Assembly (NCBI GenBank): GCA_046160525.1 | Contig: JBJXGQ010000406.1 | Location: forward strand, 1-51,195 | Source: Burkholderiales bacterium | Lineage (GTDB): Bacteria; Pseudomonadota; Gammaproteobacteria; Burkholderiales; SHXO01 | Direction of reading: 5' to 3' | Length of the DNA: 51,195 nucleotides | Shown: in pieces, positions 1-51,195 of the stretch | Layout of the letters: each line of letters opens with the position of its first letter | Position numbering within the stretch: the stretch's first letter is position 1 | Made by a program: the position numbers and the translations under genes | Notes under the pieces: generated by a model | Told to the model about the DNA's origin: nothing | Seen by the model: the letters and a program-made list of their open reading frames with translations, nothing else | Database searches by the model: none

Positions 1-28
1 TTATGCCGGTCATTTTCGGCATGCCCGT

Positions 29-55
29 CTTGGCCGTATGTCCAATACGGCCAAG
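29..55. terminator. Perfect 11-bp inverted repeat hairpin, possible terminator
   Basis: CTTGGCCGTAT-gtcca-ATACGGCCAAG followed by TTGTT; upstream context is outside the window. Confidence 0.4.
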
Positions 56-114
56 TTGTTCGAGCCAAAACTGTCTCGCCCTCAATGCGCCATCATCCCG
101 CGCCCCCGTGAGAA

Positions 115-435
115 ATGCGGGCTAGTCGCACCGTCGATACATCCAGGGACACGGACATGGCCTCGGCGATTGCGTGGTGGACAGACCTCACGGAGTCCGG
201 TGGGGAGGGCATGGTGGTAAAGCCTCTCGAGTTCATTCAGTTTGGCAAGCGCGGACTGCTGCAGCCCGCCGTCAAGTGCCGCGGAAGAGAGTATCTGCGA
301 ATCGTATATGGGCCCGAGTACACCGCGCCTGCCAATTTGGAGCGCTTCGTGAAGAAGGAGCCATTGCGCAAGGTGCATGAGTGCGTCTTCGGTGTGCTGG
401 CGCTGGAGAGCGAACCCGTGGATCCGCGGCTTTGA
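115..435 (+). pseudogene. pnkp: C-terminal remnant of bacterial polynucleotide kinase-phosphatase (Pnkp, ligase/adenylyltransferase end) with internal deletion
   Basis: WW..LT..GGEGMVVKP, QPAVKCRGREYLRIVYGPEYT and VHECVFGVLALESEPVDPRL match the Pnkp C-terminus; in-frame TGA at 109-111 precedes it; the segment normally lying between two LER motifs appears absent. Confidence 0.85.
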
Positions 436-448
436 CTCTATTGCGCGC

Positions 449-2515
449 TCAGTTGCCCGCGCGCAACGAAGCCTGCCCGGCACGTAGCGCCAGCGCTCTA
501 ACATCCAATATTTCCAGGCGCGAATACCAACCTTGAAAGGGAGCGCGTTCGGCGTTAGCGAGATGCGACTTTAGCCGTTCCAGGGCGGCAGCCGCAGTTT
601 CCAGATGTGCGCCAGCCCCTGAATTGGGAGTGAACCGCGGTGGTGCCACCATAACGGCATGTGCCAAGGCCGCCGCCGCCCGGTCGAGTTCCACAAGCAA
701 AGCGAGCGGGGTCGTGATCACGTCGTCGAAGAACGGCCGGCGCTCGGGCGCGAGCGTGGAGCGCGCTCGCTGCGCCTGATCGAGTAACGTCGTGCGTAAT
801 GCGGCCGATTGTTCGGTGCCTCGCAGGAGCGCTTCGAACTGAGTCTGTGCACCGCTGTCCCCGGGCACGATGCGGTAACGCTCGGCATCGAAAGGACGGC
901 TGGACGTTCGTTCGCCCTCGATGAGTGCGAGCAGCCGCTCTATGGCCATGCCCAGTCGCAAATCATGGAAGATGAATTGGCGTTCGAAACCGGGTAGCTG
1001 CGAGCGCCGCTGCTGCCAATAGCTGCCAAGCATTGCGCCGTACAAATTCTCAACCTGGCCGCTCGCGCTGCCGAAGTAGCGCGCGAAGATGCGTGTAACC
1101 ACTGTGTCTGTCTGCGTGCGCGGCCCCTCCCACGCCAATGCGGCATGAGCGCTCAGGTTCATGAGAAACTCGCGGACGTTGCCCACGTTCACTTTGGTGA
1201 ACTGTAGCGGGGCCCCGATGCGCTCTTCCGCCATCGCGAAATTGCGCGCGGTCTTCCACGGCCCTTCGCCCTCGGCGTAATGCGATCCGGTGGAGGTGAA
1301 TTGCAGGTTCATGTAGTAACCTCCGCGGCGGTAGGCCGGAGCAGGGTGTTCGAGCAAATCGGTGCCGGGATAGTGATCGCGCCCCTCATTGGCGAAATTC
1401 CATATGAGATCCGCATCCTCCGGCGGGCGGAAGTCCCCCGAGGCGTAGAGGCGGGATAGTTCGCTATAGATTTCGGTGCGCACCAGCGGGCGCGCCGTGC
1501 CCGTTAGGCGGCGCAGCAAATCGAGTTGCCGTTGCAGCATCTGTGTGACCACTTGGCCTTGTAGTGCCGGCGAAGTAGGAGCGTCCGCGAATGCCTCGGC
1601 GAATCCCGCGTCCGTCTTGCCGCGAAAGCCTATTCCCCAGATCATCTCGATGTTTGCTTGCGTGAGGGCATTGACCCGCGCGCTCCAAAACTCTTCGAGG
1701 CCCGCCACATTGGAAAGTAGCAGGTCCTTCGGTGCATGGTTCACACCTTGGGGCCAGTCGCGAAAGGACCCGAGGTATGGACTGGTAACGGCCAGCCCGC
1801 GCGCGCTTGCCGCAAGCACCCTCGGATGCACGAGGCCGCTGCTGTCCAGCAGCGCTTCGCCTACATCCAGGGTGTTCATCTTGAGGCGCAGTAAAGTCTC
1901 GAACAGGATCTCGTCGGTGTCGCGGCCGGTGGTTGTGGCCCAGCCGCGCAGAAAATCCGTGTTGTTTGGAAAAGCGGCGCGCCAGCGCACGTGCGGTGCT
2001 GGAATGCTTCTGTACCAATCGGAAGCAATCTGTAGCGAAGAGCGCCTCACTGGTTGCCACCTTGCCCAGAACGCGAGCGGTGGAATGCCCAGGATTTCGT
2101 CGCAGAAGGTGTAGGCGGCGTAGATCGCTCCGCGCGTTCCGGCTCCTGTCAACACCACTCGCGGCTGGCCGCTCTCGATTTGCATCCAGGCCGCATGCGA
2201 TTCCGGATCTCGCAAGAGCGCAGTGGCCTCGGCGCCCTGCGCGTGCTGCTGGGTGGTGAGCACGATGGCGGGCCGGCCGGCAATCGCCGAGCGCTCCCGC
2301 ACGATGGGTGAGGGCGCGCCCAAGACCGAGGCCAGATCGCGCGCCAAATCCGCTGCGGCACGCGCGAGCGCAGGGTGTTCGCCCGCCGCCACGAACACAG
2401 GCACGCCTGCAGGCAAGACGAGTTCAGAAGCGGGTGCGGGGGCACTTACCGCCATTGCGGTGGCGGCGAGGGAGAGTTCGCACACGAGTACGAAAAAGCG
2501 AGTGCGGATTTTCAT
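449..2515 (-). CDS. Secreted GH115-like glycoside hydrolase
   Basis: Signal peptide; ADLARDL..VLG, LTGAGTRGAIYAAYTFCDEILGIPP..FW, PHVRWR..FPN, FETLLRLKMNTL, GGYYMNLQF and VNVGNVRE resemble GH115-family segments; RBS GGAGG upstream. Confidence 0.65.
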   Translation of the reverse strand: MKIRTRFFVLVCELSLAATAMAVSAPAPASELVLPAGVPVFVAAGEHPALARAAADLARDLASVLGAPSPIVRERSAIAGRPAIVLTTQQHAQGAEATALLRDPESHAAWMQIESGQPRVVLTGAGTRGAIYAAYTFCDEILGIPPLAFWARWQPVRRSSLQIASDWYRSIPAPHVRWRAAFPNNTDFLRGWATTTGRDTDEILFETLLRLKMNTLDVGEALLDSSGLVHPRVLAASARGLAVTSPYLGSFRDWPQGVNHAPKDLLLSNVAGLEEFWSARVNALTQANIEMIWGIGFRGKTDAGFAEAFADAPTSPALQGQVVTQMLQRQLDLLRRLTGTARPLVRTEIYSELSRLYASGDFRPPEDADLIWNFANEGRDHYPGTDLLEHPAPAYRRGGYYMNLQFTSTGSHYAEGEGPWKTARNFAMAEERIGAPLQFTKVNVGNVREFLMNLSAHAALAWEGPRTQTDTVVTRIFARYFGSASGQVENLYGAMLGSYWQQRRSQLPGFERQFIFHDLRLGMAIERLLALIEGERTSSRPFDAERYRIVPGDSGAQTQFEALLRGTEQSAALRTTLLDQAQRARSTLAPERRPFFDDVITTPLALLVELDRAAAALAHAVMVAPPRFTPNSGAGAHLETAAAALERLKSHLANAERAPFQGWYSRLEILDVRALALRAGQASLRAGN

Positions 2516-2535
2516 CCAGGTATCCTCCTAGACAT

Positions 2536-5500
2536 CTAAAAACTATCGGCTCCTCCGCCTTGGTCCGACGCGTTGTAAAAGCGCCCGGCGGAGCGCTCCC
2601 ATAGCAGCACTTGACCCCCAAAGAATTCGCTTTGCACGCCACAGCAAGCCAGCAGAAACGCTGTGTAGCCGGCACCCATGCGGGGCAAGCGCGGATCGTC
2701 CACCACCAGCCACACACGCTCGTTTCGCAACAAAACCTCGCGCAGTTGGTCGACCTTCCATAACAGCTTGCCGCCCGCCCAGCGGTCCACGATCTCGTCC
2801 CCGCGCTGGTAGAGCCCATCGAAAGCGGGCCCTACCATCATGTAGTAATCGGCGCCGCCAAAGACGACGCCCGCGCCGGGAGTCCGCACGGCCGCGATCT
2901 TGTCTTGCGGGCGCCGGTGCGAGGCAACGTAGTCCCACGCGCGGCGGTAATCGATTTCGCGATAGGCGGAATAGGAGCGGCCAATCTTGCCGAACTCGGC
3001 CGAGACCGAGTAAGCCGCGATCAAGATGGCGGCGGCGAGGCCGGCGTAACGCTTGGCGCCATACTGTCCAAATAACCGGGAAGCTCCGGATTGCGCGGAC
3101 GCGATGTCGCGCACCATGGCCCAAGCGGTAATGAGCGCGGCGCACAGGAATACCGGATACAAGCCATATCCATAGCGGCCATTGACTGGTACGACCAGTA
3201 CCGCGAGGATGGGTACGGATACGAGCACGACCGCGTATAGCGTGAGCATCGCCGGCTCTGGGCGTTTTGCCCAGTACACCAATCCAGCCAGGAATAGGAT
3301 TGTCCACAGAGCGTTCTCGCCGTTGTTCATCCAGAAAAAATCGGTGGCCAATTGCGTGAGCACGCTCATGTCTCCGCCCAGCACGTCGGTGAGATGCGGC
3401 ACGAACAGCGGCTCGCTGCGGCTTGACAGCGCCACGTGGGGTGTCAGCGATACCGCCGAAAAGATTCGCATGTCCAGCCAGATGAGCAGCATCATCGCCA
3501 TGAATCCCAGCCAGACATTGCGGTCCTGGCGCCAGCCAAAGGGCCGGTAGCACAACAGGAACACGAGGAAGAAGGCGGCGAAAGTCGTGGCGAAGATCTC
3601 TTGGCTCAATACTGCGCAGGTGGCGAACACGAAGAAGAGAGTTTGGGCCGCCTTGCCCTCGCGCCAGATAAATCCCTTGAGGAAATAGAGCACGCTCAAC
3701 ACGGCGAAGAACTGCATCAACTGGTAGAAGCGTATGAGATTGGTGATGCCCAGCAGCCACGGGTCCAGGGCCAGGGCGAGAGCGGTTAGAAGGGCCGGTA
3801 CATGGCTTCGTGCGATGGCGCGCACCAATGCATAAGACGCGATCACCGTACCCAGACTGGGTACCAGCGAAAAGGCGCGCACGCTGGCCAAGCCGTCGCC
3901 GAACAGACTCATCCATCCGGCTAGCAGATAGTGGAAGAGCGGCGAGCGCGTATATAAGATGCCCGAGGCGGCGCGCGGTAGCCCCTCTCGCAGAATGCCG
4001 CGCGCGGCCTCCCAGCTGGTGTAGTCGTCGCCACTCGGTGGTTGAAACTCGAGGCCCGCCAAGCGCAAGGCGAGCGCCACTGTGCAGATCGCGCCCAGCC
4101 ACATGAGCGGCGAAACGCGCTGCAACGCTGCCCGCAGTGTGCCTGGCCCCGGAAGAGCGCCGCGATGCACCCAGCGCAGCGTTGCCAGCAACAACAAGGG
4201 GCCGGTCGCAAGCCAGAGGGGGCCCGCGCCGGGTGCCAGAAAGATCAGCAAACTGTCGCTTTCGGCGAAACGCGCGCGCAACGTTTCCACCGCGAGTATG
4301 CCAAAGAGCGCGGGGCCCAAGAGCCAGCATCCGCGGATTAATACGGGCGGCTCGGCGCGATCACGGCGCGTCGCTGCGCCGAGCACCCATGCCGCGCCGG
4401 CCAAGGCGGCGGCGAGCGCCAGGCCTTCTACAAACCACTTGACGGTCTGTCCCCATCCGGGTTCCGGTGAGCGTTGGTAGATGATGGGTCCTGGCGCCGC
4501 GGTACGATCATGCGCCACGGCTTGTGTCCATGTGCCTTCGCCGCGCTGCCAGCGCGGGTGATAGGCGGCCAGCGAGCGCCAACCGGTGGCGGTGGATAAG
4601 GTCTGCGCGCCGATTTTGCCGTCCACCGCGATCCATCCGGTCTGTCCGCTTGCGGCCGCGGGGCGGTCCAGCCGAAGCGACAATTGCACGGGTGCGCCAT
4701 CCAAGAAGGGGGACAAGTCGAAAGCATCCACGGAGTCCCCGCCCTGGCCTTCGCCCGCCCACCTCTCGCCTACGAATAGATCGTAAGGGGTGTGAGACCA
4801 AACCCGCACCCAGCCGTGATGTGCTCCCGGAGAGAGGGGCGCCGCAAAGATCTGCTCTTGCGCCGGTAATGGGCTTGCGATAGGCGCGGCCGCGAAGGGC
4901 GCGCGCCACACGGCGGGATCGGCTGCTACATAAAGCGGCAGTTCTTCCGGAGGAGCGCTGGGTTGCGCCGGTTGCCAATCGAGATCGTTGACCCCCGGAT
5001 CGAACCAGGGCATACCGTTGTTCGTCCCGCCTTCGCTGCTGGTGCGCCAAACGCGCGGATCTCCAGAAATTTCCGCATCGAGGTCATGGCCCATCACGTT
5101 GCCGAACACCGCGGCGCGGTTACGGCCCTCCGACTGAACATACAGAGCGATGAGGTTTGGCCCGCGCTTCAAGCGCGGCGTGAGATCGTAGAAATGCAGC
5201 ATGCGCCATTCGCGTTTCGCGGACTTGGCGCTCTGCGCGCCGCCTCCGCGCGGCAACGCATCCTCGCGCACGAGCCGCTGTGCCTGCGCGCTCCATCTAT
5301 CCTGAAAGGCGGTGCCCGCCCGTAGCAGATAACTATTGCTTCCAACCGCCGAGCCGTTGACGTAGAGCTTGTAATCCTCCGCCGCGATGGCAATCCAGGC
5401 ATGACGCGGCTCAAATGCGATGTCCAGGCGGTGCCGATAGTATCCGCGCACGCCAGGTGAGGGCGTGCTCATCCATCCGCCGGGGAGCTCTATCCGCGTG

Positions 5501-5598
5501 ATCGGGGCGCGCTCCGGGGCAATCGCGTTAGTGATATGGGCGGCGAGCAATAAGCCGCCCAATAGGAAAAACGCGCAGAATCCCAGTGCGCGCCGCAT
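2536..5598 (-). CDS. GT-C fold (GT39/PMT/ArnT-like) integral membrane glycosyltransferase with N-terminal extracytoplasmic beta-sandwich domains
   Basis: ALRLAGLEFQPPSGDDYTS, YTRSPLFHYLL, IRFYQL, NGRYGYGLYP and many TM helices; N-terminal part has YKLYVNG..VG and YDLTPRLKRGPNLIAL (rhamnosidase-N/galactose-binding-like). Start placed at ATG 5598, just after the upstream stop at 5604. Confidence 0.75.
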   Translation of the reverse strand: MRRALGFCAFFLLGGLLLAAHITNAIAPERAPITRIELPGGWMSTPSPGVRGYYRHRLDIAFEPRHAWIAIAAEDYKLYVNGSAVGSNSYLLRAGTAFQDRWSAQAQRLVREDALPRGGGAQSAKSAKREWRMLHFYDLTPRLKRGPNLIALYVQSEGRNRAAVFGNVMGHDLDAEISGDPRVWRTSSEGGTNNGMPWFDPGVNDLDWQPAQPSAPPEELPLYVAADPAVWRAPFAAAPIASPLPAQEQIFAAPLSPGAHHGWVRVWSHTPYDLFVGERWAGEGQGGDSVDAFDLSPFLDGAPVQLSLRLDRPAAASGQTGWIAVDGKIGAQTLSTATGWRSLAAYHPRWQRGEGTWTQAVAHDRTAAPGPIIYQRSPEPGWGQTVKWFVEGLALAAALAGAAWVLGAATRRDRAEPPVLIRGCWLLGPALFGILAVETLRARFAESDSLLIFLAPGAGPLWLATGPLLLLATLRWVHRGALPGPGTLRAALQRVSPLMWLGAICTVALALRLAGLEFQPPSGDDYTSWEAARGILREGLPRAASGILYTRSPLFHYLLAGWMSLFGDGLASVRAFSLVPSLGTVIASYALVRAIARSHVPALLTALALALDPWLLGITNLIRFYQLMQFFAVLSVLYFLKGFIWREGKAAQTLFFVFATCAVLSQEIFATTFAAFFLVFLLCYRPFGWRQDRNVWLGFMAMMLLIWLDMRIFSAVSLTPHVALSSRSEPLFVPHLTDVLGGDMSVLTQLATDFFWMNNGENALWTILFLAGLVYWAKRPEPAMLTLYAVVLVSVPILAVLVVPVNGRYGYGLYPVFLCAALITAWAMVRDIASAQSGASRLFGQYGAKRYAGLAAAILIAAYSVSAEFGKIGRSYSAYREIDYRRAWDYVASHRRPQDKIAAVRTPGAGVVFGGADYYMMVGPAFDGLYQRGDEIVDRWAGGKLLWKVDQLREVLLRNERVWLVVDDPRLPRMGAGYTAFLLACCGVQSEFFGGQVLLWERSAGRFYNASDQGGGADSF

Positions 5599-5603
5599 GA
5601 CCG

Positions 5604-6983
5604 TCACCACGTTTCGGGCCGCAGCGAGCGGGCGTGCAACTCGTGCGCCCGCGCTACGTCGCCGCGGTGAAAGGCGGCCCAACTGTCCAATACCGCCACT
5701 TGCGCGCCAATGGCCAAGCGCTTATAGCCGAGGTAACGCTGCAACCGGGCCACCTGCCGCATGGCTTGCGCGGCCCCCGTGTAATCTCCCTGCTTCATGC
5801 GCACCAGAGAGAGCCCGTACCAAGCCATGGGATTGGCGGGCAAGTAGAGCAAGGATTCGCGCCAATTCTCCGCGGCTGCGCCGGTTTGTCCCTGGTCGAA
5901 AGCATGAATGGCGGCTTCCGAGAGCGCCACGGCCAAGTAGCGGTTAAGCGGCGCGGCTTGCGGGTACAGCGTGTGCGCCTGGCGCAGCAAGCCGGCCGCC
6001 GTGTGCGGCGCGCCTTGCTGCAAGGCGTCGTAAGAACGCGCAAGCAGGGATTCCAGCGCAGCGGGTTGGTCCTCAATCCCTGCCACATGGCCAAGCCGGC
6101 GGTAATGTGCCCAACTCTCCCTTAGGGCGCGCTTGCCAGATGGCGCCGCCCGTAGATGCTCGAGCGCCAGGGCATGGTCGCCGCGCCGCTGCGCACCTTC
6201 GGCCTGAAGCAGATGCCACTCCGCGGCGAGGCGCGGCCCCAGCGGAATTGCGATCAAGACCGCCACGGCCAAGGCGCACCCACTCATCGCGCTCCAAAAT
6301 GGGTGCCATCCACCCGGGTTCGCCAGGTGCAATCCGCTCAGCACCAGTACGATTCCCACGGCCGCGCAGGCAATGAGCCGCGAATGGAAGAAAGCCAAGA
6401 ATGCGGGCGAGAGCCCCAGCACTTCCTCGATCGCTCGGTGCGCATTGGCGAGAGAAAAGTACGAAGGCCGCCAAGGGGGGGCGGAGCCGGGCAGCGGAAG
6501 GTTGGTGACCGATTCTCGGGCAAAGGTCTGCCCGGCTCTCCAATCGGTCTGCTGGTTAGCCAAATTCTCATCGATGTCCTCGGCGACGCGGTTGATCTCA
6601 TGGTAAAGAAATGCTCTTTCCTGCATGCGCTCCGCTTGAAAATGGGCGAGCCAGCACGGGTAGGCGAGCGTTGCGGCCGGAAGGCACCACGCCAGCCGCA
6701 CCGCCCAGCGCGTTTCCTTAAGCCCGCGCCAACACGCCCGCAGAAACAGCAATCCTGCCACGACGGTACCAATCCGCAAGAGCAAGTCGAGCAAGTAGAT
6801 CTCCTCCACCAGTATTGGAGCGCCGCTGGAGGAGATGGAAGACAAAGCGGCCGAGGGATGCTTAGGCCAAGGCGAAAGCGCGCACGCGATGAGCAACAGC
6901 GCACCGAGACTAGTCATCCACACAGTACGATCGGCGGCCAATGCCCGCTGGTAGAATTCACGCGGATGAATATGCGCTCGCAT
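5604..6983 (-). CDS. Membrane protein with C-terminal TPR repeats
   Basis: Several hydrophobic helices then TPR-like helices (PANPMAWYGLSLVRMKQGDY..A); abuts neighbouring genes. Confidence 0.7.
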   Translation of the reverse strand: MRAHIHPREFYQRALAADRTVWMTSLGALLLIACALSPWPKHPSAALSSISSSGAPILVEEIYLLDLLLRIGTVVAGLLFLRACWRGLKETRWAVRLAWCLPAATLAYPCWLAHFQAERMQERAFLYHEINRVAEDIDENLANQQTDWRAGQTFARESVTNLPLPGSAPPWRPSYFSLANAHRAIEEVLGLSPAFLAFFHSRLIACAAVGIVLVLSGLHLANPGGWHPFWSAMSGCALAVAVLIAIPLGPRLAAEWHLLQAEGAQRRGDHALALEHLRAAPSGKRALRESWAHYRRLGHVAGIEDQPAALESLLARSYDALQQGAPHTAAGLLRQAHTLYPQAAPLNRYLAVALSEAAIHAFDQGQTGAAAENWRESLLYLPANPMAWYGLSLVRMKQGDYTGAAQAMRQVARLQRYLGYKRLAIGAQVAVLDSWAAFHRGDVARAHELHARSLRPETW

Positions 6984-7964
6984 TCAGGTGCCGCGCCAGG
7001 AAACGCCGGGCGTGGATTTCCGGCTGCGTACGAGTAGTACCCCGCCAGCGAGGCTCAACAAAATGCCCAGGCCGTGAACGGTGAGCGATACCGCCATCAC
7101 ATCGGGCGCGCCGACACCCACTTGCGCGAATAGCACCACAAAGGCCGCCTCGCGAATCCCAAGGCCCCCGAAGCTTAGCGGCAGCAACATGAGGAGCGTG
7201 ACAGGAGGCAAGAACAATAGGAAATAACGCAGATCGATGCTGATATCCAAGCCCAGCGCGACGAGCCCGTAGAACAACGCATACAAGCCCTGAATAGCCA
7301 CTGACAGCAGCACCGCGCGCACCAGGGTGCCAGGATGCTGGCGGTAACTGGCCAGCGTGTCATGGAATTCCCGCAAGCGATTCCCCGTTCCCCAGGGTAG
7401 AAAGCGGCCAAGCAGGCGCTGAATTCCATTTGCGAGGGGAGGCCACCACAAGGCTAGTGCAATGCCCATCAGCAACACAGCCGAGCCTCCCACGGCACCG
7501 AGGATGAGCGGCTGGCCGGTGCCGGGAGGGTAGGCGGCCAGCGCGCCGATGGAGATCAATCCTAGGCCCAGCAGGCCAGCGAAGCGCTCCAGGAATACCG
7601 AACCCAGTGCGTAATGTCCTTGGCCGCAGTGGCGGTACAGAAAATAGCTCCTGGCCGCATCACCGCCGACGGCACCCGGCAGGAAGTTATTCAGGAACAT
7701 TCCGCTCATGTAGTAGGAGAACAAACTCGCCAGGGGCACGCCGATGCCCTTGGCGTCCAAGAACATCCGCCAGCGCCATGACGAGAGTAATTGGCATCCC
7801 GCGTAGTACAGACAAGCGAGCAGCACAAAGGCTGGAGACAACTTTTGCAGTGGCGCGATAACCCGCGCCGGATCCACGTGCCAAAGCAGAGTACCGAGCA
7901 GCGCCAGGCTAATGCCCAGCCGCACGGCGACCCGCGAGCCGCGATGACCAAGCAACCGCTTCAT
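6984..7964 (-). CDS. Lysylphosphatidylglycerol synthase TM / UPF0104 flippase-like protein
   Basis: SWRW, FLNNFLPGAVGGDAAR, SVFLERF.GL and LPLSFGGLGIRE motifs. Confidence 0.85.
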   Translation of the reverse strand: MKRLLGHRGSRVAVRLGISLALLGTLLWHVDPARVIAPLQKLSPAFVLLACLYYAGCQLLSSWRWRMFLDAKGIGVPLASLFSYYMSGMFLNNFLPGAVGGDAARSYFLYRHCGQGHYALGSVFLERFAGLLGLGLISIGALAAYPPGTGQPLILGAVGGSAVLLMGIALALWWPPLANGIQRLLGRFLPWGTGNRLREFHDTLASYRQHPGTLVRAVLLSVAIQGLYALFYGLVALGLDISIDLRYFLLFLPPVTLLMLLPLSFGGLGIREAAFVVLFAQVGVGAPDVMAVSLTVHGLGILLSLAGGVLLVRSRKSTPGVSWRGT

Positions 7965-10489
7965 TGCAGGTTGGTGCGAACCGTTGGCGAGAAATGGCTC
8001 TCGGTACCCGGCGCTTGCGAGTCTGCGAGTTCACGAGTGCCGGGTTGCGATGTTGCCACCGCTACCTTGTCCCCTTCCTTCAACGCCGTTTGCCCGTTCA
8101 CCACCACCAAGTCTCCCACGCCAATGCCCCCGGATTCGACCGCGATCCAACCCTCCGAGGCGCCAGAGTAAGTGACGGGCTCGACGCGCAATTCATTGGA
8201 ATTTCCGACGGCGAGTACCGTGCCCGTGCGCCCCGAGTAGCGCGTCAATGCGCGTTCAGGTAACGCGGCCGCCTTATATCGTTGCTCGAAAATCGCATAG
8301 CCGTTCATGCCCGGAAGCAGGCCTCCAGTGCGCACATGCTCGCTCGGAATGGACATCCACACCGAGAACGTGAATGGTGGCGGGTCGCCCGCGCGCCGCT
8401 GCTCGGCGCTTCGTACCGCGTGCGACACGCGAAGCACCTGCGCGGGGAATGGCTGTCCAGGCCGGGCCCGAAGATAAAACCTTCCCTGCGCTCCTTCGCG
8501 CAGCATGCCGGCATAGCGCTGGTCGATCTCGGCTCGAAAGACCATCTGGTCTCCAAGGACCATGAGCGGTTCTTTCAAGTTCACCAGATTCTCGCCCAAC
8601 TGAACGTTGCGCTCGATCACCGTACCTGCCATGGTGGCGGCAATGACCACACGCCGGTCTCGCACGGAAGTACCTGCCCAGGGCAGAGGCTCGCCGGTGA
8701 CCGTGGCGCTGCGCGAGCGCAGCGAATGCGCATACTCCTCAAATGCCAGCCGCGAGGCGATCTCGGCCCGCTGCATGCTGGCCGTGGCGCCGTCCAGGCG
8801 TGCCTTGCTGGTGAAGTTAGACTCGTAGAGTCTTTGCTCTCGCTCCAAGTCGAGATTGGCTTGTTTGCGCTCGGACTGGCTCAGCTGGCGCCGCAAGTCG
8901 AACATGCGGGTCGTATGTGCGCCTGGGCTGATGTACAGCAAAGGTCTGCCGCGTTGAATGCTCTCGCCTGCTTCCACCAGGATCTGCGTGACGATACCAG
9001 GTACCTCGCTGTGCACTGGAATCTCGTTCAGGTAGGCGGTCAAGCCCTCCGCCGCGATGACGCGTACCATGGTGCGTAGTTGCACGGTTTCGGCTTGCAC
9101 CTCGATGGGCCGGCCGAGCACTCGCATCACGGCAGGATAGCCCAATTTGCCGGCGAACGCGCGCGACTGGGGCGACCAATAGGCAGGCACGAAGACATAC
9201 AGTGCGACTAAGGCGCTCACAGCCACGGCGGCAATCAAGATCTTTCCTTGGATGCCACGCGCGCCAATTTTCGCAACGGGTTGCGCCCGAGAGCGCACGC
9301 GGGATTCCAGGTAGTTACCGATGGCATCGCGATAGATGCCGAGTAGCTCCGCATTAATGCGCTCCCAATTGAAATGTTCTTGTACGTGGTGCCACCCCGA
9401 TCGCGCCAGCTTGGCGGCGAGCGCATGATCTTGCAGCAGCTTCACCACTGCGGCGGCGAGAGCCGCCGGGTCCTTTTGCGGCACTAGCAAGCCGGTTCGT
9501 TCATGCTGGATTACGTCCGGGATGCCTCCGACTTCGGAGGCTACAACCGGCGTCATGAAACTCAAAGCCTCGATGAGCACCACTCCCAATCCTTCCGTAT
9601 CGCCGCGTTCATCGACGATGGCGGGTAGCACGAATACGTCGGCGCTCGTGTAATGTTGCTCGAGAACCGTGGCCGAAACGGCACCGTGGAAGGTGACTAT
9701 TTCGCTTAGGCCGAGCGCCGTCGCAAGTGCCATCCAATCGTCTGCCCGGTCACCATCTCCCACCACGTGCAGATGCACAGGCAGCTGCGCCGCGATGGCC
9801 GGCAGCGCGTGCAGCAGAACATCGAGCCCCTTGCGCGCCACGAGGCGGCCCGTGAACAAGATTTCCTTTACCGGCTTATGCGGATCCTTGTAGGATGGCC
9901 GCGCGTTCACGGTGCAGCCGAAGGGCAAGACCGTTACCGCGCGCGCGGTGAGCCGCGCCACCTCGCCGGCGGTGTACCGGGAATTGCAAATCACGGCGGC
10001 GGCATGGCGTAGAGCGGGCCTGAGGAACCACGTCACGAAGGGATACTTCTTTTGTAGCAGAAGTTCCGCGCCATGGAAGGTGAACACGACGGGCGCGCGC
10101 GTGAGCCAGCCCGCCATAAGCCCCCAAAGGCCGTGCGGAAAGGGCCAGTGGACGTGGATCAAATCGAAGCGTTGTTTGCGGCACAAGGCGATGGCATGCA
10201 CCAGTCCAAAGACAATGTAAAAGGCCGCGACCGCGAGATAGAGCGGGTTGCGCAGCCGGTTCGGCGCGCCTTGATTGTGGGTTAGATTTTCCCAGCGCCT
10301 TAAAAAGTAGCGAAAGCGATGGACTGTCACGCCATCTAGAACTTGGCTGCCCCCTCCTTCGTAGCTGGGAGCGAACACGTGTACATCCATGCCGCTCGCC
10401 TTTAATTGCCGCACGCTCTCCACCAAGAACGGGACATTGGTATCGCTCTCGGAGAGTTTGTAGCTCGATGTCATTACACAGATCTTCAT
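7961..10489 (-). CDS. GT4 glycosyltransferase fused to an RND/HlyD-type periplasmic adaptor (membrane fusion protein)
   Basis: aa 1-~390: DLIHVHW, FTGRLVARKG, EGLGVVLIEAL...PVVASEVGGIPDVI; one TM helix; then SEVPGIVTQILVEAGESI, coiled coil, GTVIERNVQLGE, LPGMNG and GDLVVVNGQ..LKEGDKV. Confidence 0.8.
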   Translation of the reverse strand: MKICVMTSSYKLSESDTNVPFLVESVRQLKASGMDVHVFAPSYEGGGSQVLDGVTVHRFRYFLRRWENLTHNQGAPNRLRNPLYLAVAAFYIVFGLVHAIALCRKQRFDLIHVHWPFPHGLWGLMAGWLTRAPVVFTFHGAELLLQKKYPFVTWFLRPALRHAAAVICNSRYTAGEVARLTARAVTVLPFGCTVNARPSYKDPHKPVKEILFTGRLVARKGLDVLLHALPAIAAQLPVHLHVVGDGDRADDWMALATALGLSEIVTFHGAVSATVLEQHYTSADVFVLPAIVDERGDTEGLGVVLIEALSFMTPVVASEVGGIPDVIQHERTGLLVPQKDPAALAAAVVKLLQDHALAAKLARSGWHHVQEHFNWERINAELLGIYRDAIGNYLESRVRSRAQPVAKIGARGIQGKILIAAVAVSALVALYVFVPAYWSPQSRAFAGKLGYPAVMRVLGRPIEVQAETVQLRTMVRVIAAEGLTAYLNEIPVHSEVPGIVTQILVEAGESIQRGRPLLYISPGAHTTRMFDLRRQLSQSERKQANLDLEREQRLYESNFTSKARLDGATASMQRAEIASRLAFEEYAHSLRSRSATVTGEPLPWAGTSVRDRRVVIAATMAGTVIERNVQLGENLVNLKEPLMVLGDQMVFRAEIDQRYAGMLREGAQGRFYLRARPGQPFPAQVLRVSHAVRSAEQRRAGDPPPFTFSVWMSIPSEHVRTGGLLPGMNGYAIFEQRYKAAALPERALTRYSGRTGTVLAVGNSNELRVEPVTYSGASEGWIAVESGGIGVGDLVVVNGQTALKEGDKVAVATSQPGTRELADSQAPGTESHFSPTVRTNLQ

Positions 10490-11511
10490 GCGGGTCTCCT
10501 TGCAAACGCGCTAGCCACGGGTTCCATCGCTGGGTAATCCGTGGCCCCGGCTGTCTCCATTTGGCGGTGATGCACCTGTTCCGCGATACTGTAAGAGGGT
10601 TCCTCGCGGGTCTGGTGAGAAGCCAGCATTTCCGCCAGGATTCCCATGGAGAACATTTGCGCTCCCAGAAGCATGAAACCGGTGGAATAAATCATCAGCG
10701 GCCGCTCGCTGAGTGGCAAGTAGGCAAGGGGATCGATCAAGCGCACCACCCATGTTAGCGACAGATAAGCAAGCACGCCCGTGCCGCTCAGCAGCATCAG
10801 CAGTCCGATACTTCCGAGCACATGCTGCGGGCGCTGCCCAAAGCCAGTCAGAAATTTGACCGTGAGCAGATCCAGGAAACCCTTCAACAGGCGGCTCATG
10901 CCGTACTTGGATTCGCCGAAGCGGCGCGCGCGGTGACGCACTTCCATTTCGCCCACGCGAAAGCCGCGCGCGGCCGCGAGCACGGGGATGAAGCGGTGGC
11001 GCTCGCCATACAGACGCACTTCGAGCAGCACGCTGGAGCGGTAAGCCTTCATGCCGCAGTTGTGATCGTGTAAAGCAACGCCCGTCACCCAACTGACCAT
11101 GCGATTGAATACGCGGCTGGGTAGCACTTTATGCCAGGGATCGTGGCGCTCGCGCTTCCACCCGCTGACTAAATCGAGGTCGTTGTGCAACTTGGCGAGC
11201 AAGGCGGGTATTTCCGCGGGGTCGTCTTGAAGATCGGCGTCCAGCGTGACGATCGTGTCGCCACGCGCCGTGGCGAATCCGGCGCTCAGCGCCGCAGCCT
11301 TGCCGAAGTTGCGGCGAAATCGAATGCCTTTAACGCGCGCATCGCTTCGTACCAGCGCGCGGATCGTCTTCCAGGAATCGTCCGTGCTGCCATCGTCGAC
11401 AAATACCGCTTCGAGGTCCAGGCGCGCGGCCGCCGCCACTTGCACGATTTCATCCCACAGGCGCGCGAGGCTGCGGGCTTCGTTATACACAGGAATTACG
11501 ATGGATATCAT
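10486..11511 (-). CDS. GT2 polyprenyl-phosphate sugar transferase (ArnC/DPM1/GtrB-like)
   Basis: ISIVIPVYNE, VDDGSTD, RRNFGKAAAL, TLDADLQDDP, GERHRFIP, two C-terminal TM helices; AAGGAG RBS before ATG 11511. Confidence 0.9.
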   Translation of the reverse strand: MISIVIPVYNEARSLARLWDEIVQVAAAARLDLEAVFVDDGSTDDSWKTIRALVRSDARVKGIRFRRNFGKAAALSAGFATARGDTIVTLDADLQDDPAEIPALLAKLHNDLDLVSGWKRERHDPWHKVLPSRVFNRMVSWVTGVALHDHNCGMKAYRSSVLLEVRLYGERHRFIPVLAAARGFRVGEMEVRHRARRFGESKYGMSRLLKGFLDLLTVKFLTGFGQRPQHVLGSIGLLMLLSGTGVLAYLSLTWVVRLIDPLAYLPLSERPLMIYSTGFMLLGAQMFSMGILAEMLASHQTREEPSYSIAEQVHHRQMETAGATDYPAMEPVASAFARRPA

Positions 11512-11579
11512 TGTGGTCTCCTTATCCCAATCAGCGAACCTTAGCGGTAAGTTTTGCGTGCGAACCGCCGTAGTCTTCA

Positions 11580-12094
11580 TGTTTCATGTTAGTAGGAGCG
11601 CTAAGTCCGGATCGATCCAACGAAAATGAATGCGAGAACAACGACGCCTGATGACGACTCATTGCAAGTTGTATTTCACATTTTCTATCGCGTGGGGATA
11701 TTTCAATTCCGTACTAAGACTGTATATACAATCAGTCAGCGATGGAGTATGGCGACGTATCTGTCGCTACAAAGAGAATGTCAAATCCACGGGTAATCCA
11801 GGCGCCGAACGAGAAAGCCGAGCGAATCGTGTCTCACGCAAGCGCCACTTATCGCCCCGCGATTCCTAAGGCCGTAAATTAAATGTAGCCAATAATGTTT
11901 TGTTTATAAGTGCATTGCAAAGTGGTGGCACCCTTGCTGCGATGCCCTCGGAAAGTGCGCATATTCGGAGGATTCTTCACATCTCCTCTAAGCGTATGCG
12001 CGGATGCCCTTGTTTCGGTCATGCCAACGCCGCCCAGGGGTGGATATGCCGGTTTCCGCAAGAGAGACCGGAAAAATAGAAGTGAGAGACCTAC
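11580..12094. promoter_or_regulatory. AT-richer divergent promoter region between the glycosylation operon and the TPR/phosphatase pair
   Basis: Visibly AT-rich, no credible ORF, flanked by divergent starts; exact promoter elements not resolved. Confidence 0.5.
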
Positions 12095-12991
12095 ATGACT
12101 TGTACTGAATTTCAGGCACGCCCCGCGCCCTCTGTCTCCATATCACGACATCCGAAGCCTGCATCGCTACCCTCGCTCGCCGGGCTAATCGTAGGCTTCA
12201 GCTTGTGTGCCGTGCAGCCAGCGTGGACGCATGGCGATTCGCACGAACGCATCGAGGCGTTGAGCGAACAACTGAAACAACAGCCCGAAAGCGCGCCCCT
12301 CTACCTACGCCGGGGCCAATTGCACCGGCAAGAAGGGCGCTGGGACGCGGCCTTGAAGGATTTCGAGCGCGCGATCGAACTGGACTCCGAGTTGGACGAG
12401 GCGGTTCTCATGCGCGGGCTCACATTGCTCGATGCGCGCAGCCCCACTGCGGCGATCGCCGCGTTAGATAGTTTCCTCGCCCGCTCACCCTCGCATCACG
12501 TGGCATTGCTAACGCGTGCTCGAGCATGGGCCAGTCTGGGCGCCGGGCATGCCGCGGCGAGCGATTTTTCGCGCGTATTGGCGCAGCGCCCGAGCGCGGA
12601 TCTATACGTGGAAAGAGCGCGTGCCCTGGCCAGCATGGGTGCGGGCTATATGGACGAAGCGTTGCGCGGTCTCGACGAGGGAATCGCCGCCCTAGGGCCC
12701 AATGTGGTGCTCATCGATGTCGCGGTGGAACTGGAACTCGCGCGCGGAGAACCTGAGAAGGCTTTGGAGCGCCTGGCGCAGCGCACAGGAGAGGCGGCAT
12801 CGCCCGAGAGCGAGATGCGCCGGGGAGAAATTCTGGAGCAAAACGGCCGGGTCGCGGAGGCGCTCGCCGCCTATAAGCAAGCCCGGCAGGCGCTGGCCAA
12901 ACGCGCGCTCGTGCGGCGCCATACGCGAGCCGCCAGCGAACTCGATAACCGCCTTCACGCCGCTTTCGAGCGTCTTGGCGTCCGCGACTGA
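12095..12991 (+). CDS. Exported TPR-repeat protein
   Basis: Signal-like LIVGFSLCAVQPAWT followed by HGDSHERI; TPRs such as LYLRRGQLHRQEGRWDAALKDFERAIELD; true start may lie downstream. Confidence 0.8.
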   Translation: MTCTEFQARPAPSVSISRHPKPASLPSLAGLIVGFSLCAVQPAWTHGDSHERIEALSEQLKQQPESAPLYLRRGQLHRQEGRWDAALKDFERAIELDSELDEAVLMRGLTLLDARSPTAAIAALDSFLARSPSHHVALLTRARAWASLGAGHAAASDFSRVLAQRPSADLYVERARALASMGAGYMDEALRGLDEGIAALGPNVVLIDVAVELELARGEPEKALERLAQRTGEAASPESEMRRGEILEQNGRVAEALAAYKQARQALAKRALVRRHTRAASELDNRLHAAFERLGVRD

Positions 12992-13000
12992 TATACAAGC

Positions 13001-16000
13001 ATGAATGGGAGACCGAACGTGGAATTGCATATGAAAAAAGAAGTGGTTCTTGAATCAGGATTGCCGGGCGCTTTGTGGCTGGCGCACGCGCTCTGCTGCG
13101 CGCTATTGCTCGCGATTTGCATGGTCATTGCGCCATCGAGTGCGCAAGCGCAAACGGTAGTGCGCGGCCCATACCTGCAATCGGCTACTCCCACGAGCAT
13201 CGTGGTGCGATGGCGCACCAGCGTGGCAACCGACAGCCGTGTTCGCTATGGCGCCTCCGCCACGAGCTTGACGGCGTCGGCGGGCAGCACCGTCTCGGCC
13301 ACCGAGCATGCCGTAACGCTAACGGGCTTGGCGCCCGCCACCAAGTATTTCTACTCCGTGGGGTCGTCCACCGCGAGTTTGGCCGGCGGCGACTCGACCC
13401 ACTTCTTCATCACGCCACCGTCCGTGGGCGCGGTCCAACCCACGCGTATCTGGGTCATCGGGGATGCCGGCGAGAACAGCACCGGCCAGCGCCAAGTACG
13501 CGACGCTTATCTCGCCCGCACCGGCGCCAACTACACCCATCTATGGCTCATGCTGGGCGACAATGCCTACGATAGCGGCACCGATGCCGAGTATCAGGCT
13601 GCGGTCTTCAATATCTATCCCACCTTGCTTCGGCAAAGCGTCGTGTGGCCCACCTTGGGAAACCACGATGGCGCAACCGCTAACTCGTCCACTCAGACCG
13701 GGCCCTATTACGACATCTTTACCCTGCCGAGAAATGGCGAGGCTGGCGGCGTTCCCTCCAATACCGAAGCCTATTACTCGTTCGACTATGCCAACATTCA
13801 TTTCGTGGTGCTGGATTCCTTCGAGACCAATCGCGCGAGCAATGGCGCGATGCTAAATTGGCTGCGCCAGGATCTGGCGGCCACCAGGCAAAAATGGATC
13901 ATCGCCTTCTGGCACCACCCGCCTTACTCCAAGGGCTCGCACGATTCGGACAGCGAGACGGAATTGGTGCAAATGCGCGCCAATGCGCTGCCAATCTTCG
14001 AGGACTTCGGCGTGGATCTGGTGCTCACCGGACACAGCCATGCCTACGAGCGTTCTTTTCAGATCGATGGTCATTACGGGAGTTCCAGTACCTTCAATCC
14101 GGCCACCATGCAGGTCAACGGTGGTGCCGGACCTTACGAGCGGGTCACCGACGGATCCGTTCCCGGCGCTCTGTACGCCGTGGCGGGGAGTTCGGGAAGC
14201 GTCAGCGGTTCCGGTAGTCTCAACCATCCCGTGATGTATACCTCGGTCCGGGAACTCGGTTCGATGGTGTTGGATATCAATGGTGACACGCTCGACGCCG
14301 TGTTCATAAACAACACTGGGACCGTGCGCGACAGTTTTCGAATGGTGAAGACGGTGGGTCTACCCAGCGTCACCGTTAGCGCGACCGATGCCACCGCTAC
14401 CGAAGCGGGGCTAACGACCGGAACCTATTCCGTAACGCGTACGGGCAGCACAACGGCGCCGCTCACCGTTACTTACAGCATGAGCGGATCGGCCACCCAG
14501 GGCAGCGACTACTCAGCCCTGACGGGCAGCGTGACCATACCGGCGGGGGCCGCGGCGGCGACGATCACGCTCGTACCGATTAACGACGCTTTATTGGAAC
14601 CCACCGAGACCGCTATCCTGACACTTTCCGCCAATGCCGCCTACCGCACCGGCACGCCGGGAAGCGCGACAATCACAATCGCAAGCGACGAGCAGCCACC
14701 TACCGTAAGCATCACCGCGAGCGACTCCTTGGCGACCGAGGCGGGTCCCACCACCGGAACCTTCACCGTCTCGCGCACCGGTGACGCTACGGCTCCGCTC
14801 ACCGCCTCCCTGACCGTAGGAGGTACTGCCACCAGCGGCAGCGACTACACCGCCTTACCGGCAAGTGTGACGATTCCGGCTGGCTCGGCGAGCGTATTGG
14901 TCACGGTCACGCCCGTCAATGACACATTAGTGGAGGCCGACGAGACCGTTGTACTCAGTTTGGCAAGTAGCGCGAACTACACGGTGGGGACGGCAAGCGC
15001 GACGATCACTATCGCAAGTGATGATGCCGCCCCGGCAAGCGTAAGCGTGGCCGCGACGGACGCCAGCGCCACCGAGGCCGGGCCCACTACCGGCACATTC
15101 ACCATCACACGAACCGGTGCCACTACCGCGGCGCTGGCTGTCAACTACACCATGAGCGGAACGGCCACGGCGGGAAGCGATTACCTGTCACTGAGTGGAA
15201 GCGTGACCATTCCGGCAGGCGCGGCGAGCGCCACGGTGACCATCACTCCGGTCAACGATACCCTGGTAGAGAGCAACGAGACGGTCGTACTCACCTTGGC
15301 GAATGCTTCCACCTATACGGTGGGAACCGCCAGCGCGACCGTCACCCTCACTAGTGACGACGTCGCACCTGCCACCGTGAACGTGACGGCAAGCGATGCT
15401 TCGGCCACTGAAGCAGGTCCAACCACGGGTACCTTCACCGTCTCGCGCACCGGTGACGCTACCGCTCCGCTCACCGCCTCCCTGGCCGTAGGAGGTACTG
15501 CCACCAGCGGCGGCGATTACACCGCTTTACCGGCCAGTGTGACGATTCCGGCTGGCGCGGCGAGCGTTGCGGTCACGGTCACGCCTGTCAACGACACATT
15601 GGTGGAGGGCGACGAGACCGTTGTACTCAGTTTGGCAAGTAGCGCGAACTACACGGTCGGGACGGCGAGCGCGACGGTCACTATAACAAGTGACGATATC
15701 GCCCCGGCCAGCGTAAGCGTGGCCGCGACAGACGCCAGCGCCACCGAGGCCGGGCCGACCACCGGTGCCTTTACCGTAACCCGAACCGGGGCCACGACCG
15801 CGGCGCTGTCCGTCAACTACACCATGAGCGGTACGGCCACGGCGGGAAGCGATTACCTGTCACCGAGTGGAAGCGTCACTATCCCAGCGGGCGCGGCGAG
15901 CGCCACGGTTACCATTACTCCGGTCAACGATACCCTGCTCGAATCGAATGAGACGGTAGTACTGACCTTGGCCGCGGGTGTGGCGTACAGCACCGGCAGT

Positions 16001-16876
16001 CCCGCCAGTGCCACCGTTACCATCACGAGTGACGAGGTCGCGCCTACGGTGAGTGTCGCTGCCGCCGACAGCTCCGCCGCGGAATCTCCGCTCGATACCG
16101 GTGTTTTCAGGATAGCGCGCACGGGCGCGACCACTTCGGCGCTGACGGTCGGATTCAGCATGAGTGGAACGGCCACGAACGGTGCCGACTACGTGAGTCT
16201 TCCGGCCAGCATTACGATCCCGGCTGGGTCAGCATCCGTGCAGGCAACCGTCACCCCCATTAACGACACGTTGATTGAAAGCGGCGAGACCGTGGTCTTG
16301 ACCCTTTTCACCGGCACCGGCTATGCGCTGGGCACTCCGGCAAGCGCCAGCGTGACGCTAACAAGCGAGGACGGTTCGATACCCACTCCGGCGAACCACA
16401 TCGTGAGCCGGGTGTTCGACAACAAGAACGGGAAGGCATATTGGACGGGCGGTCCCGATGGTTCGGAGCCGGCGGACGATTTGCGCTCCATGACCTTCGA
16501 TCCGCTCAAGATCGAGGTCGAGGCGGGCGCGACCTACTGGTGGGAAGCGGAATATCAAGACCCGGCCGCAACGGCAGTTCATCCAACCGTCGTTAAGGTC
16601 ATTATCGATAACCGCCCGGAAGAAGACTGGTCGGGAAGCTTCACGGCGGAAGCGCGTATCGGTACCACCTTGCTGGCTTCCGTCCAGTTGCCGGTCAATG
16701 GCAACAAGGATCCGGTCACAGGCAAGGGGACTCGAACGCGCTACGAGTGGGATCTCTCGGCGCTGGTGAAAACCCGGGAAGGTTTGGCGGGACTCAAGCT
16801 GCGACTGATCAACAACGCTCGTAACGGCAAGAAGGTTTGGGCGGTCTATTCGGTGACGCAAAGCAACTCCCAGTAA
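13001..16876 (+). CDS. Secreted purple-acid-phosphatase-type metallophosphoesterase with FN3-like N-domain, six Calx-beta repeats and an unassigned C-terminal domain
   Basis: Signal peptide ending SAQA; RGPYLQ start of the PAP N-domain; all five metal-ligand blocks GDAG, GDNAY, GNHD, FWHHP, GHSH; repeats T.SGTAT.GSDY...V.IPAG...ITPVND.L.E..ETVVLTL; start may be ATG 13031. Confidence 0.9.
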   Translation: MNGRPNVELHMKKEVVLESGLPGALWLAHALCCALLLAICMVIAPSSAQAQTVVRGPYLQSATPTSIVVRWRTSVATDSRVRYGASATSLTASAGSTVSATEHAVTLTGLAPATKYFYSVGSSTASLAGGDSTHFFITPPSVGAVQPTRIWVIGDAGENSTGQRQVRDAYLARTGANYTHLWLMLGDNAYDSGTDAEYQAAVFNIYPTLLRQSVVWPTLGNHDGATANSSTQTGPYYDIFTLPRNGEAGGVPSNTEAYYSFDYANIHFVVLDSFETNRASNGAMLNWLRQDLAATRQKWIIAFWHHPPYSKGSHDSDSETELVQMRANALPIFEDFGVDLVLTGHSHAYERSFQIDGHYGSSSTFNPATMQVNGGAGPYERVTDGSVPGALYAVAGSSGSVSGSGSLNHPVMYTSVRELGSMVLDINGDTLDAVFINNTGTVRDSFRMVKTVGLPSVTVSATDATATEAGLTTGTYSVTRTGSTTAPLTVTYSMSGSATQGSDYSALTGSVTIPAGAAAATITLVPINDALLEPTETAILTLSANAAYRTGTPGSATITIASDEQPPTVSITASDSLATEAGPTTGTFTVSRTGDATAPLTASLTVGGTATSGSDYTALPASVTIPAGSASVLVTVTPVNDTLVEADETVVLSLASSANYTVGTASATITIASDDAAPASVSVAATDASATEAGPTTGTFTITRTGATTAALAVNYTMSGTATAGSDYLSLSGSVTIPAGAASATVTITPVNDTLVESNETVVLTLANASTYTVGTASATVTLTSDDVAPATVNVTASDASATEAGPTTGTFTVSRTGDATAPLTASLAVGGTATSGGDYTALPASVTIPAGAASVAVTVTPVNDTLVEGDETVVLSLASSANYTVGTASATVTITSDDIAPASVSVAATDASATEAGPTTGAFTVTRTGATTAALSVNYTMSGTATAGSDYLSPSGSVTIPAGAASATVTITPVNDTLLESNETVVLTLAAGVAYSTGSPASATVTITSDEVAPTVSVAAADSSAAESPLDTGVFRIARTGATTSALTVGFSMSGTATNGADYVSLPASITIPAGSASVQATVTPINDTLIESGETVVLTLFTGTGYALGTPASASVTLTSEDGSIPTPANHIVSRVFDNKNGKAYWTGGPDGSEPADDLRSMTFDPLKIEVEAGATYWWEAEYQDPAATAVHPTVVKVIIDNRPEEDWSGSFTAEARIGTTLLASVQLPVNGNKDPVTGKGTRTRYEWDLSALVKTREGLAGLKLRLINNARNGKKVWAVYSVTQSNSQ
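14360..16372 (+). repeat. Six tandem ~112-aa Calx-beta coding repeats; units 2-3 and 4-5 form a 672-nt duplication
   Basis: CTTCACCGTCTCGCGCACCGGTGACGCTAC occurs at 14761 and 15433, and GAGACCGTTGTACTCAGTTTGGCAAGTAGCGCGAACTACACGG recurs at the same offset. Confidence 0.9.
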
Positions 16877-16897
16877 CAAGGAGCGGCGCTAAATTAT

Positions 16898-16925
16898 GCA
16901 AGGGCCGCCCATGCGCGGCCCTTGC
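16898..16925. terminator. Hairpin between convergent genes, likely bidirectional terminator
   Basis: GCAAGGGCCGC-ccatgc-GCGGCCCTTGC, perfect 11-bp stem; AT-rich run follows on the minus strand. Confidence 0.65.
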
Positions 16926-16940
16926 TCGCGGTGATGGAAT

Positions 16941-17564
16941 TCATCTTTGTTCTTCTGCGTACACGATCACCGATAGCATGTGAATCGGCGTTTGAACCAG
17001 GCGCTCTGGGCCGTGCGGAACGTCGCCACGGAAGGATAGGGAATCTCCGGGTGCGAGCATGTAGGTCTGGCGGCCGTGGCGGTACTCGATCTTTCCTTTC
17101 AGGATGTAGATGAACTCGGTGCCGGGATGCTCGAAGCTCGGGAACACTTCGCTCGCATCGTCCATGGTGATGAGGAAGGGCTCGAAGCTTTTTCGCGGAC
17201 CTTTGTCGTAGGCAAGCAAGTGATAGGTGTGGCCGCGCTTGGTGCCGCGGCGCACGACTTCCATGCCTTGGTTGGCCTTGACCAATTGCGCTCCGCCCGC
17301 AGGGGCATCGAAATCGCGAAACAGCTGCGACAGCGATACGCCGAGCGCGCCGGCGATACGCGTCAGAGTGTCGAGACTGGTGGCCGCTTGCCCGTTCTCG
17401 ATCTTGGACAGCATGCCGCTGCTGATACCGGCCTGCGAGGCGACGTCGGCCAGCGTGAGATCGTTCTTGCGCCGCAACTCCCTGACGGTGTGGCCGATGT
17501 AACGGTCGAGGGAACGGCTTGTGTCCTCGGCGGGAGCTGTGGGGGGCTTGGGAAGTTTTTTCAA
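16941..17564 (-). CDS. XRE-family HTH regulator with C-terminal cupin domain, probable regulator of the NMG cluster
   Basis: IGHTVRELRR..LTLADVA...GISSGMLSKIENG; HPGTEFIYIL.G...LAPGDSLSF....PHGP; TTG start 8 nt after the gmaS stop. Confidence 0.85.
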   Translation of the reverse strand: MKKLPKPPTAPAEDTSRSLDRYIGHTVRELRRKNDLTLADVASQAGISSGMLSKIENGQAATSLDTLTRIAGALGVSLSQLFRDFDAPAGGAQLVKANQGMEVVRRGTKRGHTYHLLAYDKGPRKSFEPFLITMDDASEVFPSFEHPGTEFIYILKGKIEYRHGRQTYMLAPGDSLSFRGDVPHGPERLVQTPIHMLSVIVYAEEQR

Positions 17565-17572
17565 AGCGAAGC

Positions 17573-18907
17573 CTAGAAAAACTCCAAGTACCGGTCCACC
17601 TCCCACTGTGACACATGGCGCGAGTACTCGATCCATTCCATGCGCTTCAGTTTCAAGAACTCTTCCGATAGATCCTTGCCGATGGCCTCGCAAATCACGG
17701 AATCTTTTTCCAGCGCGTTGAGCGCTTCGTCGAGGCTCTGCGGCAGCAAGCCGATCTTGGCCTTGGCGAGATCGGAGGCGCTCCACTCGTAGAGGTTGGT
17801 ATTGTTGGGCTCGCCGGGGTCCATCTGGTTCTCCACACCGTCCATTCCCGCGGCGAGGATGGCGGTGGTGGCGAGATAGGGATTGGAGGAACCGTCGGGC
17901 AGGCGCATTTCCAGGCGCCCATAGGGCACACGCACCATGCACGTACGGTTGTTGTCGCCATAGGTGATGTAGGCGGGCGCCCAGGTTGCGCCGGATAGCG
18001 CGCGGCCCACGACCAAGCGCTTGTAGGAGTTGATGGTGGGTGCGCAGATGGCGGTCAGCGCCGCGGCGTGATGCAGCAAGCCGCCCATGAAGTGATAGCC
18101 CATCTTGGACAGCCCTAGCTTGCGCTTGTCCTTGTCGTCGTGGAACAGATTCTTGGTCTTCGCATCGCCCATGGAGATGTGATAGTGCGAGCCCGTGCCC
18201 GTACGGTTGGAAAAAGGCTTGGGCATGAAGGTGGCGACCAAGCCCATCTGGTGCGCGATTTCCGAGGCGGCCATCTTCAGGAAGATCACCCGGTCGGCGG
18301 TGGCCAGTGCGTCCCCATAGGTGAAGTTCACCTCGAACTGGCCGTTGGCATCTTCGTGGTCGATTTGATAGACATCGATGCCCACGGCGCGCACGGATTC
18401 CACCAGCTTTTCCAAGAATGCGGAACTGCGCGCGAGCCCCTTGTAGTCGTAGCAGGGTTTCTCCAGCGTGTCGGTGTCGTCACACATTCCGATGCCCCCG
18501 CCGTCCTTGCGTTTGAGCAGCATGAACTCCGGTTCGATGCCGGTGTATAGGGTCATGCCCTTCTTGGCGAGTTTTTCCAATTGGGTTTTGAGTACGTAAC
18601 GCGAATCGTAAGGGTAGGGTTTGCCCTTCACATGACCGATGGTGGTCATGCGTGCATAGCCTGGCATCCATGGGATGGCGTGCAGTTGCACGAGATCGCC
18701 CACCGCCATGTAGTCAGGCCCTTGCGGGCCCATGCCGAAGCCCCACAAGGCGAATCCCGCGAATCCCGCGCCGTCGGTGAGCACCATGTCCAGGTGCTCG
18801 GCGGGAACCGCCTTTGCCTTCGCCGACCCATGGATATCCACGAACTGCGCGAGAATGTATTTGATGTCGTTGGCCTTGAGCCACTTCTTGGCTTCTGCTG
18901 GGGTCAT
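17573..18907 (-). CDS. gmaS: Gamma-glutamylmethylamide synthetase (type III GS-like, GlnT family)
   Basis: [54 protein letters not shown]; embedded in the mgd/mgs cluster. Confidence 0.88.
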
Positions 18908-18935
18908 GCTTTCCTCCCTTTAATCAATCTTATTT

Positions 18936-19072
18936 CCCTCATCCCAACCCTTTTGGTTTCGGCATTACCTAAAGGTAAGCCTACACCGCAACAAGCCGCT
19001 TCGCGTCGTGTTGTCCCGACGGAGAAGGGCTTTTCCTCCCTCGCCCTTCGGGAGAGGGACCGAGGGTGAGGG
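18936..19072. repeat. REP-like palindromic element (CCCTCAcCC..GGGAGAGGG type) carrying an internal ~60-nt extra segment
   Basis: Ends CCCTCATCCCAACCCTT and GAGGGTGAGGG are inverted; internal TCCCGACGGAGAAGGG and CCCTCGCCCTTCGGGAGAGGG. Confidence 0.6.
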
Positions 19073-19090
19073 ACCGTTCACCTCACTTTC

Positions 19091-19753
19091 TCACGCGGAA
19101 ATCTCCGGCATGAGCGATCGCAATCCTACCGCGCTGCCTCCCAATTCCCCGGCGATCTCGATCAAGGTCTGCCACAGATACGCGGCGAAGGTGTGATCGC
19201 ACCATATCCGGTAACGCGGCAGGCCTTGGTACGGCTCCCAGATGACCAGCACGGTCACACCTACCATGGATGTCATGACCACGGTGCGGTCCTCGGGCTT
19301 CCACGCGCGGAAATTTACGTTGCATGTTTGCACGAGCAAATCGTTCGCGTTTGGTCCGTAGAGTACCAAGGCAGCATCTTGCCTTAGCACGGGAGACACG
19401 CCGGAGGCCGGGGCGAGTACTCCTCTTAATCGTTCGACGACTGTCCCGCCTGCACGGTCTTCGAGAAAGAATTCGCTGCGCGCGAGCCGGGCCACCAAGG
19501 TGCCCTCACGGGTGCGCGTCCAACTGTTGATTGCGGGCGGAACTTCCATGCCTTGGTTAACCAGCCACGTTTGCGCCTTGGAGCCCTTGACGCCCATGCG
19601 AAGCAGGCAACTTGCATCGCTCAATTGAACAGGACCGGCATTCTCGCCCCCTTCAATTTCCATGGGGACCAGCATTCCATGCACGACGGTCCAACGCGGG
19701 TTGAGCGGTACGAGGAAATCGTGCAGCGGGCTGAGGCGGTTCCCGGTGTTCAT
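19091..19753 (-). CDS. mgdD: N-methylglutamate dehydrogenase subunit D (sarcosine oxidase gamma-like)
   Basis: SPLH, LSDASCLLRMGVKG, ARLARSEFFLED, RQDAALVL.G...LL.QTCNVNF, YRIWCD.TFA.YLW; 4-nt overlap with mgdC. Confidence 0.75.
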   Translation of the reverse strand: MNTGNRLSPLHDFLVPLNPRWTVVHGMLVPMEIEGGENAGPVQLSDASCLLRMGVKGSKAQTWLVNQGMEVPPAINSWTRTREGTLVARLARSEFFLEDRAGGTVVERLRGVLAPASGVSPVLRQDAALVLYGPNANDLLVQTCNVNFRAWKPEDRTVVMTSMVGVTVLVIWEPYQGLPRYRIWCDHTFAAYLWQTLIEIAGELGGSAVGLRSLMPEISA

Positions 19754-22626
19754 ATTTTTTGCCGCTCGGCTGCCGGATCGTAGAACGGAAGTTTCACCAC
19801 AATCGCTTCAATCATCTGACCGCCTTCGCCGCGAACCGAAAACTTCGTGCCTTCTTGCGCGAGTTCAGGGGCGATGAAGCCCAGGCCGATGTGATACCCG
19901 AGCGCTTCGCTGAAAGCGATGCTGGTAATGCGTCCGGCGATGCTGCCTTCGTGGATCACCAAGTGGCACTCCTTCGGTGCCTCGCCGGAAAAATCTTTGT
20001 GGAGAGCGAAGCCGGCTGCCACTTGCTTGGGCTGCCGCTGGCCTATGATTTTCAAGCTGCGTTGCCCAACGAAGAAGGGCTTGTCCATCTTGACCGCCCA
20101 GCCCATGGCGGCCTCGAAGGGAGTGGTCAGTCCGTCGGTGTCCTGGCCGATGATGACGTGGCCCTTCTCCAAGCGCAACAAACGCTGCGCTTCCACGCCG
20201 AAGGGTTGAATGCCGTGAGGTTTGCCCGCGTCCATGAGGGCGTCCCACAAATGGCCCATGCACTGGGCGGGTGCGTGAATTTCGTAACCCAATTCGCCCA
20301 CGAACCCCACGCGCATCAAACGGCAGGGCACTCCCGCGATTTGCGCATCCCGCACGCCCAGATAGGGAAAACCTTGTGGCGACAAGTCGTGCGCCGTGAG
20401 TTTGGCGAGTACTTCGCGCGACTCAGGTCCGGCGAGATTCACCGCACCCATGGCGCCCGTCACGTTCACGATTCCGGTATCCAAACCCCATTGCGTGTTC
20501 CATCGCACCAACTCCCGGTAGACGGTGGCCGAACCCGTGGTCGTGGTGGTGAAGTAGAAATGCTGTTCGGAGAGACGGCCTACGACGCCATCGTCAACGA
20601 TGACGCCTGCTTCGTCGAGCATCACGCAGTAGCGCGTCATCCCCACCTTGAGGTTGGCGAAGCGCCCGGTGTAGACGCGCTCCAGAAACTCTCCGGCATC
20701 CGGGCCGAAGAGATCCATCTTGCCCAGCGTGCCCACGTCGATGATGCCCGCGCCGTTGCGCACGGCACGCGCTTCCGCGCGCACGCATTCGAGTTTGCTC
20801 TGTCCTTGGGCCGCGTAGTACTCGGGCCGCCACCAATTGCCTGCCTGCATCCACACCGCGCCCAATTTTTCGTGGCGCGAGTGCAGGGGCGTTTGCCGCA
20901 TGGGATGAAAACCGCGTCCCGCCAGATGGGACATGGGTACCGGATGATAAAACGGGCGTGCGGTCGTGGTGCCAATCTTGTCGATGGCTTCACTGCGAAT
21001 ACGGGCGAGGATGCGCACGGCACTCATGTTGGAGTGCTTACCCTGGCTCGGGCCCATGCCCACGGTGGAGTAGCGCTTGAGCAGCTCGATGTTGTCGAAG
21101 CCCTCTTGGGCGGCGTTGTGGAAATCCTTCAGTTGCAGATCTTCATCGAAATCGACGAAATTCTTGGCCGAGGTATGGGGCACGATGGGGTAGGGGTGTG
21201 TGGGCGTACGCGTATGCGCCGGCACTTGTACCGCCGGGGCGTTGGCCAGCCCAAGATACCTGGCCGCCTCGCCGCCCGCGCGCTTGCCGTCCAGTAGGCG
21301 CGCGCTCAGTTCATGGACGCCATTGACCCGTCCCGCCGCGAACACACCGGGAGCAAGACTTTCCGGAACGAACTGTTCCACGCTTGTGGCGTAACGCATT
21401 TTGGCGCCGGCCTGATAGAGCAAATTGGCGGCGGGCGTGAATCCAACGCTCATCAATACGCCATCGCACCGGATGGTTTCCCTGCGGGCCGCACCCGCCT
21501 CGCCGTTATCAAACGCGGCCACGCGCACACCGGATACATGTTGCCCCGAGCGAATCGCCTTGGCGATGCACGCACCCTTCAAAACGCGGAACGGCGTGGC
21601 TTGCGGCAGGGAGGTTTCGCCTTCCGCGCGTAGGTCGATCACGGCGGCAACGGCGATCCCGTGCCGGTGTAAATCCAATGCGGCTTCGTAGCCTTCGCGA
21701 TTGGCTGTGAGTACGACGGCCTTTTTTACCGGTTTCACGGCGTAACGGTAGATGAGGCGCTGGGCGGCGGAGGCGAACATCACGCCGGGCAGATCGTTAT
21801 TGCGGAACACAGCCGGCTGTTCGAACACGCCTGTAGCCACGATGGTGGCGCGCGCGCGCAACTTGGTCATCTTGTCTGCGCTGGTCAACGCTATCCAATG
21901 GTCGCCGTAGTAACCGGACGCAGTGGTGCCGGTGCGGATTTCCATATTCGGAAATTGCCGGGCTTCACGCAGGAGTGCTTGTAATTGCTCGTAACTGGCG
22001 TCGCCTCCCGCGCGCGCATAGCCCAAGCTTCCTCCGGCTTGCGCGTTCTCGTCCACAACGAGCACCGATGCCCCGGCGCGGGCGGCCTCGATTCCCGCCG
22101 CGAGCCCAGAGGGACCGGCTCCGATCACGGCGATATCCACGAAGTCGTAGCGCTTCGCCGTGACGATGCGCGGCAGGCCGAATTTAGGTTTGCCCAGGCC
22201 CGCAATGGAACGGAAGAACTGCTCCCACTTTTGCGCGAAACGCCCGTGAAAGGCCTTGTAGTAAAAACCCACGGGCAAGAACGCTGAAAGCTTGTCTAAT
22301 ATCCTGGCACGGTCGGCGCGCACGCCGCCAAAAGTATTGACGGCGTAAAGCTCCATGTCTTCGCGCAGCGGCGTCACGTCGGCGCGCAGATTGATATGGA
22401 ATTTGTCCTCCATGAGCGTATTCACGTCGTGATCCGCCATGGACAAGATGCCGCGCGGCCGGTGGTACTTGAAGCTGCGCCCGAGAAGATGAGTGCCAGA
22501 GGCCCACAGGGCCGAGCTGATGACATCGCCCTCGAAGCCTATGCGGGGACGGCCCTCGAAGCGGAAGACGAGGGGCTTGGAGCGGTCGATCCACTCGCCC
22601 TCCACGGGAGGCAAGCGTGCGCTCAT
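19750..22626 (-). CDS. mgdC: N-methylglutamate dehydrogenase subunit C (sarcosine oxidase alpha-like, THF-binding)
   Basis: LGRSFKYHRPRG, GFYYK.F, GAGPSGL, FRNNDLPGVM, KRYSTVGMGPSQGK, GcvT-like C-terminus (RVGFVGELGYEIH, LRLEKGH); ATGA overlap with mgdB. Confidence 0.85.
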   Translation of the reverse strand: MSARLPPVEGEWIDRSKPLVFRFEGRPRIGFEGDVISSALWASGTHLLGRSFKYHRPRGILSMADHDVNTLMEDKFHINLRADVTPLREDMELYAVNTFGGVRADRARILDKLSAFLPVGFYYKAFHGRFAQKWEQFFRSIAGLGKPKFGLPRIVTAKRYDFVDIAVIGAGPSGLAAGIEAARAGASVLVVDENAQAGGSLGYARAGGDASYEQLQALLREARQFPNMEIRTGTTASGYYGDHWIALTSADKMTKLRARATIVATGVFEQPAVFRNNDLPGVMFASAAQRLIYRYAVKPVKKAVVLTANREGYEAALDLHRHGIAVAAVIDLRAEGETSLPQATPFRVLKGACIAKAIRSGQHVSGVRVAAFDNGEAGAARRETIRCDGVLMSVGFTPAANLLYQAGAKMRYATSVEQFVPESLAPGVFAAGRVNGVHELSARLLDGKRAGGEAARYLGLANAPAVQVPAHTRTPTHPYPIVPHTSAKNFVDFDEDLQLKDFHNAAQEGFDNIELLKRYSTVGMGPSQGKHSNMSAVRILARIRSEAIDKIGTTTARPFYHPVPMSHLAGRGFHPMRQTPLHSRHEKLGAVWMQAGNWWRPEYYAAQGQSKLECVRAEARAVRNGAGIIDVGTLGKMDLFGPDAGEFLERVYTGRFANLKVGMTRYCVMLDEAGVIVDDGVVGRLSEQHFYFTTTTTGSATVYRELVRWNTQWGLDTGIVNVTGAMGAVNLAGPESREVLAKLTAHDLSPQGFPYLGVRDAQIAGVPCRLMRVGFVGELGYEIHAPAQCMGHLWDALMDAGKPHGIQPFGVEAQRLLRLEKGHVIIGQDTDGLTTPFEAAMGWAVKMDKPFFVGQRSLKIIGQRQPKQVAAGFALHKDFSGEAPKECHLVIHEGSIAGRITSIAFSEALGYHIGLGFIAPELAQEGTKFSVRGEGGQMIEAIVVKLPFYDPAAERQKI

Positions 22627-22883
22627 TTGGGCGCCTCGCCCCACAGATAAGTCGCCAGCACCCGGTCAACGGTGGTATCGCGCTCCGCGATGAACCACAC
22701 GCCGCTGGGCACGTGATACCACCACTCCTTCTTTATGCCAGGGGCGCCGTTGCGGTTGAACACGTAGTCCGACCACTGCTCGTTGGAGCAAGTGGAAGGG
22801 TCCGGCATAGGACGCACTTCGCCGCCAAAAGCGAATTCCGAAACGGGGCGCGGGCCGTTGATGGGGCAGGTAAGAAGTTTCAC
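22623..22883 (-). CDS. mgdB: N-methylglutamate dehydrogenase subunit B (sarcosine oxidase delta-like)
   Basis: CPINGPR..SEF.FGGE.R.MPDP, W.DYVF.R...PG...EWW.H..SG.WF.AERDT. Confidence 0.85.
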   Translation of the reverse strand: MKLLTCPINGPRPVSEFAFGGEVRPMPDPSTCSNEQWSDYVFNRNGAPGIKKEWWYHVPSGVWFIAERDTTVDRVLATYLWGEAPK

Positions 22884-22889
22884 GACGAC

Positions 22890-25436
22890 TTACGCCGCTT
22901 CTGGAATCTTATTGGTCCCCGCGAGAGGTACACCCGTGGCTCGCGCCGTGGTAAGCGTAATGGAACGCACGTCCTCGGGTTCTAGATTCTGCACGTTGGT
23001 CTTGCCCGTGCAGCGCGCCATGATGGAGCATTCCTCGCGCAGCGCACGCAAAAAGGATGCGGCCTGGTCGCGCCGCTCTTCGTCTGCCACGTCGGAGTAG
23101 AACACCATGCCGTTATTCTCCACGATGCCGCCTACGGCGAAAGCCATGGACACCGATACCACCGCTGCCTTGCAACCCAGGCCGACAATCTTCGCGACGT
23201 CCGTGCCCGAGCGTATGCCGCCGAAATACAGAAGATCGATATCTTCTTCGCGGTTCATGGATCGCATGATCGCGATGGCATCGCGCATCACGGAAAGATC
23301 GGGATGGCCGCCAAGTTCGCCCCATGGCCGCGCCATGTTTCCGGAGCCCGAGAGGATCATGATGTCCATCTTTTGTTCGAGTGCAAAAGGTATGGCCCGT
23401 GGCAGGTCACGTGCCTCGGTAACCAAGCCCGTGAGTTGGGTGTCGCGCGCCTTGCGCACATCGAACGGTGCGAACCCGGAGGGCGAATAATAGATGACGC
23501 CCAAGGCCTTCTCGTCCGGCTTGTCCTTGCCTGCTTGCGCAAGCTGGAACCACGGTGTGTCCGGATGGATACGATGGCGCCCAAGATAGGCGACCCCCAT
23601 TTCCCGCACGCCATGCTCGATGGATTCGCGCACCTGCGGGACCGCCTCATCGAACCCCGCGACAAGGTATGGCAACTCAAGTTTGACGCGCTGGCCCAAT
23701 TCCACGGACACAGCGCACGCATCTCGATAGGGGTCAATCACCAGCCTCGATAAATTCGCTGGTAAGAACACTAGATCGTCCAGCGTAGCGGGACGATCTT
23801 CGGGGAAGGGATTGCCGCGCGTGCGCAAGCGCTTTTGCAACATGCTGGACTGCGTGGCCACATCCAAGGGGTTCGTGCGCGCCATGACGAAGATGTCCTC
23901 TCGCGTGCTCACGTCGTAGTTGGCGGTGCCCGTTTCCGCATCGCAGCGGTAGCAGCGTGCGGCTTCGTCCTTGGCTTCCTTCTCCGTATAAGTGGATTCG
24001 ATTTCCGGAAACGCCACCGGATTCTTGCCCAAACCATGGAAGGGCTGGTGCTGGCGGCCGATCACTTCCCAATTGGGATCCTGCGCCGGGGAAACGCGGC
24101 GGGTACGGAAGGGTGTGCGATAGGGCACGGGATTCGCGCGGCCGTCCAGTTGCGCCTTGATGTAGTAGGCGGCACGATGGCCGTGCTGCATGGCCATGAC
24201 GATGGTGGAACCCCCAAAGGCGCCGTCGCCCGCCGCGAACACCTTGGGATCGGCCGTGCGCATGGTCTTCCAATCGGTGCGCACGCGGTCCGCGTTCATC
24301 AGCCCGCGCTTCGCCAATTCCTCGCACTCGCCTTTCTGCCCCACGGCGAGAATCACCATGCCGCAGGCGAGATCGTGTTCGCTACCCGAGACATTCTCCG
24401 CTTGGCGGCGGCCATCCTTTCCAGGTTCCCCGAACTGTGTGAGCACACAGCGCAGGGCAAAGCCTTTATCCGTGTCAAGTGCCGCCACGGGTTGTGTGTT
24501 GTAGAGGAACTCCACACCCTCCTTGATGGCGCCATCGAGTTCATCCTTGCGCGCCGGAATTTCCTTCGGGCCACGGCGGTAGATCACTTTGACTTGTTTG
24601 CATCCAGGCAGGCGCAGCGCGGCGCGGCAGGCATCCATGGCCACGTCGCCGCCGCCCACGACGATGACGGTCTCGGGCATGGCGGGCCGGTCGCCGGCAT
24701 TGATACGGCGCAGGAAGCCCACGCCGTCCACAATGCGCGGATCGTCCTTGCCTTCGATATCCATGGTCTTACCCCACCACGAGCCGATGGTGAGTAGCAC
24801 GGCATCGTGGCGCGATTTCAAGTCCTCGAGACTCACGTCGCGGCCCAGCGCGGTGTTCAGATGAACCTTGATGCCCGGGCAGTGCTTGAGCATGCGGTTC
24901 ATGTCTTCTTCGATGATGCCAGGAGGCAGGCGGAATGCGGGAATGCCCCACACCATCATGCCGCCCAGACGGTCCGTCATTTCGTAGACGTGCACTTCGA
25001 ACCCGGCTTCGGCCAGATCTTGCGCGGCGGTGAGTCCAGCGGGGCCCGAACCTACTATCGCGACCGTTTCCTTGCGCGTGACGGACACGGCGGGCAAATG
25101 GAAGCTCGTGCCCAGCTTGTCCATGATGAAGCGCTTCAAATTGCGGATGGCGATGGGGCCGTCACTATCCGCACGGCGGCAAGCGGGTTCGCAGGGCGCG
25201 TCGCACACGCGGCCGCAGATGGAGCTGAATGGGTTGGTGGCGGTGATGGCCTCGAAGGCTTCCTCCACCTTGCCTTCCCAGATGTATCCGATGTATGAAG
25301 GCGCATCGGTGCCGATGGGGCAAGCTACCTGGCAAGGCGCGGGGACGAAGTTGATGTCCTGTATATCTTCGCGCAGTCCTTCCGGCGTGGGGCCGGGCTC
25401 GATGCGCTGGATGTCGTAAACGTTGACTGCGCTCAT
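22890..25436 (-). CDS. GltD-like Fe-S/FAD/NAD(P)H oxidoreductase fused to a degenerate glutamate-synthase FMN-barrel domain
   Basis: APCQVACP, NPFSSICGRVCDAPCEPACRR, GSGPAG, GGGDVAMD, YRRG, FAAGD, EAARCYRCD; C-terminal LDDLVFLPA.LSR and GGIRSGTDVAK..GLG without the 3Fe-4S cysteines. Confidence 0.8.
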   Translation of the reverse strand: MSAVNVYDIQRIEPGPTPEGLREDIQDINFVPAPCQVACPIGTDAPSYIGYIWEGKVEEAFEAITATNPFSSICGRVCDAPCEPACRRADSDGPIAIRNLKRFIMDKLGTSFHLPAVSVTRKETVAIVGSGPAGLTAAQDLAEAGFEVHVYEMTDRLGGMMVWGIPAFRLPPGIIEEDMNRMLKHCPGIKVHLNTALGRDVSLEDLKSRHDAVLLTIGSWWGKTMDIEGKDDPRIVDGVGFLRRINAGDRPAMPETVIVVGGGDVAMDACRAALRLPGCKQVKVIYRRGPKEIPARKDELDGAIKEGVEFLYNTQPVAALDTDKGFALRCVLTQFGEPGKDGRRQAENVSGSEHDLACGMVILAVGQKGECEELAKRGLMNADRVRTDWKTMRTADPKVFAAGDGAFGGSTIVMAMQHGHRAAYYIKAQLDGRANPVPYRTPFRTRRVSPAQDPNWEVIGRQHQPFHGLGKNPVAFPEIESTYTEKEAKDEAARCYRCDAETGTANYDVSTREDIFVMARTNPLDVATQSSMLQKRLRTRGNPFPEDRPATLDDLVFLPANLSRLVIDPYRDACAVSVELGQRVKLELPYLVAGFDEAVPQVRESIEHGVREMGVAYLGRHRIHPDTPWFQLAQAGKDKPDEKALGVIYYSPSGFAPFDVRKARDTQLTGLVTEARDLPRAIPFALEQKMDIMILSGSGNMARPWGELGGHPDLSVMRDAIAIMRSMNREEDIDLLYFGGIRSGTDVAKIVGLGCKAAVVSVSMAFAVGGIVENNGMVFYSDVADEERRDQAASFLRALREECSIMARCTGKTNVQNLEPEDVRSITLTTARATGVPLAGTNKIPEAA

Positions 25437-27403
25437 GATGCTTTACGGAATATGGGGCGTTGCATTTGCTCTTGGGGTACGTAGGGCAAGCGCGTGATGG
25501 CGGCCGCTTCGGGGGTGAGCGCAACCAAGTCGTCGCGGCTCAGCTTATGCACGTCGTCGTGACCGAGGGCGCGCGTGACCGCGGCCAGCTGCCAGCGCAC
25601 GGATTCCAAATAACGATGGATGTTCTGCGCTTCCACCGGAACGTTGTAGCGCTTCTCGTGTTCGGGATCTTGCGTGGCGATGCCCACGACGCAGGAGCCC
25701 ACGTGGCATTGCAAGCACGCAATACAACCGCCCGCGATGATCGCACCCGTGCCCAAGGCCACGGCGTGAGCGCCCAGCGCGATGGCCTTGGCGGCATCCA
25801 CGCCATCCTTGACGCCGCCCATCAGCACGATGGGCATCTTGCGAATAGCATCCGCGCCTTCACCCAGTTCGGCGAGCGCGTCCATGGCCTCTTGAATGGC
25901 GGAAAGCGTGGGGATGCCCACGTACTCCAGCACTTCATGGGAAGCAGCGCCCGTGGAGCCTTGCAGGCCATCCAGCTCGACGAAATCGAAACCGTCCTTG
26001 TAGGCGATCTTGATGTCATCGCGCACACGGCCTGCGCCGAGTTTCACGGACACTGGAATGCGGTAGCTGGTGGCTTCGCGAAATTCCTCCACCTTGATCA
26101 CCAAATCGTCCGCGCCCAATACATCCGGGTGGCGCGAGGGTGAGCGCAAGTCGATGCCGGCGGGAATACCGCGAATGCGCGCGATTTCCTTCGTCACTTT
26201 CTTCGCCATCAACTGGCCACCCAAGCCGGGTTTGGCGCCTTGGGAGATGTAGATCTCCAAGCCGTTGGCGCGGCGCATGTCGTGGATATTCCAACCTAGG
26301 CGCCCCGACAGGCATTGATAAATGATCTGGTCGGCGGCGGCGCGTTGCTCATCGGACATGCCACCCTCGCCCGTGTTCTCGGAGACGCCGGAGAGCTTGG
26401 AGGCGATGGCGAGCGCCACCTTGGTGGATTTGGATAGCGCACCGTAACTCATGGGCGCGATGGTGACGGGCATGCTGAGCTTGATGGGGTTGGCACCCAT
26501 GCGCCCGCCGATCTCCGTCTTGAGCGCGACCTTGTTCACCACGTCGCGGTCGTGCTGTATGCCCGAAATATTCTTGCGAAAACCGATGTCGCTCAAGTGG
26601 GGAAGCGCGCGCGAAGCGCCATAGCCGCGTATGCGGTAGCGGCCGATGCGCGAGCGGATGAAAATGTCCTCCTGGACTTTCTCGTTCCAGTAGCCGGACA
26701 CCGCGCCCGACGCCATGAAGAAAGGCACTTGGCGCGTGCGCGGTTCCGTGCGCGGATAGCGCAGCTTCTTGCCGGCGTTGACGATCTTCTGGAGGACACC
26801 CTTGAAGGGAATCCCGTAACGGTCGAGGAACTGCGCGATGTCGCCGGCCTCTTCACGAGGTAGGTCAATGAGCTGCGCATCGGTACCTAACGATTGCAGC
26901 TTGCCCGCGACGTAAATGGAACCGCCGGTCATGTCCTGGCCCACTTGCTCGCCCGAGTTGCCGAGAATCACGATGCGGCCGCCGTACATCATGTAACCCG
27001 CCATGAAGTTGGCGTTGCCGCAGCAGAGCAGGGTGCCTTCCTTCATCACTTGGCCCGCACGCGATCCGATGTTGCCCTTGACGATGACTTCGGCGCCGCG
27101 TATGGCCACGCCCGCGATGGCGCTGGCGTTACCGTTGACGACGATGGAGCCCTTCAGCATGTTGTCGGCCAAACCCCAACCCACGTTGGCTTCCACTTCA
27201 AAGCGCGGTCCGTCCGTGAGGCCGGCGCAGAAATAACCCGCGGAGCCGCGTATCTTGACCTTGATGGGATACGTTAGCCCCACGCCGATGTGATGGCGTG
27301 CATCGGGGTTGGCGATTTCCACGTCTTCGCCTGCTTCACCGAGCAGGCGTAGTTTCTCGTTCGCTTCGCGAACGCTAAGTTGAGCTAGATCGAGCGTTGC
27401 CAT
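25433..27403 (-). CDS. N-methylglutamate synthase GXGXG (MgsB-like) and FMN/3Fe-4S (MgsC-like) fusion
   Basis: N-terminal GSAGYFCAG and GXGXG beta-helix repeats; C-terminal IAPMSYGALS, NTGEGG, SQGAKPGLGG.L, SPSRHPD, CIACLQCHVGSCVVGIATQD. Confidence 0.8.
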   Translation of the reverse strand: MATLDLAQLSVREANEKLRLLGEAGEDVEIANPDARHHIGVGLTYPIKVKIRGSAGYFCAGLTDGPRFEVEANVGWGLADNMLKGSIVVNGNASAIAGVAIRGAEVIVKGNIGSRAGQVMKEGTLLCCGNANFMAGYMMYGGRIVILGNSGEQVGQDMTGGSIYVAGKLQSLGTDAQLIDLPREEAGDIAQFLDRYGIPFKGVLQKIVNAGKKLRYPRTEPRTRQVPFFMASGAVSGYWNEKVQEDIFIRSRIGRYRIRGYGASRALPHLSDIGFRKNISGIQHDRDVVNKVALKTEIGGRMGANPIKLSMPVTIAPMSYGALSKSTKVALAIASKLSGVSENTGEGGMSDEQRAAADQIIYQCLSGRLGWNIHDMRRANGLEIYISQGAKPGLGGQLMAKKVTKEIARIRGIPAGIDLRSPSRHPDVLGADDLVIKVEEFREATSYRIPVSVKLGAGRVRDDIKIAYKDGFDFVELDGLQGSTGAASHEVLEYVGIPTLSAIQEAMDALAELGEGADAIRKMPIVLMGGVKDGVDAAKAIALGAHAVALGTGAIIAGGCIACLQCHVGSCVVGIATQDPEHEKRYNVPVEAQNIHRYLESVRWQLAAVTRALGHDDVHKLSRDDLVALTPEAAAITRLPYVPQEQMQRPIFRKAS

Positions 27404-28296
27404 GTGCGGAAGGTGCCGGGTGGGGGTTCGGTGGTGTTGAGCGCTTGTCCGGGGAAAAGACGGTTGAGCGAAACTTCCTCGGAGGCGATGGCGATGATGT
27501 CGTCGGTTTCGTACATCACCATGGGTTTGGCGGCCAGGCGGTCCTTGGCGAAACCGATTTCGTCCTTGGTGGAAACCAGGAAGGAGAAGGTGCCGTCGAG
27601 ATCCTCGATGGATTGCGCGAGCGCTTCTTGCAGCGTGCGGCCTTGCGAGAGCTTGTCGGCGAGATAGACCGCGATTAACTCGCTATCGTTGCTGGTGTTG
27701 AAGGCGAAACCTCTCTTGGCCAAGCGGCGGCGCATCTTGTAGTAGTTGGTGATTTGCCCGTTGTGCACGATGGCTACGTCGGCGAATCCCGTTGCCCAGA
27801 AGGGATGGGAGGCATCGGGCGTCACGTCCGATTCCGTGGCCAGCCGCACGTGGCCAATGCCGTGGGAGCCGTGGAAATCGCGCACGTTGTAGGCATCGTC
27901 CACGTCGTGGGCACTGCCCGTGTCCTTGATGATGTCCAGGCTCTCGCCGATGGAGAACACCTTGGCGGCGTGCTCCATGTCGTAGGAAAATTTCTGCACG
28001 TCGCCGTCGAAGTGCACGATGACGCTGTAGCTGGTGCCCGCGCGCTCGTCCGACAGAATCGTGGCGTTGTGATCGCGCAACTGCGCTTTGATCTCGGCGA
28101 CCTTGCCTTCCGCTTCGCGGCCATCGCCCACGAAGAAGCGCAGACGCAGCTCTCCAGGATTGGCGTGGTGATACAGCGCGAACCCCGTGGAGTCCGGCCC
28201 GCGGTGCTGGCAGCCATCCAACATGCTGATGAGCGACTTGCCCACCTGGGCATCCGCGCCGGGGCGCTTGAACAAAATTCCTGCTATTCCGCACAT
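27385..28296 (-). CDS. mgsA: Class II (Ntn) glutamine amidotransferase, N-methylglutamate synthase subunit A
   Basis: MCGIAG with N-terminal Cys, HRGPDSTG, GHVRLATES, HPF, HNGQITN, DSE; GAGGTG RBS. Confidence 0.8.
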   Translation of the reverse strand: MCGIAGILFKRPGADAQVGKSLISMLDGCQHRGPDSTGFALYHHANPGELRLRFFVGDGREAEGKVAEIKAQLRDHNATILSDERAGTSYSVIVHFDGDVQKFSYDMEHAAKVFSIGESLDIIKDTGSAHDVDDAYNVRDFHGSHGIGHVRLATESDVTPDASHPFWATGFADVAIVHNGQITNYYKMRRRLAKRGFAFNTSNDSELIAVYLADKLSQGRTLQEALAQSIEDLDGTFSFLVSTKDEIGFAKDRLAAKPMVMYETDDIIAIASEEVSLNRLFPGQALNTTEPPPGTFRTWQRSI

Positions 28297-28326
28297 AGTG
28301 TCACCTCAAGAAATAAACGCATCGCC

Positions 28327-28430
28327 GCCTCAGTGTCCCATTGAAACGATACCCTTTTAGCTCCGGCATAACCCAGGCTTCGCATGGATTAGCCTTCACT
28401 GAAAGGGTGCAGCCTCAGTGTCCTACTGAA
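28327..28430. repeat. 19-bp direct repeat duplicating the mgdA 3' end and flanking a 66-nt hairpin-forming insert
   Basis: GCCTCAGTGTCCCATTGAA (28327-28345) vs GCCTCAGTGTCCTACTGAA (28412-28430), 17/19 identical; inner ACCCTTTTAG...CTGAAAGGGT inverted repeat. Confidence 0.7.
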
Positions 28431-29656
28431 GCAGCACCTTTCTCCCCCGTTAACTCGTAGTTCGCGAACCGCGACAGGCGAAAGCCCTTGATCAAATCAT
28501 GATCGCGATCGTTGAACAGGGTGTAACTCATGGTCTTGCCGCTCACGGGTGTCGCCTTGAATCCCCAGGTGCCCCATCCCGCATCCAGATAGAAACCTTC
28601 CACCGGTGTCTTGCCCATGATGGGGGCGAAATCCGGCGTCATGTCCGCCAGGCCCGCCCACTGGCGAACGATTTTCGCGGTGGAAAGAAATGGGAACATA
28701 TCCAGGATGTGAGCGGAGAGTCCTTCCGCGAAGTCGAGCGTGGAGCGGGTGTTCTGCACTTCGTAGGGATCCAGCGATGCACCCATCACCAGTTCTCCGC
28801 GTGCGGATTGGCTGATGTAAATGTGTAAGCTGCCCGAAACGAATATCTGGTTGAGCCAGGGCTTCATGGGTTCGCTCACCATGGCCTGAAGCGGGTGGAC
28901 GAAAATGGGCGAACGCAAGCCCACCATGTTCAAGATGCGCGGCGTGAACCCCGCCACGGCGCACAGCACCTTGTTGGTGGCCACGTAACCGCGCGTTGTG
29001 TGTACGCCTACCACCTTGCCGCCCTTCACATCGATGCCCGTCACTTCGGTCTGCTGGTGAATCTCCACGCCGCGCTGGTCCGCGCCGCGCCCATAGCCCC
29101 AGGCCACCGCGTCGTGGCGCGCGATGGCGCCCGGCGCGTGATATAGGGCGCCGAGTATGGGCGCGTGCCCGGCGCAAGTAAGATCGATCTGCGGGCAGGC
29201 CTTCTTGATGAACTCCGGGCCTACCACTTCGCTGTCCACGCCGTAGTGCTTGTTGACCTCCGCCCGCCAGCGCGAAGTGCGCAGGGCGGAATCCGTGTGG
29301 GCCAGGGTGAAGTGGCCGCGCGTGGAGTAAAACAGGTTCAGGTCGAAGTCCTGGGCGAGGTCCTGGTAGAGCCGCACACTCTCGTCGTAGAAGGCCACGC
29401 CTTCGGGGGTGAGGTAGTTGGAGCGGATGATGGTGGTGTTGCGCCCGGTGTTGCCGCCACCCAGATAACCCTTCTCCAATACGGCTACATTGCTGAGTTT
29501 ATAGTCCCTGGCAAGATAGTAAGCGCTCGCCAAGCCGTGCCCGCCGGCGCCGATGATCACGGCGTCGTAGGTAGGCTTGAGGCGCTCCGGGACGCGAAAC
29601 ATGCGTGGTTCCGGGTGCTCGCGGCTCAAGGCAAAACGCAATAGCCCGAGGGGCAT
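28415..29656 (-). CDS. mgdA: N-methylglutamate dehydrogenase subunit A (sarcosine oxidase beta-like FAD subunit)
   Basis: IIGAGGHGLA.AYYL, GGNTGRNTTIIRSNY, ARHDAVAWGY, GWGTWGFKATP, EKGAASVGH; start at ATG 29656 (alternative GTG 29701). Confidence 0.85.
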   Translation of the reverse strand: MPLGLLRFALSREHPEPRMFRVPERLKPTYDAVIIGAGGHGLASAYYLARDYKLSNVAVLEKGYLGGGNTGRNTTIIRSNYLTPEGVAFYDESVRLYQDLAQDFDLNLFYSTRGHFTLAHTDSALRTSRWRAEVNKHYGVDSEVVGPEFIKKACPQIDLTCAGHAPILGALYHAPGAIARHDAVAWGYGRGADQRGVEIHQQTEVTGIDVKGGKVVGVHTTRGYVATNKVLCAVAGFTPRILNMVGLRSPIFVHPLQAMVSEPMKPWLNQIFVSGSLHIYISQSARGELVMGASLDPYEVQNTRSTLDFAEGLSAHILDMFPFLSTAKIVRQWAGLADMTPDFAPIMGKTPVEGFYLDAGWGTWGFKATPVSGKTMSYTLFNDRDHDLIKGFRLSRFANYELTGEKGAASVGH

Positions 29657-29741
29657 GGGGAAAGGTAATGGGCGAAAAGAGGGGTCTATTTTCCTTGCCA
29701 CCTGCCATGGGTGTCAAGAATGGCATTCAATAATATTGCGT

Positions 29742-29757
29742 AGCAGGAAACTTGCCC
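29742..29757 (-). promoter_or_regulatory. Candidate sigma54 -24/-12 promoter upstream of mgdA
   Basis: Minus strand GGGCAAGTTTCCTGCT has GG-N10-GC spacing with GGCA and TGCT. Confidence 0.4.
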
Positions 29758-29763
29758 AAGGAG

Positions 29764-30051
29764 CTATTTGGCCGGCATCCTGTGCAAATCCCAGCGTAAA
29801 CGGGCAATGCGGTAGGCGTCCACCAAGGAGATGACGTAGATGAACACCCCGCCCGCGTGGCGGCCAAGGAAGGACTGCGCGGGGGTCGTTAGATGGTGGC
29901 TCACGATGGCGAGCGAGATCATGAAGAACACGAAGACGATGGCGCGCGTTGCATTGTTGTTGAGCACTTGGCCCATGCCCGGCAGCAGCGCCGCGACGGC
30001 AAGTACCGACCACGGATTGAGGGGAGGTTTGGGCGCGGGCGTGTCAGGCAT
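29764..30051 (-). CDS. Small membrane protein, methylamine-cluster associated hypothetical
   Basis: Three hydrophobic segments; LLPGMGQV.N and DAYR.AR; overlaps upstream gene by 8 nt. Confidence 0.7.
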   Translation of the reverse strand: MPDTPAPKPPLNPWSVLAVAALLPGMGQVLNNNATRAIVFVFFMISLAIVSHHLTTPAQSFLGRHAGGVFIYVISLVDAYRIARLRWDLHRMPAK

Positions 30052-30700
30052 GGGTGGAGATTGTATTGGCTACGGCGTTCGCTCGCGCTAGCAGAAGTTC
30101 CAGCAGCGCGGGCGGCACGGCACCGATTTCGAAATGCCCGGCGCGAAGCACCAGATACTCGGCACGCCGTGCTTGCGAGAGTTGGTATACCAAGCGCACG
30201 CCCTGGGGCGTGACCAGAATTTCCTTCGCGCGCGCATCGGCGAAGAATTCGGCCGCATGCGGTGCCAGCGATACCAACGATGCTTGCGGCGCACCGCACT
30301 TGATGGTCAATTCCGTGGACCACCCAGGGGGAGAATCAAGGCGGTAGGGTAATTGCCCGCCAGGCGAGTAGAACTCCGTATTCTGGCTGCGAGCGAGGAT
30401 GTCCAGGTGCGGAAATTCGCGTAGATCCGCTCGCAACGAAACCGAGATCCACAGGGAGGGCAGCTTACGGAAGGTGGCATCATCACGAAACAATCTCACC
30501 TCCGCGGCCTTGCTCGCGAACTTGCCGCGCAAGACCGGGAACCCGTCCGCGGCAATGGTTTTCTCGCACTGCGCAAGCGGAGTGTTCTCGCAGCCTAGAA
30601 CATTGGTGCGCCAGGCCGCGTAGCGCCGCTGGTCCCGGCGGTGCATCCACGCGAGGAGGCCCCCCAAGAAGAGCGCCAGGACCAGAAGTCCGAATTTCAT
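30044..30700 (-). CDS. Membrane-anchored hypothetical protein
   Basis: N-terminal TM MKFGLLVLALFLGGLLAW, then a soluble domain (RKLPSLW, EFYSP, KEILVTPQGVRLV, YLVLR); coupled to the downstream gene. Confidence 0.7.
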   Translation of the reverse strand: MKFGLLVLALFLGGLLAWMHRRDQRRYAAWRTNVLGCENTPLAQCEKTIAADGFPVLRGKFASKAAEVRLFRDDATFRKLPSLWISVSLRADLREFPHLDILARSQNTEFYSPGGQLPYRLDSPPGWSTELTIKCGAPQASLVSLAPHAAEFFADARAKEILVTPQGVRLVYQLSQARRAEYLVLRAGHFEIGAVPPALLELLLARANAVANTISTHA

Positions 30701-31345
30701 CGTTTCACCAGGGGCTCGCATGTCCTCTAATGTCGTAATATTACGTGGCGCAAAGAGCACTCCGGCGCGGCCGGGGACCCAAGGAGTGCCTAGGACCGAG
30801 CTAGATCATGACAAAAAGCTTCGAGTTGATCCAAACGACAAACCGCCGCATAGCCACTTAAGACCGCCGGTGCGGCGCGGACCGCCGCGCAAGTTCGGTG
30901 CGGGAAGTGAACGCCGCGGGCACTGCCGTGATATTGCGAGAACTCCTGGACGAGGCTCATGCACGATTACGCGCGCTGGAAAAAACAGTGGAAATCCTTC
31001 GCCGCTGATCTGAGCATCTTGGATCTTGGCCCGTGACTGGGCTTTAGTCATCTCCCCTCCCAAGACGTCTCATCCAAGCAGGTGAGATGCAATTCACCTA
31101 TACGGATTACCGAGACTGCCAAGCCTGGGGGATGGCAGCCCGGAATTGACTGAGTACGATGGCCGCTGCCAGTAGGGGGTCAGATCCGTGCCCTGGGGCT
31201 ATTCCCATCGCGAAAACGGTACCGCTTGAGTAAACCAGTTGTACCGGCAACCCGGGGATCAGGCCAACACTCCTGCTTGGCGCCACAAAGAAACCGATTG
31301 TCCCGCGACTTGAATCGTACGACGAGCCAACAGGAGGACCTAGAG

Positions 31346-32722
31346 ATGGAACCTAATAATTCGCAACCCGCACAATCCGCGCAACCCGCCAATTCGGACC
31401 GGCGCCAATTCATGACGCAAGCGGCTGGTGTGGTTGCCGCGACCGCCGCCGCCGCGGCCACGGTGGGAAGCAACTCCGCCACCGCCGCGCAAGGCAGCGA
31501 CAACGTAGTATTCAGGGCCGAAATGGGCAGGCGGCCCGAAGACCAACGCACCAAGACCCATAACCGCTGGCACCCCGATATTCCCTTCGTGCAGTGGTTC
31601 AAACCGGGAGATGAGTTCCGGGTCGAGTGTTACGACTGGACGGGTGGCCAGATCAAGCCCGACAACAGCGCCAACGACGTGCGTGACGTTACCTTGAGCC
31701 TGGTTCACTACTTGAGTGGTCCGTTCGGCGTGCAGGGCGCGGAGCCCGGCGACCTCCTCGTGGTGGATCTTCTGGAACTGGGATACCTGCCAGACTCCAA
31801 ATGGGGCTTCACTGGAATTTTCGCCAGGGAAAATGGCGGCGGTTTCCTGGTCGATCACTTTCCGGATGCGCGCAAGGCGATCTGGGATTTTCACGGCATG
31901 ATGTGTTCATCGCGCCATATCCCCGGCGTGGAATGGCCAGGCTTGGTCCATCCAGGGTTGATCGGTTGTTTGCCCGACCGAGCGCTGCTGGAGAAGGCAA
32001 ACAAGCGCGAAGCGGCGTTACTGGCTACCAATCCGAATCGCGTGCCGCCGCTGCTTGCCCCGCCTTACGCCGACACTGCCCTCATGGGACAAATGACCGG
32101 GGCGGCCGCGAAGAGGGCGGCGGCCGAAGCTTGGCGCACGGTGCCCCCGCGCGAACATGGCGGTAACTGCGACATCAAGAATCTGTCGCGCGGATCCAAA
32201 ATCTACTTCCCCGTTTACGTCAAGGGCGGCGGCCTTTCCATGGGCGATATTCACTGGTCGCAGGGCGACGGCGAAATCACCTTCTGCGGGGCCATCGAGA
32301 TGGCGGGGTGGATCGATCTGCGAGTCGATATCATCAAGGGCGGCATGGCCAAGTACGGCATCGTCAACCCGATCTTCAAGCCCAGCCGCACCGAACCGCA
32401 TTTCTCGGAGTACCTGGTGTTCGAGGGAATTTCGGTGGATGAAAAAACCGGCGAGCAATACTACCTGGACGCACATGTGGCCTACCGGCGCGCGTGTCTG
32501 AACGCCATCGAGTATCTTAAGAAGTTTGGTTACTCCGGCGAACAGGCTTACATGATTCTGGGAACGGCCCCCGTCGAGGGGCGTATCAGCGGCATCGTGG
32601 ACATCCCCAATGCCTGCTGCACGGTTGCGGTTCCGACCGAAATCTTCGACTTCGACATCCGGCCCACGGCCTCCGGGCCCATGCACAAGGTCCCGCGGGT
32701 GAGCGTGGCGATGCCCAGTTAG
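31346..32722 (+). CDS. fmdA: Formamidase (acetamidase/formamidase family) with N-terminal twin-arginine-like leader
   Basis: HNRWHPDIP, ECYDWTGGQI, VHYLSGP, PPREHGGNCDIKNLSRGS, SQGDGEITFCGAIEM, ISGIVDIPNAC; CAGGAGGA RBS before ATG 31346; DRRQFM leader. Confidence 0.93.
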   Translation: MEPNNSQPAQSAQPANSDRRQFMTQAAGVVAATAAAAATVGSNSATAAQGSDNVVFRAEMGRRPEDQRTKTHNRWHPDIPFVQWFKPGDEFRVECYDWTGGQIKPDNSANDVRDVTLSLVHYLSGPFGVQGAEPGDLLVVDLLELGYLPDSKWGFTGIFARENGGGFLVDHFPDARKAIWDFHGMMCSSRHIPGVEWPGLVHPGLIGCLPDRALLEKANKREAALLATNPNRVPPLLAPPYADTALMGQMTGAAAKRAAAEAWRTVPPREHGGNCDIKNLSRGSKIYFPVYVKGGGLSMGDIHWSQGDGEITFCGAIEMAGWIDLRVDIIKGGMAKYGIVNPIFKPSRTEPHFSEYLVFEGISVDEKTGEQYYLDAHVAYRRACLNAIEYLKKFGYSGEQAYMILGTAPVEGRISGIVDIPNACCTVAVPTEIFDFDIRPTASGPMHKVPRVSVAMPS

Positions 32723-32734
32723 GTATTCGCACGG

Positions 32735-32803
32735 GGCGAAGAGGGAAACCTCTTCGCCTGGCTTGACAGCCGGCGGCACCAGCGGATGCGGCCGGCTCTC
32801 TTT
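32735..32803 (+). other. Two intercistronic hairpins between fmdA and fmdB
   Basis: GGCGAAGAGG-gaaa-CCTCTTCGCC perfect stem, then AGCCGGC...GCCGGCT followed by CTCTTT. Confidence 0.55.
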
Positions 32804-32829
32804 AATCTGGTCACTAGAAGGACGTAACC

Positions 32830-33180
32830 ATGCCCACCTACGACTATCGCTGCGAACAATGCGGCGACTTTGAAATGCGCCGCCCCATGAGCGAATCCAG
32901 CGCCCCCACGAAATGTCCGAGTTGCCAGGCCGATGCGCGCCGTTTAATCCTGGCCCCGTTTCTCGCGATGATGAACCCGCATTCGCGCATCGCGCATGCT
33001 CGCAACGAAAAGAGCGCGGATGCCCCGCTGGTCATGTCTCGCGAGCAGCTTCACCAGACGGGAAGGCCGCGTGCACACGTACATACTCATGATCACGGGC
33101 CTCGCGATCCGAGGCGCGCGCGCGCGGGAGTAGGAGAGGACTGGGTGCGCTCGAGCCGGTCTTCGGTGATCGGGCATTAA
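32830..33180 (+). CDS. fmdB: FmdB-family zinc-ribbon protein
   Basis: MPTYDYRCEQCG.FE..RPM.......CP.C, AHARNEKSA..P, His-rich tail; follows fmdA. Confidence 0.9.
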   Translation: MPTYDYRCEQCGDFEMRRPMSESSAPTKCPSCQADARRLILAPFLAMMNPHSRIAHARNEKSADAPLVMSREQLHQTGRPRAHVHTHDHGPRDPRRARAGVGEDWVRSSRSSVIGH

Positions 33181-33199
33181 CCCCCGCCATTGAGCCGGC

Positions 33200-34345
33200 T
33201 CAGGGTTTGTCCGTGCAAATGCGCGAATGCAGATGCACTAATTCCATCTGCCCGTGAGTATTGGTTTTCTGGAATATTTGCTTCAGGTGGCTGCGCACGG
33301 TGTTTTCCGAAACATGCAACGCGCGTGCGGTGCTGGCCAGGGACATTCCCGTGAAAATCATGGCACTCACGCGTGCCTGCGCTGGACTGAATTCGAATTG
33401 CCTGGAGAACGAGCAATCGTGATGACTATGTTCTGAATGGGGGCTTCTCGCGGTGAGCACCACCAGTTCCCGGCTCTGTCCTTCGCGCGCGAGAAAAGCC
33501 CGGCCAGCGGAATAGACTGAGACCACCGTGGGGTGCCGGCCGCCGGGCACGGAGACGGTCACCACGCGTGAAGTGTCCGCTGAATCCGGCGCGTTCGCAA
33601 CCCATGCCATGGCTTCCCGCAGCGCCTTGCTGTCCGCCGTTGCCGCCGCCGCGATGCGCTCGCCGTCCATGCGCAAGCCCGATTCGTGGCGAAGCAAATC
33701 CTCCGCTGACTTCGTTTTATAGAGGATGCGCCCCTGCGCATCGGCGAGAAACGTGGCGTGCCCATGCCGCTCGACGATGCGTGTCATGGTCTCGCCAAAG
33801 TCGGTGACCTGGCGCCGGTGCCAGTAATTTTCCAGCGCTAGCGAGAGGTGGGAAAGCACGTCTTGAAAGCCGGATTTTTCGTGCTCCTGGAAACCGTCTT
33901 GATCCTCCGTGCGGTGTACCGCGACGTAGTAGACGAGATCGCCATGCCGCGCGGCGACGCCACACAGGCGGTGCAGCAAGCGGTTCGGTTTAAGTAGGCT
34001 GCGATAGAAGTCGGTTTTGACCAGATCTCGGTTGCTTAACAACTCCTCGCCGGTCAACACCCGGCCCGGAGAATATTCCGCGCTCGAGAGGAACCACGGG
34101 TTGCGGGGGGCGTGCTCGGCATAGGCGGCTCGCAGATCGGGATCTCGCGGGGCTTGGTAAAGAACCTCGCCCCTGCCGCTGGAAAAGCGATGGCTGGCGA
34201 GCGTTGTCCAGCGGCCATCGAGCCAATCGCCAAGCAATTCGAGTGTGTCACCCCAAGCGGCGTCCCGCTGGGTGGTCGCATGTACTCGGTAGAGCAAAGA
34301 GCCGGGTACGGATTTCGGTTCGCAATCGCCGGGCGGACGGGCCAT
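33200..34345 (-). CDS. LuxR-type HTH transcriptional regulator with GAF/PAS-like sensor region
   Basis: C-terminal FSPAQARV..MI..G.SL...A..LHVSENTVRSHLKQIFQKT.TH.Q.ELV. Confidence 0.85.
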   Translation of the reverse strand: MARPPGDCEPKSVPGSLLYRVHATTQRDAAWGDTLELLGDWLDGRWTTLASHRFSSGRGEVLYQAPRDPDLRAAYAEHAPRNPWFLSSAEYSPGRVLTGEELLSNRDLVKTDFYRSLLKPNRLLHRLCGVAARHGDLVYYVAVHRTEDQDGFQEHEKSGFQDVLSHLSLALENYWHRRQVTDFGETMTRIVERHGHATFLADAQGRILYKTKSAEDLLRHESGLRMDGERIAAAATADSKALREAMAWVANAPDSADTSRVVTVSVPGGRHPTVVSVYSAGRAFLAREGQSRELVVLTARSPHSEHSHHDCSFSRQFEFSPAQARVSAMIFTGMSLASTARALHVSENTVRSHLKQIFQKTNTHGQMELVHLHSRICTDKP

Positions 34346-34583
34346 GTCTGCACGCCTTATTGCTTGCTGGAAGGACGCCTGAACGGCAGGGCGTATTCAA
34401 GGTTCGCTGTCCCGGGCAGGAAAACTGGAGAACCATGCGGCCGGGGTGGACAATATATTCCTTGGGAGCGGCGTTGGGAAGTGCATTCAGCCTATTGCTT
34501 GCGCTGCGTCTTGCGCGAATAATCTGGCGGACATTCACCGGTGCCGTGACCTTGGTCGTGGCCCAAGCGGAGCGCCATCTTCC

Positions 34584-37325
34584 GTGATTCGGCTCAAACG
34601 CGAATACCAGTCCTGGGTAGCAAACGAAACGATGGAGGATTACGCGTTGCGCTACGCCGCGCGCTCCTACCGGCGCTGGTCACCGTTTGTTCTAGCCAAT
34701 ACCGCCATCGGCGGCATTTCCTTTCTCGCCCTGGAAGCCATCGGCGCAAGTATCACGGTGAGCTACGGGTTTCAGACCGCGTTCGCGGCGATCATCCTCG
34801 TGTCTGTGCTGATCTTTCTCATCAACTTGCCGATCGCCTATTACTCGACCATATCCAATGTCGATATCGATCTGCTGACGCGCGGGGCGGGTTTCGGTTA
34901 TATCGGTTCGACCTTGACTTCCCTTGTCTACGCCTCGTTCACGTTCATTTTCTTCGCGCTCGAAGCCGCGATCATGGCGCAGGCGCTCGAATTGGGTCTC
35001 GGACTCAACATCGCCATCGGCTATCTGCTGTGTTCCCTAGTCATCATTCCCCTGGTGTTCTTTGGCGTGACCCTGATCAATAAACTTCAGATGTGGACGC
35101 AGCCCATCTGGGTAGTGCTGCTCGTCTTGCCCTTCGCGTACATCCTTTATCGCGACCCCGGCGTGCTGGCCGCTTGGCGCTCCTATTCCGGTAACGCGGT
35201 GGCGAACGGGGAGTTCAATTTCCTTCATTTCGGTCTGGCCGCCGGCGTGTTGTTTTCCCTCGTCGTGCAGATCGGCGAGCAGGCCGACTACCTTCGCTTT
35301 CTGCCGGATAAGACGCCCAAGAACCGGTTCGCCTGGTGGTCCGCCCTGCTCGGCGCGGGGCCGGGTTGGATTGTCATCGGAGGGTTGAAGATCTTGGCCG
35401 GCAGTCTGCTCGCAGTGCTGGCGATCCGCGCCGGGGCCTCGGCGAGCGAAGCGGTCACGCCCATCAACATGTACATCAAGGCCTATGAGTATGTATTCGA
35501 CGACCGGGTTGTGATCCTGGCCGTGGCTGTCGTCTTCGTCGTCATCTCCCAGGTGAAGATCAACGTCACGAATGCCTACGCGGGCTCTCTGGCTTGGTCC
35601 AACAGCTTCGCGCGGCTTGCCCATTACCATCCGGGCCGCGTCGTCTGGCTCGTGTTCAATGTCCTGATCGCGCTGCTGCTCACGCTGCTCGGCATATTCG
35701 CCACGCTGGAGGCGGTGCTGCACGTCTACTCCAATGTCGCGACCGCCTGGATCGGCGCGCTGGTGGCCGATCTCGTCGTGCTCAAACCGGCGGGCATTAG
35801 CCCTCGTTACATCGAATTCAAACGAGCGCACCTGTACAACTTCAATCCCGTGGGTTGCGGGGCCATGTTGATCGCCTCGTTCATATCGCTCATCGCCTAC
35901 GCCGGTGTACTGGGCGAGGTTTGCCGCGCCTATTCGGTCTTCATTGCCTTGGTCACGGCGTTTTTCAGTGCGATCGTCATCGCCTACGCTACCCGCGGAA
36001 AGTACTACATCGCGCGTCCCGATCGACACTTTCGTAACCGCGATCCGGACGAGTTGGTTCGGTGCTGCATCTGCGAGAAGGAATATGAGCCGCTTGACAT
36101 GGCGCATTGCCCGTTTTACCAGGATCCGATTTGTTCGCTTTGCTGCGGCTTGGAGGGACATTGCCACGATTTCTGCAAGCGGCCCGATACGGCCAGGGTG
36201 GGTGATACCGAAGCGCATGTCGATCCAAAAGCGCATCTGGCGCCGCATTTTGGACGGCGGTTGGGCCGGTTCTTCGGGTTGTTCAGCATCGTGTCCGCGG
36301 TCATGGCAGCGGTATTTCTGCTGTCCTACCGCCTGCTCGATATCCATGACGCCGGCACCGGCACCGAGATGGCGAATATTTTCCTGCGCATCTATGCGGC
36401 GGCACTCGTTGTCATCGCGGTGGGTTCTTGGTGGATCGTTCTCTCTCACGAGAGCCGCGAACTGGCCGAGGGGGAATTGCTGCATTCGCTGCACCACCTT
36501 GAACTGACCCGGTCCGAACTGGTGGAATCCGAAAAAATGGCTTCCCTCGGCGGGTTGGTGGCGGGCGTGGCCCACGAGATCAATACGCCCGTGGGCATCA
36601 TCGTCGGTGCCGCGTCGTACCTGAGTGACCGGGCCGCGGAAATGCGCGCCAAGCTGGCCGCGGGTGGTTTGTCCGAAACGGATTTCGAGCGCTTCGTCCA
36701 TGATGCGTCCCAGTCGGCCCGTCTGCTGTCATCCAACGCCGGCCGTGCCGCGCAGATGGTGGAGAGCTTCAAGCGCGTTGCTGTCGATCAGACCAGCGAC
36801 GAACGGCGCCGCTTCGATCTTCGGGGGTACATGGAGGAAACTATTTTCAGTCTACGGCCCAAATTTCAAGGCACCCGGGTTACTACTCGCGTCGATTGTC
36901 CGCGGGGTATCGAAATGGACAGTTATCCTGGATCCTTCGCGCAAGTGCTAACCAATCTCCTGCTCAATTCGCTTCAGCATGCTTTCGATCCCGGCGCGTC
37001 CGGGGCGATCGTCATCACGGCCAAACCGGCCGGCGATGATGAAGTGGAGATCCGCTACCAAGACGATGGCCGCGGAATTCCCCAGGCCCTGCACGACAAG
37101 ATATTCCAGCCGTTCTTTACCACCCGGCGTGGCGCCGGTGGCAGTGGCCTGGGATTGCACCTCGTTTATAACATCGTCACACGCAGGCTCGGAGGCATGA
37201 TCGCCGTGGAAAACGCGTACCCAAGGGGAACCCTATTCACTTTACGTGTCGCGCGCATCGGTGGATCCGGCGCGCCGGTGGCCAGCGCCCTGCGTGGCCT
37301 GCCAGGGAGCAGCGCTCATGGTTAG
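34584..37325 (+). CDS. Membrane sensor histidine kinase with N-terminal NCS1/permease-like domain and Cys-rich linker
   Basis: REYQSWVANETMEDYALRY, DLLTRGAGFGYIGST, KINVTNAYAGSLAWSN; CCIC...CP....ICSLCC....CHDFCK; EKMASLGGLVAGVAHEINTP; NSLQHAF, DDGRG, PFFTT, GSGLGL. Start uncertain (ORF open from 34446). Confidence 0.85.
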   Translation: MIRLKREYQSWVANETMEDYALRYAARSYRRWSPFVLANTAIGGISFLALEAIGASITVSYGFQTAFAAIILVSVLIFLINLPIAYYSTISNVDIDLLTRGAGFGYIGSTLTSLVYASFTFIFFALEAAIMAQALELGLGLNIAIGYLLCSLVIIPLVFFGVTLINKLQMWTQPIWVVLLVLPFAYILYRDPGVLAAWRSYSGNAVANGEFNFLHFGLAAGVLFSLVVQIGEQADYLRFLPDKTPKNRFAWWSALLGAGPGWIVIGGLKILAGSLLAVLAIRAGASASEAVTPINMYIKAYEYVFDDRVVILAVAVVFVVISQVKINVTNAYAGSLAWSNSFARLAHYHPGRVVWLVFNVLIALLLTLLGIFATLEAVLHVYSNVATAWIGALVADLVVLKPAGISPRYIEFKRAHLYNFNPVGCGAMLIASFISLIAYAGVLGEVCRAYSVFIALVTAFFSAIVIAYATRGKYYIARPDRHFRNRDPDELVRCCICEKEYEPLDMAHCPFYQDPICSLCCGLEGHCHDFCKRPDTARVGDTEAHVDPKAHLAPHFGRRLGRFFGLFSIVSAVMAAVFLLSYRLLDIHDAGTGTEMANIFLRIYAAALVVIAVGSWWIVLSHESRELAEGELLHSLHHLELTRSELVESEKMASLGGLVAGVAHEINTPVGIIVGAASYLSDRAAEMRAKLAAGGLSETDFERFVHDASQSARLLSSNAGRAAQMVESFKRVAVDQTSDERRRFDLRGYMEETIFSLRPKFQGTRVTTRVDCPRGIEMDSYPGSFAQVLTNLLLNSLQHAFDPGASGAIVITAKPAGDDEVEIRYQDDGRGIPQALHDKIFQPFFTTRRGAGGSGLGLHLVYNIVTRRLGGMIAVENAYPRGTLFTLRVARIGGSGAPVASALRGLPGSSAHG

Positions 37326-38628
37326 CGAACTGGGGAGAAATTTCGGCAGGGGAGGGCAGCCGGCTTCGGGCGCGGCCCAGGATCGTTGGTTGGTGCTGCT
37401 CGTGGACGATGAACCGCAGATACACGAGGTCACCAAGATGGTTCTCGCCGGCACCGAGTACGACGGCCTCCCGGTCGAGATTCATAGTGCGTATTCGGCG
37501 TTGGAGGCCAAGGCGGTGCTGGAGCAACATCCTCAAACCGCGCTCGTGTTGCTCGATGTGGTCATGGAGAGCGATGAAGCGGGTCTCGCGCTGGTGCATA
37601 CTATCCGCGACGAACTCGGTAACGCGGACGTCCAGATTGTGTTGCGTACCGGACAGCCGGGGATCGCGCCGGAACGCGAGGTGATCCTCAAATACGACAT
37701 CAACGGTTATTTTCTCAAGACCGAGATCACCGCCCGCAAACTCTACTCGATCGTGATCTCGTCGCTGCGGGCGTTTCAGTACATCAAGGCCCTCAAGCCG
37801 AGAGAAACCGCCGCGAACATTCTTCCAGGCGGGTTTCCTCGCGCACAACGTAGGTATGAGTTGGAGGACGAGGTCATCAAAGCCATTGAAACGGGCGAAA
37901 CCCATCTCTCGGCGCAGCCGCAGCTCCATCTGGCCTCCGATACCATTGTGGGCGTGGAAGTCCTCGCCCATGTGAGGACAAGCGGGGGAATTGCAGGCCC
38001 GTCACGTTTAGCCAGCGCCATTGGGGACCAGGAGCTGAGGCTGCGCATCGATGATTGGCTTCTCAGGCTCGCCTGCGGCTGGGCGCGGAGTTGGCAATCG
38101 CTGAATCTACCGGTATTCCGCGTATCGGTACCGGTGTTGACGGACCAGGTGTGGGATTGCCAGTTTCTATCGATGCTCGAAAAGTGCCTGGCGGATACCG
38201 CGCTCCCGCGCGGCACGCTGGATCTGGAGGTGCCGGAAACCTTGGTGTTGGGAGAGCAGGCGCCCGTGCGGGACGCCCTGGCGTTCATGCAGCAAAAGGG
38301 CGTATCCGTGACGTTGGTGGATTTCGGATCGGGAATGATTTCCTTGCCGCATTTGCAGCGGCTGCTTCCGGACCGGCTCAAAATTCACAGATCCTTCGTG
38401 CGCAACGCCGCCAACGACCGGGAGAGATCCGCGATCGCCAGAACCATTATCGCGCTTGCCCACACTTTGGGCATTACTGCCGTGGCCGATGGTATCTCCA
38501 CCGAACTCGAGTACCAGTTCTTCAAGTGGGAAGGCTGCGATATTGGCCAGGGCGATTTTCTCGCCCGGCCCATGGCGGCCGCCGAGGTGAGTGACGTAAT
38601 ACTATCCAAGGGACGGCCGGCTCATTGA
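37318..38628 (+). CDS. Response regulator, REC plus degenerate EAL domain
   Basis: VDDEP, LLDVVME, LRTGQPG, KTE receiver; EAL-like QPQL..L..D.IVGVEVL with substituted catalytic motifs; overlaps the kinase stop. Confidence 0.85.
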   Translation: MVSELGRNFGRGGQPASGAAQDRWLVLLVDDEPQIHEVTKMVLAGTEYDGLPVEIHSAYSALEAKAVLEQHPQTALVLLDVVMESDEAGLALVHTIRDELGNADVQIVLRTGQPGIAPEREVILKYDINGYFLKTEITARKLYSIVISSLRAFQYIKALKPRETAANILPGGFPRAQRRYELEDEVIKAIETGETHLSAQPQLHLASDTIVGVEVLAHVRTSGGIAGPSRLASAIGDQELRLRIDDWLLRLACGWARSWQSLNLPVFRVSVPVLTDQVWDCQFLSMLEKCLADTALPRGTLDLEVPETLVLGEQAPVRDALAFMQQKGVSVTLVDFGSGMISLPHLQRLLPDRLKIHRSFVRNAANDRERSAIARTIIALAHTLGITAVADGISTELEYQFFKWEGCDIGQGDFLARPMAAAEVSDVILSKGRPAH

Positions 38629-38700
38629 CTCGCGGACCCTCTTATAGATTTACTGTTGACAGAATTGGAGAAGAAATTGCGAAACGGTGATCTGGTTTTG

Positions 38701-38766
38701 GGGGATCAACAAGGGGATCGCCCCTTGTTCCTCTTGGGGGATAAACAAGGGGTTCTCCCCTTGTTC
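38701..38766. repeat. Tandem pair of REP-like palindromes
   Basis: AACAAGGGG-atcg-CCCCTTGTT (38708-38729) and AACAAGGGG-ttct-CCCCTTGTT (38744-38765), each preceded by GGGGAT. Confidence 0.75.
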
Positions 38767-38871
38767 GTAACATGATTGTTGCCGAAGCGAGTGCATGCGT
38801 TTTGGTTCCGGCTATGCCGGCTTAGGGCTCTGCCGCTGAAAGCGCATCATTCCTTCGCAACCTTGACGCCA

Positions 38872-39483
38872 ATGCGGAATCCTCCGCCAAAAGTTCAATC
38901 CCAAGCACCCCGTCGGCTTGGCCGCGATGATTTCAACCAGCCCACGCTCAAGGTGGCCAAGCACCTGATCGGCAAGTTCATCGTGCGGCGGCAAGGGCGC
39001 CATCTACTTTGGGGGATGATTACCGAGGCCGAAGCCTACAAGGGGCCCAGGGACCGGGCGGCGCATTCCTTCGGCGGGCGGCGCACGGCGCGGGTGGAAC
39101 CGCTCTACGGCGAGGGCGGCACGGTGTACGTCTACCTGATTTATGGCATGCATTGGATGCTCAACTTCAGCACCGCTGGCGCGGGTCTTCCTGAAGGTCT
39201 ATTGATTCGCGGAATCCTCGCTCCCATGGAAGGAGAAGACATTTATCTCGCGGGACCAGGGCGGGTCACGAAGTATCTTGCCATCGGCAAGTCCCTCGAC
39301 CGCGCGGACAGTACATCGTCGAAAAAAATCTGGATCGAGGACCGCGGTGTTCGAATTCCACCCAAAGCGATCCAGCGCGGGCCGCGCATCGGCATCGGCT
39401 ACGCCGGGGATTACTGGGCTGCCCGGCCATGGAGGTTCTGGATCGGCGCGGTCGTGGCATCCCATGCCGCGGCACGGATCTAA
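38872..39483 (+). CDS. mpg: DNA-3-methyladenine glycosylase (AAG/Mpg family)
   Basis: VAK.LIGK, ITEAEAY.G..D.A.H, YVYLIYGMHWMLN, LIRG, GPGRVT, GPRIGI.YA......PWRF. Confidence 0.9.
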   Translation: MRNPPPKVQSQAPRRLGRDDFNQPTLKVAKHLIGKFIVRRQGRHLLWGMITEAEAYKGPRDRAAHSFGGRRTARVEPLYGEGGTVYVYLIYGMHWMLNFSTAGAGLPEGLLIRGILAPMEGEDIYLAGPGRVTKYLAIGKSLDRADSTSSKKIWIEDRGVRIPPKAIQRGPRIGIGYAGDYWAARPWRFWIGAVVASHAAARI

Positions 39484-39527
39484 TGCCGTTGTGCGATGAG
39501 CAACGCTAATGACTCGCTCTTCGCGCC

Positions 39528-40928
39528 TCAATATCCCTTCGGCCTAGGCCAAGTCATGGTGAATTGATCTCCGCGCTTCACGTACTTGTAGCGGTGAAAC
39601 GCGAACCAGATGGAAGCCAGGATATAGAAGGCCATGATGGACAGCAGCATGTCGCTGTAGCCCAGGTAAGTGGCGAAGTACACCGCCGCGCATAGTATGA
39701 GCAAGATGATCGCGGTCCATGGGTGGAAGGGATGCACGTACCCACGGTGGATGGAGCCCAAGGGCCAAAGCTTGCGGAAGCGCAGCATGTTGAAGGACAT
39801 GAAGGTGTAGCCCAGCAGGCCAGAGAGGATGGAGAATCCGATCACTAAATCGAGCCGGGTGTAGAACAAGAGCGCGAATACCACGGCGATGGGGATGAGG
39901 AAAATGATCGCGCGATAGGGCGTGCGGTAGCGCGGGTGCACCGCTCCGAACCACTTGGGCATGTAACGGTCACGGCCCATGGAGAACCAGGAGCGCGAGG
40001 CATCGTTGATGCAACCATTGGCCGAAGCCAGTGCGGCGAAGAGGGTGCCGGCAAACATGATGGCTTGCAGCGCGCCGCCGCCCGTGAGTTTGGCCGCATC
40101 GTAGAGGGGAGTGTAGGCTTGGCCGAGGTATTGCCAAGGCATCAACCCGGAGGCGACGTACCAAGTGATGGATGCGGCGATGAGCAATGTAATCATTCCG
40201 CTCATGGTGCCCAGCGGAATGGAGCGGCCCGCCGAGCGTACTTCTTCGGCGGCCTGGCAGGTGCCCTCGATGCCAAGGTAGTACCACATGCCGAACTGCA
40301 ACGCGCCGATGGCGCCGATCCAGCCATAGGGCAGATCGGTGAAGAGTTCCTTGTGCAGCAGAACCTTGCCGGGCTGGAAGGGCGACACACTGAAAAACAA
40401 GACAATGATGGATAGGAAGGCGATGGCGGTGATCACGAAGTTCACGTTGAGCGTCGCGTATACCCCGCGGTAGTTGAGCCACGCCAGCACGGCAATGGTG
40501 AGCACGATGAAGGGCTTGACGTCGAGATCGGCGTAGCCGGTCTCCCCTGCGAAGGACTTGATCAAATCCCCCACCACGATGGCGTTACTCGCTTCCAGCA
40601 TCGTGTAAGCCATTACCAAGTACAAGCCCACGTTGAAGGCCATGAGCGGGCCGATGATGTGTTTTGCCTGCGTGTACTGCCCGCCTGCCGCGGCCACCGT
40701 GGAGGTGACTTCGGAGTCGATCATGGCAACACAGGTGTAGAGCAGGCCGATGTACCAGCACGCGATGAGCGCGCCCCAGGCGCCGCCCTTTGCCAGGGAA
40801 AAATTCCAGCCCGTGAACTCCCCCACCAACACGATGCCCACGCCTAGTGCCCATACGTGAACGGGCCCCAGAACTTTTCTCAGGCTGATACGCTGCCCGC
40901 TGCCTTGCCCTGCTGCCGCTGTTGCCAT
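39528..40928 (-). CDS. APC-family amino acid/amine permease (ethanolamine-permease-like), probable methylamine transporter
   Basis: L.K.LGP..VWALGVGIVLVGEF.GWN, WYYLGIEG...AAEE, SMGRDRY.P.....VHPRY.TP; about 12 TM helices; context. Confidence 0.8.
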   Translation of the reverse strand: MATAAAGQGSGQRISLRKVLGPVHVWALGVGIVLVGEFTGWNFSLAKGGAWGALIACWYIGLLYTCVAMIDSEVTSTVAAAGGQYTQAKHIIGPLMAFNVGLYLVMAYTMLEASNAIVVGDLIKSFAGETGYADLDVKPFIVLTIAVLAWLNYRGVYATLNVNFVITAIAFLSIIVLFFSVSPFQPGKVLLHKELFTDLPYGWIGAIGALQFGMWYYLGIEGTCQAAEEVRSAGRSIPLGTMSGMITLLIAASITWYVASGLMPWQYLGQAYTPLYDAAKLTGGGALQAIMFAGTLFAALASANGCINDASRSWFSMGRDRYMPKWFGAVHPRYRTPYRAIIFLIPIAVVFALLFYTRLDLVIGFSILSGLLGYTFMSFNMLRFRKLWPLGSIHRGYVHPFHPWTAIILLILCAAVYFATYLGYSDMLLSIMAFYILASIWFAFHRYKYVKRGDQFTMTWPRPKGY

Positions 40929-40952
40929 GACCTACTCCCGTATTGTGGTGGC

Positions 40953-41093
40953 TTATTCCTCGCCCTCGCGGGAACTCATCAGGAAGTCTTCCTCGTATTG
41001 TTTATTGACCGCGATGGCATCGAGGATCATCCAGCCGAACAGCAAGATGGAAACGATCCACGCGGCGTAGTTGAGCAAAGTCCACACGTTCAT
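40953..41093 (-). CDS. 46-aa single-TM small protein (absent from the supplied ORF track)
   Basis: MNVWTLLNYAAWIVSILLFGWMILDAIAVNKQYEEDFLMSSREGEE*; AAGGAG RBS; fills the gap in a co-oriented operon. Confidence 0.75.
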   Translation of the reverse strand: MNVWTLLNYAAWIVSILLFGWMILDAIAVNKQYEEDFLMSSREGEE

Positions 41094-41112
41094 GTTTTCT
41101 CCTTTTCAGAAC

Positions 41113-41517
41113 TCATGACTTGCCGAAGCGCTCCGCGATCACCTCGCGGTACTCACGGTCCGAGATGCGCAACAGGAGGGCGAAATAACCTACGATCACT
41201 ATGACCGTGATCCACAGCCAGTGGGAGCGCAGATCTTTATCGAAATCGAATTTGGTTTCGATGAGCCCTTTCGCATCGGCGGGCTTTTTGCCCAGTTTTT
41301 CCCACTGCTGCGCTTGCACGCTGCTTTGGCCCAGGCTTTCCCAAGTGGGCTCGGCAGGCGCGGGCTGCTCGGCTGCCGCAGGTGCGGCGGCTTGCTCCGC
41401 GGCCTGTTTCTTCTTGAGTTCAAAAGGTAGTAACAGACACAGGAATAACAGCACCAAAATCAGCAAGCTATCGATGATCTGCCCGGCACCGCTTTGTTTG
41501 GGGGGTTGGTAAGCCAT
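41113..41517 (-). CDS. Two-TM hypothetical membrane protein
   Basis: TM, PTWESLGQ..VQ..QWEKLG loop, TM, SDREYREVI.ERFG; co-oriented with the permease. Confidence 0.75.
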   Translation of the reverse strand: MAYQPPKQSGAGQIIDSLLILVLLFLCLLLPFELKKKQAAEQAAAPAAAEQPAPAEPTWESLGQSSVQAQQWEKLGKKPADAKGLIETKFDFDKDLRSHWLWITVIVIVGYFALLLRISDREYREVIAERFGKS

Positions 41518-41518
41518 C

Positions 41519-41803
41519 TCATGCCTCCTTCGATTCGTCCATGTGGCGAATGTCCAGGCCGTAGATATGCTCCTTGTCCTGCCTGTAATGCCCGATCATC
41601 GCAAACATGGAGGCGGTGTTGAACAAAAGCAGGAGCGCCGCGCCGATAATCAGCACGACTCGCAAACTGGCGCTTGCGATCAGCGGAGCGATGGCGAAGT
41701 AGGTAAACAAGATGGTGAGCCAGAGCACGATGACGAAAGCGTACGCCATCATGCGGTCGCGCGAGAACATGCGCTCCACGCGGGTGGATATAGCAGGATC
41801 CAT
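41519..41803 (-). CDS. Two-TM hypothetical membrane protein
   Basis: GGAGGAG RBS; FNTASM.AMI.HY..DK.HIYGLDIRH.D. Confidence 0.75.
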   Translation of the reverse strand: MDPAISTRVERMFSRDRMMAYAFVIVLWLTILFTYFAIAPLIASASLRVVLIIGAALLLLFNTASMFAMIGHYRQDKEHIYGLDIRHMDESKEA

Positions 41804-41843
41804 CGTCTTCTCCTCCAATCTTATGAGCGCGGGGTGAACCCCG

Positions 41844-41860
41844 TGCAATATTTTTTCCAG
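41844..41860 (-). promoter_or_regulatory. Candidate sigma54 -24/-12 promoter for the permease operon
   Basis: Minus strand CTGGAAAAAATATTGCA has TGG-N8-TTGCA with exact spacing, about 40 nt upstream of the start. Confidence 0.55.
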
Positions 41861-41930
41861 CGGCGATATATCTACGTGCGCGGCGCGGCGCTGTCAATAA
41901 AATTCGATGTTGCGGCGCGAAAGACGCAGC

Positions 41931-42881
41931 TTAGAAGCGCATGCTTATGCCCGCACTCGCGGCCCAGTCCGCCGCCAACTGGATACCGTTGGCGTGCTGG
42001 TAGAGGGGGAGTTGCAAGAAGGCGTACAGGCGCACGTTTCTGCTGGCGGACACGCTGATGCCGGGCGAGAAGTAAACGAACTTGCCTCCCGAGTCCTCGG
42101 CCTCCGCTTCCTCGCTCTGGTCGTGGCCGCGATGCAGCAGGTTGAGTTGCGCCAGCAACGCGATACGCTCGCCCAAGGGGTAACGTAGGCCAATATCAAT
42201 GGACGTACGCGTTCCGGGTTGGAAGTGCTCGCGTTCGGCGAAGGGCCGTTGAATTTGAATCTGCGCGAAGGTATCCACGGTTTGCATGGCACGGTGAACG
42301 AATACGCCGGCAATCCAGTCCGTGGTGCCCGTTCCCGGTTGCAGGGTGCGCTCGGCTAGTTCGCCTTCGTCGTTGCGCACATCGTGTTTTCCCGTTGGGA
42401 GTTTCAATCCGGCGCTGAGTCCCCAACTGAATGCGGCACCCTCCGGTGCGTTCGCCTGGTAGCGCCCCAGAATGCGGGCATCGCCCATCTCCTGGTAGGA
42501 CCAAGCTTCGGGCAAGTCTTCGCCCAGGTGATGGTGTATGTGATGATGTGTGCGGCTCGAATAGGGAAGGGCCAAGGACAGGCCCCACTGGCTATTGAAG
42601 GAGTGATCCAGTGTGGCGATCCAGTTGCGGTTGATGGTGCGAACTTCGTCGTGGTGCCCGGTCACCTCGTCCGGGGGGACTTTCTGGCTGCCTCGCCGGC
42701 GGTGGTCCTGGTCTATGTACTCGAAGCGCACATCTAGCCGCGTTTTCCCGTCCAGAAGCACTCCCTGGACTTCCCAGTCCGTGTTGACGGCGCACACGGC
42801 TTGGCCGCAATTGGCGCTACCGTGAGTGCTGAAAACGGTGGCTGCGAGAACAAGGAATGCGGCAAGTATGAAGCGGGGCAT
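41931..42881 (-). CDS. His-rich outer-membrane beta-barrel protein, putative metal-related transporter
   Basis: Signal peptide, N-terminal CGQAVC, GHHDE, HHHIHHH, GLKLPTG, LQPGTGTTD, alternating beta-strands, C-terminal Phe. Confidence 0.7.
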   Translation of the reverse strand: MPRFILAAFLVLAATVFSTHGSANCGQAVCAVNTDWEVQGVLLDGKTRLDVRFEYIDQDHRRRGSQKVPPDEVTGHHDEVRTINRNWIATLDHSFNSQWGLSLALPYSSRTHHHIHHHLGEDLPEAWSYQEMGDARILGRYQANAPEGAAFSWGLSAGLKLPTGKHDVRNDEGELAERTLQPGTGTTDWIAGVFVHRAMQTVDTFAQIQIQRPFAEREHFQPGTRTSIDIGLRYPLGERIALLAQLNLLHRGHDQSEEAEAEDSGGKFVYFSPGISVSASRNVRLYAFLQLPLYQHANGIQLAADWAASAGISMRF

Positions 42882-42942
42882 TTGTTGCGTTCGGAAAAAC
42901 GTAGGGCCATGCATCCTACCGGCGCCCGCGCGCCCTGGGAAT

Positions 42943-42957
42943 GCGACATGTTGCCGC
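42943..42957 (-). promoter_or_regulatory. RegA/RegR-type binding site
   Basis: Minus strand GCGGC-AACAT-GTCGC equals the RegR-box consensus GCGGC-N5-GTCGC, between the OM gene and regB. Confidence 0.7.
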
Positions 42958-43021
42958 ACCCCCCTGAAAAAATATCCTGTCGAGAGGCGAACTGAGTAGC
43001 ATGGTTTGTACAATGGTACTC

Positions 43022-44314
43022 ATGCATGACGCCCAATCATCTCCCCTACGGCAAAACCTGCGCAGGTTGATATTCCTGCGCAGTTGTATCGTCTTGGCGG
43101 TTGGTGTGGCAGCCATCACGGTTCAATGGGGCCTCGCCATCGAACTCAGGATGCTCCCGGTGAGTGTCGTGGCTGCCTGCTTCGCCGTGGTGATTGCCTT
43201 GTCCTGGTGGCGCCTATCGCGTTCGTGGCCAGTCCTCGAACTCGAAATGTTGCTGCACCTGGGCATCGACGTCGCCTTTTTTTCCGCCTTGCTCTACTTC
43301 ACGGGTGGGGCGGGCAATCCCTTTGTCTCGCTCTATCTCTTGCCGGTGGTAATCGCCGCCACCACGCTACCCGCGTCCTATGCGCTGGTGCTGACCGCGC
43401 TGGCCGTCCTCGCCTATTCCTTGTTGCTGGTGTATTACGTTCCTCTCATGCCCGCAGCTCATGTGCCCGAGATTCATGTGCATGAGACGGAGGGATTTGG
43501 GCTGCACGTGGTGGGAATGTGGGTGAATTTTCTCGTGTGTGCCGCACTGGTGCTGTGGATTGTCGCGCGCATGGCGGGGGCTATTCGTGAACGCGATAAG
43601 CAGCTCTCGGATGCGCGCGAGAAAGCCATGCGCGACGATAAAGTTCTGTCCTTGGGACTCATGGCGGCCGCGGCGGCCCACGAATTGGCCACGCCTATTT
43701 CCACCATGAGCGTACTGATCGGTGAAATGGAGCAAAGCGCGCCTCCTGGCGGGATGCTGCGGGAGGATTTTCAGACGCTCAAGTACCAAGTCGGCCATTG
43801 CCGTGGCGTGATTCAGGGCCTTGCGGCCTCCGCGGGGCAAGCCCGCTCCGCCCAAGTACGCTGCCTAGGGTTGCGCCCATTCGTCGATGAGACCATCGAA
43901 CGCTGGCGGCTTCTGCGTCCCGGAGTTGCGCTCACGGCGCGTTTTGAAAACCTGGGCGCGGGCCCGCCGGTCATGGCCGACGAGACGCTATCGTCCACCT
44001 TGACCAGCCTGCTCAACAATGCGGCCGATGCATCTCCTGGGGGGATCGAGTTGGAGACGCGTTGCGACCGCGAACATGTCACATTGGAAATTCTCGACCA
44101 TGGCGAAGGGATCTCGGAAGATGTCCTGCGCCATGCCGGGCGCGCGATGATTACCACCAAGCCCGCTGGCAAGGGATGGGGGATCGGATTGCTGCTGGCC
44201 AATGCCACCATCGAGCGTCTGGGTGGTTCCATCGTATTACTCAAGCGGCCCGGGGGCGGGAGTTGTACGCGAATTACCTTGCCGCTGGTTGCATTGGCGC
44301 CGGGTGCGAAGTGA
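43022..44314 (+). CDS. regB: RegB/PrrB/ActS-family sensor histidine kinase
   Basis: TGGAGNPF quinone-site motif, H..GMW.NF, AAAAHELATP, Cys in HCRGVI, NNAADAS, GWGIGL. Confidence 0.85.
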   Translation: MHDAQSSPLRQNLRRLIFLRSCIVLAVGVAAITVQWGLAIELRMLPVSVVAACFAVVIALSWWRLSRSWPVLELEMLLHLGIDVAFFSALLYFTGGAGNPFVSLYLLPVVIAATTLPASYALVLTALAVLAYSLLLVYYVPLMPAAHVPEIHVHETEGFGLHVVGMWVNFLVCAALVLWIVARMAGAIRERDKQLSDAREKAMRDDKVLSLGLMAAAAAHELATPISTMSVLIGEMEQSAPPGGMLREDFQTLKYQVGHCRGVIQGLAASAGQARSAQVRCLGLRPFVDETIERWRLLRPGVALTARFENLGAGPPVMADETLSSTLTSLLNNAADASPGGIELETRCDREHVTLEILDHGEGISEDVLRHAGRAMITTKPAGKGWGIGLLLANATIERLGGSIVLLKRPGGGSCTRITLPLVALAPGAK

Positions 44315-44847
44315 CAGGCACGCAAACGATCCTGGTTGCCGACGATGACGCCGCCTTTCGCGATGTGCTCGCGCGGGCGCTGCGCCGCAGAGGCTACGAT
44401 GTGCTCGCTGCCTCATCCTGCGAGGAAGCCATGGCCCTGGCGCAAACGTGCAAGATCGGTGCGGCCGTGGTGGATTTGCGCATGCCCGCCGAATCCGGCC
44501 TGGCTCTCATCCCCCGGCTCAAGGAGCACGAACCCTCCATGCGAATTCTGATGCTCACCGGTTTCGCCAGCATTACGACGGCGGTGGAGGCCATCAAGTT
44601 GGGGGCGACGAATTATCTGGCGAAACCGGCGGACGCCAGCGAAATTCTCGCCGCATTGTTTAGCGAGGCCGTGCGGCCAGACATGGCTATCCCCGAGCAG
44701 CCGCTATCGGTGGAGCGCCTGGAGTGGGAGCACATTCAAAAGGTGCTGGCGGATCACGCCGGGAACATATCGGCGACCGCGCGCGCCTTGAGCATGCACC
44801 GGCGTACCTTACAACGCAAACTAGGAAAGAAGCCGGTGGCGCAATAG
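44311..44847 (+). CDS. regA: RegA/PrrA/ActR-family response regulator
   Basis: GTG overlapping the regB stop; LTGFASITTAVEAIKLGA.NYLAKPAD, WEHIQKVL, NISATARAL.MHRRTLQRKL. Confidence 0.9.
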   Translation: MTGTQTILVADDDAAFRDVLARALRRRGYDVLAASSCEEAMALAQTCKIGAAVVDLRMPAESGLALIPRLKEHEPSMRILMLTGFASITTAVEAIKLGATNYLAKPADASEILAALFSEAVRPDMAIPEQPLSVERLEWEHIQKVLADHAGNISATARALSMHRRTLQRKLGKKPVAQ

Positions 44848-44868
44848 GGTGCACGCAGCGCACCCTAT
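44844..44868. terminator. Hairpin between convergent regA and hemH
   Basis: ATAGGGTGC-acgcagc-GCACCCTAT, 9-bp stem. Confidence 0.55.
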
Positions 44869-44871
44869 CCA

Positions 44872-45963
44872 TTACTGTTTCGCGCCGAGGGCGGTTGCGC
44901 GTGCTTTGCTCGCTTGCGCGGCGGCGCGGTCCGCTTCGTTTGGCAACCAGCCTTGGAGGTTTTCCCGCAGGATATTTGCCAAGGCGTTGATCCATTGCGG
45001 GCGTTCGTTCAGGCAGGGAATGTAGTGGAACTCGCCGCCGCCGGCCTTTAGGAACGCCGCTTTATTTTCCATGGCAATTTCTTCCAAGGTCTCCAAACAA
45101 TCGGAGACGAAGCCAGGGCAGATCACGTCCAAGCGCTTGGTCTTGTCCTTGCCCAGCTTGCGCATGGTCTCGATGGTGTAGGGCTTCAACCATTCGGCCT
45201 TGCCAAAGCGCGACTGGAAGGTCACCAAGTAATTCTCGGGCTTGATGCCGGTGGCCTCGGCGATGAGGCGCGCCGTTTTCTGGCATTCGCAATGGTAGGG
45301 GTCGCCGCGTTCCAGGGAAAACTTCGGCAGCCCGTGAAAACTCATCAGCAGTTTGCTGGGCCGGCCATTGGCCAGCCAGTAATCTTGCAGGCTTTGCGCC
45401 ACGGCCTCGATATAGGCAGAATGATCGTGGAAGTGCTTCACCCAGCGTAACTCTGGCTGGTGGCGCATCTTGGACAGAGCAGCGCTTAAGGCGTCGAAGG
45501 CACTTGCGGTAGTGCTGGCGGCGTATTGAGGGTAGAGCGGCATGGCGAGCACGCGCGTGCAGCCCGCCTCTTTGAGTTTGATCAAACCCTCTTCGATGGA
45601 GGGCGTGCCGTAGCGCATGCCGTAGGCAACCAGAACGGAGGGCTTGATCGTGGCACCCAGGTTGCCCTTGATCAAACTTACTTGGCGCTCCGTATGGAAC
45701 TTGAGCGGCGAGCCATCTTTTGTCCAGACCTTGGCGTATTTCGACGCCGATTCCTTGGGCCGGGTGCGCAAGATCACGCCGTGCAAGATCATCCACCACA
45801 GGGCGCGCGGTATCTCCACCACCCTGGGGTCCCAAAGAAACTCCCTTAGATACTTGCGCACGGCGGGCACCGTGGCCGCATCGGGCGTCCCCAAGTTGAT
45901 TAATAGAACGCCTAGGCGCCCCACTTGGTCGTGCTTGAACGCCGGTTCGGATAAGAATCGCAC
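44872..45963 (-). CDS. hemH: Ferrochelatase
   Basis: GVLLINLGTP, YLREFL.DPRVVEIP, MRYG.PS, PLYPQY, SFHG.P, FQSRFG..EWL.PY, PGF.SDCLETLEE; GTG start just after the hrcA stop. Confidence 0.95.
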   Translation of the reverse strand: MRFLSEPAFKHDQVGRLGVLLINLGTPDAATVPAVRKYLREFLWDPRVVEIPRALWWMILHGVILRTRPKESASKYAKVWTKDGSPLKFHTERQVSLIKGNLGATIKPSVLVAYGMRYGTPSIEEGLIKLKEAGCTRVLAMPLYPQYAASTTASAFDALSAALSKMRHQPELRWVKHFHDHSAYIEAVAQSLQDYWLANGRPSKLLMSFHGLPKFSLERGDPYHCECQKTARLIAEATGIKPENYLVTFQSRFGKAEWLKPYTIETMRKLGKDKTKRLDVICPGFVSDCLETLEEIAMENKAAFLKAGGGEFHYIPCLNERPQWINALANILRENLQGWLPNEADRAAAQASKARATALGAKQ

Positions 45964-45965
45964 GC

Positions 45966-47018
45966 TTACTCCAGCGACCGGCCGCGCTGGCTGGCCATGG
46001 CGTTCGACAGCAGCCTGGCGGTGATCTCCACGATGGGAATCACGCGATCGTAGGCCATGCGCGTAGGCCCAATCACGCCCACGGTTCCCAGCACTTCGCC
46101 ATCCACCTGATAGGGCGCCGTGATGACCGCGCATTCGTCGAGGGGCACAAGACCGGATTCCCCCCCGATGTAAATCTGTATGCCTTGGGCGCGCCCGCCC
46201 GCATCGAGCAACTGCATGAGTCCGGTACGGTGTTCGAACAGATCGAAGAGTTTGCGCAGGCTGGTCATGTTGGACGACAAGTCCTGCACGTGCAGCAAGT
46301 TGTGCTCGCCGGACAACACATAATCCTCGCCCTTCTGGTCGAGCGCGTCGCCGCCTGCTTCCAGTGCGCTGGAGAGCAATTGGGTCATGTCGTCGCGCAA
46401 GCGCTTCAGCTCGTCCTTGAGGCGCAGCTTCATCTCCTCGAAGGTGAGGCCGGCGTAGTTTTGCGTCAGGAAGTTGCTGGCTTCCACCAGCTCCGAGGCG
46501 CTGTAGACGCGCTCGGTGAGCACTACGCGGTTTTGCACGTCCCCTTCGGAGGTCACCATGATGAGCAATATGCGCTTTTCCGCCAGGCGCAGAAATTCGA
46601 TGTGGCGCACGCGCGTGTTCTTGCGCTTGGGCGTCATCACCACGCCGGCGAACTGCGTGAGCGCGGAGAGCAAATGGGAGGCGGATTGCACCAGCCTTTG
46701 GGTGCTGTCGGGTTGCAGTTGGTGTTCAAGTTGGTTCAGGTCGGCGCGGTCGAGTGGCCGGATAGTGAGCAGGCAATCGACAAAAAGCCGGTAACCGCGC
46801 GGCGTGGGAATGCGGCCAGAGGAAGTGTGCGGGCTTGCCACGAATCCCATTTCCTCCAAATCCGCCATGGTGTTGCGGATGCTGGCGGCGCTCAGGTCCA
46901 GGCCGGAGAACTTGGACAGGGTGCGCGACCCCACGGGTTCGCCCTCGGCGATGTAGCGTTCCACCAGGGTCTTCAGGAGCGCTTGCGCGCGTTCGCTTAG
47001 GAGTGCTTTGTCATTCAT
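45966..47018 (-). CDS. hrcA: Heat-inducible transcription repressor
   Basis: [48 protein letters not shown]. Confidence 0.96.
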
Positions 47019-47063
47019 AATGCAAGAAATTCTACCCGTTGCGACTCAGACCGTTGCATAAAC

Positions 47064-47936
47064 ATGCCCAGTTCCTTCCAGACCATTGCCCTGATTGGAA
47101 AGTATAAGAGTCCGGAAATCGCCGGGCCCTTGTTCGAACTCGCCCAGTTTCTGCGCTCCCGTGGCGTCCGGGTCGTGGTGGACTCTCTCACCGCGGCCCA
47201 TATCGCCAACAACAACATCGAGGTGGTACCTCTGGACGAGATCGGCAAGGTGGCGGCCTTGGCCATTGTGATCGGAGGAGACGGTACCATGCTTAACATC
47301 GCCCGTGCGCTGGCTCCGCACGACGTGGCGCTGGTGGGTGTGAACCAAGGGCGGTTGGGGTTTCTCACGGACATCTCCATGGACACCATGTCGCAGACCA
47401 TCGCGGAGATCCTCGATGGCCACTTCGTCGAGGAACCCAGGATGCTGCTGGACACGCAGGTGTTGCGCGGCGAACAATCCTTGAGCCGGGTGCTCGCCTT
47501 CAACGACGCTAGCGTGAGCAAGGGTGCCGAGGGCGGCCTCATCGAGCTGGAGGTAAGGATTGACGGCCAATTCGTCTATTACCTGCGCGCCGATGGCCTG
47601 ATCGTCGCCACGCCCACGGGTTCCACCGCCTACGCGTTGTCGGCAAGCGGGCCCATCATTCATCCGGCATTGAGCGTCATCGCGCTGGTTCCCGTGTGCC
47701 CGCACGCCCTTAGCAACCGGCCCATCGTCATTTCCAGCGAGAGCGTCATCGAAATCCTCATGCACCACTGCCCGGATTCGCGCGTGCATTTCGACAGCCA
47801 CTCGCACCTCGTGCTCGAACCTGGGGACCGCATCGTCTTGCGCCGCTACGAGCGCCCCATCCGCCTGCTGCACCCGCGCGGGCACAGCTACTATCACATG
47901 CTGCGCCAGAAGCTCCACTGGAGCGAAGTGCTCTGA
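47064..47936 (+). CDS. nadK: NAD kinase
   Basis: GGDGT.L, G.N.GRLGFL, ND, DGLIVATPTGSTAY.LSA.GP, LRQKL.W. Confidence 0.96.
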   Translation: MPSSFQTIALIGKYKSPEIAGPLFELAQFLRSRGVRVVVDSLTAAHIANNNIEVVPLDEIGKVAALAIVIGGDGTMLNIARALAPHDVALVGVNQGRLGFLTDISMDTMSQTIAEILDGHFVEEPRMLLDTQVLRGEQSLSRVLAFNDASVSKGAEGGLIELEVRIDGQFVYYLRADGLIVATPTGSTAYALSASGPIIHPALSVIALVPVCPHALSNRPIVISSESVIEILMHHCPDSRVHFDSHSHLVLEPGDRIVLRRYERPIRLLHPRGHSYYHMLRQKLHWSEVL

Positions 47937-47951
47937 CCTTAGTCTAGAGGC

Positions 47952-49613
47952 ATGCTGCGCGCCCTGCACATTCGCGATTTCGTCATCGTAGACACGCTCG
48001 AACTGGAGTTCGCTGCTGGGTTTACCGTGCTCACTGGGGAGACGGGAGCAGGCAAGTCCTTGCTGGTCGATGCCTTGTCCCTGGTGCTGGGCGAGCGCAG
48101 CGACACCGCGTGGGTGCGAGAGGGAGCGCAAAAGGCGGAGATCAGCGCCGAGTTCGACCTATCCCAGCGGCCCCAGTTGCGCGAGGTGCTCAAGGCGCAA
48201 GATCTGGACGACGGTAACCAGCTCGTTTTGCGCCGGGTGCTGGAACGCGGGGGCCGCAGCCGCGCCTACGTGAATGGCAGCCCCGGCACCTTGCAGCAAC
48301 TCAAGGAAATTGGAGAATCGCTGGTGGATATCCACGGCCAGCACATGCATCAATCGCTGCTGCGGCCCCAGGCCCAGCGCACGCTGGTGGATGGTTTCGC
48401 GGGCGCCACCAAGCTCGCGGCCGAGGTGGCGCAGGCCTACCGGTCCTGGCAGGCGCTGCGCGCGGCGATGGATGATTACGAAAAGAACGCCGCGCATCTC
48501 AAGCGCGAGCGCGAGGAAGTCCAGGACCAGGTAATCGAACTCAAGCGCCTCAAAGTGAGCGCCACCGAGTGGGACGAACTGGATGCCGAGCACCGGCGCC
48601 TGGCGAATTCCGCGGGGCTTATCGAAGCCACTGAAGAGAGCTTATCCATCTTGTCCGAGGCAGAGTCCACGGTGCTGGGTTCCCTGCGGGGCGTGGCGCA
48701 CAAGCTGGAAGCGGGCGCGCAAATCGATCCCGCGCTGAAACCCTCCTTGGAACTGGTGGAGTCCGGGCAGATACAACTGCAAGAGGCCGTGCATGCACTG
48801 CGGCACTATCGCGACCGCTTGGATATCGATCCGCAACGGCTCTCCGAGGTGGAGAACCGCATTCAAGCCTTGCATAGCACCGCGCGAAAATTTCGCGTGC
48901 GGCCCGCGGAACTCGCCAGAACGCTCAAGGATCTCGAAGAGAAATTGAGCACCTTGGCCCTTGCCGGCGATGCCGAGGCGCTCGCCAAGAAGGAAGCACA
49001 AGCCGCAGAAGCTTTTACCTCCCTTGCCAAGGAGCTGAGCAAGAAGCGCGCGGCCGCCGCCCAACAACTCTCCAAGCGCGTGACCCAGCATCTCCAGCAG
49101 TTGGCCATGGCGGGCAGCGCCATCGAGGTGCGCTTGGAGGCTCTGGACGAGCCCGCCAGTCACGGGTTGGAGCGCATCGAATTTCTGGTGGCCACGCACA
49201 GCGGCGGCACACCACGAAGTTTGGGGAAGGTGGCTTCCGGCGGCGAACTCTCTCGCATCAGCTTGGCGATTCAAACCGTGACCAGCCAGGTGGCGGACGT
49301 ACCCACTTTGATTTTCGATGAAGTCGATGCGGGGATAGGCGGCGGTGTCGCGGAAATCGTGGGGCGCATGATGCGCGATCTGGGCGCCAAACGGCAGGTC
49401 ATGTGCGTGACCCATCTACCGCAGGTGGCGGCGGCCGCGAGCACGCAGTGGCGGGTGGTCAAACAAGAAACCGCGGGTGCCATCCGAAGCTTGGTTCAAA
49501 CCTTGAGCGAGGGCGAACGCGTGGAAGAAGTGGCCAGGATGCTGGGCGGCGTCAAGATCACCGAAACCACCCGCAAACACGCGGCCGAGATGATCGGTAC
49601 GATGGCGGCCTGA
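47952..49613 (+). CDS. recN: DNA repair protein RecN
   Basis: TGETGAGKS, DIHGQH, coiled coil, ASGGELSR, FDEVDAGIGG, VTHLPQVAA. Confidence 0.96.
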   Translation: MLRALHIRDFVIVDTLELEFAAGFTVLTGETGAGKSLLVDALSLVLGERSDTAWVREGAQKAEISAEFDLSQRPQLREVLKAQDLDDGNQLVLRRVLERGGRSRAYVNGSPGTLQQLKEIGESLVDIHGQHMHQSLLRPQAQRTLVDGFAGATKLAAEVAQAYRSWQALRAAMDDYEKNAAHLKREREEVQDQVIELKRLKVSATEWDELDAEHRRLANSAGLIEATEESLSILSEAESTVLGSLRGVAHKLEAGAQIDPALKPSLELVESGQIQLQEAVHALRHYRDRLDIDPQRLSEVENRIQALHSTARKFRVRPAELARTLKDLEEKLSTLALAGDAEALAKKEAQAAEAFTSLAKELSKKRAAAAQQLSKRVTQHLQQLAMAGSAIEVRLEALDEPASHGLERIEFLVATHSGGTPRSLGKVASGGELSRISLAIQTVTSQVADVPTLIFDEVDAGIGGGVAEIVGRMMRDLGAKRQVMCVTHLPQVAAAASTQWRVVKQETAGAIRSLVQTLSEGERVEEVARMLGGVKITETTRKHAAEMIGTMAA

Positions 49614-49617
49614 TGAA

Positions 49618-50049
49618 TCAGCCCTTGCGGCGGGAGCAATCGGTTTTGGTACACGTCGCGAAGATTTGCAGCGAGTGTTCCTGGATGGCGAATCCGCGGT
49701 CCTTGGCGACCTTGGTCTGGCGCTTTTCGATTTCCGGGTCGAAAAATTCCTCCACGTGGCCGCACTGCACGCACACGAGGTGATCGTGGTGCCCGCCCTC
49801 GTTCAACTCGAAGACGGCCTTGCCCGCCTCGAAGTGATGGCGGATGAGGATGCCCGCGTGCTCGAACTGGGTAAGTACCCGGTAGATCGTGGCCAAGCCG
49901 ATGTCCATGTCTTCCTTCAACATCAGCTTGTAAACGTCTTCCGCCGTCATGTGGCGGGTGGCTGAACCCTCGAACAGATCGAGGATCTTTAGCCGGGGGA
50001 GGGTGGCCTTCAGGCCGCTGGTCTTCAAATCGTGGGGAGGTTTGCTCAT
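49618..50049 (-). CDS. fur: Ferric uptake regulator
   Basis: [38 protein letters not shown]. Confidence 0.96.
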
Positions 50050-50162
50050 GGAAGCGAAATTCGGCGCGGGGGCGATTGGGTATCATAATGGGTTCTTCGC
50101 ACAAATGCTCGCGAGATGAATTCGCGCGCCGCCGTGCTCAACTCTTTTCTTGGCATCATTCC

Positions 50163-51195
<1,033 letters not shown>

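Follow-up and report, generated by a model that had tools for sequence, protein, structure and literature searches.

Among described glycosylation machineries, the three-component systems (GtrA/GtrB/Gtr*, ArnC/ArnEF/ArnT, CsbB/GtcA/YfhO, and the GT136 pentofuranose system) share with the gene cassette analyzed here a GT2 polyprenyl-phosphate-sugar synthase, a flippase, and a periplasmic GT-C enzyme. In the GT136 system, according to the available part of PMC11127046, the GT-C includes a carbohydrate-binding module with which it binds the acceptor glycan, a further likeness to the cassette GT-C. The cassette differs in that its putative flippase belongs to the MprF-type LPG_synthase_TM proteins rather than to GtrA, SMR, or MATE, in always adding a GT4, a membrane fusion protein (MFP), and a TPR protein with five predicted transmembrane (TM) helices, often together with a TolC-like and a glycanase-like gene, and in having no attached acceptor-glycan locus. 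The same trio of families, comprising an MprF-like flippase related to the AglD C-terminal domain (arCOG00899), an AglD-like GT2, and a PMT/STT3-like enzyme, has been predicted to form a glycosylation unit in archaea, with glycosylation of S-layer proteins or lipids as its presumed role; as far as the accessible portion of that source goes (PMC5898192), this unit comes without MFP, TolC-like, GT4, or membrane TPR components.

In synthase-MFP-TolC systems, a processive membrane GT2 synthase also translocates the chain and is usually gated by c-di-GMP; Alg8/Alg44 is a further example of secretion by a synthase, a membrane fusion protein, and a TolC-type channel. Like the cassette, the BgsA/BgsB/TolC system for mixed-linkage beta-glucan and cyanobacterial cellulose synthase combine a glycosyltransferase with an HlyD-type adaptor and a TolC-type channel, with no ABC, RND, or MFS pump (PMC13438883, in the part available). 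The cassette adaptor instead goes with a soluble-type GT4 and a GT-C, and Pfam showed neither PilZ nor any other c-di-GMP module in the cassette of the window, by which we mean the whole 51,195-nucleotide stretch of Burkholderiales DNA that was analyzed. Mycobacterial PIM/LM/LAM synthesis resembles the cassette in its cytoplasmic GT4 steps, GT2 polyprenyl-phosphate-mannose synthase, and periplasmic GT-C elongation. Unlike that pathway, the cassette has no inositol-lipid genes, belongs to a different envelope, and includes MFP and TolC-type export parts. Finally, eukaryotic TMTC1-4 and PMT enzymes have in common with the cassette a GT-C core of the PMT/ArnT clan, whose first lumenal or (as predicted for the cassette) periplasmic loop holds an acidic pair, and TPR repeats on that side of the membrane (PMC7801869, in the sections available). 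In the cassette, however, the TPRs are on a separate protein, and TMTC and PMT enzymes have no counterpart of the lectin-like region at the N terminus of the cassette GT-C.

The window contains six tightly packed minus-strand genes divergent from a secreted TPR protein and a purple-acid phosphatase (Table 1); ORF calls, Pfam, and NCBIfam all bore out the placement of these eight genes in an earlier note made from the sequence. The gaps between the six genes, in table order, are +20, +5, 0, −4, and −4 bp. The divergent spacer had no Rfam match, contains a 10-nt palindrome, and gave only weak promoter-like matches.

Table 1. Features of the cassette and the adjoining phosphatase module (window positions)
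Feature	Position	Strand	Basis
GH115-like secreted glycoside hydrolase, 688 aa	449..2515	-	PF15979, 90.4 bits; last operon gene
GT-C glycosyltransferase, 1020 aa	2536..5598	-	Pfam PMT_2/PMT
Membrane TPR protein, 459 aa	5604..6983	-	Pfam TPR_16/TPR_2 at 357-415
LPG_synthase_TM (MprF-flippase-domain-like) membrane protein, 326 aa	6984..7964	-	PF03706, 162.4 bits
GT4 fused via one TM helix to HlyD/RND-type MFP, 842 aa	7961..10489	-	Pfam Glyco_trans_1_4, HlyD_3, HlyD_D23
GT2, ArnC/GtrB-type polyprenyl-phosphate glycosyltransferase, 364 aa	10486..11580	-	Glycos_transf_2, 105 bits; first cassette gene
Divergent spacer between cassette and phosphatase module, 514 bp	11581..12094	.	Computed gap
Secreted TPR protein, 298 aa	12095..12991	+	Pfam TPR families
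Secreted purple-acid-type phosphatase, 1291 aa	13001..16876	+	Pfam Pur_ac_phosph_N, Metallophos, Calx-beta

A HMMER search of 1.84 billion representatives returned 103 relatives of the GT-C at E ≤ 1e-30, and the loci span seven phyla (Gammaproteobacteria, Cyanobacteria, Planctomycetota, Verrucomicrobiota, Lentisphaerota, Spirochaetota, and Bdellovibrionota). Among the 57 full-flank loci, whose sequence reaches 7 kb or more upstream of the GT-C, we found GT2 in 49, GT4 in 52, LPG_synthase_TM in 49, MFP in 53, and the membrane TPR protein in 53, with all five partners together in 45; these counts rest on ORFs called by our own crude script and on family HMMs trained on sequences from these very loci, with Pfam checks of representatives only. 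The submodules GT2-GT4-(flippase-like) and MFP-membrane TPR-GT-C are unbroken even where they are inverted relative to each other. Some cassettes enclose sugar-modifying genes, namely, an acetyltransferase::aminotransferase fusion, a GFO/IDH/MocA oxidoreductase, and FkbM methyltransferases. Relatives in Planctomycetota come with a sigma54 response regulator, Hpt, and H-NOX, and those in Verrucomicrobiota with a GT2::receiver fusion; regulators of this kind are typical of matrix production.

The window GT2 aligns over its full length with ArnC (PRK10714; 192.6 bits over residues 23-337, below the equivalog cutoff of 529) and also matches PgfS (128.8 bits, likewise below the NCBIfam equivalog cutoff), and its sequence shows acidic motifs of the DxD type and, near the C terminus, two hydrophobic helices. 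ArnC/PgfS was the best match for this protein and for each of the seven GT2s tested from cassettes at other loci. Together with the co-occurrence of the flippase-like gene (TIGR00374, "flippase-like domain-containing protein," 79.3 bits) and the GT-C across phyla, this supports the lipid-carrier logic that had been suggested for GT2, flippase, and GT-C. The fusion protein consists of a GT4 (residues 1-392; Glyco_trans_1_4, 133 bits), a TM helix (417-435), and an HlyD/RND-type MFP (464-811; TIGR01730 RND_mfp, 93.5 bits over the same residues). It is the only GT4::MFP fusion among 81 loci; in its single close relative (P0231, 80% identity), a GT4 fragment is likewise in frame with the MFP.

From the N terminus, the GT-C comprises a signal anchor, a sugar-binding-like beta-sandwich region of about 360 aa predicted to be periplasmic, three linking TMs, a PMT_2-type core, and a C-terminal domain of about 150 aa, a layout drawn from Pfam, invariant alignment columns, hydrophobic cores, and PDB profile matches; its fold, sugar-binding site, and topology are predictions from sequence. 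The ATG at 5598 is its likelier start, with the TTG at 5682 overlapping the upstream gene. The window protein matches PMT_2 at 28.8 bits against a cutoff of 26.1, a margin of only 2.7 bits, and the core profiles matched no solved GT-C by sequence. An N-terminal profile (A1) matched beta-sandwich regions of GH78 rhamnosidases (3w5m, 1.4e-10) and lectin chains in the PDB, and Pfam found Glyco_hydro_2_N in 10 of 30 family members and Bac_rhamnosid_N in 6 of 30, which corroborates the beta-sandwich domains read earlier from the sequence. D524-E525 is invariant in the predicted first periplasmic loop of the core. In 61 of 68 loci, the gene immediately upstream of the GT-C encodes the membrane TPR protein; an alignment of 69 sequences showed that its five hydrophobic cores are conserved and that charges follow the positive-inside rule, which would place the C-terminal TPR region in the periplasm.

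The earlier note had proposed a dedicated system that may glycosylate the Calx-beta stalk of the neighboring phosphatase or another surface target, with TPR proteins as adaptors; we now consider the reading with the stalk as target highly improbable. The two units are divergent neighbors 514 bp apart and lie together in a stretch (approximately 130-16950) with no counterpart in the DNA of 27 congeners, and the stalk (residues 456-1130) is indeed dominated by Thr (20.7%), Ala (17.6%), and Ser (12.4%), whose sum of 50.8% is the highest among nine Calx-beta stretches compared. However, the other eight, from proteins of the same class, are also rich in these residues (S+T, 20 to 32%; S+T+A, 31 to 42%), so the composition can for the most part be put down to the domain family. 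The phosphatase matches Calx-beta in six stretches (217 bits; Pfam) ahead of a C-terminal domain of about 160 aa, and the stalk is thus predicted to be six folded repeats rather than a disordered mucin-like linker. Homologs of the phosphatase domain, the Calx-beta stalk, and the soluble TPR protein occur in none of the 80 homologous cassette loci, and GT-C, membrane TPR, flippase-like, and MFP genes occur in none of the 11 phosphatase-homolog loci. Among 1054 ORFs from these 80 loci and the window, the window phosphatase is the only one of at least 200 aa with S+T of at least 24%; the lack of a Ser/Thr-rich neighbor in homologous operons is the outcome that the earlier note itself had named as refuting its proposal, and co-occurrence comes close to doing so. 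Catalytic-domain homologs reach 60% identity within the class, with variable C-terminal parts; the soluble TPR homolog adjoins them in 4 of the 11 loci (L101, L102, L103, and L093) and is fused to them in 2 (L105 and L106). The soluble TPR protein is the partner of the phosphatase, not an adaptor of the glycosylation genes; of the suggested association of TPR proteins with the GT-C, only the part concerning the membrane TPR protein stands. The soluble TPR protein and the Calx-beta phosphatase form an independent two-gene module, unrelated to the cassette, that happens to share a strain-specific stretch of about 16.8 kb with it.

Our preferred reading, held tentatively and somewhat short of probable, is that the six genes are a copy of a conserved cassette that assembles an exopolysaccharide-like glycan on the periplasmic side of the inner membrane and then moves the polymer outward. 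We infer the following steps, and likewise the topology and the kind of acceptor. The ArnC-like GT2 would charge polyprenyl phosphate with a sugar, the GT4, always beside the GT2, would extend or prime the lipid-linked intermediate in the cytoplasm, and the MprF-type protein would flip the lipid-linked sugar. The N-terminal beta-sandwiches of the GT-C may then bind the growing or acceptor glycan while the enzyme transfers the sugar via D524-E525, scaffolded in the periplasm by the membrane TPR protein. The MFP would connect these components to a TolC-family channel, whose gene some relatives have within the operon and this genome has elsewhere, and the GH115-like enzyme may trim the product.

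A glycan rather than a protein acceptor is suggested by the homology of the GT-C N-terminal domain to GH78 and lectin structures, by the GT136 precedent for GT-Cs with acceptor-binding modules (PMC11127046, available part), by the sugar-modifying genes embedded in some cassettes, and by the glycanase-like genes that often neighbor the GT-C. The GH115-like protein has a signal peptide and exceeds the PF15979 cutoff of 27, with BtGH115A (5by3, 5.8e-13) as its top PDB match; of the 80 loci, only L014 has a homolog adjoining the GT-C. An unrelated family of about 360 aa, for which the Atlas points to Ulvan_lyase_N (score, 0.93), lies near the cassette in 23 of the 57 full-flank loci, usually right after the GT-C or flippase-like gene. 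The earlier idea of a glycoside hydrolase as an editor is plausible. A role in export is suggested by the frequency of the MFP, by a TolC-like OEP gene in 14 of the 57 loci, by an RxxxLxxxxxxS TolC-docking motif (PMC3391258) at the aligned hairpin tip of the window MFP (residues 550-561), and by the precedents of BgsA/BgsB/TolC and cyanobacterial cellulose. At least eight OEP genes lie elsewhere in the genome (G000). Counted against the preferred reading were the missing TolC-like gene in the window operon and in 43 of the 57 full-flank loci, the retention of the motif's arginine in just 16 of 67 cassette MFPs (L is kept in 50 and S/T in 48), the narrow PMT_2 margin with no solved GT-C matched, the PMT-type Pfam similarity, which includes protein O-mannosyltransferases, with a TPR partner recalling TMTC, and the absence from the cassette of any initiating phosphoglycosyltransferase, Wzx/Wzy, ABC transporter, or processive synthase.

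The absence of polymer-initiation and polymer-export genes would suit a glycolipid or lipoglycan, the product of a route that we regard as unlikely. In this scenario, which follows the logic of mycobacterial PIM/LM/LAM synthesis, the GT4 would glycosylate a membrane lipid, the MprF-type protein would flip the glycolipid much as MprF does lysyl-phosphatidylglycerol, the GT-C would extend it in the periplasm with the GT2-made polyprenyl-phosphate sugar, and the MFP and TolC-type channel would lead it to the outer membrane. GT4::LPG_synthase_TM fusions (L051, P0232, and P0233) suggest that the flippase-like protein handles the lipid-linked product of the GT4, and phospholipid flipping is the characterized activity of this domain (PMC5898192, accessible portion). 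The GT4 also weakly matches lipid-acting enzymes (GlcN_PG_synth, 64.6 bits; MGlcDAG synthase in L008), but many unrelated GT4 families match equally weakly, all far below cutoffs. This route would moreover require a second flippase for the polyprenyl-phosphate sugar, and none is conserved, while the glycanase-like neighbors and lectin-like domain suit a polymer at least equally. Somewhat more doubtful still is general protein O-glycosylation, in which the GT-C and the periplasmic TPR adaptor, as a split TMTC analog, would act on secreted or envelope proteins encoded elsewhere that the MFP and TolC export or position. Pfam PMT occurs in 20 and PMT_2 in 18 of the 30 family members, the membrane TPR and GT-C genes are almost always neighbors, TMTC-related prokaryotic GT-C+TPR fusions exist, and Pseudanabaena-type loci encode two 2OG-Fe(II) oxygenases. 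D524-E525 after TM1 corresponds to ArnT D55/E56 and Pmt1 D77/E78 (PMC7801869, for this and the fusions, in the part available), but the pair is common to all PMT/ArnT-clan enzymes regardless of acceptor. Nor did the neighborhoods contain a recurrent large or Ser/Thr-rich ORF as a candidate substrate, Pfam found no MIR domain in the window GT-C, and the sugar-binding-like domains, glycanase-like genes, and extra GT4 would be left unaccounted for.

In conclusion, the conserved unit consists of GT2, GT4, LPG_synthase_TM, MFP, membrane TPR protein, and GT-C. The earlier note had not recognized the combination as a known system, and our literature search likewise found no description of it; the cassette is apparently a previously undescribed gene set whose members have stayed linked in seven or more bacterial phyla.

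Our data point to a periplasmic glycan assembly machine, fed by polyprenyl-phosphate sugars and provided with an outward conduit, as the best-supported reading of the cassette. They furthermore indicate that its juxtaposition with the phosphatase module is most probably an accident of neighborhood and not a dedicated enzyme-substrate pair. The gene list and coordinates of the earlier note were borne out by the ORF list and by the Pfam and NCBIfam scans.

Genes of the cassette and of the divergent phosphatase module, with the evidence for each call
Feature	Coordinates	Strand	Evidence
GH115-like protein with signal peptide	449-2515	minus	ORF list, Pfam, NCBIfam
GT-C, 1020 aa from ATG at 5598	2536-5598	minus	ORF list, Pfam, NCBIfam
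Membrane TPR protein (TM-TPR)	5604-6983	minus	ORF list, Pfam, NCBIfam
LPG_synthase_TM protein ("flippase-like" in NCBIfam)	6984-7964	minus	Pfam, NCBIfam
GT4, one TM helix and HlyD/RND-type membrane fusion protein (MFP), single ORF	7961-10489	minus	Pfam, NCBIfam
GT2, ArnC-like, two hydrophobic helices at the C terminus	10486-11580	minus	Pfam, NCBIfam
Secreted TPR protein	12095-12991	plus	ORF list, Pfam
Purple-acid-type phosphatase, 1291 aa, six Calx-beta stretches	13001-16876	plus	ORF list, Pfam

The six minus-strand genes are separated by +20, +5, 0, -4, and -4 bp, and an alternative TTG start of the GT-C gene at 5682 would make it overlap the upstream gene. The spacer between the cassette and the phosphatase module measures 514 bp; its promoter/terminator scan and repeat search were uninformative, Rfam gave no match in window positions 1 to 20000, and DNA-level tandem repeats were not found in the phosphatase gene. 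A DNA search of 27 congeners found no counterpart of window positions ~130 to 16950, only short weak matches to GT2-like or phosphatase-like genes elsewhere, with synteny picking up again at 16956. Since the GT-C protein was also absent from the 40 relatives searched, both the cassette and the phosphatase module lie in a strain-specific stretch, the left end of which is interrupted by the contig end, a multi-copy repeat. This repeat (~125 bp, window positions 1 to ~130) is also found on at least nine other contigs of the same genome and in congeners, and four DNA sequencing runs contain the region as unitigs of 200 to 700 bases at low depth, with no bridging. To the right, positions 17573 to 32722 carry a gene set that resembles the N-methylglutamate pathway for using methylamine (with a GS-like gene conserved across the genus, sarcosine-oxidase/GcvT-like genes, glutamate-synthase-like GATase/GXGXG/Glu_synthase pieces, and an FAD oxidoreductase), followed by a formamidase. 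A second multi-copy repeat of ~140 bp (18933 to 19073), marked by a 10- to 50-fold depth spike, separates the GS-like gene from the one that follows.

The earlier note had proposed that the cassette may glycosylate the Calx-beta stalk of the phosphatase, which it described as dominated by Thr, Ser, and Ala, or another surface target. The composition is indeed extreme, as these residues make up 50.8% of stalk residues 456 to 1130, but the bias is mostly a trait of the Calx-beta domain, the repeats of which are folded: the eight Calx-beta stretches compared, all from other proteins in the class, contain 20 to 32% Ser and Thr and 31 to 42% Ser, Thr, and Ala. By tblastn, none of 80 cassette loci from other genomes, a set that leaves out the three closest GT-C relatives (75, 60, and 58% identity), has a homolog of any part of the phosphatase (phosphatase domain, Calx-beta stalk, C-terminal domain) or of the soluble TPR protein. 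The result that the note itself had named as counting against the proposal, homologous operons without a Ser/Thr-rich neighbor, is what we found: among 1054 ORFs from these loci and the window, the phosphatase of the window is the only one of at least 200 aa with a Ser and Thr content of at least 24%, and no large protein family recurs beside the cassette. An SdrD_B-like family, considered as a conserved adhesin-like substrate, was rejected, as it occurs in only 4 planctomycete loci at varying positions and on varying strands.

Approached from the other side, the 401 genomes examined in the class include 60 that match the phosphatase protein at E≤1e-20, via the catalytic domain or the Calx-beta repeats; its homologs are up to 60% identical in the catalytic domain and variable in their C-terminal parts. 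With 45.3 bits for Pur_ac_phosph_N and 57.4 bits for Metallophos, each above its Pfam cutoff, the protein has the purple acid phosphatase architecture of an N-terminal fibronectin-like and a metallophosphoesterase domain. GT-C, TM-TPR, flippase-like, and MFP genes are all missing from 11 phosphatase loci. The soluble TPR protein, which had been suggested to act as an adaptor of the cassette, has homologs that adjoin the phosphatase in four of these loci (L101, L102, L103, and L093) and are fused to it in two more (L105:9476-12307 and L106:2805-5591), so that TPR protein and phosphatase are, as judged from their gene context, a conserved pair forming a module of their own. That the phosphatase is the dedicated target is hence very improbable, its adjacency and stalk composition in the window notwithstanding.

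The cassette itself is conserved. From an alignment of 30 GT-C relatives (A1), a search of 185,579 species genomes with one peptide pattern led to 102 confirmed stretches, and 80 loci were kept, with ORFs called by a simple longest-ORF script. For the 57 loci in which GT-C has 7 kb or more of upstream sequence, a census by all-against-all clustering and HMMs from the cluster members, built from the same loci that they count and confirmed by Pfam on representatives only, found GT2 in 49, GT4 in 52, LPG_synthase_TM in 49, MFP in 53, and TM-TPR in 53, all five partners occurring together in 45; crude ORF prediction at high GC content accounts for some of the 12 loci that fall short. A TolC-like OEP gene is present in 14 and a family of ~360 aa (alignment A2) in 23 of the 57. 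The cassette spans at least seven phyla, and its gene order resolves into two blocks, GT2-GT4-(flippase-like) and MFP-TM-TPR-GT-C, that stay unbroken even when mutually inverted. TM-TPR is immediately upstream of GT-C in 61 of 68 loci and, across a 5-bp gap, in the window.

Two fusions connect these parts. The GT4::MFP fusion is confined to the window among 81 loci, and a search of 5.8 billion proteins gave no second full example; a metagenome scan with this protein yielded one 1.47-kb contig (L088) bearing GT2 and the start of GT4 only. In its closest relative, P0231 (80% identity), GT4 residues 152 to 226 are in frame with the MFP and window residues 227 to 430 (the C-terminal half of GT4 and the TM helix) are missing. 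P0231 is possibly a decayed copy, and its frame argues that both parts were already joined in this sub-lineage. A GT4::LPG_synthase_TM fusion occurs in L051:1292-3610 on the minus strand (772 aa, Pfam confirmed) and in the proteins P0232 and P0233 (725 and 765 aa, precomputed Pfam), and this recurrence ties the flippase-like protein to the product of GT4.

On the donor side, the GT2 of the window aligns over its full length with ArnC (PRK10714) at 192.6 bits, below the equivalog cutoff of 529, and also with PgfS, while PgaC/IcaA reaches only 60 bits against a cutoff of 422 (NCBIfam). It is an ArnC-like relative rather than an ArnC equivalog. All seven GT2s tested from other loci likewise match ArnC and PgfS best, far under the equivalog cutoffs, and the cassette GT2s are polyprenyl-phosphate glycosyltransferase-like by these matches. 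LPG_synthase_TM (PF03706, 162 bits) is the sole flippase candidate of the operon, in which Pfam detected no GtrA-, SMR-, or MATE-type small flippase; a diverged protein of ~350 aa following GT4 in Planctomycetota, Verrucomicrobiota, Bdellovibrionota, and Spirochaetota also belongs to LPG_synthase_TM. This family corresponds to the MprF flippase domain, and its archaeal homologs, which have a PMT/STT3-like enzyme and an AglD-like GT2 as neighbors, were predicted to be glycosylation flippases (PMC5898192).

The PMT_2 cutoff is exceeded by the GT-C protein of the window and by 24 of 28 core sequences. Directly after a hydrophobic core (499 to 511) come D524, conserved without exception, and E525, conserved with few exceptions if any, a position corresponding to D55/E56 of ArnT and D77/E78 of Pmt1 (PMC7801869, excerpt). 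The protein therefore fits a putative GT-C transferase with an acidic residue in the first periplasmic loop; no solved GT-C chain was matched when its core profile was compared with PDB sequences. Residues 27 to 384, following a signal anchor with a positive N terminus, are probably periplasmic. The A1 profile matches β-sandwich regions of GH78 rhamnosidases (3w5m, 1.4e-10; 6i60, 6.5e-9) and the "Lectin" chains 6t0q and 6kbj (5.5e-5) in the PDB, and the N-terminal regions of the family carry Glyco_hydro_2_N in 10 and Bac_rhamnosid_N in 6 of 30 members. We take the matched region of 3w5m to be CBM67 and the lectin chains to be the Pleurotus ostreatus lectin. That lectin is classed as CBM67-like and binds Gal, GalNAc, GlcNAc, and L-Rha (PMC11186620, in part).

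HMMER searches of 1.84 billion representatives returned 948 GT-C relatives at E≤1e-3, of which 103 also pass E≤1e-30; about 30 of these agree with the GT-C in length and architecture. In a tree from a careful search, the window falls in a clade (support 100/100) with three gammaproteobacterial sequences and one from Lentisphaeria, and the sister group of this clade is cyanobacterial; Planctomycetota, Verrucomicrobiota, and Bdellovibrionota make up a second, deeply separated clade. In a sample of 400 other genomes from the phylum, one (G571) is positive for the core profile. Its locus, L121:10036-13091, is a divergent version in which the lectin-like part and the GT-C core are split into two ORFs (474 and 544 aa) standing after MFP and TM-TPR genes; an OEP gene is close by, and within about 10 kb there are neither GT2 or GT4 genes nor a flippase-like gene.

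The remaining core proteins bear on scaffolding and export. In a 69-sequence alignment, TM-TPR has five conserved hydrophobic cores joined by short basic loops at 88 to 92 and 223 to 230 and acidic loops at 41 to 64 and 116 to 201, from which the positive-inside rule places the N terminus inside and the TPR region probably in the periplasm. The MFP matches HlyD_3, HlyD_D23, and RND_mfp (the last with 93.5 bits versus a cutoff of 94.9) and carries RxxxLxxxxxxS at residues 550 to 561, in the aligned hairpin tip. MacA, AcrA, and HlyD dock to TolC by this motif (PMC3391258), so that the protein fits a candidate periplasmic adaptor; of 67 cassette MFPs, 50 keep the L, 48 an S or T, and 16 the R. 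Pfam found no ABC, RND, or MFS transporter in the window operon and none is conserved across cassette loci. No OEP/TolC-family gene lies in the window; at least eight are on other contigs of the genome.

The GH115-like protein exceeds the PF15979 cutoff of 27 with 90.4 bits, matches the PDB GH115 chains 5by3, 7pug, 6nps, and 4c90 (best BtGH115A, 5by3, 5.8e-13), and falls in a clade of ~700-aa proteins, consistent with a putative GH115 catalytic module. A homolog was found by tblastn in 1 of 80 cassette loci, L014, there too next to GT-C. The A2 family (L035:14045-15127 and 29 other loci) usually stands just after GT-C or the flippase-like gene and has repeated Q..DG-type motifs; it matches neither Pfam nor PDB, its only lead being an Atlas feature similarity of 0.93 to clusters with Ulvan_lyase_N. 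Other neighbors are lineage specific: one or two 2OG-Fe(II) oxygenase genes between MFP and TM-TPR in L035:6733-8452 and seven other cyanobacterial, Pseudanabaena-type loci; FkbM-type methyltransferase genes between TM-TPR and GT-C in L021 and L028; a sigma54 response regulator and Hpt, often also H-NOX, inserted in planctomycete cassettes; and a GT2 fused to a receiver domain in Verrucomicrobiota. Cassette-embedded regulators are located at L049:5151-7020, L078:4265-4888, and L052:3548-4966.

With respect to mechanism, GT2 and GT4 would generate a lipid-linked donor or primer that the MprF-type protein flips. GT-C would transfer the sugars, gripping the glycan by its lectin-like domains with the TPR protein as a scaffold, while the MFP would bridge the machine to a TolC-type channel and a glycanase-like enzyme may edit the product. 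The parts and the logic are of known kinds. A GT-C enzyme whose carbohydrate-binding module binds the acceptor has a precedent in GT136 (PMC11127046, excerpt), and a pump-free combination of glycosyltransferase, MFP, and TolC has one in BgsA/BgsB/TolC and cyanobacterial cellulose secretion (PMC13438883, excerpt). Such synthase-dependent systems (BgsAB, Alg8/44, cyanobacterial cellulose), however, use a processive membrane-embedded GT2 and usually a c-di-GMP receptor, whereas the cassette GT2 is ArnC-like and Pfam detected no PilZ or GGDEF-type domain in the window operon. [quoted passage not shown] We tentatively favor a polymer as its product, at just short of an even chance.

The cassette shares with three-component extracytoplasmic glycosylation systems a GT2 with C-terminal membrane helices and a GT-C with an acidic first-loop residue. 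Those systems employ a GtrA/SMR/MATE-type small flippase in place of LPG_synthase_TM and act on a known glycan, such as O antigen, teichoic acid, or lipid A, that other genes produce, whereas no acceptor locus is linked to the cassette. A glycolipid or lipoglycan would accord with the MprF-type flippase, but we consider such a product unlikely. Protein O-glycosylation with targets encoded elsewhere would suit the PMT_2 match and the nearby TPRs, yet PMT has a MIR domain and TMTC a C-terminal TPR array fused to its GT-C, and Pfam found neither in the cassette GT-C. The TPRs instead reside on a neighboring 5-TM protein, TM-TPR::GT-C fusions are absent from all 81 loci, and cassette neighborhoods hold no conserved candidate substrate, which speaks indirectly against a protein Ser/Thr acceptor; this reading is more doubtful still. 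In the boldest reading, the cassette would be a new polysaccharide or lipoglycan route in which a GT-C periplasmic polymerase is fed with polyprenyl-monophosphate-linked sugars by GT2/GT4 and an MprF-type flippase and discharges through a pump-free MFP into a TolC-type duct, a speculative and rather unlikely proposal.

The earlier note had not recognized the combination as a described system, and a full-text literature search found no paper describing it; PMC4971617 only lists the HlyD proteins of a cyanobacterium, with no cassette description. Three features surprise most: an MprF-type flippase is a constant component, an MFP is coupled to GT4 and GT-C enzymes, and the six genes are conserved over seven phyla.

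Litoribacillus, Haloferula, Tundrisphaera, Pseudanabaena, and Leptolyngbya are cultivable carriers in which the product could be identified. If our reading holds, the cassette encodes a widely distributed but rare envelope-glycan machine (102 stretches in 185,579 species genomes; 1 of 400 genomes of the phylum), the MprF-type flippase domain gains a role in bacterial glycan assembly, and a TolC-type adaptor is paired with glycosyltransferases instead of a pump. Should the new route prove true, at least seven phyla would possess a trans-envelope machine that belongs to none of the Wzx/Wzy, ABC-transporter, and synthase-dependent pathways.

Follow-up and report, generated by a model that had tools for sequence, protein, structure and literature searches.

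The window, that is, the whole 51,195-nt stretch of DNA analysed, is a single contig (C406) of a fragmented betaproteobacterial metagenome-assembled genome (MAG; G000, 541 contigs, 92% complete). Its minus strand carries a run of genes (Table 1) that includes a stop-free open reading frame (ORF) of 842 residues, in which a GT4 glycosyltransferase domain, a 31-residue linker, a transmembrane (TM) helix and a four-domain, AcrA/MexA-like membrane fusion protein (MFP, or adaptor) follow one another in frame. The ATG at 10489 is supported as the start codon, because the protein aligns from residue 1 onward with the orthologous GT4s of loci L052 and L022.

Table 1. Features of the locus, with positions in the window
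Feature	Positions	Strand	Basis or remark
GT2, ArnC/GtrB-like polyprenyl-phosphate sugar transferase, 364 aa	10486..11580	-	Pfam Glycos_transf_2 4.7e-30
GT4-adaptor fusion ORF, 842 aa	7961..10489	-	Stop-free, uninterrupted frame
GT4 (GT-B) glycosyltransferase domain, residues 1-385, predicted cytoplasmic	9335..10489	-	Pfam, clade alignment
Linker, residues 386-416	9242..9334	-	Occupied in relatives by the tail of the GT4, a stop, a spacer and the start of the MFP
Single TM helix, residues 417-435	9185..9241	-	Hydropathy 2.61; AF2 model residues 11-39
Adaptor (MFP), residues 436-842, predicted periplasmic: lipoyl, alpha-hairpin, beta-barrel and membrane-proximal domains	7964..9184	-	Pfam, AF2, Foldseek
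Hairpin-tip RLS motif, R550-x3-L554-x6-S561	8807..8842	-	End of helix 1/start of helix 2, AF2 model
Flippase-like membrane protein (LPG_synthase_TM/TIGR00374), 326 aa, ~8 TM	6984..7964	-	Pfam 2.2e-47; NCBIfam TIGR00374
Membrane protein with C-terminal TPR repeats, 459 aa	5604..6983	-	Pfam TPR_16; 4 hydrophobic segments
GT-C glycosyltransferase, PMT_2/ArnT-like, up to 1048 aa	2536..5682	-	Pfam PMT_2 28.8 bits (cut-off 26.1)
GH115-like protein of 688 aa with a signal-like helix at its N-terminus; closes the run of genes	449..2515	-	Pfam Glyco_hydro_115 2.1e-25

The GT2 matches the NCBIfam ArnC model NF007986 (8e-57 over positions 6-313 of 316, under the equivalog cut-off) and the PgfS model (2.5e-37), and has one strong hydrophobic segment. 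Its stop codon overlaps the GT4 start as ATGA, as does the MFP stop with the start of the flippase-like gene, and we count these overlaps in support of probable translational coupling at both junctions. The GT-C has 10 hydrophobic segments; the TTG listed as its start falls inside the TPR gene, and it probably begins farther downstream.

The same gene order is found at L052, in a Thiotrichaceae MAG, with identities to the window of 30% (GT2), 51% (GT4, over 383 aa), 38% (MFP), 42% (flippase-like protein), 27% (TPR protein, full length) and 33.5% (GT-C, over 1020 aligned columns). L051, the second Thiotrichaceae locus, has the orthologous set in matching order from the MFP onward, its flippase-like protein also being 42% identical; additionally, a flippase-like ORF follows the MFP in L021 and a GT2 precedes the GT4 in L022. 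Gene context is available for five loci only. The GH115-like protein bears no similarity to the ORF at the same position in L052. Judged from these comparisons, GT2-GT4-MFP-flippase-like-TPR-GT-C is a conserved and undescribed gene set, putatively for envelope glycosylation, with orthologues in the Thiotrichaceae (27-51% identity); polyprenyl-phosphate GT2, flippase and GT-C are all present in the one locus. As the five genes from GT4 to GT-C are orthologous and in the same order in the Thiotrichaceae MAGs, the probable assignment of the adaptor to this glycosylation set, and not to an efflux pump, is supported.

Six-frame family searches of the genome returned 16 OEP, 19 ACR_tran and 110 ABC_tran matches, none of them on the window contig, and Pfam, run over 32 ORFs of the window (20 + 12), detected no transporter domain in any of them apart from P0001. 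ABC, RND and MFS genes are absent from the window contig, MFS having been covered through the Pfam scans only, and none of the 15 ORFs scanned at L052 is a pump gene. The initial annotation, which saw no ABC, RND or TolC gene in the window, is upheld by both the ORF scans and the genome-wide searches; its description of the adaptor as an orphan is not, as the orthologous sets of L051 and L052 have their own TolC-family (OEP) gene, directly after the MFP gene and before the flippase, and the hairpin tip keeps its RLS motif. The window set itself has no OEP gene: the 16 OEP-domain matches of the genome fall at 9 loci outside it, and the L052 OEP finds no match in this 92% complete genome, a point against the reading preferred below.

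The two halves of the protein

Both halves of the GT4 are recognized by Pfam (residues 16-383; five GT4 models above their cut-offs), with E-values of 9.5e-39 for Glyco_trans_1_4, 1.3e-36 for Glycos_transf_1 and 1.9e-21 for Glyco_trans_4_4. In an eight-row alignment of the GT4 clade, all 41 invariant columns are kept in the window protein; these include E299-x7-E307, which we take to be the EX7E motif, and R215 and K220 are likewise invariant, presumably as the basic nucleotide-sugar-binding residues of the C-half. The closest solved structures are generic, namely, Tll1590, PimB', PimA and BshA (E 1e-22 to 1e-16). On sequence grounds, the GT4 half looks intact. In two further proteins, P0003 and P0004, nature has joined LPG_synthase_TM to a GT4 that is 43-44% identical to that of the window, which shows that this GT4 is repeatedly linked to membrane proteins belonging to the set.

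A single strong TM segment separates the halves; five R/K residues lie ahead of it, in keeping with an N-in topology, and this fits a predicted arrangement in which the GT4 is cytoplasmic and the adaptor periplasmic. Within the adaptor, Pfam matches HlyD_3 at residues 616-707 (38 bits; cut-off 22.2) and HlyD_D23 at 611-692, and the NCBIfam model TIGR01730 (RND_mfp) reaches 93.5 bits over residues 464-811, marginally under its cut-off of 94.9. An AF2 model of residues 400-842 (57-row alignment, pLDDT 90.8, pTM 0.78) contains, besides the TM helix, the lipoyl, beta-barrel and membrane-proximal domains and a hairpin whose two helices each run to ~30 residues. It has 72 PDB matches in Foldseek at E<=0.001; all among the matches listed are adaptors, headed by TMexC, AcrA, MexA and MacA (E 8e-21 to 3e-18). 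The single GT4-TM-adaptor ORF, the intact-looking GT4, the lipoyl/hairpin/beta-barrel adaptor and the GT4-in/adaptor-out orientation had all been proposed in the initial annotation, which named no strand, and each is borne out by the uninterrupted frame, the Pfam and clade alignments, the hydropathy profile or the structural model. The RLS sequence at the hairpin tip (RxxxLxxxxxxS), described in PMC3391258 as the TolC-binding motif, has R, L and S in 56, 30 and 40 of the 57 subfamily rows, respectively.

The MFP subfamily is a distinct one: at E<=1e-10 the sole match in the source genome is the ORF itself, and other MFPs of the genus are only 26-29% identical to it. Searches of 27 other genomes of the genus and of 400 others sampled across the phylum found no member, and two reference genome-contig scans yielded only 2 loci, a rarity that weighs against the reading preferred below.

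Fused and separate forms

Most relatives of the adaptor stand alone. Among 41 matches, 38 were called as standalone proteins (33 full-length, at 394-459 aa, and 5 fragmentary), and a GT4 domain is present in none of the 8 longest MFP relatives checked; proteins with both parts number 2, among 35 matches in one search and 6 in another. In L021 (59% identical), the GT4 stop is followed after 24 nt by an ATG-started MFP of 430 aa, and in the two Thiotrichaceae MAGs (38%) GT4 and MFP are also separate, adjacent genes (8795-9994 and 10001-11218, respectively, in L052). Judged from these relatives, the ancestral state is two genes. In P0002 (80% identical; from a different NCBI assembly), a GT4 piece is joined in frame to the MFP: query residues 152-226 (58/75 identical) are followed in one frame by 431-841 (329/411 identical), and residues ~227-417 are missing. 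In L022 (61% identical), a GT4 remnant lacking query residues 52-304 shares one frame with the MFP, interrupted by a single TAA; the MFP part is intact, as it is in P0002. The frames are thus joined in three lineages, and the GT4 is damaged in two of these. In the tree, the window protein and P0002 are grouped (100/100) and L022 lies with P0191 elsewhere in an unresolved polytomy, so that the joined frames may have one origin or several. The initial annotation had asked whether homologues are fused or adjacent, and had reckoned with their always being two genes and with a junction that was a one-off or an error. Two genes are indeed the rule (L021, L051, L052 and the 33 standalone proteins), but P0002 is joined, L022 is in one frame bar its TAA, and the junction is neither an error nor unique.

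The linker is 54 nt shorter than its L021 equivalent and 42 nt shorter than that of L022 (DNA alignment and translations); relative to the two-gene form, the net shortening of 54 nt preserves codons and is distributed among several gaps. According to the alignment, the fusion came about when the stop of the GT4, the spacer and the start of the MFP were lost.

Such a join need not be adaptive. The GT4/MFP boundary could be deletion-prone and the fusion neutral or degenerative, possibly a step toward loss of the GT4, with the halves working or failing as before. The large in-frame GT4 deletions of P0002 and L022, accompanied in the latter by a nonsense codon and in both by intact MFPs, speak for this explanation: with the GT4 damaged in two of three joined lineages, the join may be one deletion of several in a decaying region. 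The fused form is, moreover, rare (2 proteins against 33 full-length standalone ones). However, the window GT4 retains every clade-invariant residue and is as conserved as the MFP (65% against 59% identity to L021, and 77% against 80% to P0002), and natural fusions with flippase-like proteins also tether this GT4; we therefore regard a neutral origin as rather unlikely.

Translation might also, or mainly, start inside the linker, so that a separate adaptor is still made. In standalone forms, the conserved post-TM motif is preceded by an N-terminal cytoplasmic tail, 12-117 residues long and in most cases 20-80, and an in-frame GTG at 9298 would similarly leave a basic tail before the TM helix; a TTG at 9238, 6 nt past an AAGGA-type Shine-Dalgarno-like stretch, is also in frame, but it would begin within the TM helix without a basic tail. 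Since no stop lies upstream, ribosomes translating the GT4 would run through, and we consider two products from the one ORF improbable.

Read data bear directly on the junction. Each of the 19 unitigs aligned, which come from four runs within one study, matches the window at 99% identity or more with zero indels; one 151-nt unitig of run X3 (9238-9388) spans the whole linker without a difference, and the four runs agree exactly over 9044-9430, so that the read-level check envisaged in the initial annotation favours the join, albeit with short unitigs at 2-6x depth from a sample that is likely the one behind the genome assembly and probably not independent. An indel error or chimeric join merging two genes of the MAG contig, for which the 541-contig assembly and the low-depth support, probably from the same data, might speak, is very unlikely, given the exact four-run agreement, the 54-nt codon-preserving shortening in place of a 1-2 nt slip, and the presence of both parts in one frame in an independent assembly (P0002) and in L022. 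An assembly slip does not account for the fusion, nor is the fusion strictly confined to this one case.

A putative trans-envelope assembly

Periplasmic adaptors bridge energized pumps (ABC, RND or MFS) to TolC-type channels. The adaptor here might serve a pump encoded elsewhere, its glycosylation context being coincidental, and both its RND-type fold with the near-threshold TIGR01730 score and the many RND, ABC and OEP genes elsewhere in the genome would allow this; it is scarcely credible given the distinctness of the subfamily, the lack of a pump gene among the scanned L052 ORFs and a gene order kept with orthologous neighbours in the Thiotrichaceae, L021 and L022.

We think it rather probable that two neighbouring genes of a conserved envelope-glycosylation set were genuinely fused in frame, within a restricted lineage, to give the 842-aa ORF, and that the set operates as follows. 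The GT2 would load polyprenyl phosphate with a sugar and the GT4 would act at the inner leaflet on a membrane-lipid-linked substrate; the flippase-like protein would move the lipid-linked sugar outward, for periplasmic use by the GT-C with the TPR protein. The adaptor would oligomerize on one of these inner-membrane proteins, for which we infer, as the initial annotation did, the flippase-like protein or the GT-C, and would use the RLS tip of its hairpin to dock on a channel of the TolC family, encoded within the set in the Thiotrichaceae and presumably elsewhere in this genome. The product would thereby gain a trans-envelope route or scaffold that needs no ABC, RND or MFS energizer, and the fusion, by exchanging the N-terminal tail of the adaptor for the GT4, would tie sugar transfer in the cytoplasm to the periplasmic conduit at a fixed 1:1 ratio. 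The best reading of the fusion is that it marks the GT4 as a probable physical partner of an undescribed trans-envelope glycoconjugate machine. More tentatively, the set may represent a new class of machine, in which a TolC-family channel and an AcrA-like adaptor are coupled, in place of a pump, to membrane proteins of lipid-linked glycosylation (the PMT_2 GT-C, the MprF-type flippase-like protein or both), deliver a glycolipid or GT-C glycan to the surface and have the GT4 as a subunit; for this possibility, the GT4-adaptor and GT4-flippase fusions would be 'Rosetta stone' evidence.

An adaptor with an intact TolC-docking tip occurs, with no pump, in a polyprenyl-phosphate glycosylation set in a betaproteobacterial MAG, its metagenomic relatives and the Thiotrichaceae. 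If adaptor and channel serve the flippase-like protein or the GT-C, this would be a new way of moving lipid-linked glycans across the periplasm and a new partner class for MFPs, and the fusion would be a natural covalent tether, a handle naming the cytoplasmic enzyme that belongs to the complex. Were it only a neutral deletion product, the fusion would be a modest curiosity; the conserved gene set merits experiment regardless.

Several known systems share parts of this arrangement. Three-component periplasmic glycosylation systems (GtrA/B/C, ArnC/E/F/T and CsbB/GtcA/YfhO) likewise combine an ArnC/GtrB-like GT2, a small flippase and a PMT_2/ArnT-type GT-C in one operon, but the flippase here is of the MprF-type LPG_synthase_TM family and not GtrA or ArnEF, and the GT4, MFP, TPR membrane protein and (in the Thiotrichaceae) OEP gene are not known to form part of that scheme. 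MprF, a synthase joined to a flippase, and P0003/P0004 follow the same logic, in which a lipid-modifying enzyme is held to the membrane protein dealing with what it makes; here, the GT4 is instead tethered to the adaptor, with the flippase-like protein encoded by the following gene. MacA and HlyD have an N-terminal TM anchor, as does our adaptor. With AcrA, MexA, MacA and HlyD it also has in common the four-domain fold (Foldseek E about 1e-20) and the RLS tip motif as described in PMC3391258, and the Thiotrichaceae sets include an adjacent TolC-family gene, matching the channels of tripartite efflux and type I secretion. Unlike those adaptors, it has a complete enzyme at its N-terminus, scores just below the TIGR01730 cut-off, and has a flippase-like protein and a GT-C as membrane neighbours in place of an ABC, RND or MFS protein; a classical tripartite pump was rejected, as the cognate gene is missing from both the window contig and the 15 scanned L052 ORFs.

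According to the account in PMC4436075, a single Alg44 chain of the Pseudomonas aeruginosa alginate synthase unites a functional domain in the cytoplasm, one TM helix and an MFP-like domain in the periplasm; it acts together with a glycosyltransferase and forms a bridge to components of the outer membrane. The likeness to the fusion is one of architecture. The hairpin of our adaptor is complete, of AcrA type, and bears the RLS motif. Alg44 pairs with a processive membrane GT2 synthase, Alg8; the GT2 of the window is instead ArnC-like and has 364 aa. An Alg44-type co-polymerase, which would call for a cytoplasmic PilZ domain and a processive multi-TM GT2 partner, was rejected, given that Pfam finds no PilZ match and the GT2 has its single strong hydrophobic segment. 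DevBCA-HgdD of the Anabaena heterocyst, as presented in PMC6161253 and 10.1101/489914, dedicates an MFP and a TolC-like channel to glycolipid export, but it is driven by an ABC transporter, DevCA, which has no counterpart here, and DevB is not known to be fused to a glycosyltransferase.

As for the flippase-like protein, so little of it protrudes into the periplasm that a four-domain adaptor would have hardly anything to hold, which argues against it as the adaptor's partner.

The fused reading frame

The initial annotation described an in-frame ORF joining a GT4 glycosyltransferase to a periplasmic membrane fusion protein (MFP, or adaptor), and this is confirmed: P0001 runs for 842 aa on the minus strand without a stop, and Pfam recognizes both parts, a complete GT4 at residues 16-383 and HlyD-type adaptor domains at residues 611-707. 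The NCBIfam RND_mfp model also aligns with residues 464-811, although its score of 93.5 bits is slightly below the 94.9 cut-off. There is one strong hydrophobic helix (residues 417-435) with five basic residues in front of it; from this arrangement, therefore, the GT4 should lie in the cytoplasm and the adaptor in the periplasm. All 41 clade-invariant GT4 columns are kept, E299 and E307 among them, and the N-terminus aligns with orthologues starting at residue 1. In the AF2 model of residues 400-842, built on an alignment of 57 homologues (pLDDT 90.8, pTM 0.78), the TM helix is accompanied by a lipoyl domain, a hairpin whose two helices each run for ~30 residues, a beta-barrel and a membrane-proximal domain. 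With the adaptor model as query, Foldseek returned 72 PDB matches at E<=0.001, headed by TMexC, AcrA, MexA and MacA (E 8e-21 to 3e-18). The exact P0001 sequence is present in the ESM Atlas, where its structural neighbours are limited to the GT4 part and no usable feature match was found.

The junction was checked at read level using four DNA runs of low depth from one study, perhaps the assembly's own data; the search for sequencing runs turned up DNA data and none of RNA. All 19 unitigs on 7800-10700 agree with the contig at >=99% identity and with zero indels; a single 151-nt unitig (9238-9388) covers the entire linker, and further unitigs tile 9044-9430. Given that depth and possible provenance, the agreement rules out a consensus error but does not give independent proof.

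Judging from their reading frames, two relatives lend the junction support that is independent of the read data. P0002, an 80%-identical protein from another NCBI assembly (498 aa), matches in one frame query residues 152-226 (58/75) and then 431-841 (329/411); it is without roughly residues 227-417, i.e. it has a large in-frame GT4 deletion, and its adaptor is intact. In L022, a short metagenome locus (843-1999; MFP part 61%), a GT4 remnant lacking query residues 52-304 (1-51 joined to 305-369) shares the frame of an intact adaptor, the two being parted by one TAA sited in the conserved GT4 tail. The GT4 is broken by large deletions in two of the three same-frame lineages (P0002 and L022), and on that evidence the in-frame join could be the neutral product of a deletion-prone boundary. 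A separate adaptor could additionally be made from within P0001, as the ORF contains an in-frame GTG (9298) and TTG (9238), the latter preceded by an AAGGA-like stretch.

Fused and separate forms among homologues

Across the homologues, GT4 and adaptor appear mostly as two genes. In the metagenome locus L021 (59%), the end of the GT4 is followed by TAA, 24 nt, an ATG-started 430-aa adaptor and then a flippase-like ORF. The linker of P0001 falls 54 nt short of its equivalent in L021 and 42 nt short of that in L022; in the fusion, stop, spacer and start have therefore been lost with the codon frame preserved. Among shorter proteins, a word-indexed search gave 41 matches, 38 of them in the subfamily at 34-63% identity (33 full-length, 394-459 aa, and five fragments). 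Many standalone homologues have their own Met-started cytoplasmic tails, and a few calls start within the TM helix. Two genes is thus the state of most homologues (L021, the Thiotrichaceae contigs L051 and L052 described below, and the 33 full-length standalone proteins), but not of all, P0002 being joined as well.

An exhaustive HMMER search with the adaptor part as query, run against 1.84 billion representatives, gave 2185 matches, 37 of them at E<=1e-30; none of the eight longest among the best 150 carries a GT4 domain. Both parts were found together only in P0001 and P0002, across 35 near-length matches, six MFP-region matches and those eight proteins, a search that reached up to the best 150 of the 2185 matches and proteins of <=1474 aa, and so is less than a full domain-architecture census. 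Ahead of the adaptor, two of the eight have a receiver domain and one has pentapeptide repeats. Pentapeptide repeats or a response-regulator receiver are placed cytoplasmically in P0097, P0101 and P0106, which belong to the same broad adaptor family at a greater distance and whose predicted domains offer a precedent for the order 'cytoplasmic domain - TM - MFP'. In a tree of 27 adaptors, P0001 groups with P0002 (100/100), whereas L022 (with P0191) and L021 (with P0195) fall in an unresolved polytomy; this topology is equally compatible with one origin of the same-frame state and with two.

The same GT4 clade is found in other fusions: P0003 and P0004 (725 and 765 aa; GT4 43-44% identical) join it to an LPG_synthase_TM flippase-like domain, P0008 (996 aa) combines it with GT2 plus a second GT4, others are also fused to GT2, and P0006 (570 aa) is fused to NUDIX. 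With fusions to adaptor, flippase-like protein and GT2, the clade is thus tethered to three members of the set in different lineages. In P0001, known parts are joined in a new and rare variant; the literature, with subscription journals mostly outside the scope of the search, yielded no description of a GT4-MFP fusion, nor of an LPG_synthase_TM protein with an MFP/OMF as its partner (OMF or OEP, the TolC-family outer-membrane channel).

The gene set and its Thiotrichaceae counterpart

The gene set behind the fusion is a more interesting object than the fusion itself. P0222/P0052, one NCBI-sourced subfamily member, led to two Thiotrichaceae MAG contigs, L051 and L052, in which a related set is found (table).

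Genes of the window run (assigned with Pfam and NCBIfam) and of the Thiotrichaceae contig L052, with pairwise identities
Product	Window	Strand	Place in window run	Gene in L052	L052 length	Identity, window vs L052
Acetyltransferase/DegT aminotransferase fusion (hexapeptide-acetyltransferase)				1		
GT2 (ArnC-like in window)	10486-11580	-	first	2		30%
GT4 (part of P0001)	7961-10489	-	second	3	399 aa	51% (383 aa)
Adaptor (part of P0001)	7961-10489	-	second	4	405 aa	38%
OEP/TolC-family protein				5	465 aa	
Flippase-like LPG_synthase_TM protein	6984-7964	-		6		42%
TPR protein (membrane protein in window)	5604-6983	-		7		27% (full length)
PMT_2-type GT-C	2536-5682	-		8	1018 aa	33.5% (1020 columns)
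ORF without assigned function				9		
GFO/IDH/MocA oxidoreductase				10		
AMP-binding enzyme				11		
GH115-like protein	449-2515	-	last			

From the pairwise matches, the entire set is therefore orthologous. In L052, GT4 and adaptor are separate genes, the set has its own outer-membrane factor, and no classical pump was found among the 15 ORFs scanned; from the adaptor on, the order in L051 is identical, OEP included. Within the window run, ATGA overlaps mark the GT2/GT4 and adaptor/flippase boundaries. As listed, the GT-C ORF starts at a TTG, which gives a 79-nt overlap with the TPR gene (5604-5682); alignment to the L052 counterpart begins at residue 52, so the real GT-C start probably lies further downstream. 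Gene context rests on five loci, and in the genomes searched the taxonomic order to which the Thiotrichaceae MAGs belong comprises those two alone.

ABC, RND and TolC genes had been reported absent from the window, and this is borne out: none of its 32 scanned ORFs besides P0001 carries a pump or channel domain, and none of the six-frame genome matches (16 OEP, 19 ACR_tran, 110 ABC_tran) falls on this contig. The label 'orphan' given to the adaptor is nevertheless wrong, as the L052 and L051 sets carry an OEP gene, the orthologous neighbours are in order, and the RLS tip is present. At the hairpin tip the latter reads R550-x3-L554-x6-S561; of 57 subfamily rows, 56 have the R, 30 the L and 40 the S. 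According to PMC3391258, MacA, AcrA and HlyD bind the tip of TolC through this motif. The window's own MAG, GCA_046160525.1, gave no match to the L052 OEP; it has OEP genes at nine loci elsewhere.

Three-component glycosylation systems, MprF-type flippases and tripartite adaptors are known families, on which the following mechanism draws. The GT2 would make a polyprenyl-phosphate sugar, and the GT4, working at the inner leaflet, would glycosylate an acceptor bound to the membrane; the flippase-like protein would move the lipid-linked sugar outwards, for use in the periplasm by the GT-C and TPR protein. The adaptor, anchored beside the set's membrane proteins, would dock a TolC-family channel, such that the product or the complex spans the envelope; in the fusion, the GT4 would take the place of the adaptor's cytoplasmic tail as a fixed tether. 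The coupling of sugar transfer to export suggested in the initial annotation is plausible, in view of the conserved synteny, the OMF gene and the intact docking motif. As inner-membrane partner of the adaptor, the flippase-like protein and the GT-C are about equally likely, or both may act in one complex: the flippase-like gene adjoins MFP/OMF in all four loci with a visible downstream side, and is the translationally coupled neighbour in the window, but its product has small periplasmic loops, which would fit poorly to a four-domain adaptor; those parts of the GT-C that lie outside the membrane are large.

The L052 flanks (6058-7860 and 19038-21213) hold the acetyltransferase/DegT fusion, the oxidoreductase and the AMP-binding enzyme, putative sugar-nucleotide tailoring functions suggestive of an amino- or uronic-acid sugar. 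The window run, unlike this flank, closes with the GH115-like gene.

Distribution and neighbouring genes

Housekeeping proteins encoded in the window cluster at 90% with proteins recorded as 'Betaproteobacteria bacterium'. Elsewhere in the genus, no orthologue was found in 27 genomes (26-29% at best), the best GT4 identity in 40 relatives was 38%, and the subfamily was not found in 400 further genomes sampled from the phylum; a plasmid collection gave zero matches. Reference genome contigs scanned with a 10-row subfamily alignment gave no relative, a second scan with P0222 as query gave L051 and L052, and the metagenome-contig scan gave two short loci only. As to a foreign origin of the set, its GC is 0.57-0.66 and that of the remainder about 0.60-0.63, so an island signal is not clear.

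Divergent from the glycosylation set, 12095-16876 (+) encodes a 298-aa TPR protein and a protein of 1291 aa in which Pfam finds a purple-acid-phosphatase N domain, a metallophosphoesterase domain and six Calx-beta repeats. The run at 17573-29701 (type III glutamine-synthetase-like, GCV_T/sarcosine-oxidase-alpha-like, Fer4_20 + Pyr_redox_2, GXGXG + Glu_synthase fusion, class-II GATase and DAO), after which comes a formamidase at 31226-32722, presumably resembles the N-methylglutamate pathway for using methylamine. At 34446-38628, ~24 kb from the glycosylation set, a 959-aa histidine kinase precedes a receiver + EAL protein; by its predicted domains, this is a c-di-GMP-degrading two-component pair.

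Follow-up and report, generated by a model that had tools for sequence, protein, structure and literature searches.

A GltD-like partner protein in a variant N-methylglutamate synthase: a candidate NAD(P)H-driven methylaminotransferase

Does a GltD-like protein encoded next to an N-methylglutamate (NMG) synthase supply that enzyme with electrons, and for which reaction? The question is raised by the window (the whole analysed stretch of 51,195 nucleotides from a Burkholderiales bacterium), in which three overlapping genes, hereafter the triad, encode an amidotransferase subunit (MgsA'), a fused MgsB-MgsC subunit (MgsBC') and a protein of 848 residues. The initial annotation had read the latter as a dedicated NAD(P)H donor to a gamma-glutamylmethylamide:2-oxoglutarate methylaminotransferase, and had spoken of a GS/GOGAT-like methylamine cycle. 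Such a scheme was already in print: PMC6237917 proposes a GS/GOGAT-like GMAS/NMGS cascade with 2-oxoglutarate for canonical NMG synthase (NMGS), states that the reductant of NMGS is unknown and names NADH, NADPH and ferredoxin as candidates.

A methylamine operon with an exchanged synthase

The three genes lie on the minus strand with start-to-stop overlaps. mgsA' and mgsBC' share 19 bases, and the ATG that starts the 848-residue gene is interlocked with the TGA that ends mgsBC', in the sequence ATGA. The coordinates given by the initial annotation are exact. That annotation left the flanking mgdA, mgdB, mgdC, mgdD and gmaS unmentioned. The full order is mgdA-[mgsA', mgsBC', 848-residue gene]-mgdB-mgdC-mgdD-gmaS-orf240, with the following features:

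28415..29701, minus: mgdA, opening the operon, N-methylglutamate dehydrogenase beta subunit of the SoxB family (DAO, 213 bits; TIGR01373 soxB, 463 bits, below the cut-off of 529)
27385..28296, minus: mgsA', triad subunit of the class-II (Ntn) amidotransferase type, 303 aa (GATase_6/GATase_7; N-terminus MCGI)
25433..27403, minus: mgsBC', fused MgsB and MgsC subunit, 656 aa (GXGXG, residues 30-169; Glu_synthase FMN domain, residues 305-615)
25691..25726, minus: Fe-S cysteine motif of MgsBC', C560-x2-C563-x2-C566-x4-C571 (alignment with the genome's own GltB)
22890..25436, minus: 848-residue protein, GltD/NfnB-like NAD(P)H-FAD-Fe-S module plus degenerate MgsC-type barrel (Fer4_20, residues 33-107; Pyr_redox_2, residues 124-419)
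23937..25436, minus: GltD/NfnB-like half of this protein, residues 1 to about 500 (Fer4_20 and Pyr_redox_2; six Fe-S cysteines, FAD and NADPH sites, linker ending in C495-x2-C498)
24573..24581, minus: Y286-R287-R288 after the GGGDVAMD strand, candidate NADPH 2'-phosphate site (invariant in 24/24 homologues; YRR in the aligned 9bov_A)
22893..23804, minus: degenerate MgsC-type (beta/alpha)8 barrel, residues about 545-848 (hhalign, PDB profile matches, tblastn)
22623..22883, minus: mgdB, SoxD-family delta subunit, 86 aa (PF04267 SoxD, 95 bits; GTG start 6 bases past the stop of the 848-residue gene)
19750..22644, minus: mgdC, SoxA-family alpha subunit with a folate-binding GCV_T domain (TIGR01372, 827 bits, below the cut-off of 1164; GCV_T, 260 bits)
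19091..19753, minus: probable mgdD, SoxG-family gamma subunit (TIGR01375, 29.5 bits, far below the cut-off of 143.95; GCV_T, 29 bits)
17573..18907, minus: gmaS, gamma-glutamylmethylamide synthetase of the type III GS family (TIGR03105, 648 bits, above the cut-off of 469.6)
16894..17616, minus: orf240, conserved closing gene of the cluster (position and identity within the genus)

The product of mgdA is 77-88% identical to MgdA of the canonical beta-type and same-genus clusters, and that of gmaS shares 43% identity with its Aminobacter counterpart and 63-64% with GmaS of the beta type. The probable assignment of mgdD rests mainly on its position and on 41-72% identity to MgdD of related clusters. 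A Pfam search with orf240 returned no family match; this gene closes both the canonical and the triad operons within the genus (37-70% identity) and is 34% identical to the gene of an XRE-family regulator in the Sinorhizobium cluster. Finally, a promoter scan placed promoter-like sites solely just upstream of mgdA, in a number not above chance, and a look through RNA runs found none that contains the stretch.

Canonical MgsABC (EC 2.1.1.21) were taken for comparison from five plasmid records (Aminobacter niigataensis p2, Methylobacterium bullatum, Sinorhizobium medicae, Paraburkholderia caribensis and Acidithiobacillus caldus) and from four same-genus genomes. Within the genus, genomes G289, G276, G273 and G288 carry mgdABCD-gmaS-mgsABC-orf240 with a canonical mgsABC; in the window and in G290 the order is mgdA-[triad]-mgdBCD-gmaS-orf240. 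A search of the window's own genome (92% complete) found no other Mgs-like set. These gene orders support the view that canonical mgsABC has been exchanged for the triad in a methylamine operon that is syntenic in all other respects, and the triad is predicted to hold the role of NMG synthase in the pathway of this genome, where it is the sole candidate.

The triad subunits themselves are related to those of canonical synthases. MgsA' has the Pfam signature of Aminobacter MgsA (GATase_6/GATase_7), is 35-38% identical to canonical MgsA and scores about 180 bits against it, versus about 100 bits against the best NCBIfam amidotransferase models. MgsBC' is 37-42% identical to canonical MgsB/MgsC, and its FMN domain groups with MgsC, away from the genome's own GltB (support 98/96). 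Triad FMN domains form a separate clade (100/99), with all 17 unfused MgsC-like sequences as its sister group (99/96), so that, given also the 37-42% identity, a position of MgsBC' inside the unfused-MgsC clade of characterised-type clusters was rejected. Aligned with the genome's own GltB, MgsBC' retains the QGAKPGxGG and GGxxxGxD motifs, and its residues C560, C566 and C571 match the C-x5-C-x4-C cluster site, CIMMRKCHLNTC. All four cysteines are found in 78 of 81 tblastn matches (L001-L080), the remaining three being paralogues.

The 848-residue protein

The NCBIfam models that match the 848-residue protein best, PRK12771 and PRK12814 (both 'NADPH-dependent glutamate synthase small subunit'-like), cover residues 32-502 only. 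Membership in either family was rejected, both scores being below the curated cut-offs (397 versus 516 bits and 374 versus 916 bits, respectively); TIGR01316, TIGR01317 and TIGR01318 also score below their own cut-offs. The initial annotation had described a complete GltD-like Fe-S/FAD/NADPH (YRR) module. This description holds for the FAD motif GSGPAG, the NADPH motif GGGDVAMD and Y286-R287-R288, which we take to bind NADPH, all of them invariant across 24 homologues, but not for the Fe-S part: the protein has six cysteines (C-x3-CP and C-x3-C-x3-C-x3-C), likewise invariant in the 24 homologues, versus seven in the genome's own GltD (C-x2-C-x4-C-x3-CP and C-x3-C-x3-C). Since the first CxxC pair of the latter is lacking, the number of Fe-S clusters is uncertain. 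The best solved relatives of this half are 9bov_A, 8oh5_C, 9n5u_A (NfnA), 4ylf_B and GltD 6s6s_G.

The C-terminal part, which the initial annotation had missed, is a second, degenerate FMN barrel of the MgsC type (residues about 500-848). It aligns with the MgsC profile over 321 columns (hhalign probability 99.9, E 9e-33), with FMN barrels among PDB profiles (E about 1e-6) and, by tblastn, with canonical MgsC. The GG[IV]RSGTDxAK motif is retained, but neither the QGAKPG...RHPD loops nor the Fe-S loop is present. C495, C498, C574 and C809 form an invariant set. This barrel would belong to the complex, possibly as a scaffold or as a further cofactor site. Across the nine canonical clusters (five from plasmid records, four same-genus), no match to the GltD-like half was found, the only matches of the protein being those of its barrel to their MgsC.

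Distribution of the triad across genomes

Relatives are encoded in 413 species genomes. At 78 of 79 loci, mgsBC is the gene directly upstream of that for the 848-residue protein, and a triad-type mgsA is present in all 68 loci with more than 3 kb upstream. Moreover, two natural fusions join these parts, as MgsB-MgsC-GltD-like-barrel (P0244, 1486 aa) and as MgsB-MgsC-barrel (P0247, 1031 aa). The triad is a fixed unit, with the GltD-like protein as the constant partner of MgsA' and MgsBC'.

The surroundings of the triad are more variable. Of 70 loci, 20 have a gmaS that starts at most 1.6 kb downstream; the other 50 have no adjacent gmaS, and in seven of these the neighbours are heterogeneous. 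The co-occurrence with gmaS, which the initial annotation had proposed to survey, is found at the genome level: of the 49 triad genomes that have no gmaS close by, 46 encode one at another site (TIGR03105 above cut-off), against a baseline of 33 in 201 sampled Alphaproteobacteria, five of these 33 being triad genomes (Fisher p about 1e-26, a value overstated because relatives are not independent). As to mgd, the genes mgdA-D could be recognised at no more than about 8 of the 80 loci; an MgdA/SoxB-family gene occurs in all 23 genomes searched among those having a triad-type MgsC alone (14 at 58% identity or more). gmaS, mgdABCD and the triad share one cluster in the window, as in L001, L039 and L112.

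At least one unfused MgsC-like gene is also present in 53 of 77 triad genomes, so that the triad is probably an isozyme that does not replace the canonical enzyme in every case; the triad-type MgsC stands alone in 24 of the 77, and 23 of these 24 have GmaS. Where gmaS lies away from the triad, canonical mgsABC accompanies it in 10 of 20 fetched regions (with mgd genes in 9 of the 10); the triad is mostly an extra system. Incompleteness of metagenome-assembled genomes weakens every statement of absence made here. In genomes that keep an unfused MgsC-like gene, the triad could serve another function.

As a rival reading, the triad would be a split and permuted isozyme of glutamate synthase that uses glutamine and NAD(P)H and re-assimilates the ammonia released by canonical methylamine catabolism. 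All catalytic parts of a GOGAT are indeed there, from the Ntn amidotransferase and the GXGXG domain to the FMN barrel with its cluster cysteines and the GltD-like protein, the unfused MgsC-like gene of the 53 genomes could be the real NMG synthase, and the 50 loci without adjacent gmaS would fit. Yet we regard this reading as unlikely: 74 of the 76 further triad genomes already have a canonical GltB, as does the window's own (1730 bits, elsewhere, with a GltD-like match beside it), for which reason the triad was also rejected as the housekeeping glutamate synthase of the cell. Furthermore, the operons of the window and G290 would otherwise be devoid of an NMG synthase, at the very place where their same-genus kin have mgsABC; the FMN domain groups with MgsC and MgsA' matches canonical MgsA better than any NCBIfam amidotransferase model, as described above; and a Pfam search of the triad proteins did not find the Glu_syn_central domain.

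Alternatively, the triad might be a reductive gamma-glutamyl-alkylamide:2-oxoglutarate transferase for broader or different amines (ethylamine, other small amines), with methylamine use recruited only in clusters like that of the window. This would agree with the heterogeneous neighbourhoods outside NMG clusters, with six loci having a second, divergent GS-like gene (30-32% identical to GmaS) and mgsA-like genes beside the triad, and with Aestuariivirga, where the triad follows genes for an OYE/Fe-S flavoprotein and an MttB-family methyltransferase. In the six loci, mgsB- and mgsC-like genes come next where the locus reaches far enough. However, the co-occurring GS-family gene is of the TIGR03105 type (58-66% identical to Aminobacter GmaS) and the adjacent dehydrogenase gene, where present, is of the Mgd (SoxBDAG-like) type, which leaves a broader amine range with little probability.

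Proposed function and known systems

Our preferred reading, which we hold to be somewhat better than an even bet on comparative grounds, is that the triad acts as a gamma-glutamylmethylamide:2-oxoglutarate methylaminotransferase driven by NAD(P)H, of GOGAT-like architecture and NMG synthase lineage. MgsA' would hydrolyse the gamma-glutamylmethylamide made by GmaS to glutamate and methylamine, the latter remaining enzyme-bound; at the FMN barrel of MgsBC', methylamine and 2-oxoglutarate would form an N-methyl-imine, to be reduced by FMNH2 to N-methylglutamate. Electrons from NAD(P)H would enter at the GltD-like half of the 848-residue protein and re-reduce FMN by way of FAD, the Fe-S cluster(s) of that protein and the Fe-S cluster of MgsBC'. 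Combined with MgdABCD, the complex would in sum convert methylamine, 2-oxoglutarate, tetrahydrofolate and ATP to glutamate and methylene-tetrahydrofolate; as no free ammonia appears in this balance, the route would amount to a GS/GOGAT-like methylamine cycle. The donor role proposed by the initial annotation is partly supported by the constant partnership (78/79), the fusions, the GltB-type cysteines, the operon replacement and the linkage to gmaS. We infer the substrates (amide donor and 2-oxoglutarate), the products, the direction in which electrons flow and the preference for NADPH or NADH. If correct, the electron-input protein of the triad points to the long-missing reductant of NMG synthase.

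It is improbable, in our view, that the GltD-like protein is instead no stoichiometric donor, but carries electrons away (to NAD(P)+ as N-methylglutamate or glutamate is oxidised at the flavin of MgsBC', for example, or as a sink for Mgd) or merely resets or activates the flavin of a redox-neutral synthase: the classical enzyme, as described by Pollock and Hersh, reportedly joins glutamate and methylamine with its bound FMN cycling and no outside electrons, modules of the GltD type work in both directions in relatives such as Nfn (among the PDB matches), and the 848-residue gene sits between mgsBC' and mgdB in the window, but across genomes it accompanies mgsA'/mgsBC' and only rarely mgdA-D (78/79 versus about 8/80 loci), the fusions join it to MgsBC and not to Mgd subunits, and the retained amidotransferase subunit argues for the synthase direction.

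A bolder extension of the methylaminotransferase reading, to which we give slight credence, is that the triad and MgdABCD form a closed, redox-neutral and ammonia-free route from methylamine and 2-oxoglutarate to glutamate and methylene-tetrahydrofolate. The two electrons of N-methylglutamate dehydrogenase would be returned through the 848-residue protein, its barrel and C495/C498/C574/C809 being an extra redox or docking centre that links both enzymes. Were this true, the system would be a new kind of amine-assimilating machine, beyond a GOGAT look-alike.

Compared with canonical MgsABC, the triad has the same three GltB-derived parts (Ntn amidotransferase, GXGXG, FMN barrel) with matching Pfam signatures (compared for Aminobacter MgsA and MgsC), the same operon partners (gmaS and mgdABCD) and an FMN domain in the sister clade of MgsC. 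It differs in that its subunits are only 35-42% identical to the canonical ones, MgsB and MgsC are fused, and the 848-residue GltD-like and barrel protein is always added. Regarding the four Fe-S cysteines, alpha-type canonical MgsC have none (0/5), whereas beta- and gamma-type MgsC keep them with an insertion (4/4, plus four same-genus sequences). Beta-type MgsC thus have the cysteines in clusters without a GltD partner, and these residues are not specific to the triad.

GltBD (6s6s, 2vdc, 1ea0, 7mfm) shares with the triad the amidotransferase, the GXGXG domain, the FMN barrel with its C-x5-C-x4-C site and a partner protein with FAD, NADPH and Fe-S sites, and the proposed chemistry would be identical save for methylamine replacing ammonia. 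In the triad, however, these parts are distributed over three proteins, GXGXG precedes the FMN barrel, Glu_syn_central has no match, the cluster motif has an extra cysteine, and the partner lacks the first CxxC pair and bears a degenerate second barrel. Scores are correspondingly low (GltB model NF008730, 149 bits versus a cut-off of 1047; GltD models, 272 versus 472-483 bits), and MgsBC' was rejected as a canonical GltB given its score, its split and permuted parts and the lack of a Glu_syn_central match.

Finally, a GltD/NfnB-like module inside a larger redox enzyme is also found in 9bov_A ('molybdopterin oxidoreductase'), 8oh5_C, NfnA (9n5u) and the NfnB-type 4ylf_B. In dihydropyrimidine dehydrogenase (1h7x, matching residues 72-508), such a module is joined with an FMN barrel in one chain. 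By sequence, this group holds the best matches of the N-terminal half (296-252 bits), which include the linker as far as the CxxC at residue 498. Unlike in all of these, the barrel of the 848-residue protein is of the GltB/MgsC type, devoid of substrate loops, and its partner genes encode the subunits of an amidotransferase-type synthase.

The methylamine operon in the window

The triad consists of mgsA', a fused mgsB-mgsC gene (mgsBC') and the gene for an 848-aa protein. It lies in one close-packed gene row on the minus strand (16894-29701 of the window), together with mgdABCD, encoding N-methylglutamate (NMG) dehydrogenase, and gmaS, encoding gamma-glutamylmethylamide (GMA) synthetase. Since the ORFs, domains and junctions of the window agree with them, the coordinates and gene calls of the initial annotation were right. 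The whole row reads:

28415-29701, minus strand: mgdA, SoxB family
27385-28296, minus strand: mgsA', class-II amidotransferase with N-terminus MCGI
25433-27403, minus strand: mgsBC' (fused mgsB-mgsC), GXGXG domain and Glu_synthase FMN barrel
22890-25436, minus strand: ORF of the 848-aa protein, GltD-like half and barrel
22623-22883, minus strand: mgdB, 86 aa, SoxD (95 bits)
19750-22644, minus strand: mgdC, SoxA family, with GCV_T
19091-19753, minus strand: mgdD
17573-18907, minus strand: gmaS, TIGR03105 (648 bits, above the cut-off of 469.6)
16894-17616, minus strand: orf240, conserved

A stretch of 19 bases is common to mgsA' and mgsBC', the stop TGA of mgsBC' overlaps the ATG of the 848-aa gene (ATGA), and 6 bases separate the stop of the latter from the start of mgdB. 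A promoter and terminator scan of the window returned nothing exceeding chance. Just upstream of the operon are found a formamidase gene (31226-32722, plus strand; NF045496, 723 bits, above cut-off) and a LuxR-family regulator gene (33200-34345, minus strand), and between these and the operon a 238-aa ORF (orf238, 30044-30760), which is kept beside mgdA in the same-genus genome G290 (78% identity); this region and the operon may form a small island for the use of C1 amide and amine nitrogen. At the other end, orf240, which closes canonical (i.e., unfused mgsABC) and triad operons alike in the genus (37-70% identity), is 34% identical to an annotated XRE-family regulator gene adjoining the Sinorhizobium mgs cluster and is likely a regulator of the pathway. 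A Pfam search (E up to 1) yielded no family for orf240 or orf238.

The N-terminal half of the 848-aa protein carries the Pfam domains Fer4_20 (residues 33-107) and Pyr_redox_2 (124-419), and its top NCBIfam models are GltD-like, both under cut-off (PRK12771, 397 bits; PRK12814, 374 bits). Its nearest solved relatives are GltD/NfnB-type modules within larger redox enzymes (9bov_A, 296 bits; 8oh5_C), followed by NfnA (9n5u) and 4ylf_B, with Azospirillum GltD (6s6s_G) at 206 bits. The initial annotation had described a complete GltD-like Fe-S/FAD/NADPH (YRR) module. This holds for the motifs GSGPAG (FAD), GGGDVAMD (NADPH) and Y286-R287-R288, which we take to bind the 2'-phosphate of NADPH and which, like the other two, is unchanged across 24 full-length homologues, but not for the Fe-S part, where six cysteines (C-x3-CP and C-x3-C-x3-C-x3-C) stand against seven in the genome's own GltD (C-x2-C-x4-C-x3-CP and C-x3-C-x3-C).

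The C-terminal half, overlooked at first, is an MgsC-type barrel: residues ~500-848 match a profile of MgsC FMN domains over 321 columns (hhalign probability 99.9, E 9e-33), and the profile of this half matches FMN barrels of the PDB, e.g., flavocytochrome b2 and lactate oxidase (E ~1e-6). The absence of an hhalign match between the barrel profile and the genome's GltB (probability 0.3) is uninformative because the template was a single sequence; a substitute for the central domain of GltB is one candidate role of the barrel. This second barrel keeps GG[IV]RSGTDxAK, invariant among 51 sequences, and is devoid of both the QGAKPGxGG...RHPD loops and the Fe-S loop. The 848-aa protein has four more cysteines, invariant across 24 homologues (C495, C498, C574, C809); C574 and C809 (codons at about 23715 and 23010 of the window) could form a four-cysteine site with C495-x2-C498. 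The columns of C574/C809 correspond to V292 and L613 of MgsBC', and at these columns cysteine is found in 9/9 and 8/9 unfused MgsC (L085-L090, L094, L103, L108) and in 0/12 triad MgsBC, a sharing that hints at a derivation of the second barrel from a canonical-type MgsC.

The barrel of MgsBC' itself retains the GltB motifs QGAKPGLGG and GGVKDGVD as well as the GltB cluster site (CIACLQCHVGSC vs. CIMMRKCHLNTC in the genome's own GltB), with one additional cysteine. The four cluster cysteines recur in 78 of the 81 tblastn matches from 80 related loci, the other three being paralogues. As a marker of the GltD-partnered form only, these cysteines were ruled out, for beta-type canonical MgsC has them too. 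Among nine unfused MgsC compared, five of the alpha-type (Aminobacter, Methylobacterium, Sinorhizobium and two more) carry 0/4 and the four of the beta-/gamma-type carry all four, with an insertion; they are likewise kept in canonical MgsC of the same genus (n = 4). Canonical MgsC proteins are of two kinds (L085, L088, L089, L090 and L103 vs. L086, L087, L094, L108 and L110-L114), i.e., the alpha-type without Fe-S cysteines ("TTAGAYDDWHEGKDPAG") and the beta-/gamma-type with four and a ~27-residue insertion, which may differ in redox mechanism.

Replacement in the genus and distribution of the triad

MgsBC' was searched in 18 same-genus genomes (E <= 1e-40). The triad type alone was recovered in one (G290, 97% complete, 96% identity) and canonical-type MgsC only in seven (39-46% identity), with no match at this threshold in the other ten. 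Four of the seven canonical-type genomes were fetched, all with the order mgdA-mgdB-mgdC-mgdD-gmaS-mgsA-mgsB-mgsC-orf240, to be compared with mgdA-[mgsA'-mgsBC'-848]-mgdB-mgdC-mgdD-gmaS-orf240 in the window and G290, and no second Mgs-like set was found in the window's genome (92% complete). As read from gene order, the triad is a substitute for canonical mgsABC within an unchanged operon frame, and this in-operon replacement is the strongest line of evidence. In the FMN tree described below, the window's triad is placed among mainly alphaproteobacterial sequences, which hints at a transfer into the genus, although inner branches have weak support. In the canonical cluster of the same-genus genome G289 (L110:14122-15455), gmaS appears as three abutting or overlapping matches (14122-14502, 14471-15088, 15087-15455), a pattern pointing to frameshifts or to errors in the assembly.

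No fewer than 120 full-length proteins with >= 61% identity belong to the 848-aa family, all named either "FAD-dependent oxidoreductase" or "glutamate synthase beta subunit-like". A relative is encoded in 413 species genomes. Most come from uncultured Alphaproteobacteria of freshwater, sea and sediment, with Burkholderiales, Gammaproteobacteria, Planctomycetota and Latescibacterota among the others. In the 80 loci fetched, the 848-aa gene is immediately preceded by triad-type mgsBC in 78/79 loci with more than 300 upstream bases (exception: L071), and triad-type mgsA is found upstream in 68/68 loci with more than 3 kb. A barrel profile searched over 1.84 billion representatives retrieved 115 proteins (E <= 1e-30), including an MgsB-MgsC-GltD-like-barrel fusion (P0244, 1486 aa; 63% and 45% identity to the window's two proteins), and an MgsB-MgsC-barrel fusion missing the GltD part (P0247, 1031 aa). 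There are also barrels alone of ~325 aa on long contigs (P0147, P0159, P0190). Such fusions and stand-alone barrels argue for all modules of the triad working in one complex.

Genomic context and alternative roles

The co-occurrence with gmaS and mgd, as the initial annotation had proposed, was surveyed. In 20 of the 70 loci with enough sequence, the 848-aa gene is followed, at a distance of up to 1.6 kb, by the start of a gmaS gene (58-66% identity to Aminobacter GmaS). TIGR03105 is matched above cut-off elsewhere in 46/49 triad genomes without a flanking gmaS; the three misses comprise two MAGs of small size (2.4 and 2.7 Mb) and a genome whose best match is truncated at a contig end. The baseline is 33/201 sampled Alphaproteobacteria, five of them triad genomes, hence an odds ratio of ~92 and a Fisher p of ~1e-26, a value that ignores kinship and is overstated because relatives are not independent. 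In seven loci without gmaS, the neighbours of the triad are heterogeneous, those in Aestuariivirga including OYE/Fe-S flavoprotein and MttB-family methyltransferase genes. In one Aestuariivirga chromosome (L025; 3426-7003, 12561-13796), the triad follows two genes, one for an Fe-S flavoprotein of the OYE/FadH type (679 aa) and one for a trimethylamine methyltransferase-like protein of the MttB family (270 bits, under cut-off), and precedes a homocysteine S-methyltransferase-like gene; these neighbours fit a methylated-amine context, with gmaS not nearby.

Could the triad be the GOGAT of the cell? Canonical GltB is present in the window's genome (1730 bits) and in 74/76 other triad genomes (70 above cut-off, others cut by contig ends); therefore, the triad is distinct from it. 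With Aminobacter MgsC as query, one or more additional unfused MgsC-like genes (51-87% identity) were detected in 53/77 triad genomes, the other 24 having the triad type only or, in one case, no match. Among 20 genomes with a distant gmaS, canonical mgsABC adjoins this gene in 10 (nine with mgd too), gmaS and mgd occur without mgs in eight and gmaS stands alone in two. In most genomes, then, the triad has been added instead of being swapped in. Within the triad-only genomes, GmaS is found in 23/24 and an MgdA/SoxB-family gene in 23/23 searched, 14 of them at >= 58% identity to the window's MgdA; below ~48% identity, a search of this kind does not separate MgdA from true SoxB.

Part of the MgsC-like class at 51-57% identity may serve another pathway, as it adjoins a GS-like gene with only 30-32% identity to GmaS. 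In six loci (L026, L027, L031, L032, L056, L068), a second divergent gene set lies upstream of the triad, on the opposite strand and 2-3 kb away. All six have a GS-like gene (30-32% identity to GmaS) together with an mgsA-like gene; mgsB-like genes were recovered in four loci and mgsC-like genes, with 52-53% identity to those of the Acidithiobacillus type, in three, the remaining loci ending too early to include them. This set may belong to another gamma-glutamyl-amide pathway.

Proposed reaction and comparison with known systems

We rather favour the triad being an NAD(P)H-driven GMA:2-oxoglutarate methylaminotransferase. In such an enzyme, MgsA' would cleave GMA, and methylamine would pass to the barrel of MgsBC' to form an imine with 2-oxoglutarate, which FMNH2 would reduce to NMG; electrons from NAD(P)H would recharge the FMN, passing through the 848-aa protein (FAD, Fe-S centres) and the MgsBC' cluster. 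Together with Mgd, methylamine and 2-oxoglutarate would yield glutamate and methylene-tetrahydrofolate, with no free ammonia. The initial interpretation is thus partly supported, by strong comparative evidence, its substrates and electron donation being predicted from sequence.

In aquatic and soil environments, methylated amines are a widespread supply of carbon and nitrogen. If the reading is true, methylamine nitrogen would reach glutamate ammonia-free and the ATP of the glutamine synthetase step would be saved, and the triad could supply biotechnology with an NADPH-driven route from 2-oxoglutarate to NMG. A cultured carrier is at hand, Aestuariivirga litoralis KCTC 52945, in which the triad (L034) coexists with a canonical cluster (L098). 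One may speculate that both systems are kept for a division of labour, the canonical, ammonia-releasing one serving the use of methylamine as carbon and energy source and the reductive triad its use as nitrogen source.

With reference to Gruffaz et al. 2014, Mindt et al. 2018 (PMC6237917) draw GMAS and NMG synthase (NMGS) as a GS/GOGAT-like cascade with 2-oxoglutarate, so that the cycle idea of the initial annotation is not new, and they state the redox cofactor of NMG synthase to be unknown. With an NAD(P)H-type reductase of its own in the triad, this question becomes testable with three genes. Good et al. 2015 (PMC5023235) note that the topology of the NMG pathway awaits enzymology and that methylamine-induced genes of Methyloversatilis include a ferredoxin reductase. 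No paper linking NMG synthase with a GltD-type subunit was found in the openly accessible full-text literature; a dedicated reductase-bearing NMGS variant, as opposed to the cascade, appears undescribed before.

For comparison, we used canonical clusters of Aminobacter niigataensis p2, Acidithiobacillus caldus and Sinorhizobium medicae (annotated records) and of Methylobacterium bullatum and Paraburkholderia caribensis (without annotation). The Aminobacter record reads mgsA, GXGXG, FMN-binding protein, glnT and sarcosine-oxidase-like beta/delta/alpha/gamma. The claim that canonical clusters have no GltD partner was borne out in these five, where the 848-aa protein has no match for its GltD-like half, the sole matches being those of its barrel to MgsC. 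A maximum-likelihood tree was built from 37 FMN domains (one GltB sequence, long outgroup branches, bootstrap not fully settled). In it, the triad sequences (n = 18) are monophyletic (100/99), and so is their sister group, the complete set of 17 unfused MgsC-like sequences (99/96); the two groups are united (98/96) to the exclusion of the genome's GltB and a single further paralogue. No NMG synthase structure turned up among the solved structures searched, the closest being GOGAT large chains (108-124 bits). Finally, the window's MgsA' and MgsBC' share 35-42% identity with the subunits of the five canonical clusters; its GmaS, MgdA and MgdC share 55-80% with their counterparts of the Paraburkholderia/Acidithiobacillus type.

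Follow-up and report, generated by a model that had tools for sequence, protein, structure and literature searches.

A formamidase with a twin-arginine-type leader in a Burkholderiales bacterium and its probable export to the periplasm

Does a bacterium place an ordinary formamidase outside its cytoplasm? The question is raised by a gene on a 51,195-nucleotide stretch from a Burkholderiales genome, here called the window, in which a formamidase precursor of 458 aa is encoded at 31346-32722 on the + strand. The FmdA identity of the product is firm: it scores 723.4 bits against the NCBIfam equivalog NF045496 (cut-off 500), with aa 54-453 covering profile positions 3-402 of 407, and it matches Pfam PF03069 at 594 bits (cut-off 27; E 1.2e-178), so that family membership lies over the curated cut-off along the full profile length. 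These models and PDB 2wkn match within the predicted mature enzyme, aa 48-458, which with its stop codon occupies 31487..32722 (+). The family-invariant regions HNRWHP, REHGGN-D and GD-H-SQGDGE are kept, and all residues that are invariant in a 70-sequence alignment (R74, H76, P77, R269, E270, G273, N274, D276, G300, D301, H303, D308 and G309) are present. The clade to which the protein belongs is distinguished from 109 leaderless homologues by just six positions (R68, L119, E144, K152, T349 and N435, the last being D rather than N in the window protein). Judged from the alignment, such clade-specific substitutions are few and give no sign of an altered active site, and AlphaFold2 models the core from residue 51 onward with pLDDT 79-98. 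We infer that the protein hydrolyses formamide to formate and ammonia.

The extra part consists of residues 1-47, with the FmdA core following directly. The sequence-only reading had taken this extension for an export leader with an RRxF motif, an Ala/Val-rich h-region and an AxA site, and its quoted peptide agrees letter for letter with the translation. Twin-arginine (Tat) signals carry, behind a polar n-region, two adjacent arginines and then x-F with a hydrophobic residue. The window leader follows this order: an n-region of aa 1-18, MEPNNSQPAQSAQPANSD (31346..31399, +), precedes R19-R20-Q21-F22 (31400..31411, +) in the context DRRQFMT (aa 18-24), after which come an uncharged, moderately hydrophobic h-region, A26-G41, AAGVVAATAAAAATVG (31421..31468, +), and a small-x-small site, A45-T46-A47 (31478..31486, +), with predicted signal-peptidase cleavage before A48. 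The h-region is an Ala/Val/Thr stretch with a best 12-residue Kyte-Doolittle mean of 1.98, and in the AlphaFold2 model residues 26-37 form a helix (pLDDT <50) that stands apart from the core. The motif has its own deviations, namely M and T in place of the consensus L and K, and an acidic residue ahead of RR. It had also been stated that characterised FmdA enzymes start near HNRWHP, which agrees with the survey, where 108 of 109 other homologues have the motif starting at residue 20-22.

The position of the start codon decides whether there is a leader at all. A strong ribosome-binding site had been read ahead of it, and the Shine-Dalgarno sequence AGGAGG, read from the sequence at 31332..31337 (+), does stand 8 nt before ATG 31346. 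Were translation to begin downstream instead, at the in-frame GTG 31463 (aa 40) or ATG 31523 (aa 60), the apparent leader would be 5' untranslated sequence, and a start of this kind was indeed chosen by NCBI for the clade member P0122 (420 aa), whose pipeline-assigned start is an internal Met in the h-region and which comes from the same contig as P0130. However, an AGGAGG-like site is missing ahead of every in-frame candidate further down (ATG aa 23, GTG aa 29, GTG aa 40 and ATG aa 60), and the canonical FmdA start position has no in-frame start codon in this gene. Initiation at M60 would lose the conserved F56, A58 and E59. Moreover, GC3 is 0.79 in codons 19-47, close to the 0.76 of the core, vs 0.57 in frame ahead of the ATG, and across the clade the frame stays open through in-frame indels and begins with MEP in 10 of 10 members. 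A downstream start is thus very unlikely.

The dedicated signal models give a more restrained picture. TIGR01409 matches the leader over model positions 2-29 with 16.0 bits when it is scanned alone and 15.8 in the genome scan, below its cut-off of 16.7; TIGR02811 gives 19.6 bits (cut-off 48.45), and the best Pfam match, PF10399 (the Rieske Fe-S Tat signal), 18.3 bits (cut-off 24). All three matching models call the leader Tat-like, yet all fall under their curated cut-offs. Over the whole genome, TIGR01409 has 48 matches, 28 of them above the cut-off, with the window leader ranking 29th. PhoX and a sulfite-oxidase-type enzyme are among the eight inspected matches over the cut-off, and the 12 lower matches inspected (13.4-15.7 bits) include five solute-binding proteins, one multicopper oxidase and one molybdopterin enzyme. 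Because seven of these 12 belong to plainly extracytoplasmic families, the cut-off, an operational threshold and not a biological definition, appears conservative in this genome.

How often such a leader would arise by accident was estimated with a strict pattern, RR-x-[FLIVM] followed by an uncharged run, >=16 residues long and with a hydrophobic core, and then A-x-A. All open frames of >=60 aa in this genome, 6.15 million residues in total, contain it 37 times, an expectation of 3e-4 per 52-residue stretch. At the N-terminus it is present in 20 of 8065 candidate ORF frames, the window gene included. Ala-rich stretches are common in this 60% GC genome, which counts against the Tat reading. 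The leader is neither chance nor a start-codon artefact, as is further shown by its conservation in ten sequences that form one clade among leaderless FmdA and by the missing canonical start.

A translated extension might nevertheless direct no export, leaving a cytoplasmic enzyme whose disordered N-terminal tail has another function or none. The sub-threshold score on the Tat model TIGR01409 fits this alternative, as do the FmdB-type gene next door and the dependence of the characterised FmdA systems on substrate import, as far as these are covered in the consulted part of PMC10781810. Apart from the low chance expectation just given, the main argument against it is conservation. The leader is present in ten full-length sequences of the window protein's 90%-identity cluster, drawn from JGI, NCBI and Logan records, and all ten keep the MEP start, RRQF, the h-region and [AV]-x-A, the last in the same alignment columns. 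The n-region (11-18 aa) and the linker vary by in-frame indels, whereas the h-region shows conservative changes alone, the uncharged run measures 28-31 aa and a constant 53-54 aa separate RR from the core motif. Invariance of RRQF, the uncharged stretch and [AV]-x-A next to flanks that diverge in sequence and length is not what a tail without function would show. Other RR leaders on independent FmdA lineages, described below, also speak against a cytoplasmic tail, and we regard it as unlikely.

The same alignment bears on whether the leader is removed. If it were inserted via Tat or Sec and left uncleaved, it would anchor the formamidase on the periplasmic side of the inner membrane, in the way of the Tat signal on the Rieske protein, which fits the leader's best Pfam match being PF10399; cleavage after A45-T46-A47 is itself read from the A-x-A motif alone. 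On the other hand, all ten clade members keep the putative cleavage site, and the h-region is short and weakly hydrophobic (1.98 here and 1.39, by the best 12-residue hydropathy, in P0130) and would make a weak stable anchor. We consider a membrane-tethered enzyme quite unlikely and cleavage after A47 the better reading of the site.

A junction of leader and core created by misassembly was also considered, as the assembly is fragmented (541 contigs, 92% complete). The same architecture, however, recurs in ten sequences from different records, and contigs from four DNA runs of one study span 31164-31727 without differences. These runs, labelled biofilter metagenome, contain that region in contig pieces that are identical and free of variants, and they may include the source sample; no RNA run containing it was listed. 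A chimera is therefore effectively refuted by the ten like-built sequences and the bridging contigs, and its residual probability is negligible.

When the leader is removed before tree building, the ten leader-bearing sequences still form one clade (SH-aLRT 99) nested in leaderless FmdA, and their sisters (P0003, P0004 and P0005) are all leaderless. On this tree, the leader is a single gain within leaderless FmdA. Against the export reading, the leader form is rare: among the 90%-identity clusters it accounts for one of the best 120, and no Tat-type leader occurs in the 152 related loci with a readable motif out of 160 fetched (80 from reference genomes and 80 from metagenomes); the other eight lack the motif, and L059 and L074 have no clear start. 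Searches of 27 further genomes of the genus and 400 further ones of the order turned up no additional copy, and a search with the leader alone returned P0002 as its sole match. As for a donor, blastn and tblastn against the whole genome and the fetched loci gave just generic Tat or Ala-rich similarity, and no similarity was seen upstream of the gene in its closest leaderless relatives.

A survey of FmdA homologues for Tat leaders, proposed at the outset as a check, yielded three cases besides the clade of ten. The formamidase of Tautonia plasticadhaerens, P0285 (594 bits on NF045496), its relative P0145 (16.3 bits on TIGR01409) and the fragment P0216 (24.6 bits) begin with RR-type leaders containing NRRDLLGAAG, TRRDLLTAAG and DRRDFLKTAG, respectively. 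Like the window protein, they are FmdA at or near equivalog level; their leaders and linkers, however, differ from its own in sequence and length, and identity to it is ~50%. In the tree they branch separately, with the leaderless P0286 and P0287 as nearest relatives, and at least two changes of the Tat label are required. Since these leaders arose outside the window clade, at least two separate gains of Tat-type leaders in FmdA-like proteins are indicated. Nothing on leadered formamidases of the Tautonia plasticadhaerens type was found in print, and the parts covered of the literature on formamidase or acetamidase with twin-arginine, periplasm or N-methylformamide (including PMC10781810, PMC5118699 and PMC5052560) describe no exported FmdA.

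In the wider family, export signals are less of a novelty. Distant paralogues in this genome carry SRRSFLKG (C87; 19.7 bits on TIGR01409 in the genome scan and 15.8 when scanned alone), RRKFLA (C323) or a Sec-type signal (C326), and PDB 3b9t, a PF03069-family protein, was deposited as 'Twin-arginine translocation pathway signal protein'. All four belong to the superfamily of the window protein and carry an export signal, but they are distant, uncharacterised and not formamidase orthologues: the paralogues reach only 60-196 bits on the FmdA model (cut-off 500), and 3b9t matches the window protein over just ~60 residues. The case is less singular than the sequence-only reading had suggested, as Tat or Sec signals occur often on distant members of the family and have been annotated there before. 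That reading is supported in part: its central claim, a twin-arginine leader on a bona fide FmdA with leaderless relatives, is borne out by the in-silico tests run, and export is probable.

The genome encodes the machinery that export would need. The tatABC genes are adjacent on contig C154, with TatA at 116 bits (cut-off 83), TatB at 72 (56.5) and TatC at 211 (132.7), and a signal peptidase I fragment (62.7 bits) and Amt are also present. The window gene product is probably a Tat-exported periplasmic formamidase. The enzyme would fold in the cytoplasm, TatBC would recognise DRRQFMT and the weakly hydrophobic Ala/Val/Thr stretch, and TatA-dependent transport would carry the folded protein across the inner membrane, where signal peptidase I would cut after A45-T46-A47 to give a mature enzyme ~3 residues longer than normal FmdA. 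In the periplasm it would convert formamide to formate and ammonia, and Amt would take up the ammonium, making an amide importer unnecessary. The bacterium would then probably release ammonia from formamide outside its cytoplasm, in contrast to what is described for this type of enzyme. A second FmdA in the genome, leaderless and 70% identical, lies beside urtBCDE and fmdB, and the exported enzyme may serve nitrogen scavenging alongside this canonical cytoplasmic FmdA, which would be fed by the Urt-type importer.

Around the window gene, no ABC-importer parts occur among the 34 window ORFs scanned. Downstream lies an fmdB-like zinc-ribbon gene (32830..33180, +; TIGR02605 at 59.3 bits vs 31.3, and PF09723 as well), and its FmdB-type product has no export signal. 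Searches of the genome (92% complete) found no periplasmic formate dehydrogenase over the TIGR01553 cut-off and no FocA-type channel (PF01226), which, like the signal-free FmdB-type protein, speaks against the export reading. The search for sigma-70-like sites returned 0, there is no convincing + strand terminator, and Rfam returned a sub-threshold Moco fragment alone. Base composition is flat at ~0.60 GC, with no island signal. On the other side, a divergent gene cluster of the N-methylglutamate type (17573-29701) adjoins the formamidase gene, and it might be asked whether the clade, more than a mere duplicate acting on formamide, is a periplasmic hydrolase for an N-substituted formamide such as N-methylformamide, the methylamine being taken up and passed to this cluster. 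The breakdown of formamide solvents would then be tied to methylamine metabolism with no need of an amide importer. We regard this as distinctly unlikely; methylamine as a product is a speculation whose one basis is the neighbouring methylamine genes.

A periplasmic FmdA, if true, would make the nitrogen of formamide accessible with no ATP-driven importer and no formate produced in the cytoplasm, and a cofactor-poor amidohydrolase would join the Tat substrates. Unrelated leaders on at least two FmdA branches suggest selection for an outside location over accident. In addition, the leader of one clade member was cut off by an annotation pipeline, and therefore database entries of this family may systematically lack a location call. 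The review PMC10781810 considers formamide as a selective source of nitrogen for biotechnology, and a naturally exported formamidase would be a ready-made part for that setting. Since Tautonia plasticadhaerens is a named species with an 8.7-Mb contig on record, a direct test may be feasible there.

A close known counterpart is the fmdCABDEF cluster of Methylophilus methylotrophus, where, according to the part of PMC10781810 covered, formamide enters via a porin and a binding-protein-dependent importer, and FmdA is leaderless. The window protein belongs to the same family at equivalog level and is likewise followed by an fmdB-type gene, but it differs in its 47-residue Tat-type leader and in having no importer genes among the scanned window ORFs, whereas the second fmdA copy beside urtBCDE has the classical layout. 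The closest solved structure, the 'formamidase' PDB 2wkn (640 bits; query 56-447 to chain 6-395), has a chain of 409 aa that matches from residue 6 and contains no counterpart of the leader. PhoX of this genome, which has a Tat signal, resembles the proposed FmdA as a folded hydrolase exported by Tat, with an unrelated fold and substrate. AmiA, AmiC and SufI of E. coli are likewise Tat substrates without redox cofactors, and their folds and substrates are unrelated to those of FmdA.

The fmdA gene occupies 31346-32722 (+), an open reading frame of 458 codons with an ATG start and a perfect AGGAGG 8 nt ahead of it. Its product matches the NCBI FmdA equivalog model NF045496 over residues 54-453 (profile positions 3-402 of 407, 723.4 bits vs. 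a cut-off of 500), also contains Pfam domain PF03069, and has its nearest solved structure in PDB 2wkn, a ‘formamidase’ (640 bits). This core is preceded by 47-52 additional residues laid out as a twin-arginine (Tat)-type leader: a polar n-region (residues 1-18), the motif D-R-R-Q-F-M-T, an uncharged Ala/Val/Thr/Gly h-region (residues 26-41), and a predicted peptidase site, S-A-T-A-A, in which A45-T46-A47 is the likely site. The leader peptide quoted in the sequence-only reading, which had proposed a Tat-exported formamidase, matches exactly, as do the strong ribosome-binding site, RRxF, Ala/Val h-region, and AxA site noted there. AlphaFold2, with a 70-sequence alignment, models the core confidently (pLDDT 79-98 from residue 51) and places the leader, which includes a helix at 26-37, apart from it and at low confidence (pLDDT <50 for residues 4-43). 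An fmdB-type zinc-ribbon gene follows at 32830-33180 (+); between the two genes, a partial, sub-threshold Moco riboswitch match at 32734-32759 (+) (22.5 bits vs. 36, model positions 76-101 of 135) probably reflects chance.

Several lines of evidence agree in indicating that the leader is real and translated. The canonical FmdA start is absent: leaderless relatives open with M-x-K-x-x-F, whereas the window gene has S-D-N-V-V-F there. Third-position GC in codons 19-47 (0.79) resembles that of the core (0.76), which counts for translation of the leader; the in-frame stretch 5' of the ATG has 0.57. Downstream of the ATG at 31346, in-frame start codons occur only at residues 23, 29, 40, and 60, all without a ribosome-binding site. 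Translation from such a downstream start, which we consider very unlikely, is the choice of the NCBI pipeline for one member of the same clade (P0122 vs. P0130, from the same 16,410-bp contig), where the protein begins at a Met inside the h-region and has 420 instead of 455 residues; thus, the export leader is invisible in the public protein record.

The 90%-identity cluster of the window protein has 15 members, 10 of them full length (451-458 aa), from JGI, NCBI, and Logan records. All ten share the MEP start, RRQF, and [AV]-x-A in identical columns, together with an uncharged run of 28-31 residues, while the n-region (11-18 aa) varies in sequence and length through in-frame indels and the linker between leader and core varies in sequence. 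This pattern of kept motifs amid drifting segments reads as the product of selection on a signal peptide. The leader-core junction is bridged with zero differences by contigs of four runs from one study, among which the source sample may itself be; these contigs, and the same architecture across ten cluster members from different records, exclude an assembly chimera, and the probability of an assembly artefact is negligible. A strict leader pattern (RR-x-hydrophobic, 16 or more uncharged residues that include a hydrophobic core, and A-x-A) occurs 37 times across all of the source genome's open frames (6.15 million residues in total), or 3e-4 expected occurrences per 52 residues, and is found at 20 of its 8065 candidate N-termini, the window gene among them.

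Three profile models recognize the leader, each below its cut-off: TIGR01409 (Tat signal; 16.0 bits vs. 16.7), TIGR02811 (19.6 vs. 48.45), and PF10399 (Rieske Tat signal; 18.3 vs. 24). One may argue from such scores that the tail is translated yet does not export, which we hold to be unlikely. Across the whole genome, TIGR01409 gives 48 matches, 28 above cut-off, with the fmdA leader 29th at 15.8 bits. As a calibration set, the proteins behind 20 matches near this score were named: 8 that pass the cut-off and 12 that fall short of it. The 12 sub-cut-off matches (13.4-15.7 bits) are five solute-binding proteins, a multicopper oxidase, a molybdopterin-binding aldehyde-oxidase-type protein, an amidohydrolase, a dioxygenase, a nitroreductase-like protein, an aldo-keto reductase, and one protein without a family; PhoX and a sulfite-oxidase-type molybdoenzyme are among the eight that pass. 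Thus, the score zone of the FmdA leader is largely that of truly extracytoplasmic proteins. RR leaders are frequent on solute-binding proteins of this genome; one Peripla_BP_5 (AmiC/UrtA-like) protein (C125:21007-22251 (-)) has the Tat-type leader RREFLKSTAVLAAAG (TIGR01409, 17.4 bits). The genome encodes adjacent tatA, tatB, and tatC, each above cut-off, and a signal peptidase I fragment lies at the end of a contig. That the leader stays uncleaved as a membrane tether, despite its [AV]-x-A site, is unlikely. An intact FmdA with a conserved Tat-type leader is present together with Tat machinery, and conservation and tatABC support in silico the core of the sequence-only reading, a Tat leader on FmdA.

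Within FmdA, the leader is rare. That the protein normally starts near HNRWHP, as claimed earlier, holds in 108 of 119 full-length homologs, where the motif begins at residue 20-22; it begins at 64-71 in the ten leader-bearing sequences and P0096, whose long extension lacks RR and is probably a mis-called start. Only one of the 120 best 90%-identity clusters, the window protein's own (P0002), has the leader; P0014 is an oddity with an internal duplication. Searches of 27 other genomes of the genus and 400 others sampled from the order brought up no second copy. In a core-only tree of 120 rows, the ten form one clade (SH-aLRT 99) nested in a well-supported group that also contains the leaderless P0003, P0004, and P0005, a placement that indicates a single recent gain, and a search for a donor of the leader found none. 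In named records, the leaderless sequences nearest to it come from alphaproteobacterial MAGs (82-85% identity), NCBI labels the clade members Gammaproteobacteria, and a second FmdA in the source genome shares only 70% identity with it; thus, the leader-bearing gene was likely acquired by transfer.

In the proposed mechanism, FmdA would fold in the cytoplasm, TatBC would recognize DRRQFMT before transport, and cleavage would follow A47; in the periplasm, formamide would be hydrolyzed to formate and ammonia, with ammonium uptake by Amt transporters, which the genome encodes. In that genome, no FDH-N-type enzyme exceeds its cut-off, and a search for FocA-type channels was negative. Only six positions (R68, L119, E144, K152, T349, and N435, the last being D in the window protein itself) set the clade apart from 109 leaderless homologs, so that nothing points to a new substrate. 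Next to the gene, in divergent orientation, lies an N-methylglutamate-type methylamine cluster (17573-29701 (-)), which encodes a type III glutamine-synthetase-like protein (TIGR03105, 648 bits), soxA, soxB, and soxG family subunits, a class II amidotransferase and glutamate-synthase-like domains, a fused GXGXG + Glu_synthase protein (656 aa), and an 848-aa GltD-like Fer4_20/Pyr_redox_2 protein without any match over its C-terminal ~350 residues. Only this adjacency suggests that the enzyme might release methylamine, a product also raised in the sequence-only reading, from N-methylformamide, and we find this improbable.

Two small ORFs lie between this cluster and fmdA, at 29764-30051 (-) and 30044-30760 (-), the latter without a Pfam or NCBIfam match and belonging to a large hypothetical-protein cluster (4559 members) with a confident Atlas model. 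Beyond fmdB, a 959-aa histidine kinase (34446-37325 (+)) begins with a multi-pass membrane domain of ~550 residues that has no Pfam match and resembles purine-cytosine/allantoin permease (NCS1) clusters in ESM-Atlas features (0.95-0.98); it looks like a permease-derived sensor beside fmdA-fmdB. It is preceded by a LuxR-type regulator (33200-34345 (-)) and followed by a receiver-EAL protein (37246-38628 (+)). Farther away, 13001-16876 (+) encodes a 1291-aa protein that combines a metallophosphatase domain and six Calx-beta repeats with an N-terminus resembling purple acid phosphatase.

Surveys of the kind proposed earlier, for FmdA homologs with Tat leaders, show that such a leader is rare but not one of a kind. 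Among 160 related loci (80 reference genomes and 80 metagenome contigs), the motif was readable in 152, and in none of these does the open frame ahead of it contain an RR leader. An exhaustive representative search, from whose 150 best hits 12 with an N-terminal overhang or an alignment reaching into the leader were fetched, yielded P0216 (DRRDFLKTAG..., TIGR01409 24.6 bits, above cut-off) and P0145 (TRRDLLTAAG..., 16.3 bits), whose RR leaders differ in sequence from that of the window protein. A query made from the N-terminal part of P0145 led to the Tautonia plasticadhaerens formamidase P0285 (435 aa, NRRDLLGAAG...), which passes the FmdA equivalog model (594 bits) and whose nearest relatives, P0286 and P0287, have no leader. 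In a 27-row tree, from which P0216 and four other rows were left out as missed by the motif pattern, the leader label changes at least twice. Among more distant superfamily members, export signals are common: three distant PF03069 paralogs in the source genome (60-196 bits on the FmdA model) carry SRRSFLKG (C87, L006 604-2040 (+); 19.7 bits in the genome scan, 15.8 for the protein alone), RRKFLA (C323, L005 1438-2763 (-)), or a Sec-type signal (C326, L004 1486-2742 (-)), and the superfamily member PDB 3b9t is titled ‘Twin-arginine translocation pathway signal protein’. With exported relatives known and RR leaders on other FmdA branches, the novelty is narrow, and no account of an exported FmdA turned up in the literature searched.

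The source genome also has a second, leaderless FmdA, present in two pieces at contig ends (C309 and C49) and starting MTHKPKETPMPEKLIKIDL..., which adjoins urtB, urtC, urtD, and urtE equivalogs and an fmdB-type gene. This layout is shared with fmdCABDEF of Methylophilus methylotrophus, where, according to a review, a porin and a binding-protein-dependent importer supply a leaderless enzyme (PMC10781810). No ABC-importer component was detected among the 34 larger window ORFs scanned; an enzyme acting outside the membrane would need none, which is consistent with export, not proof of it. What is new in comparison is that true formamidase orthologs, described as leaderless and import-fed, would have acquired Tat leaders.
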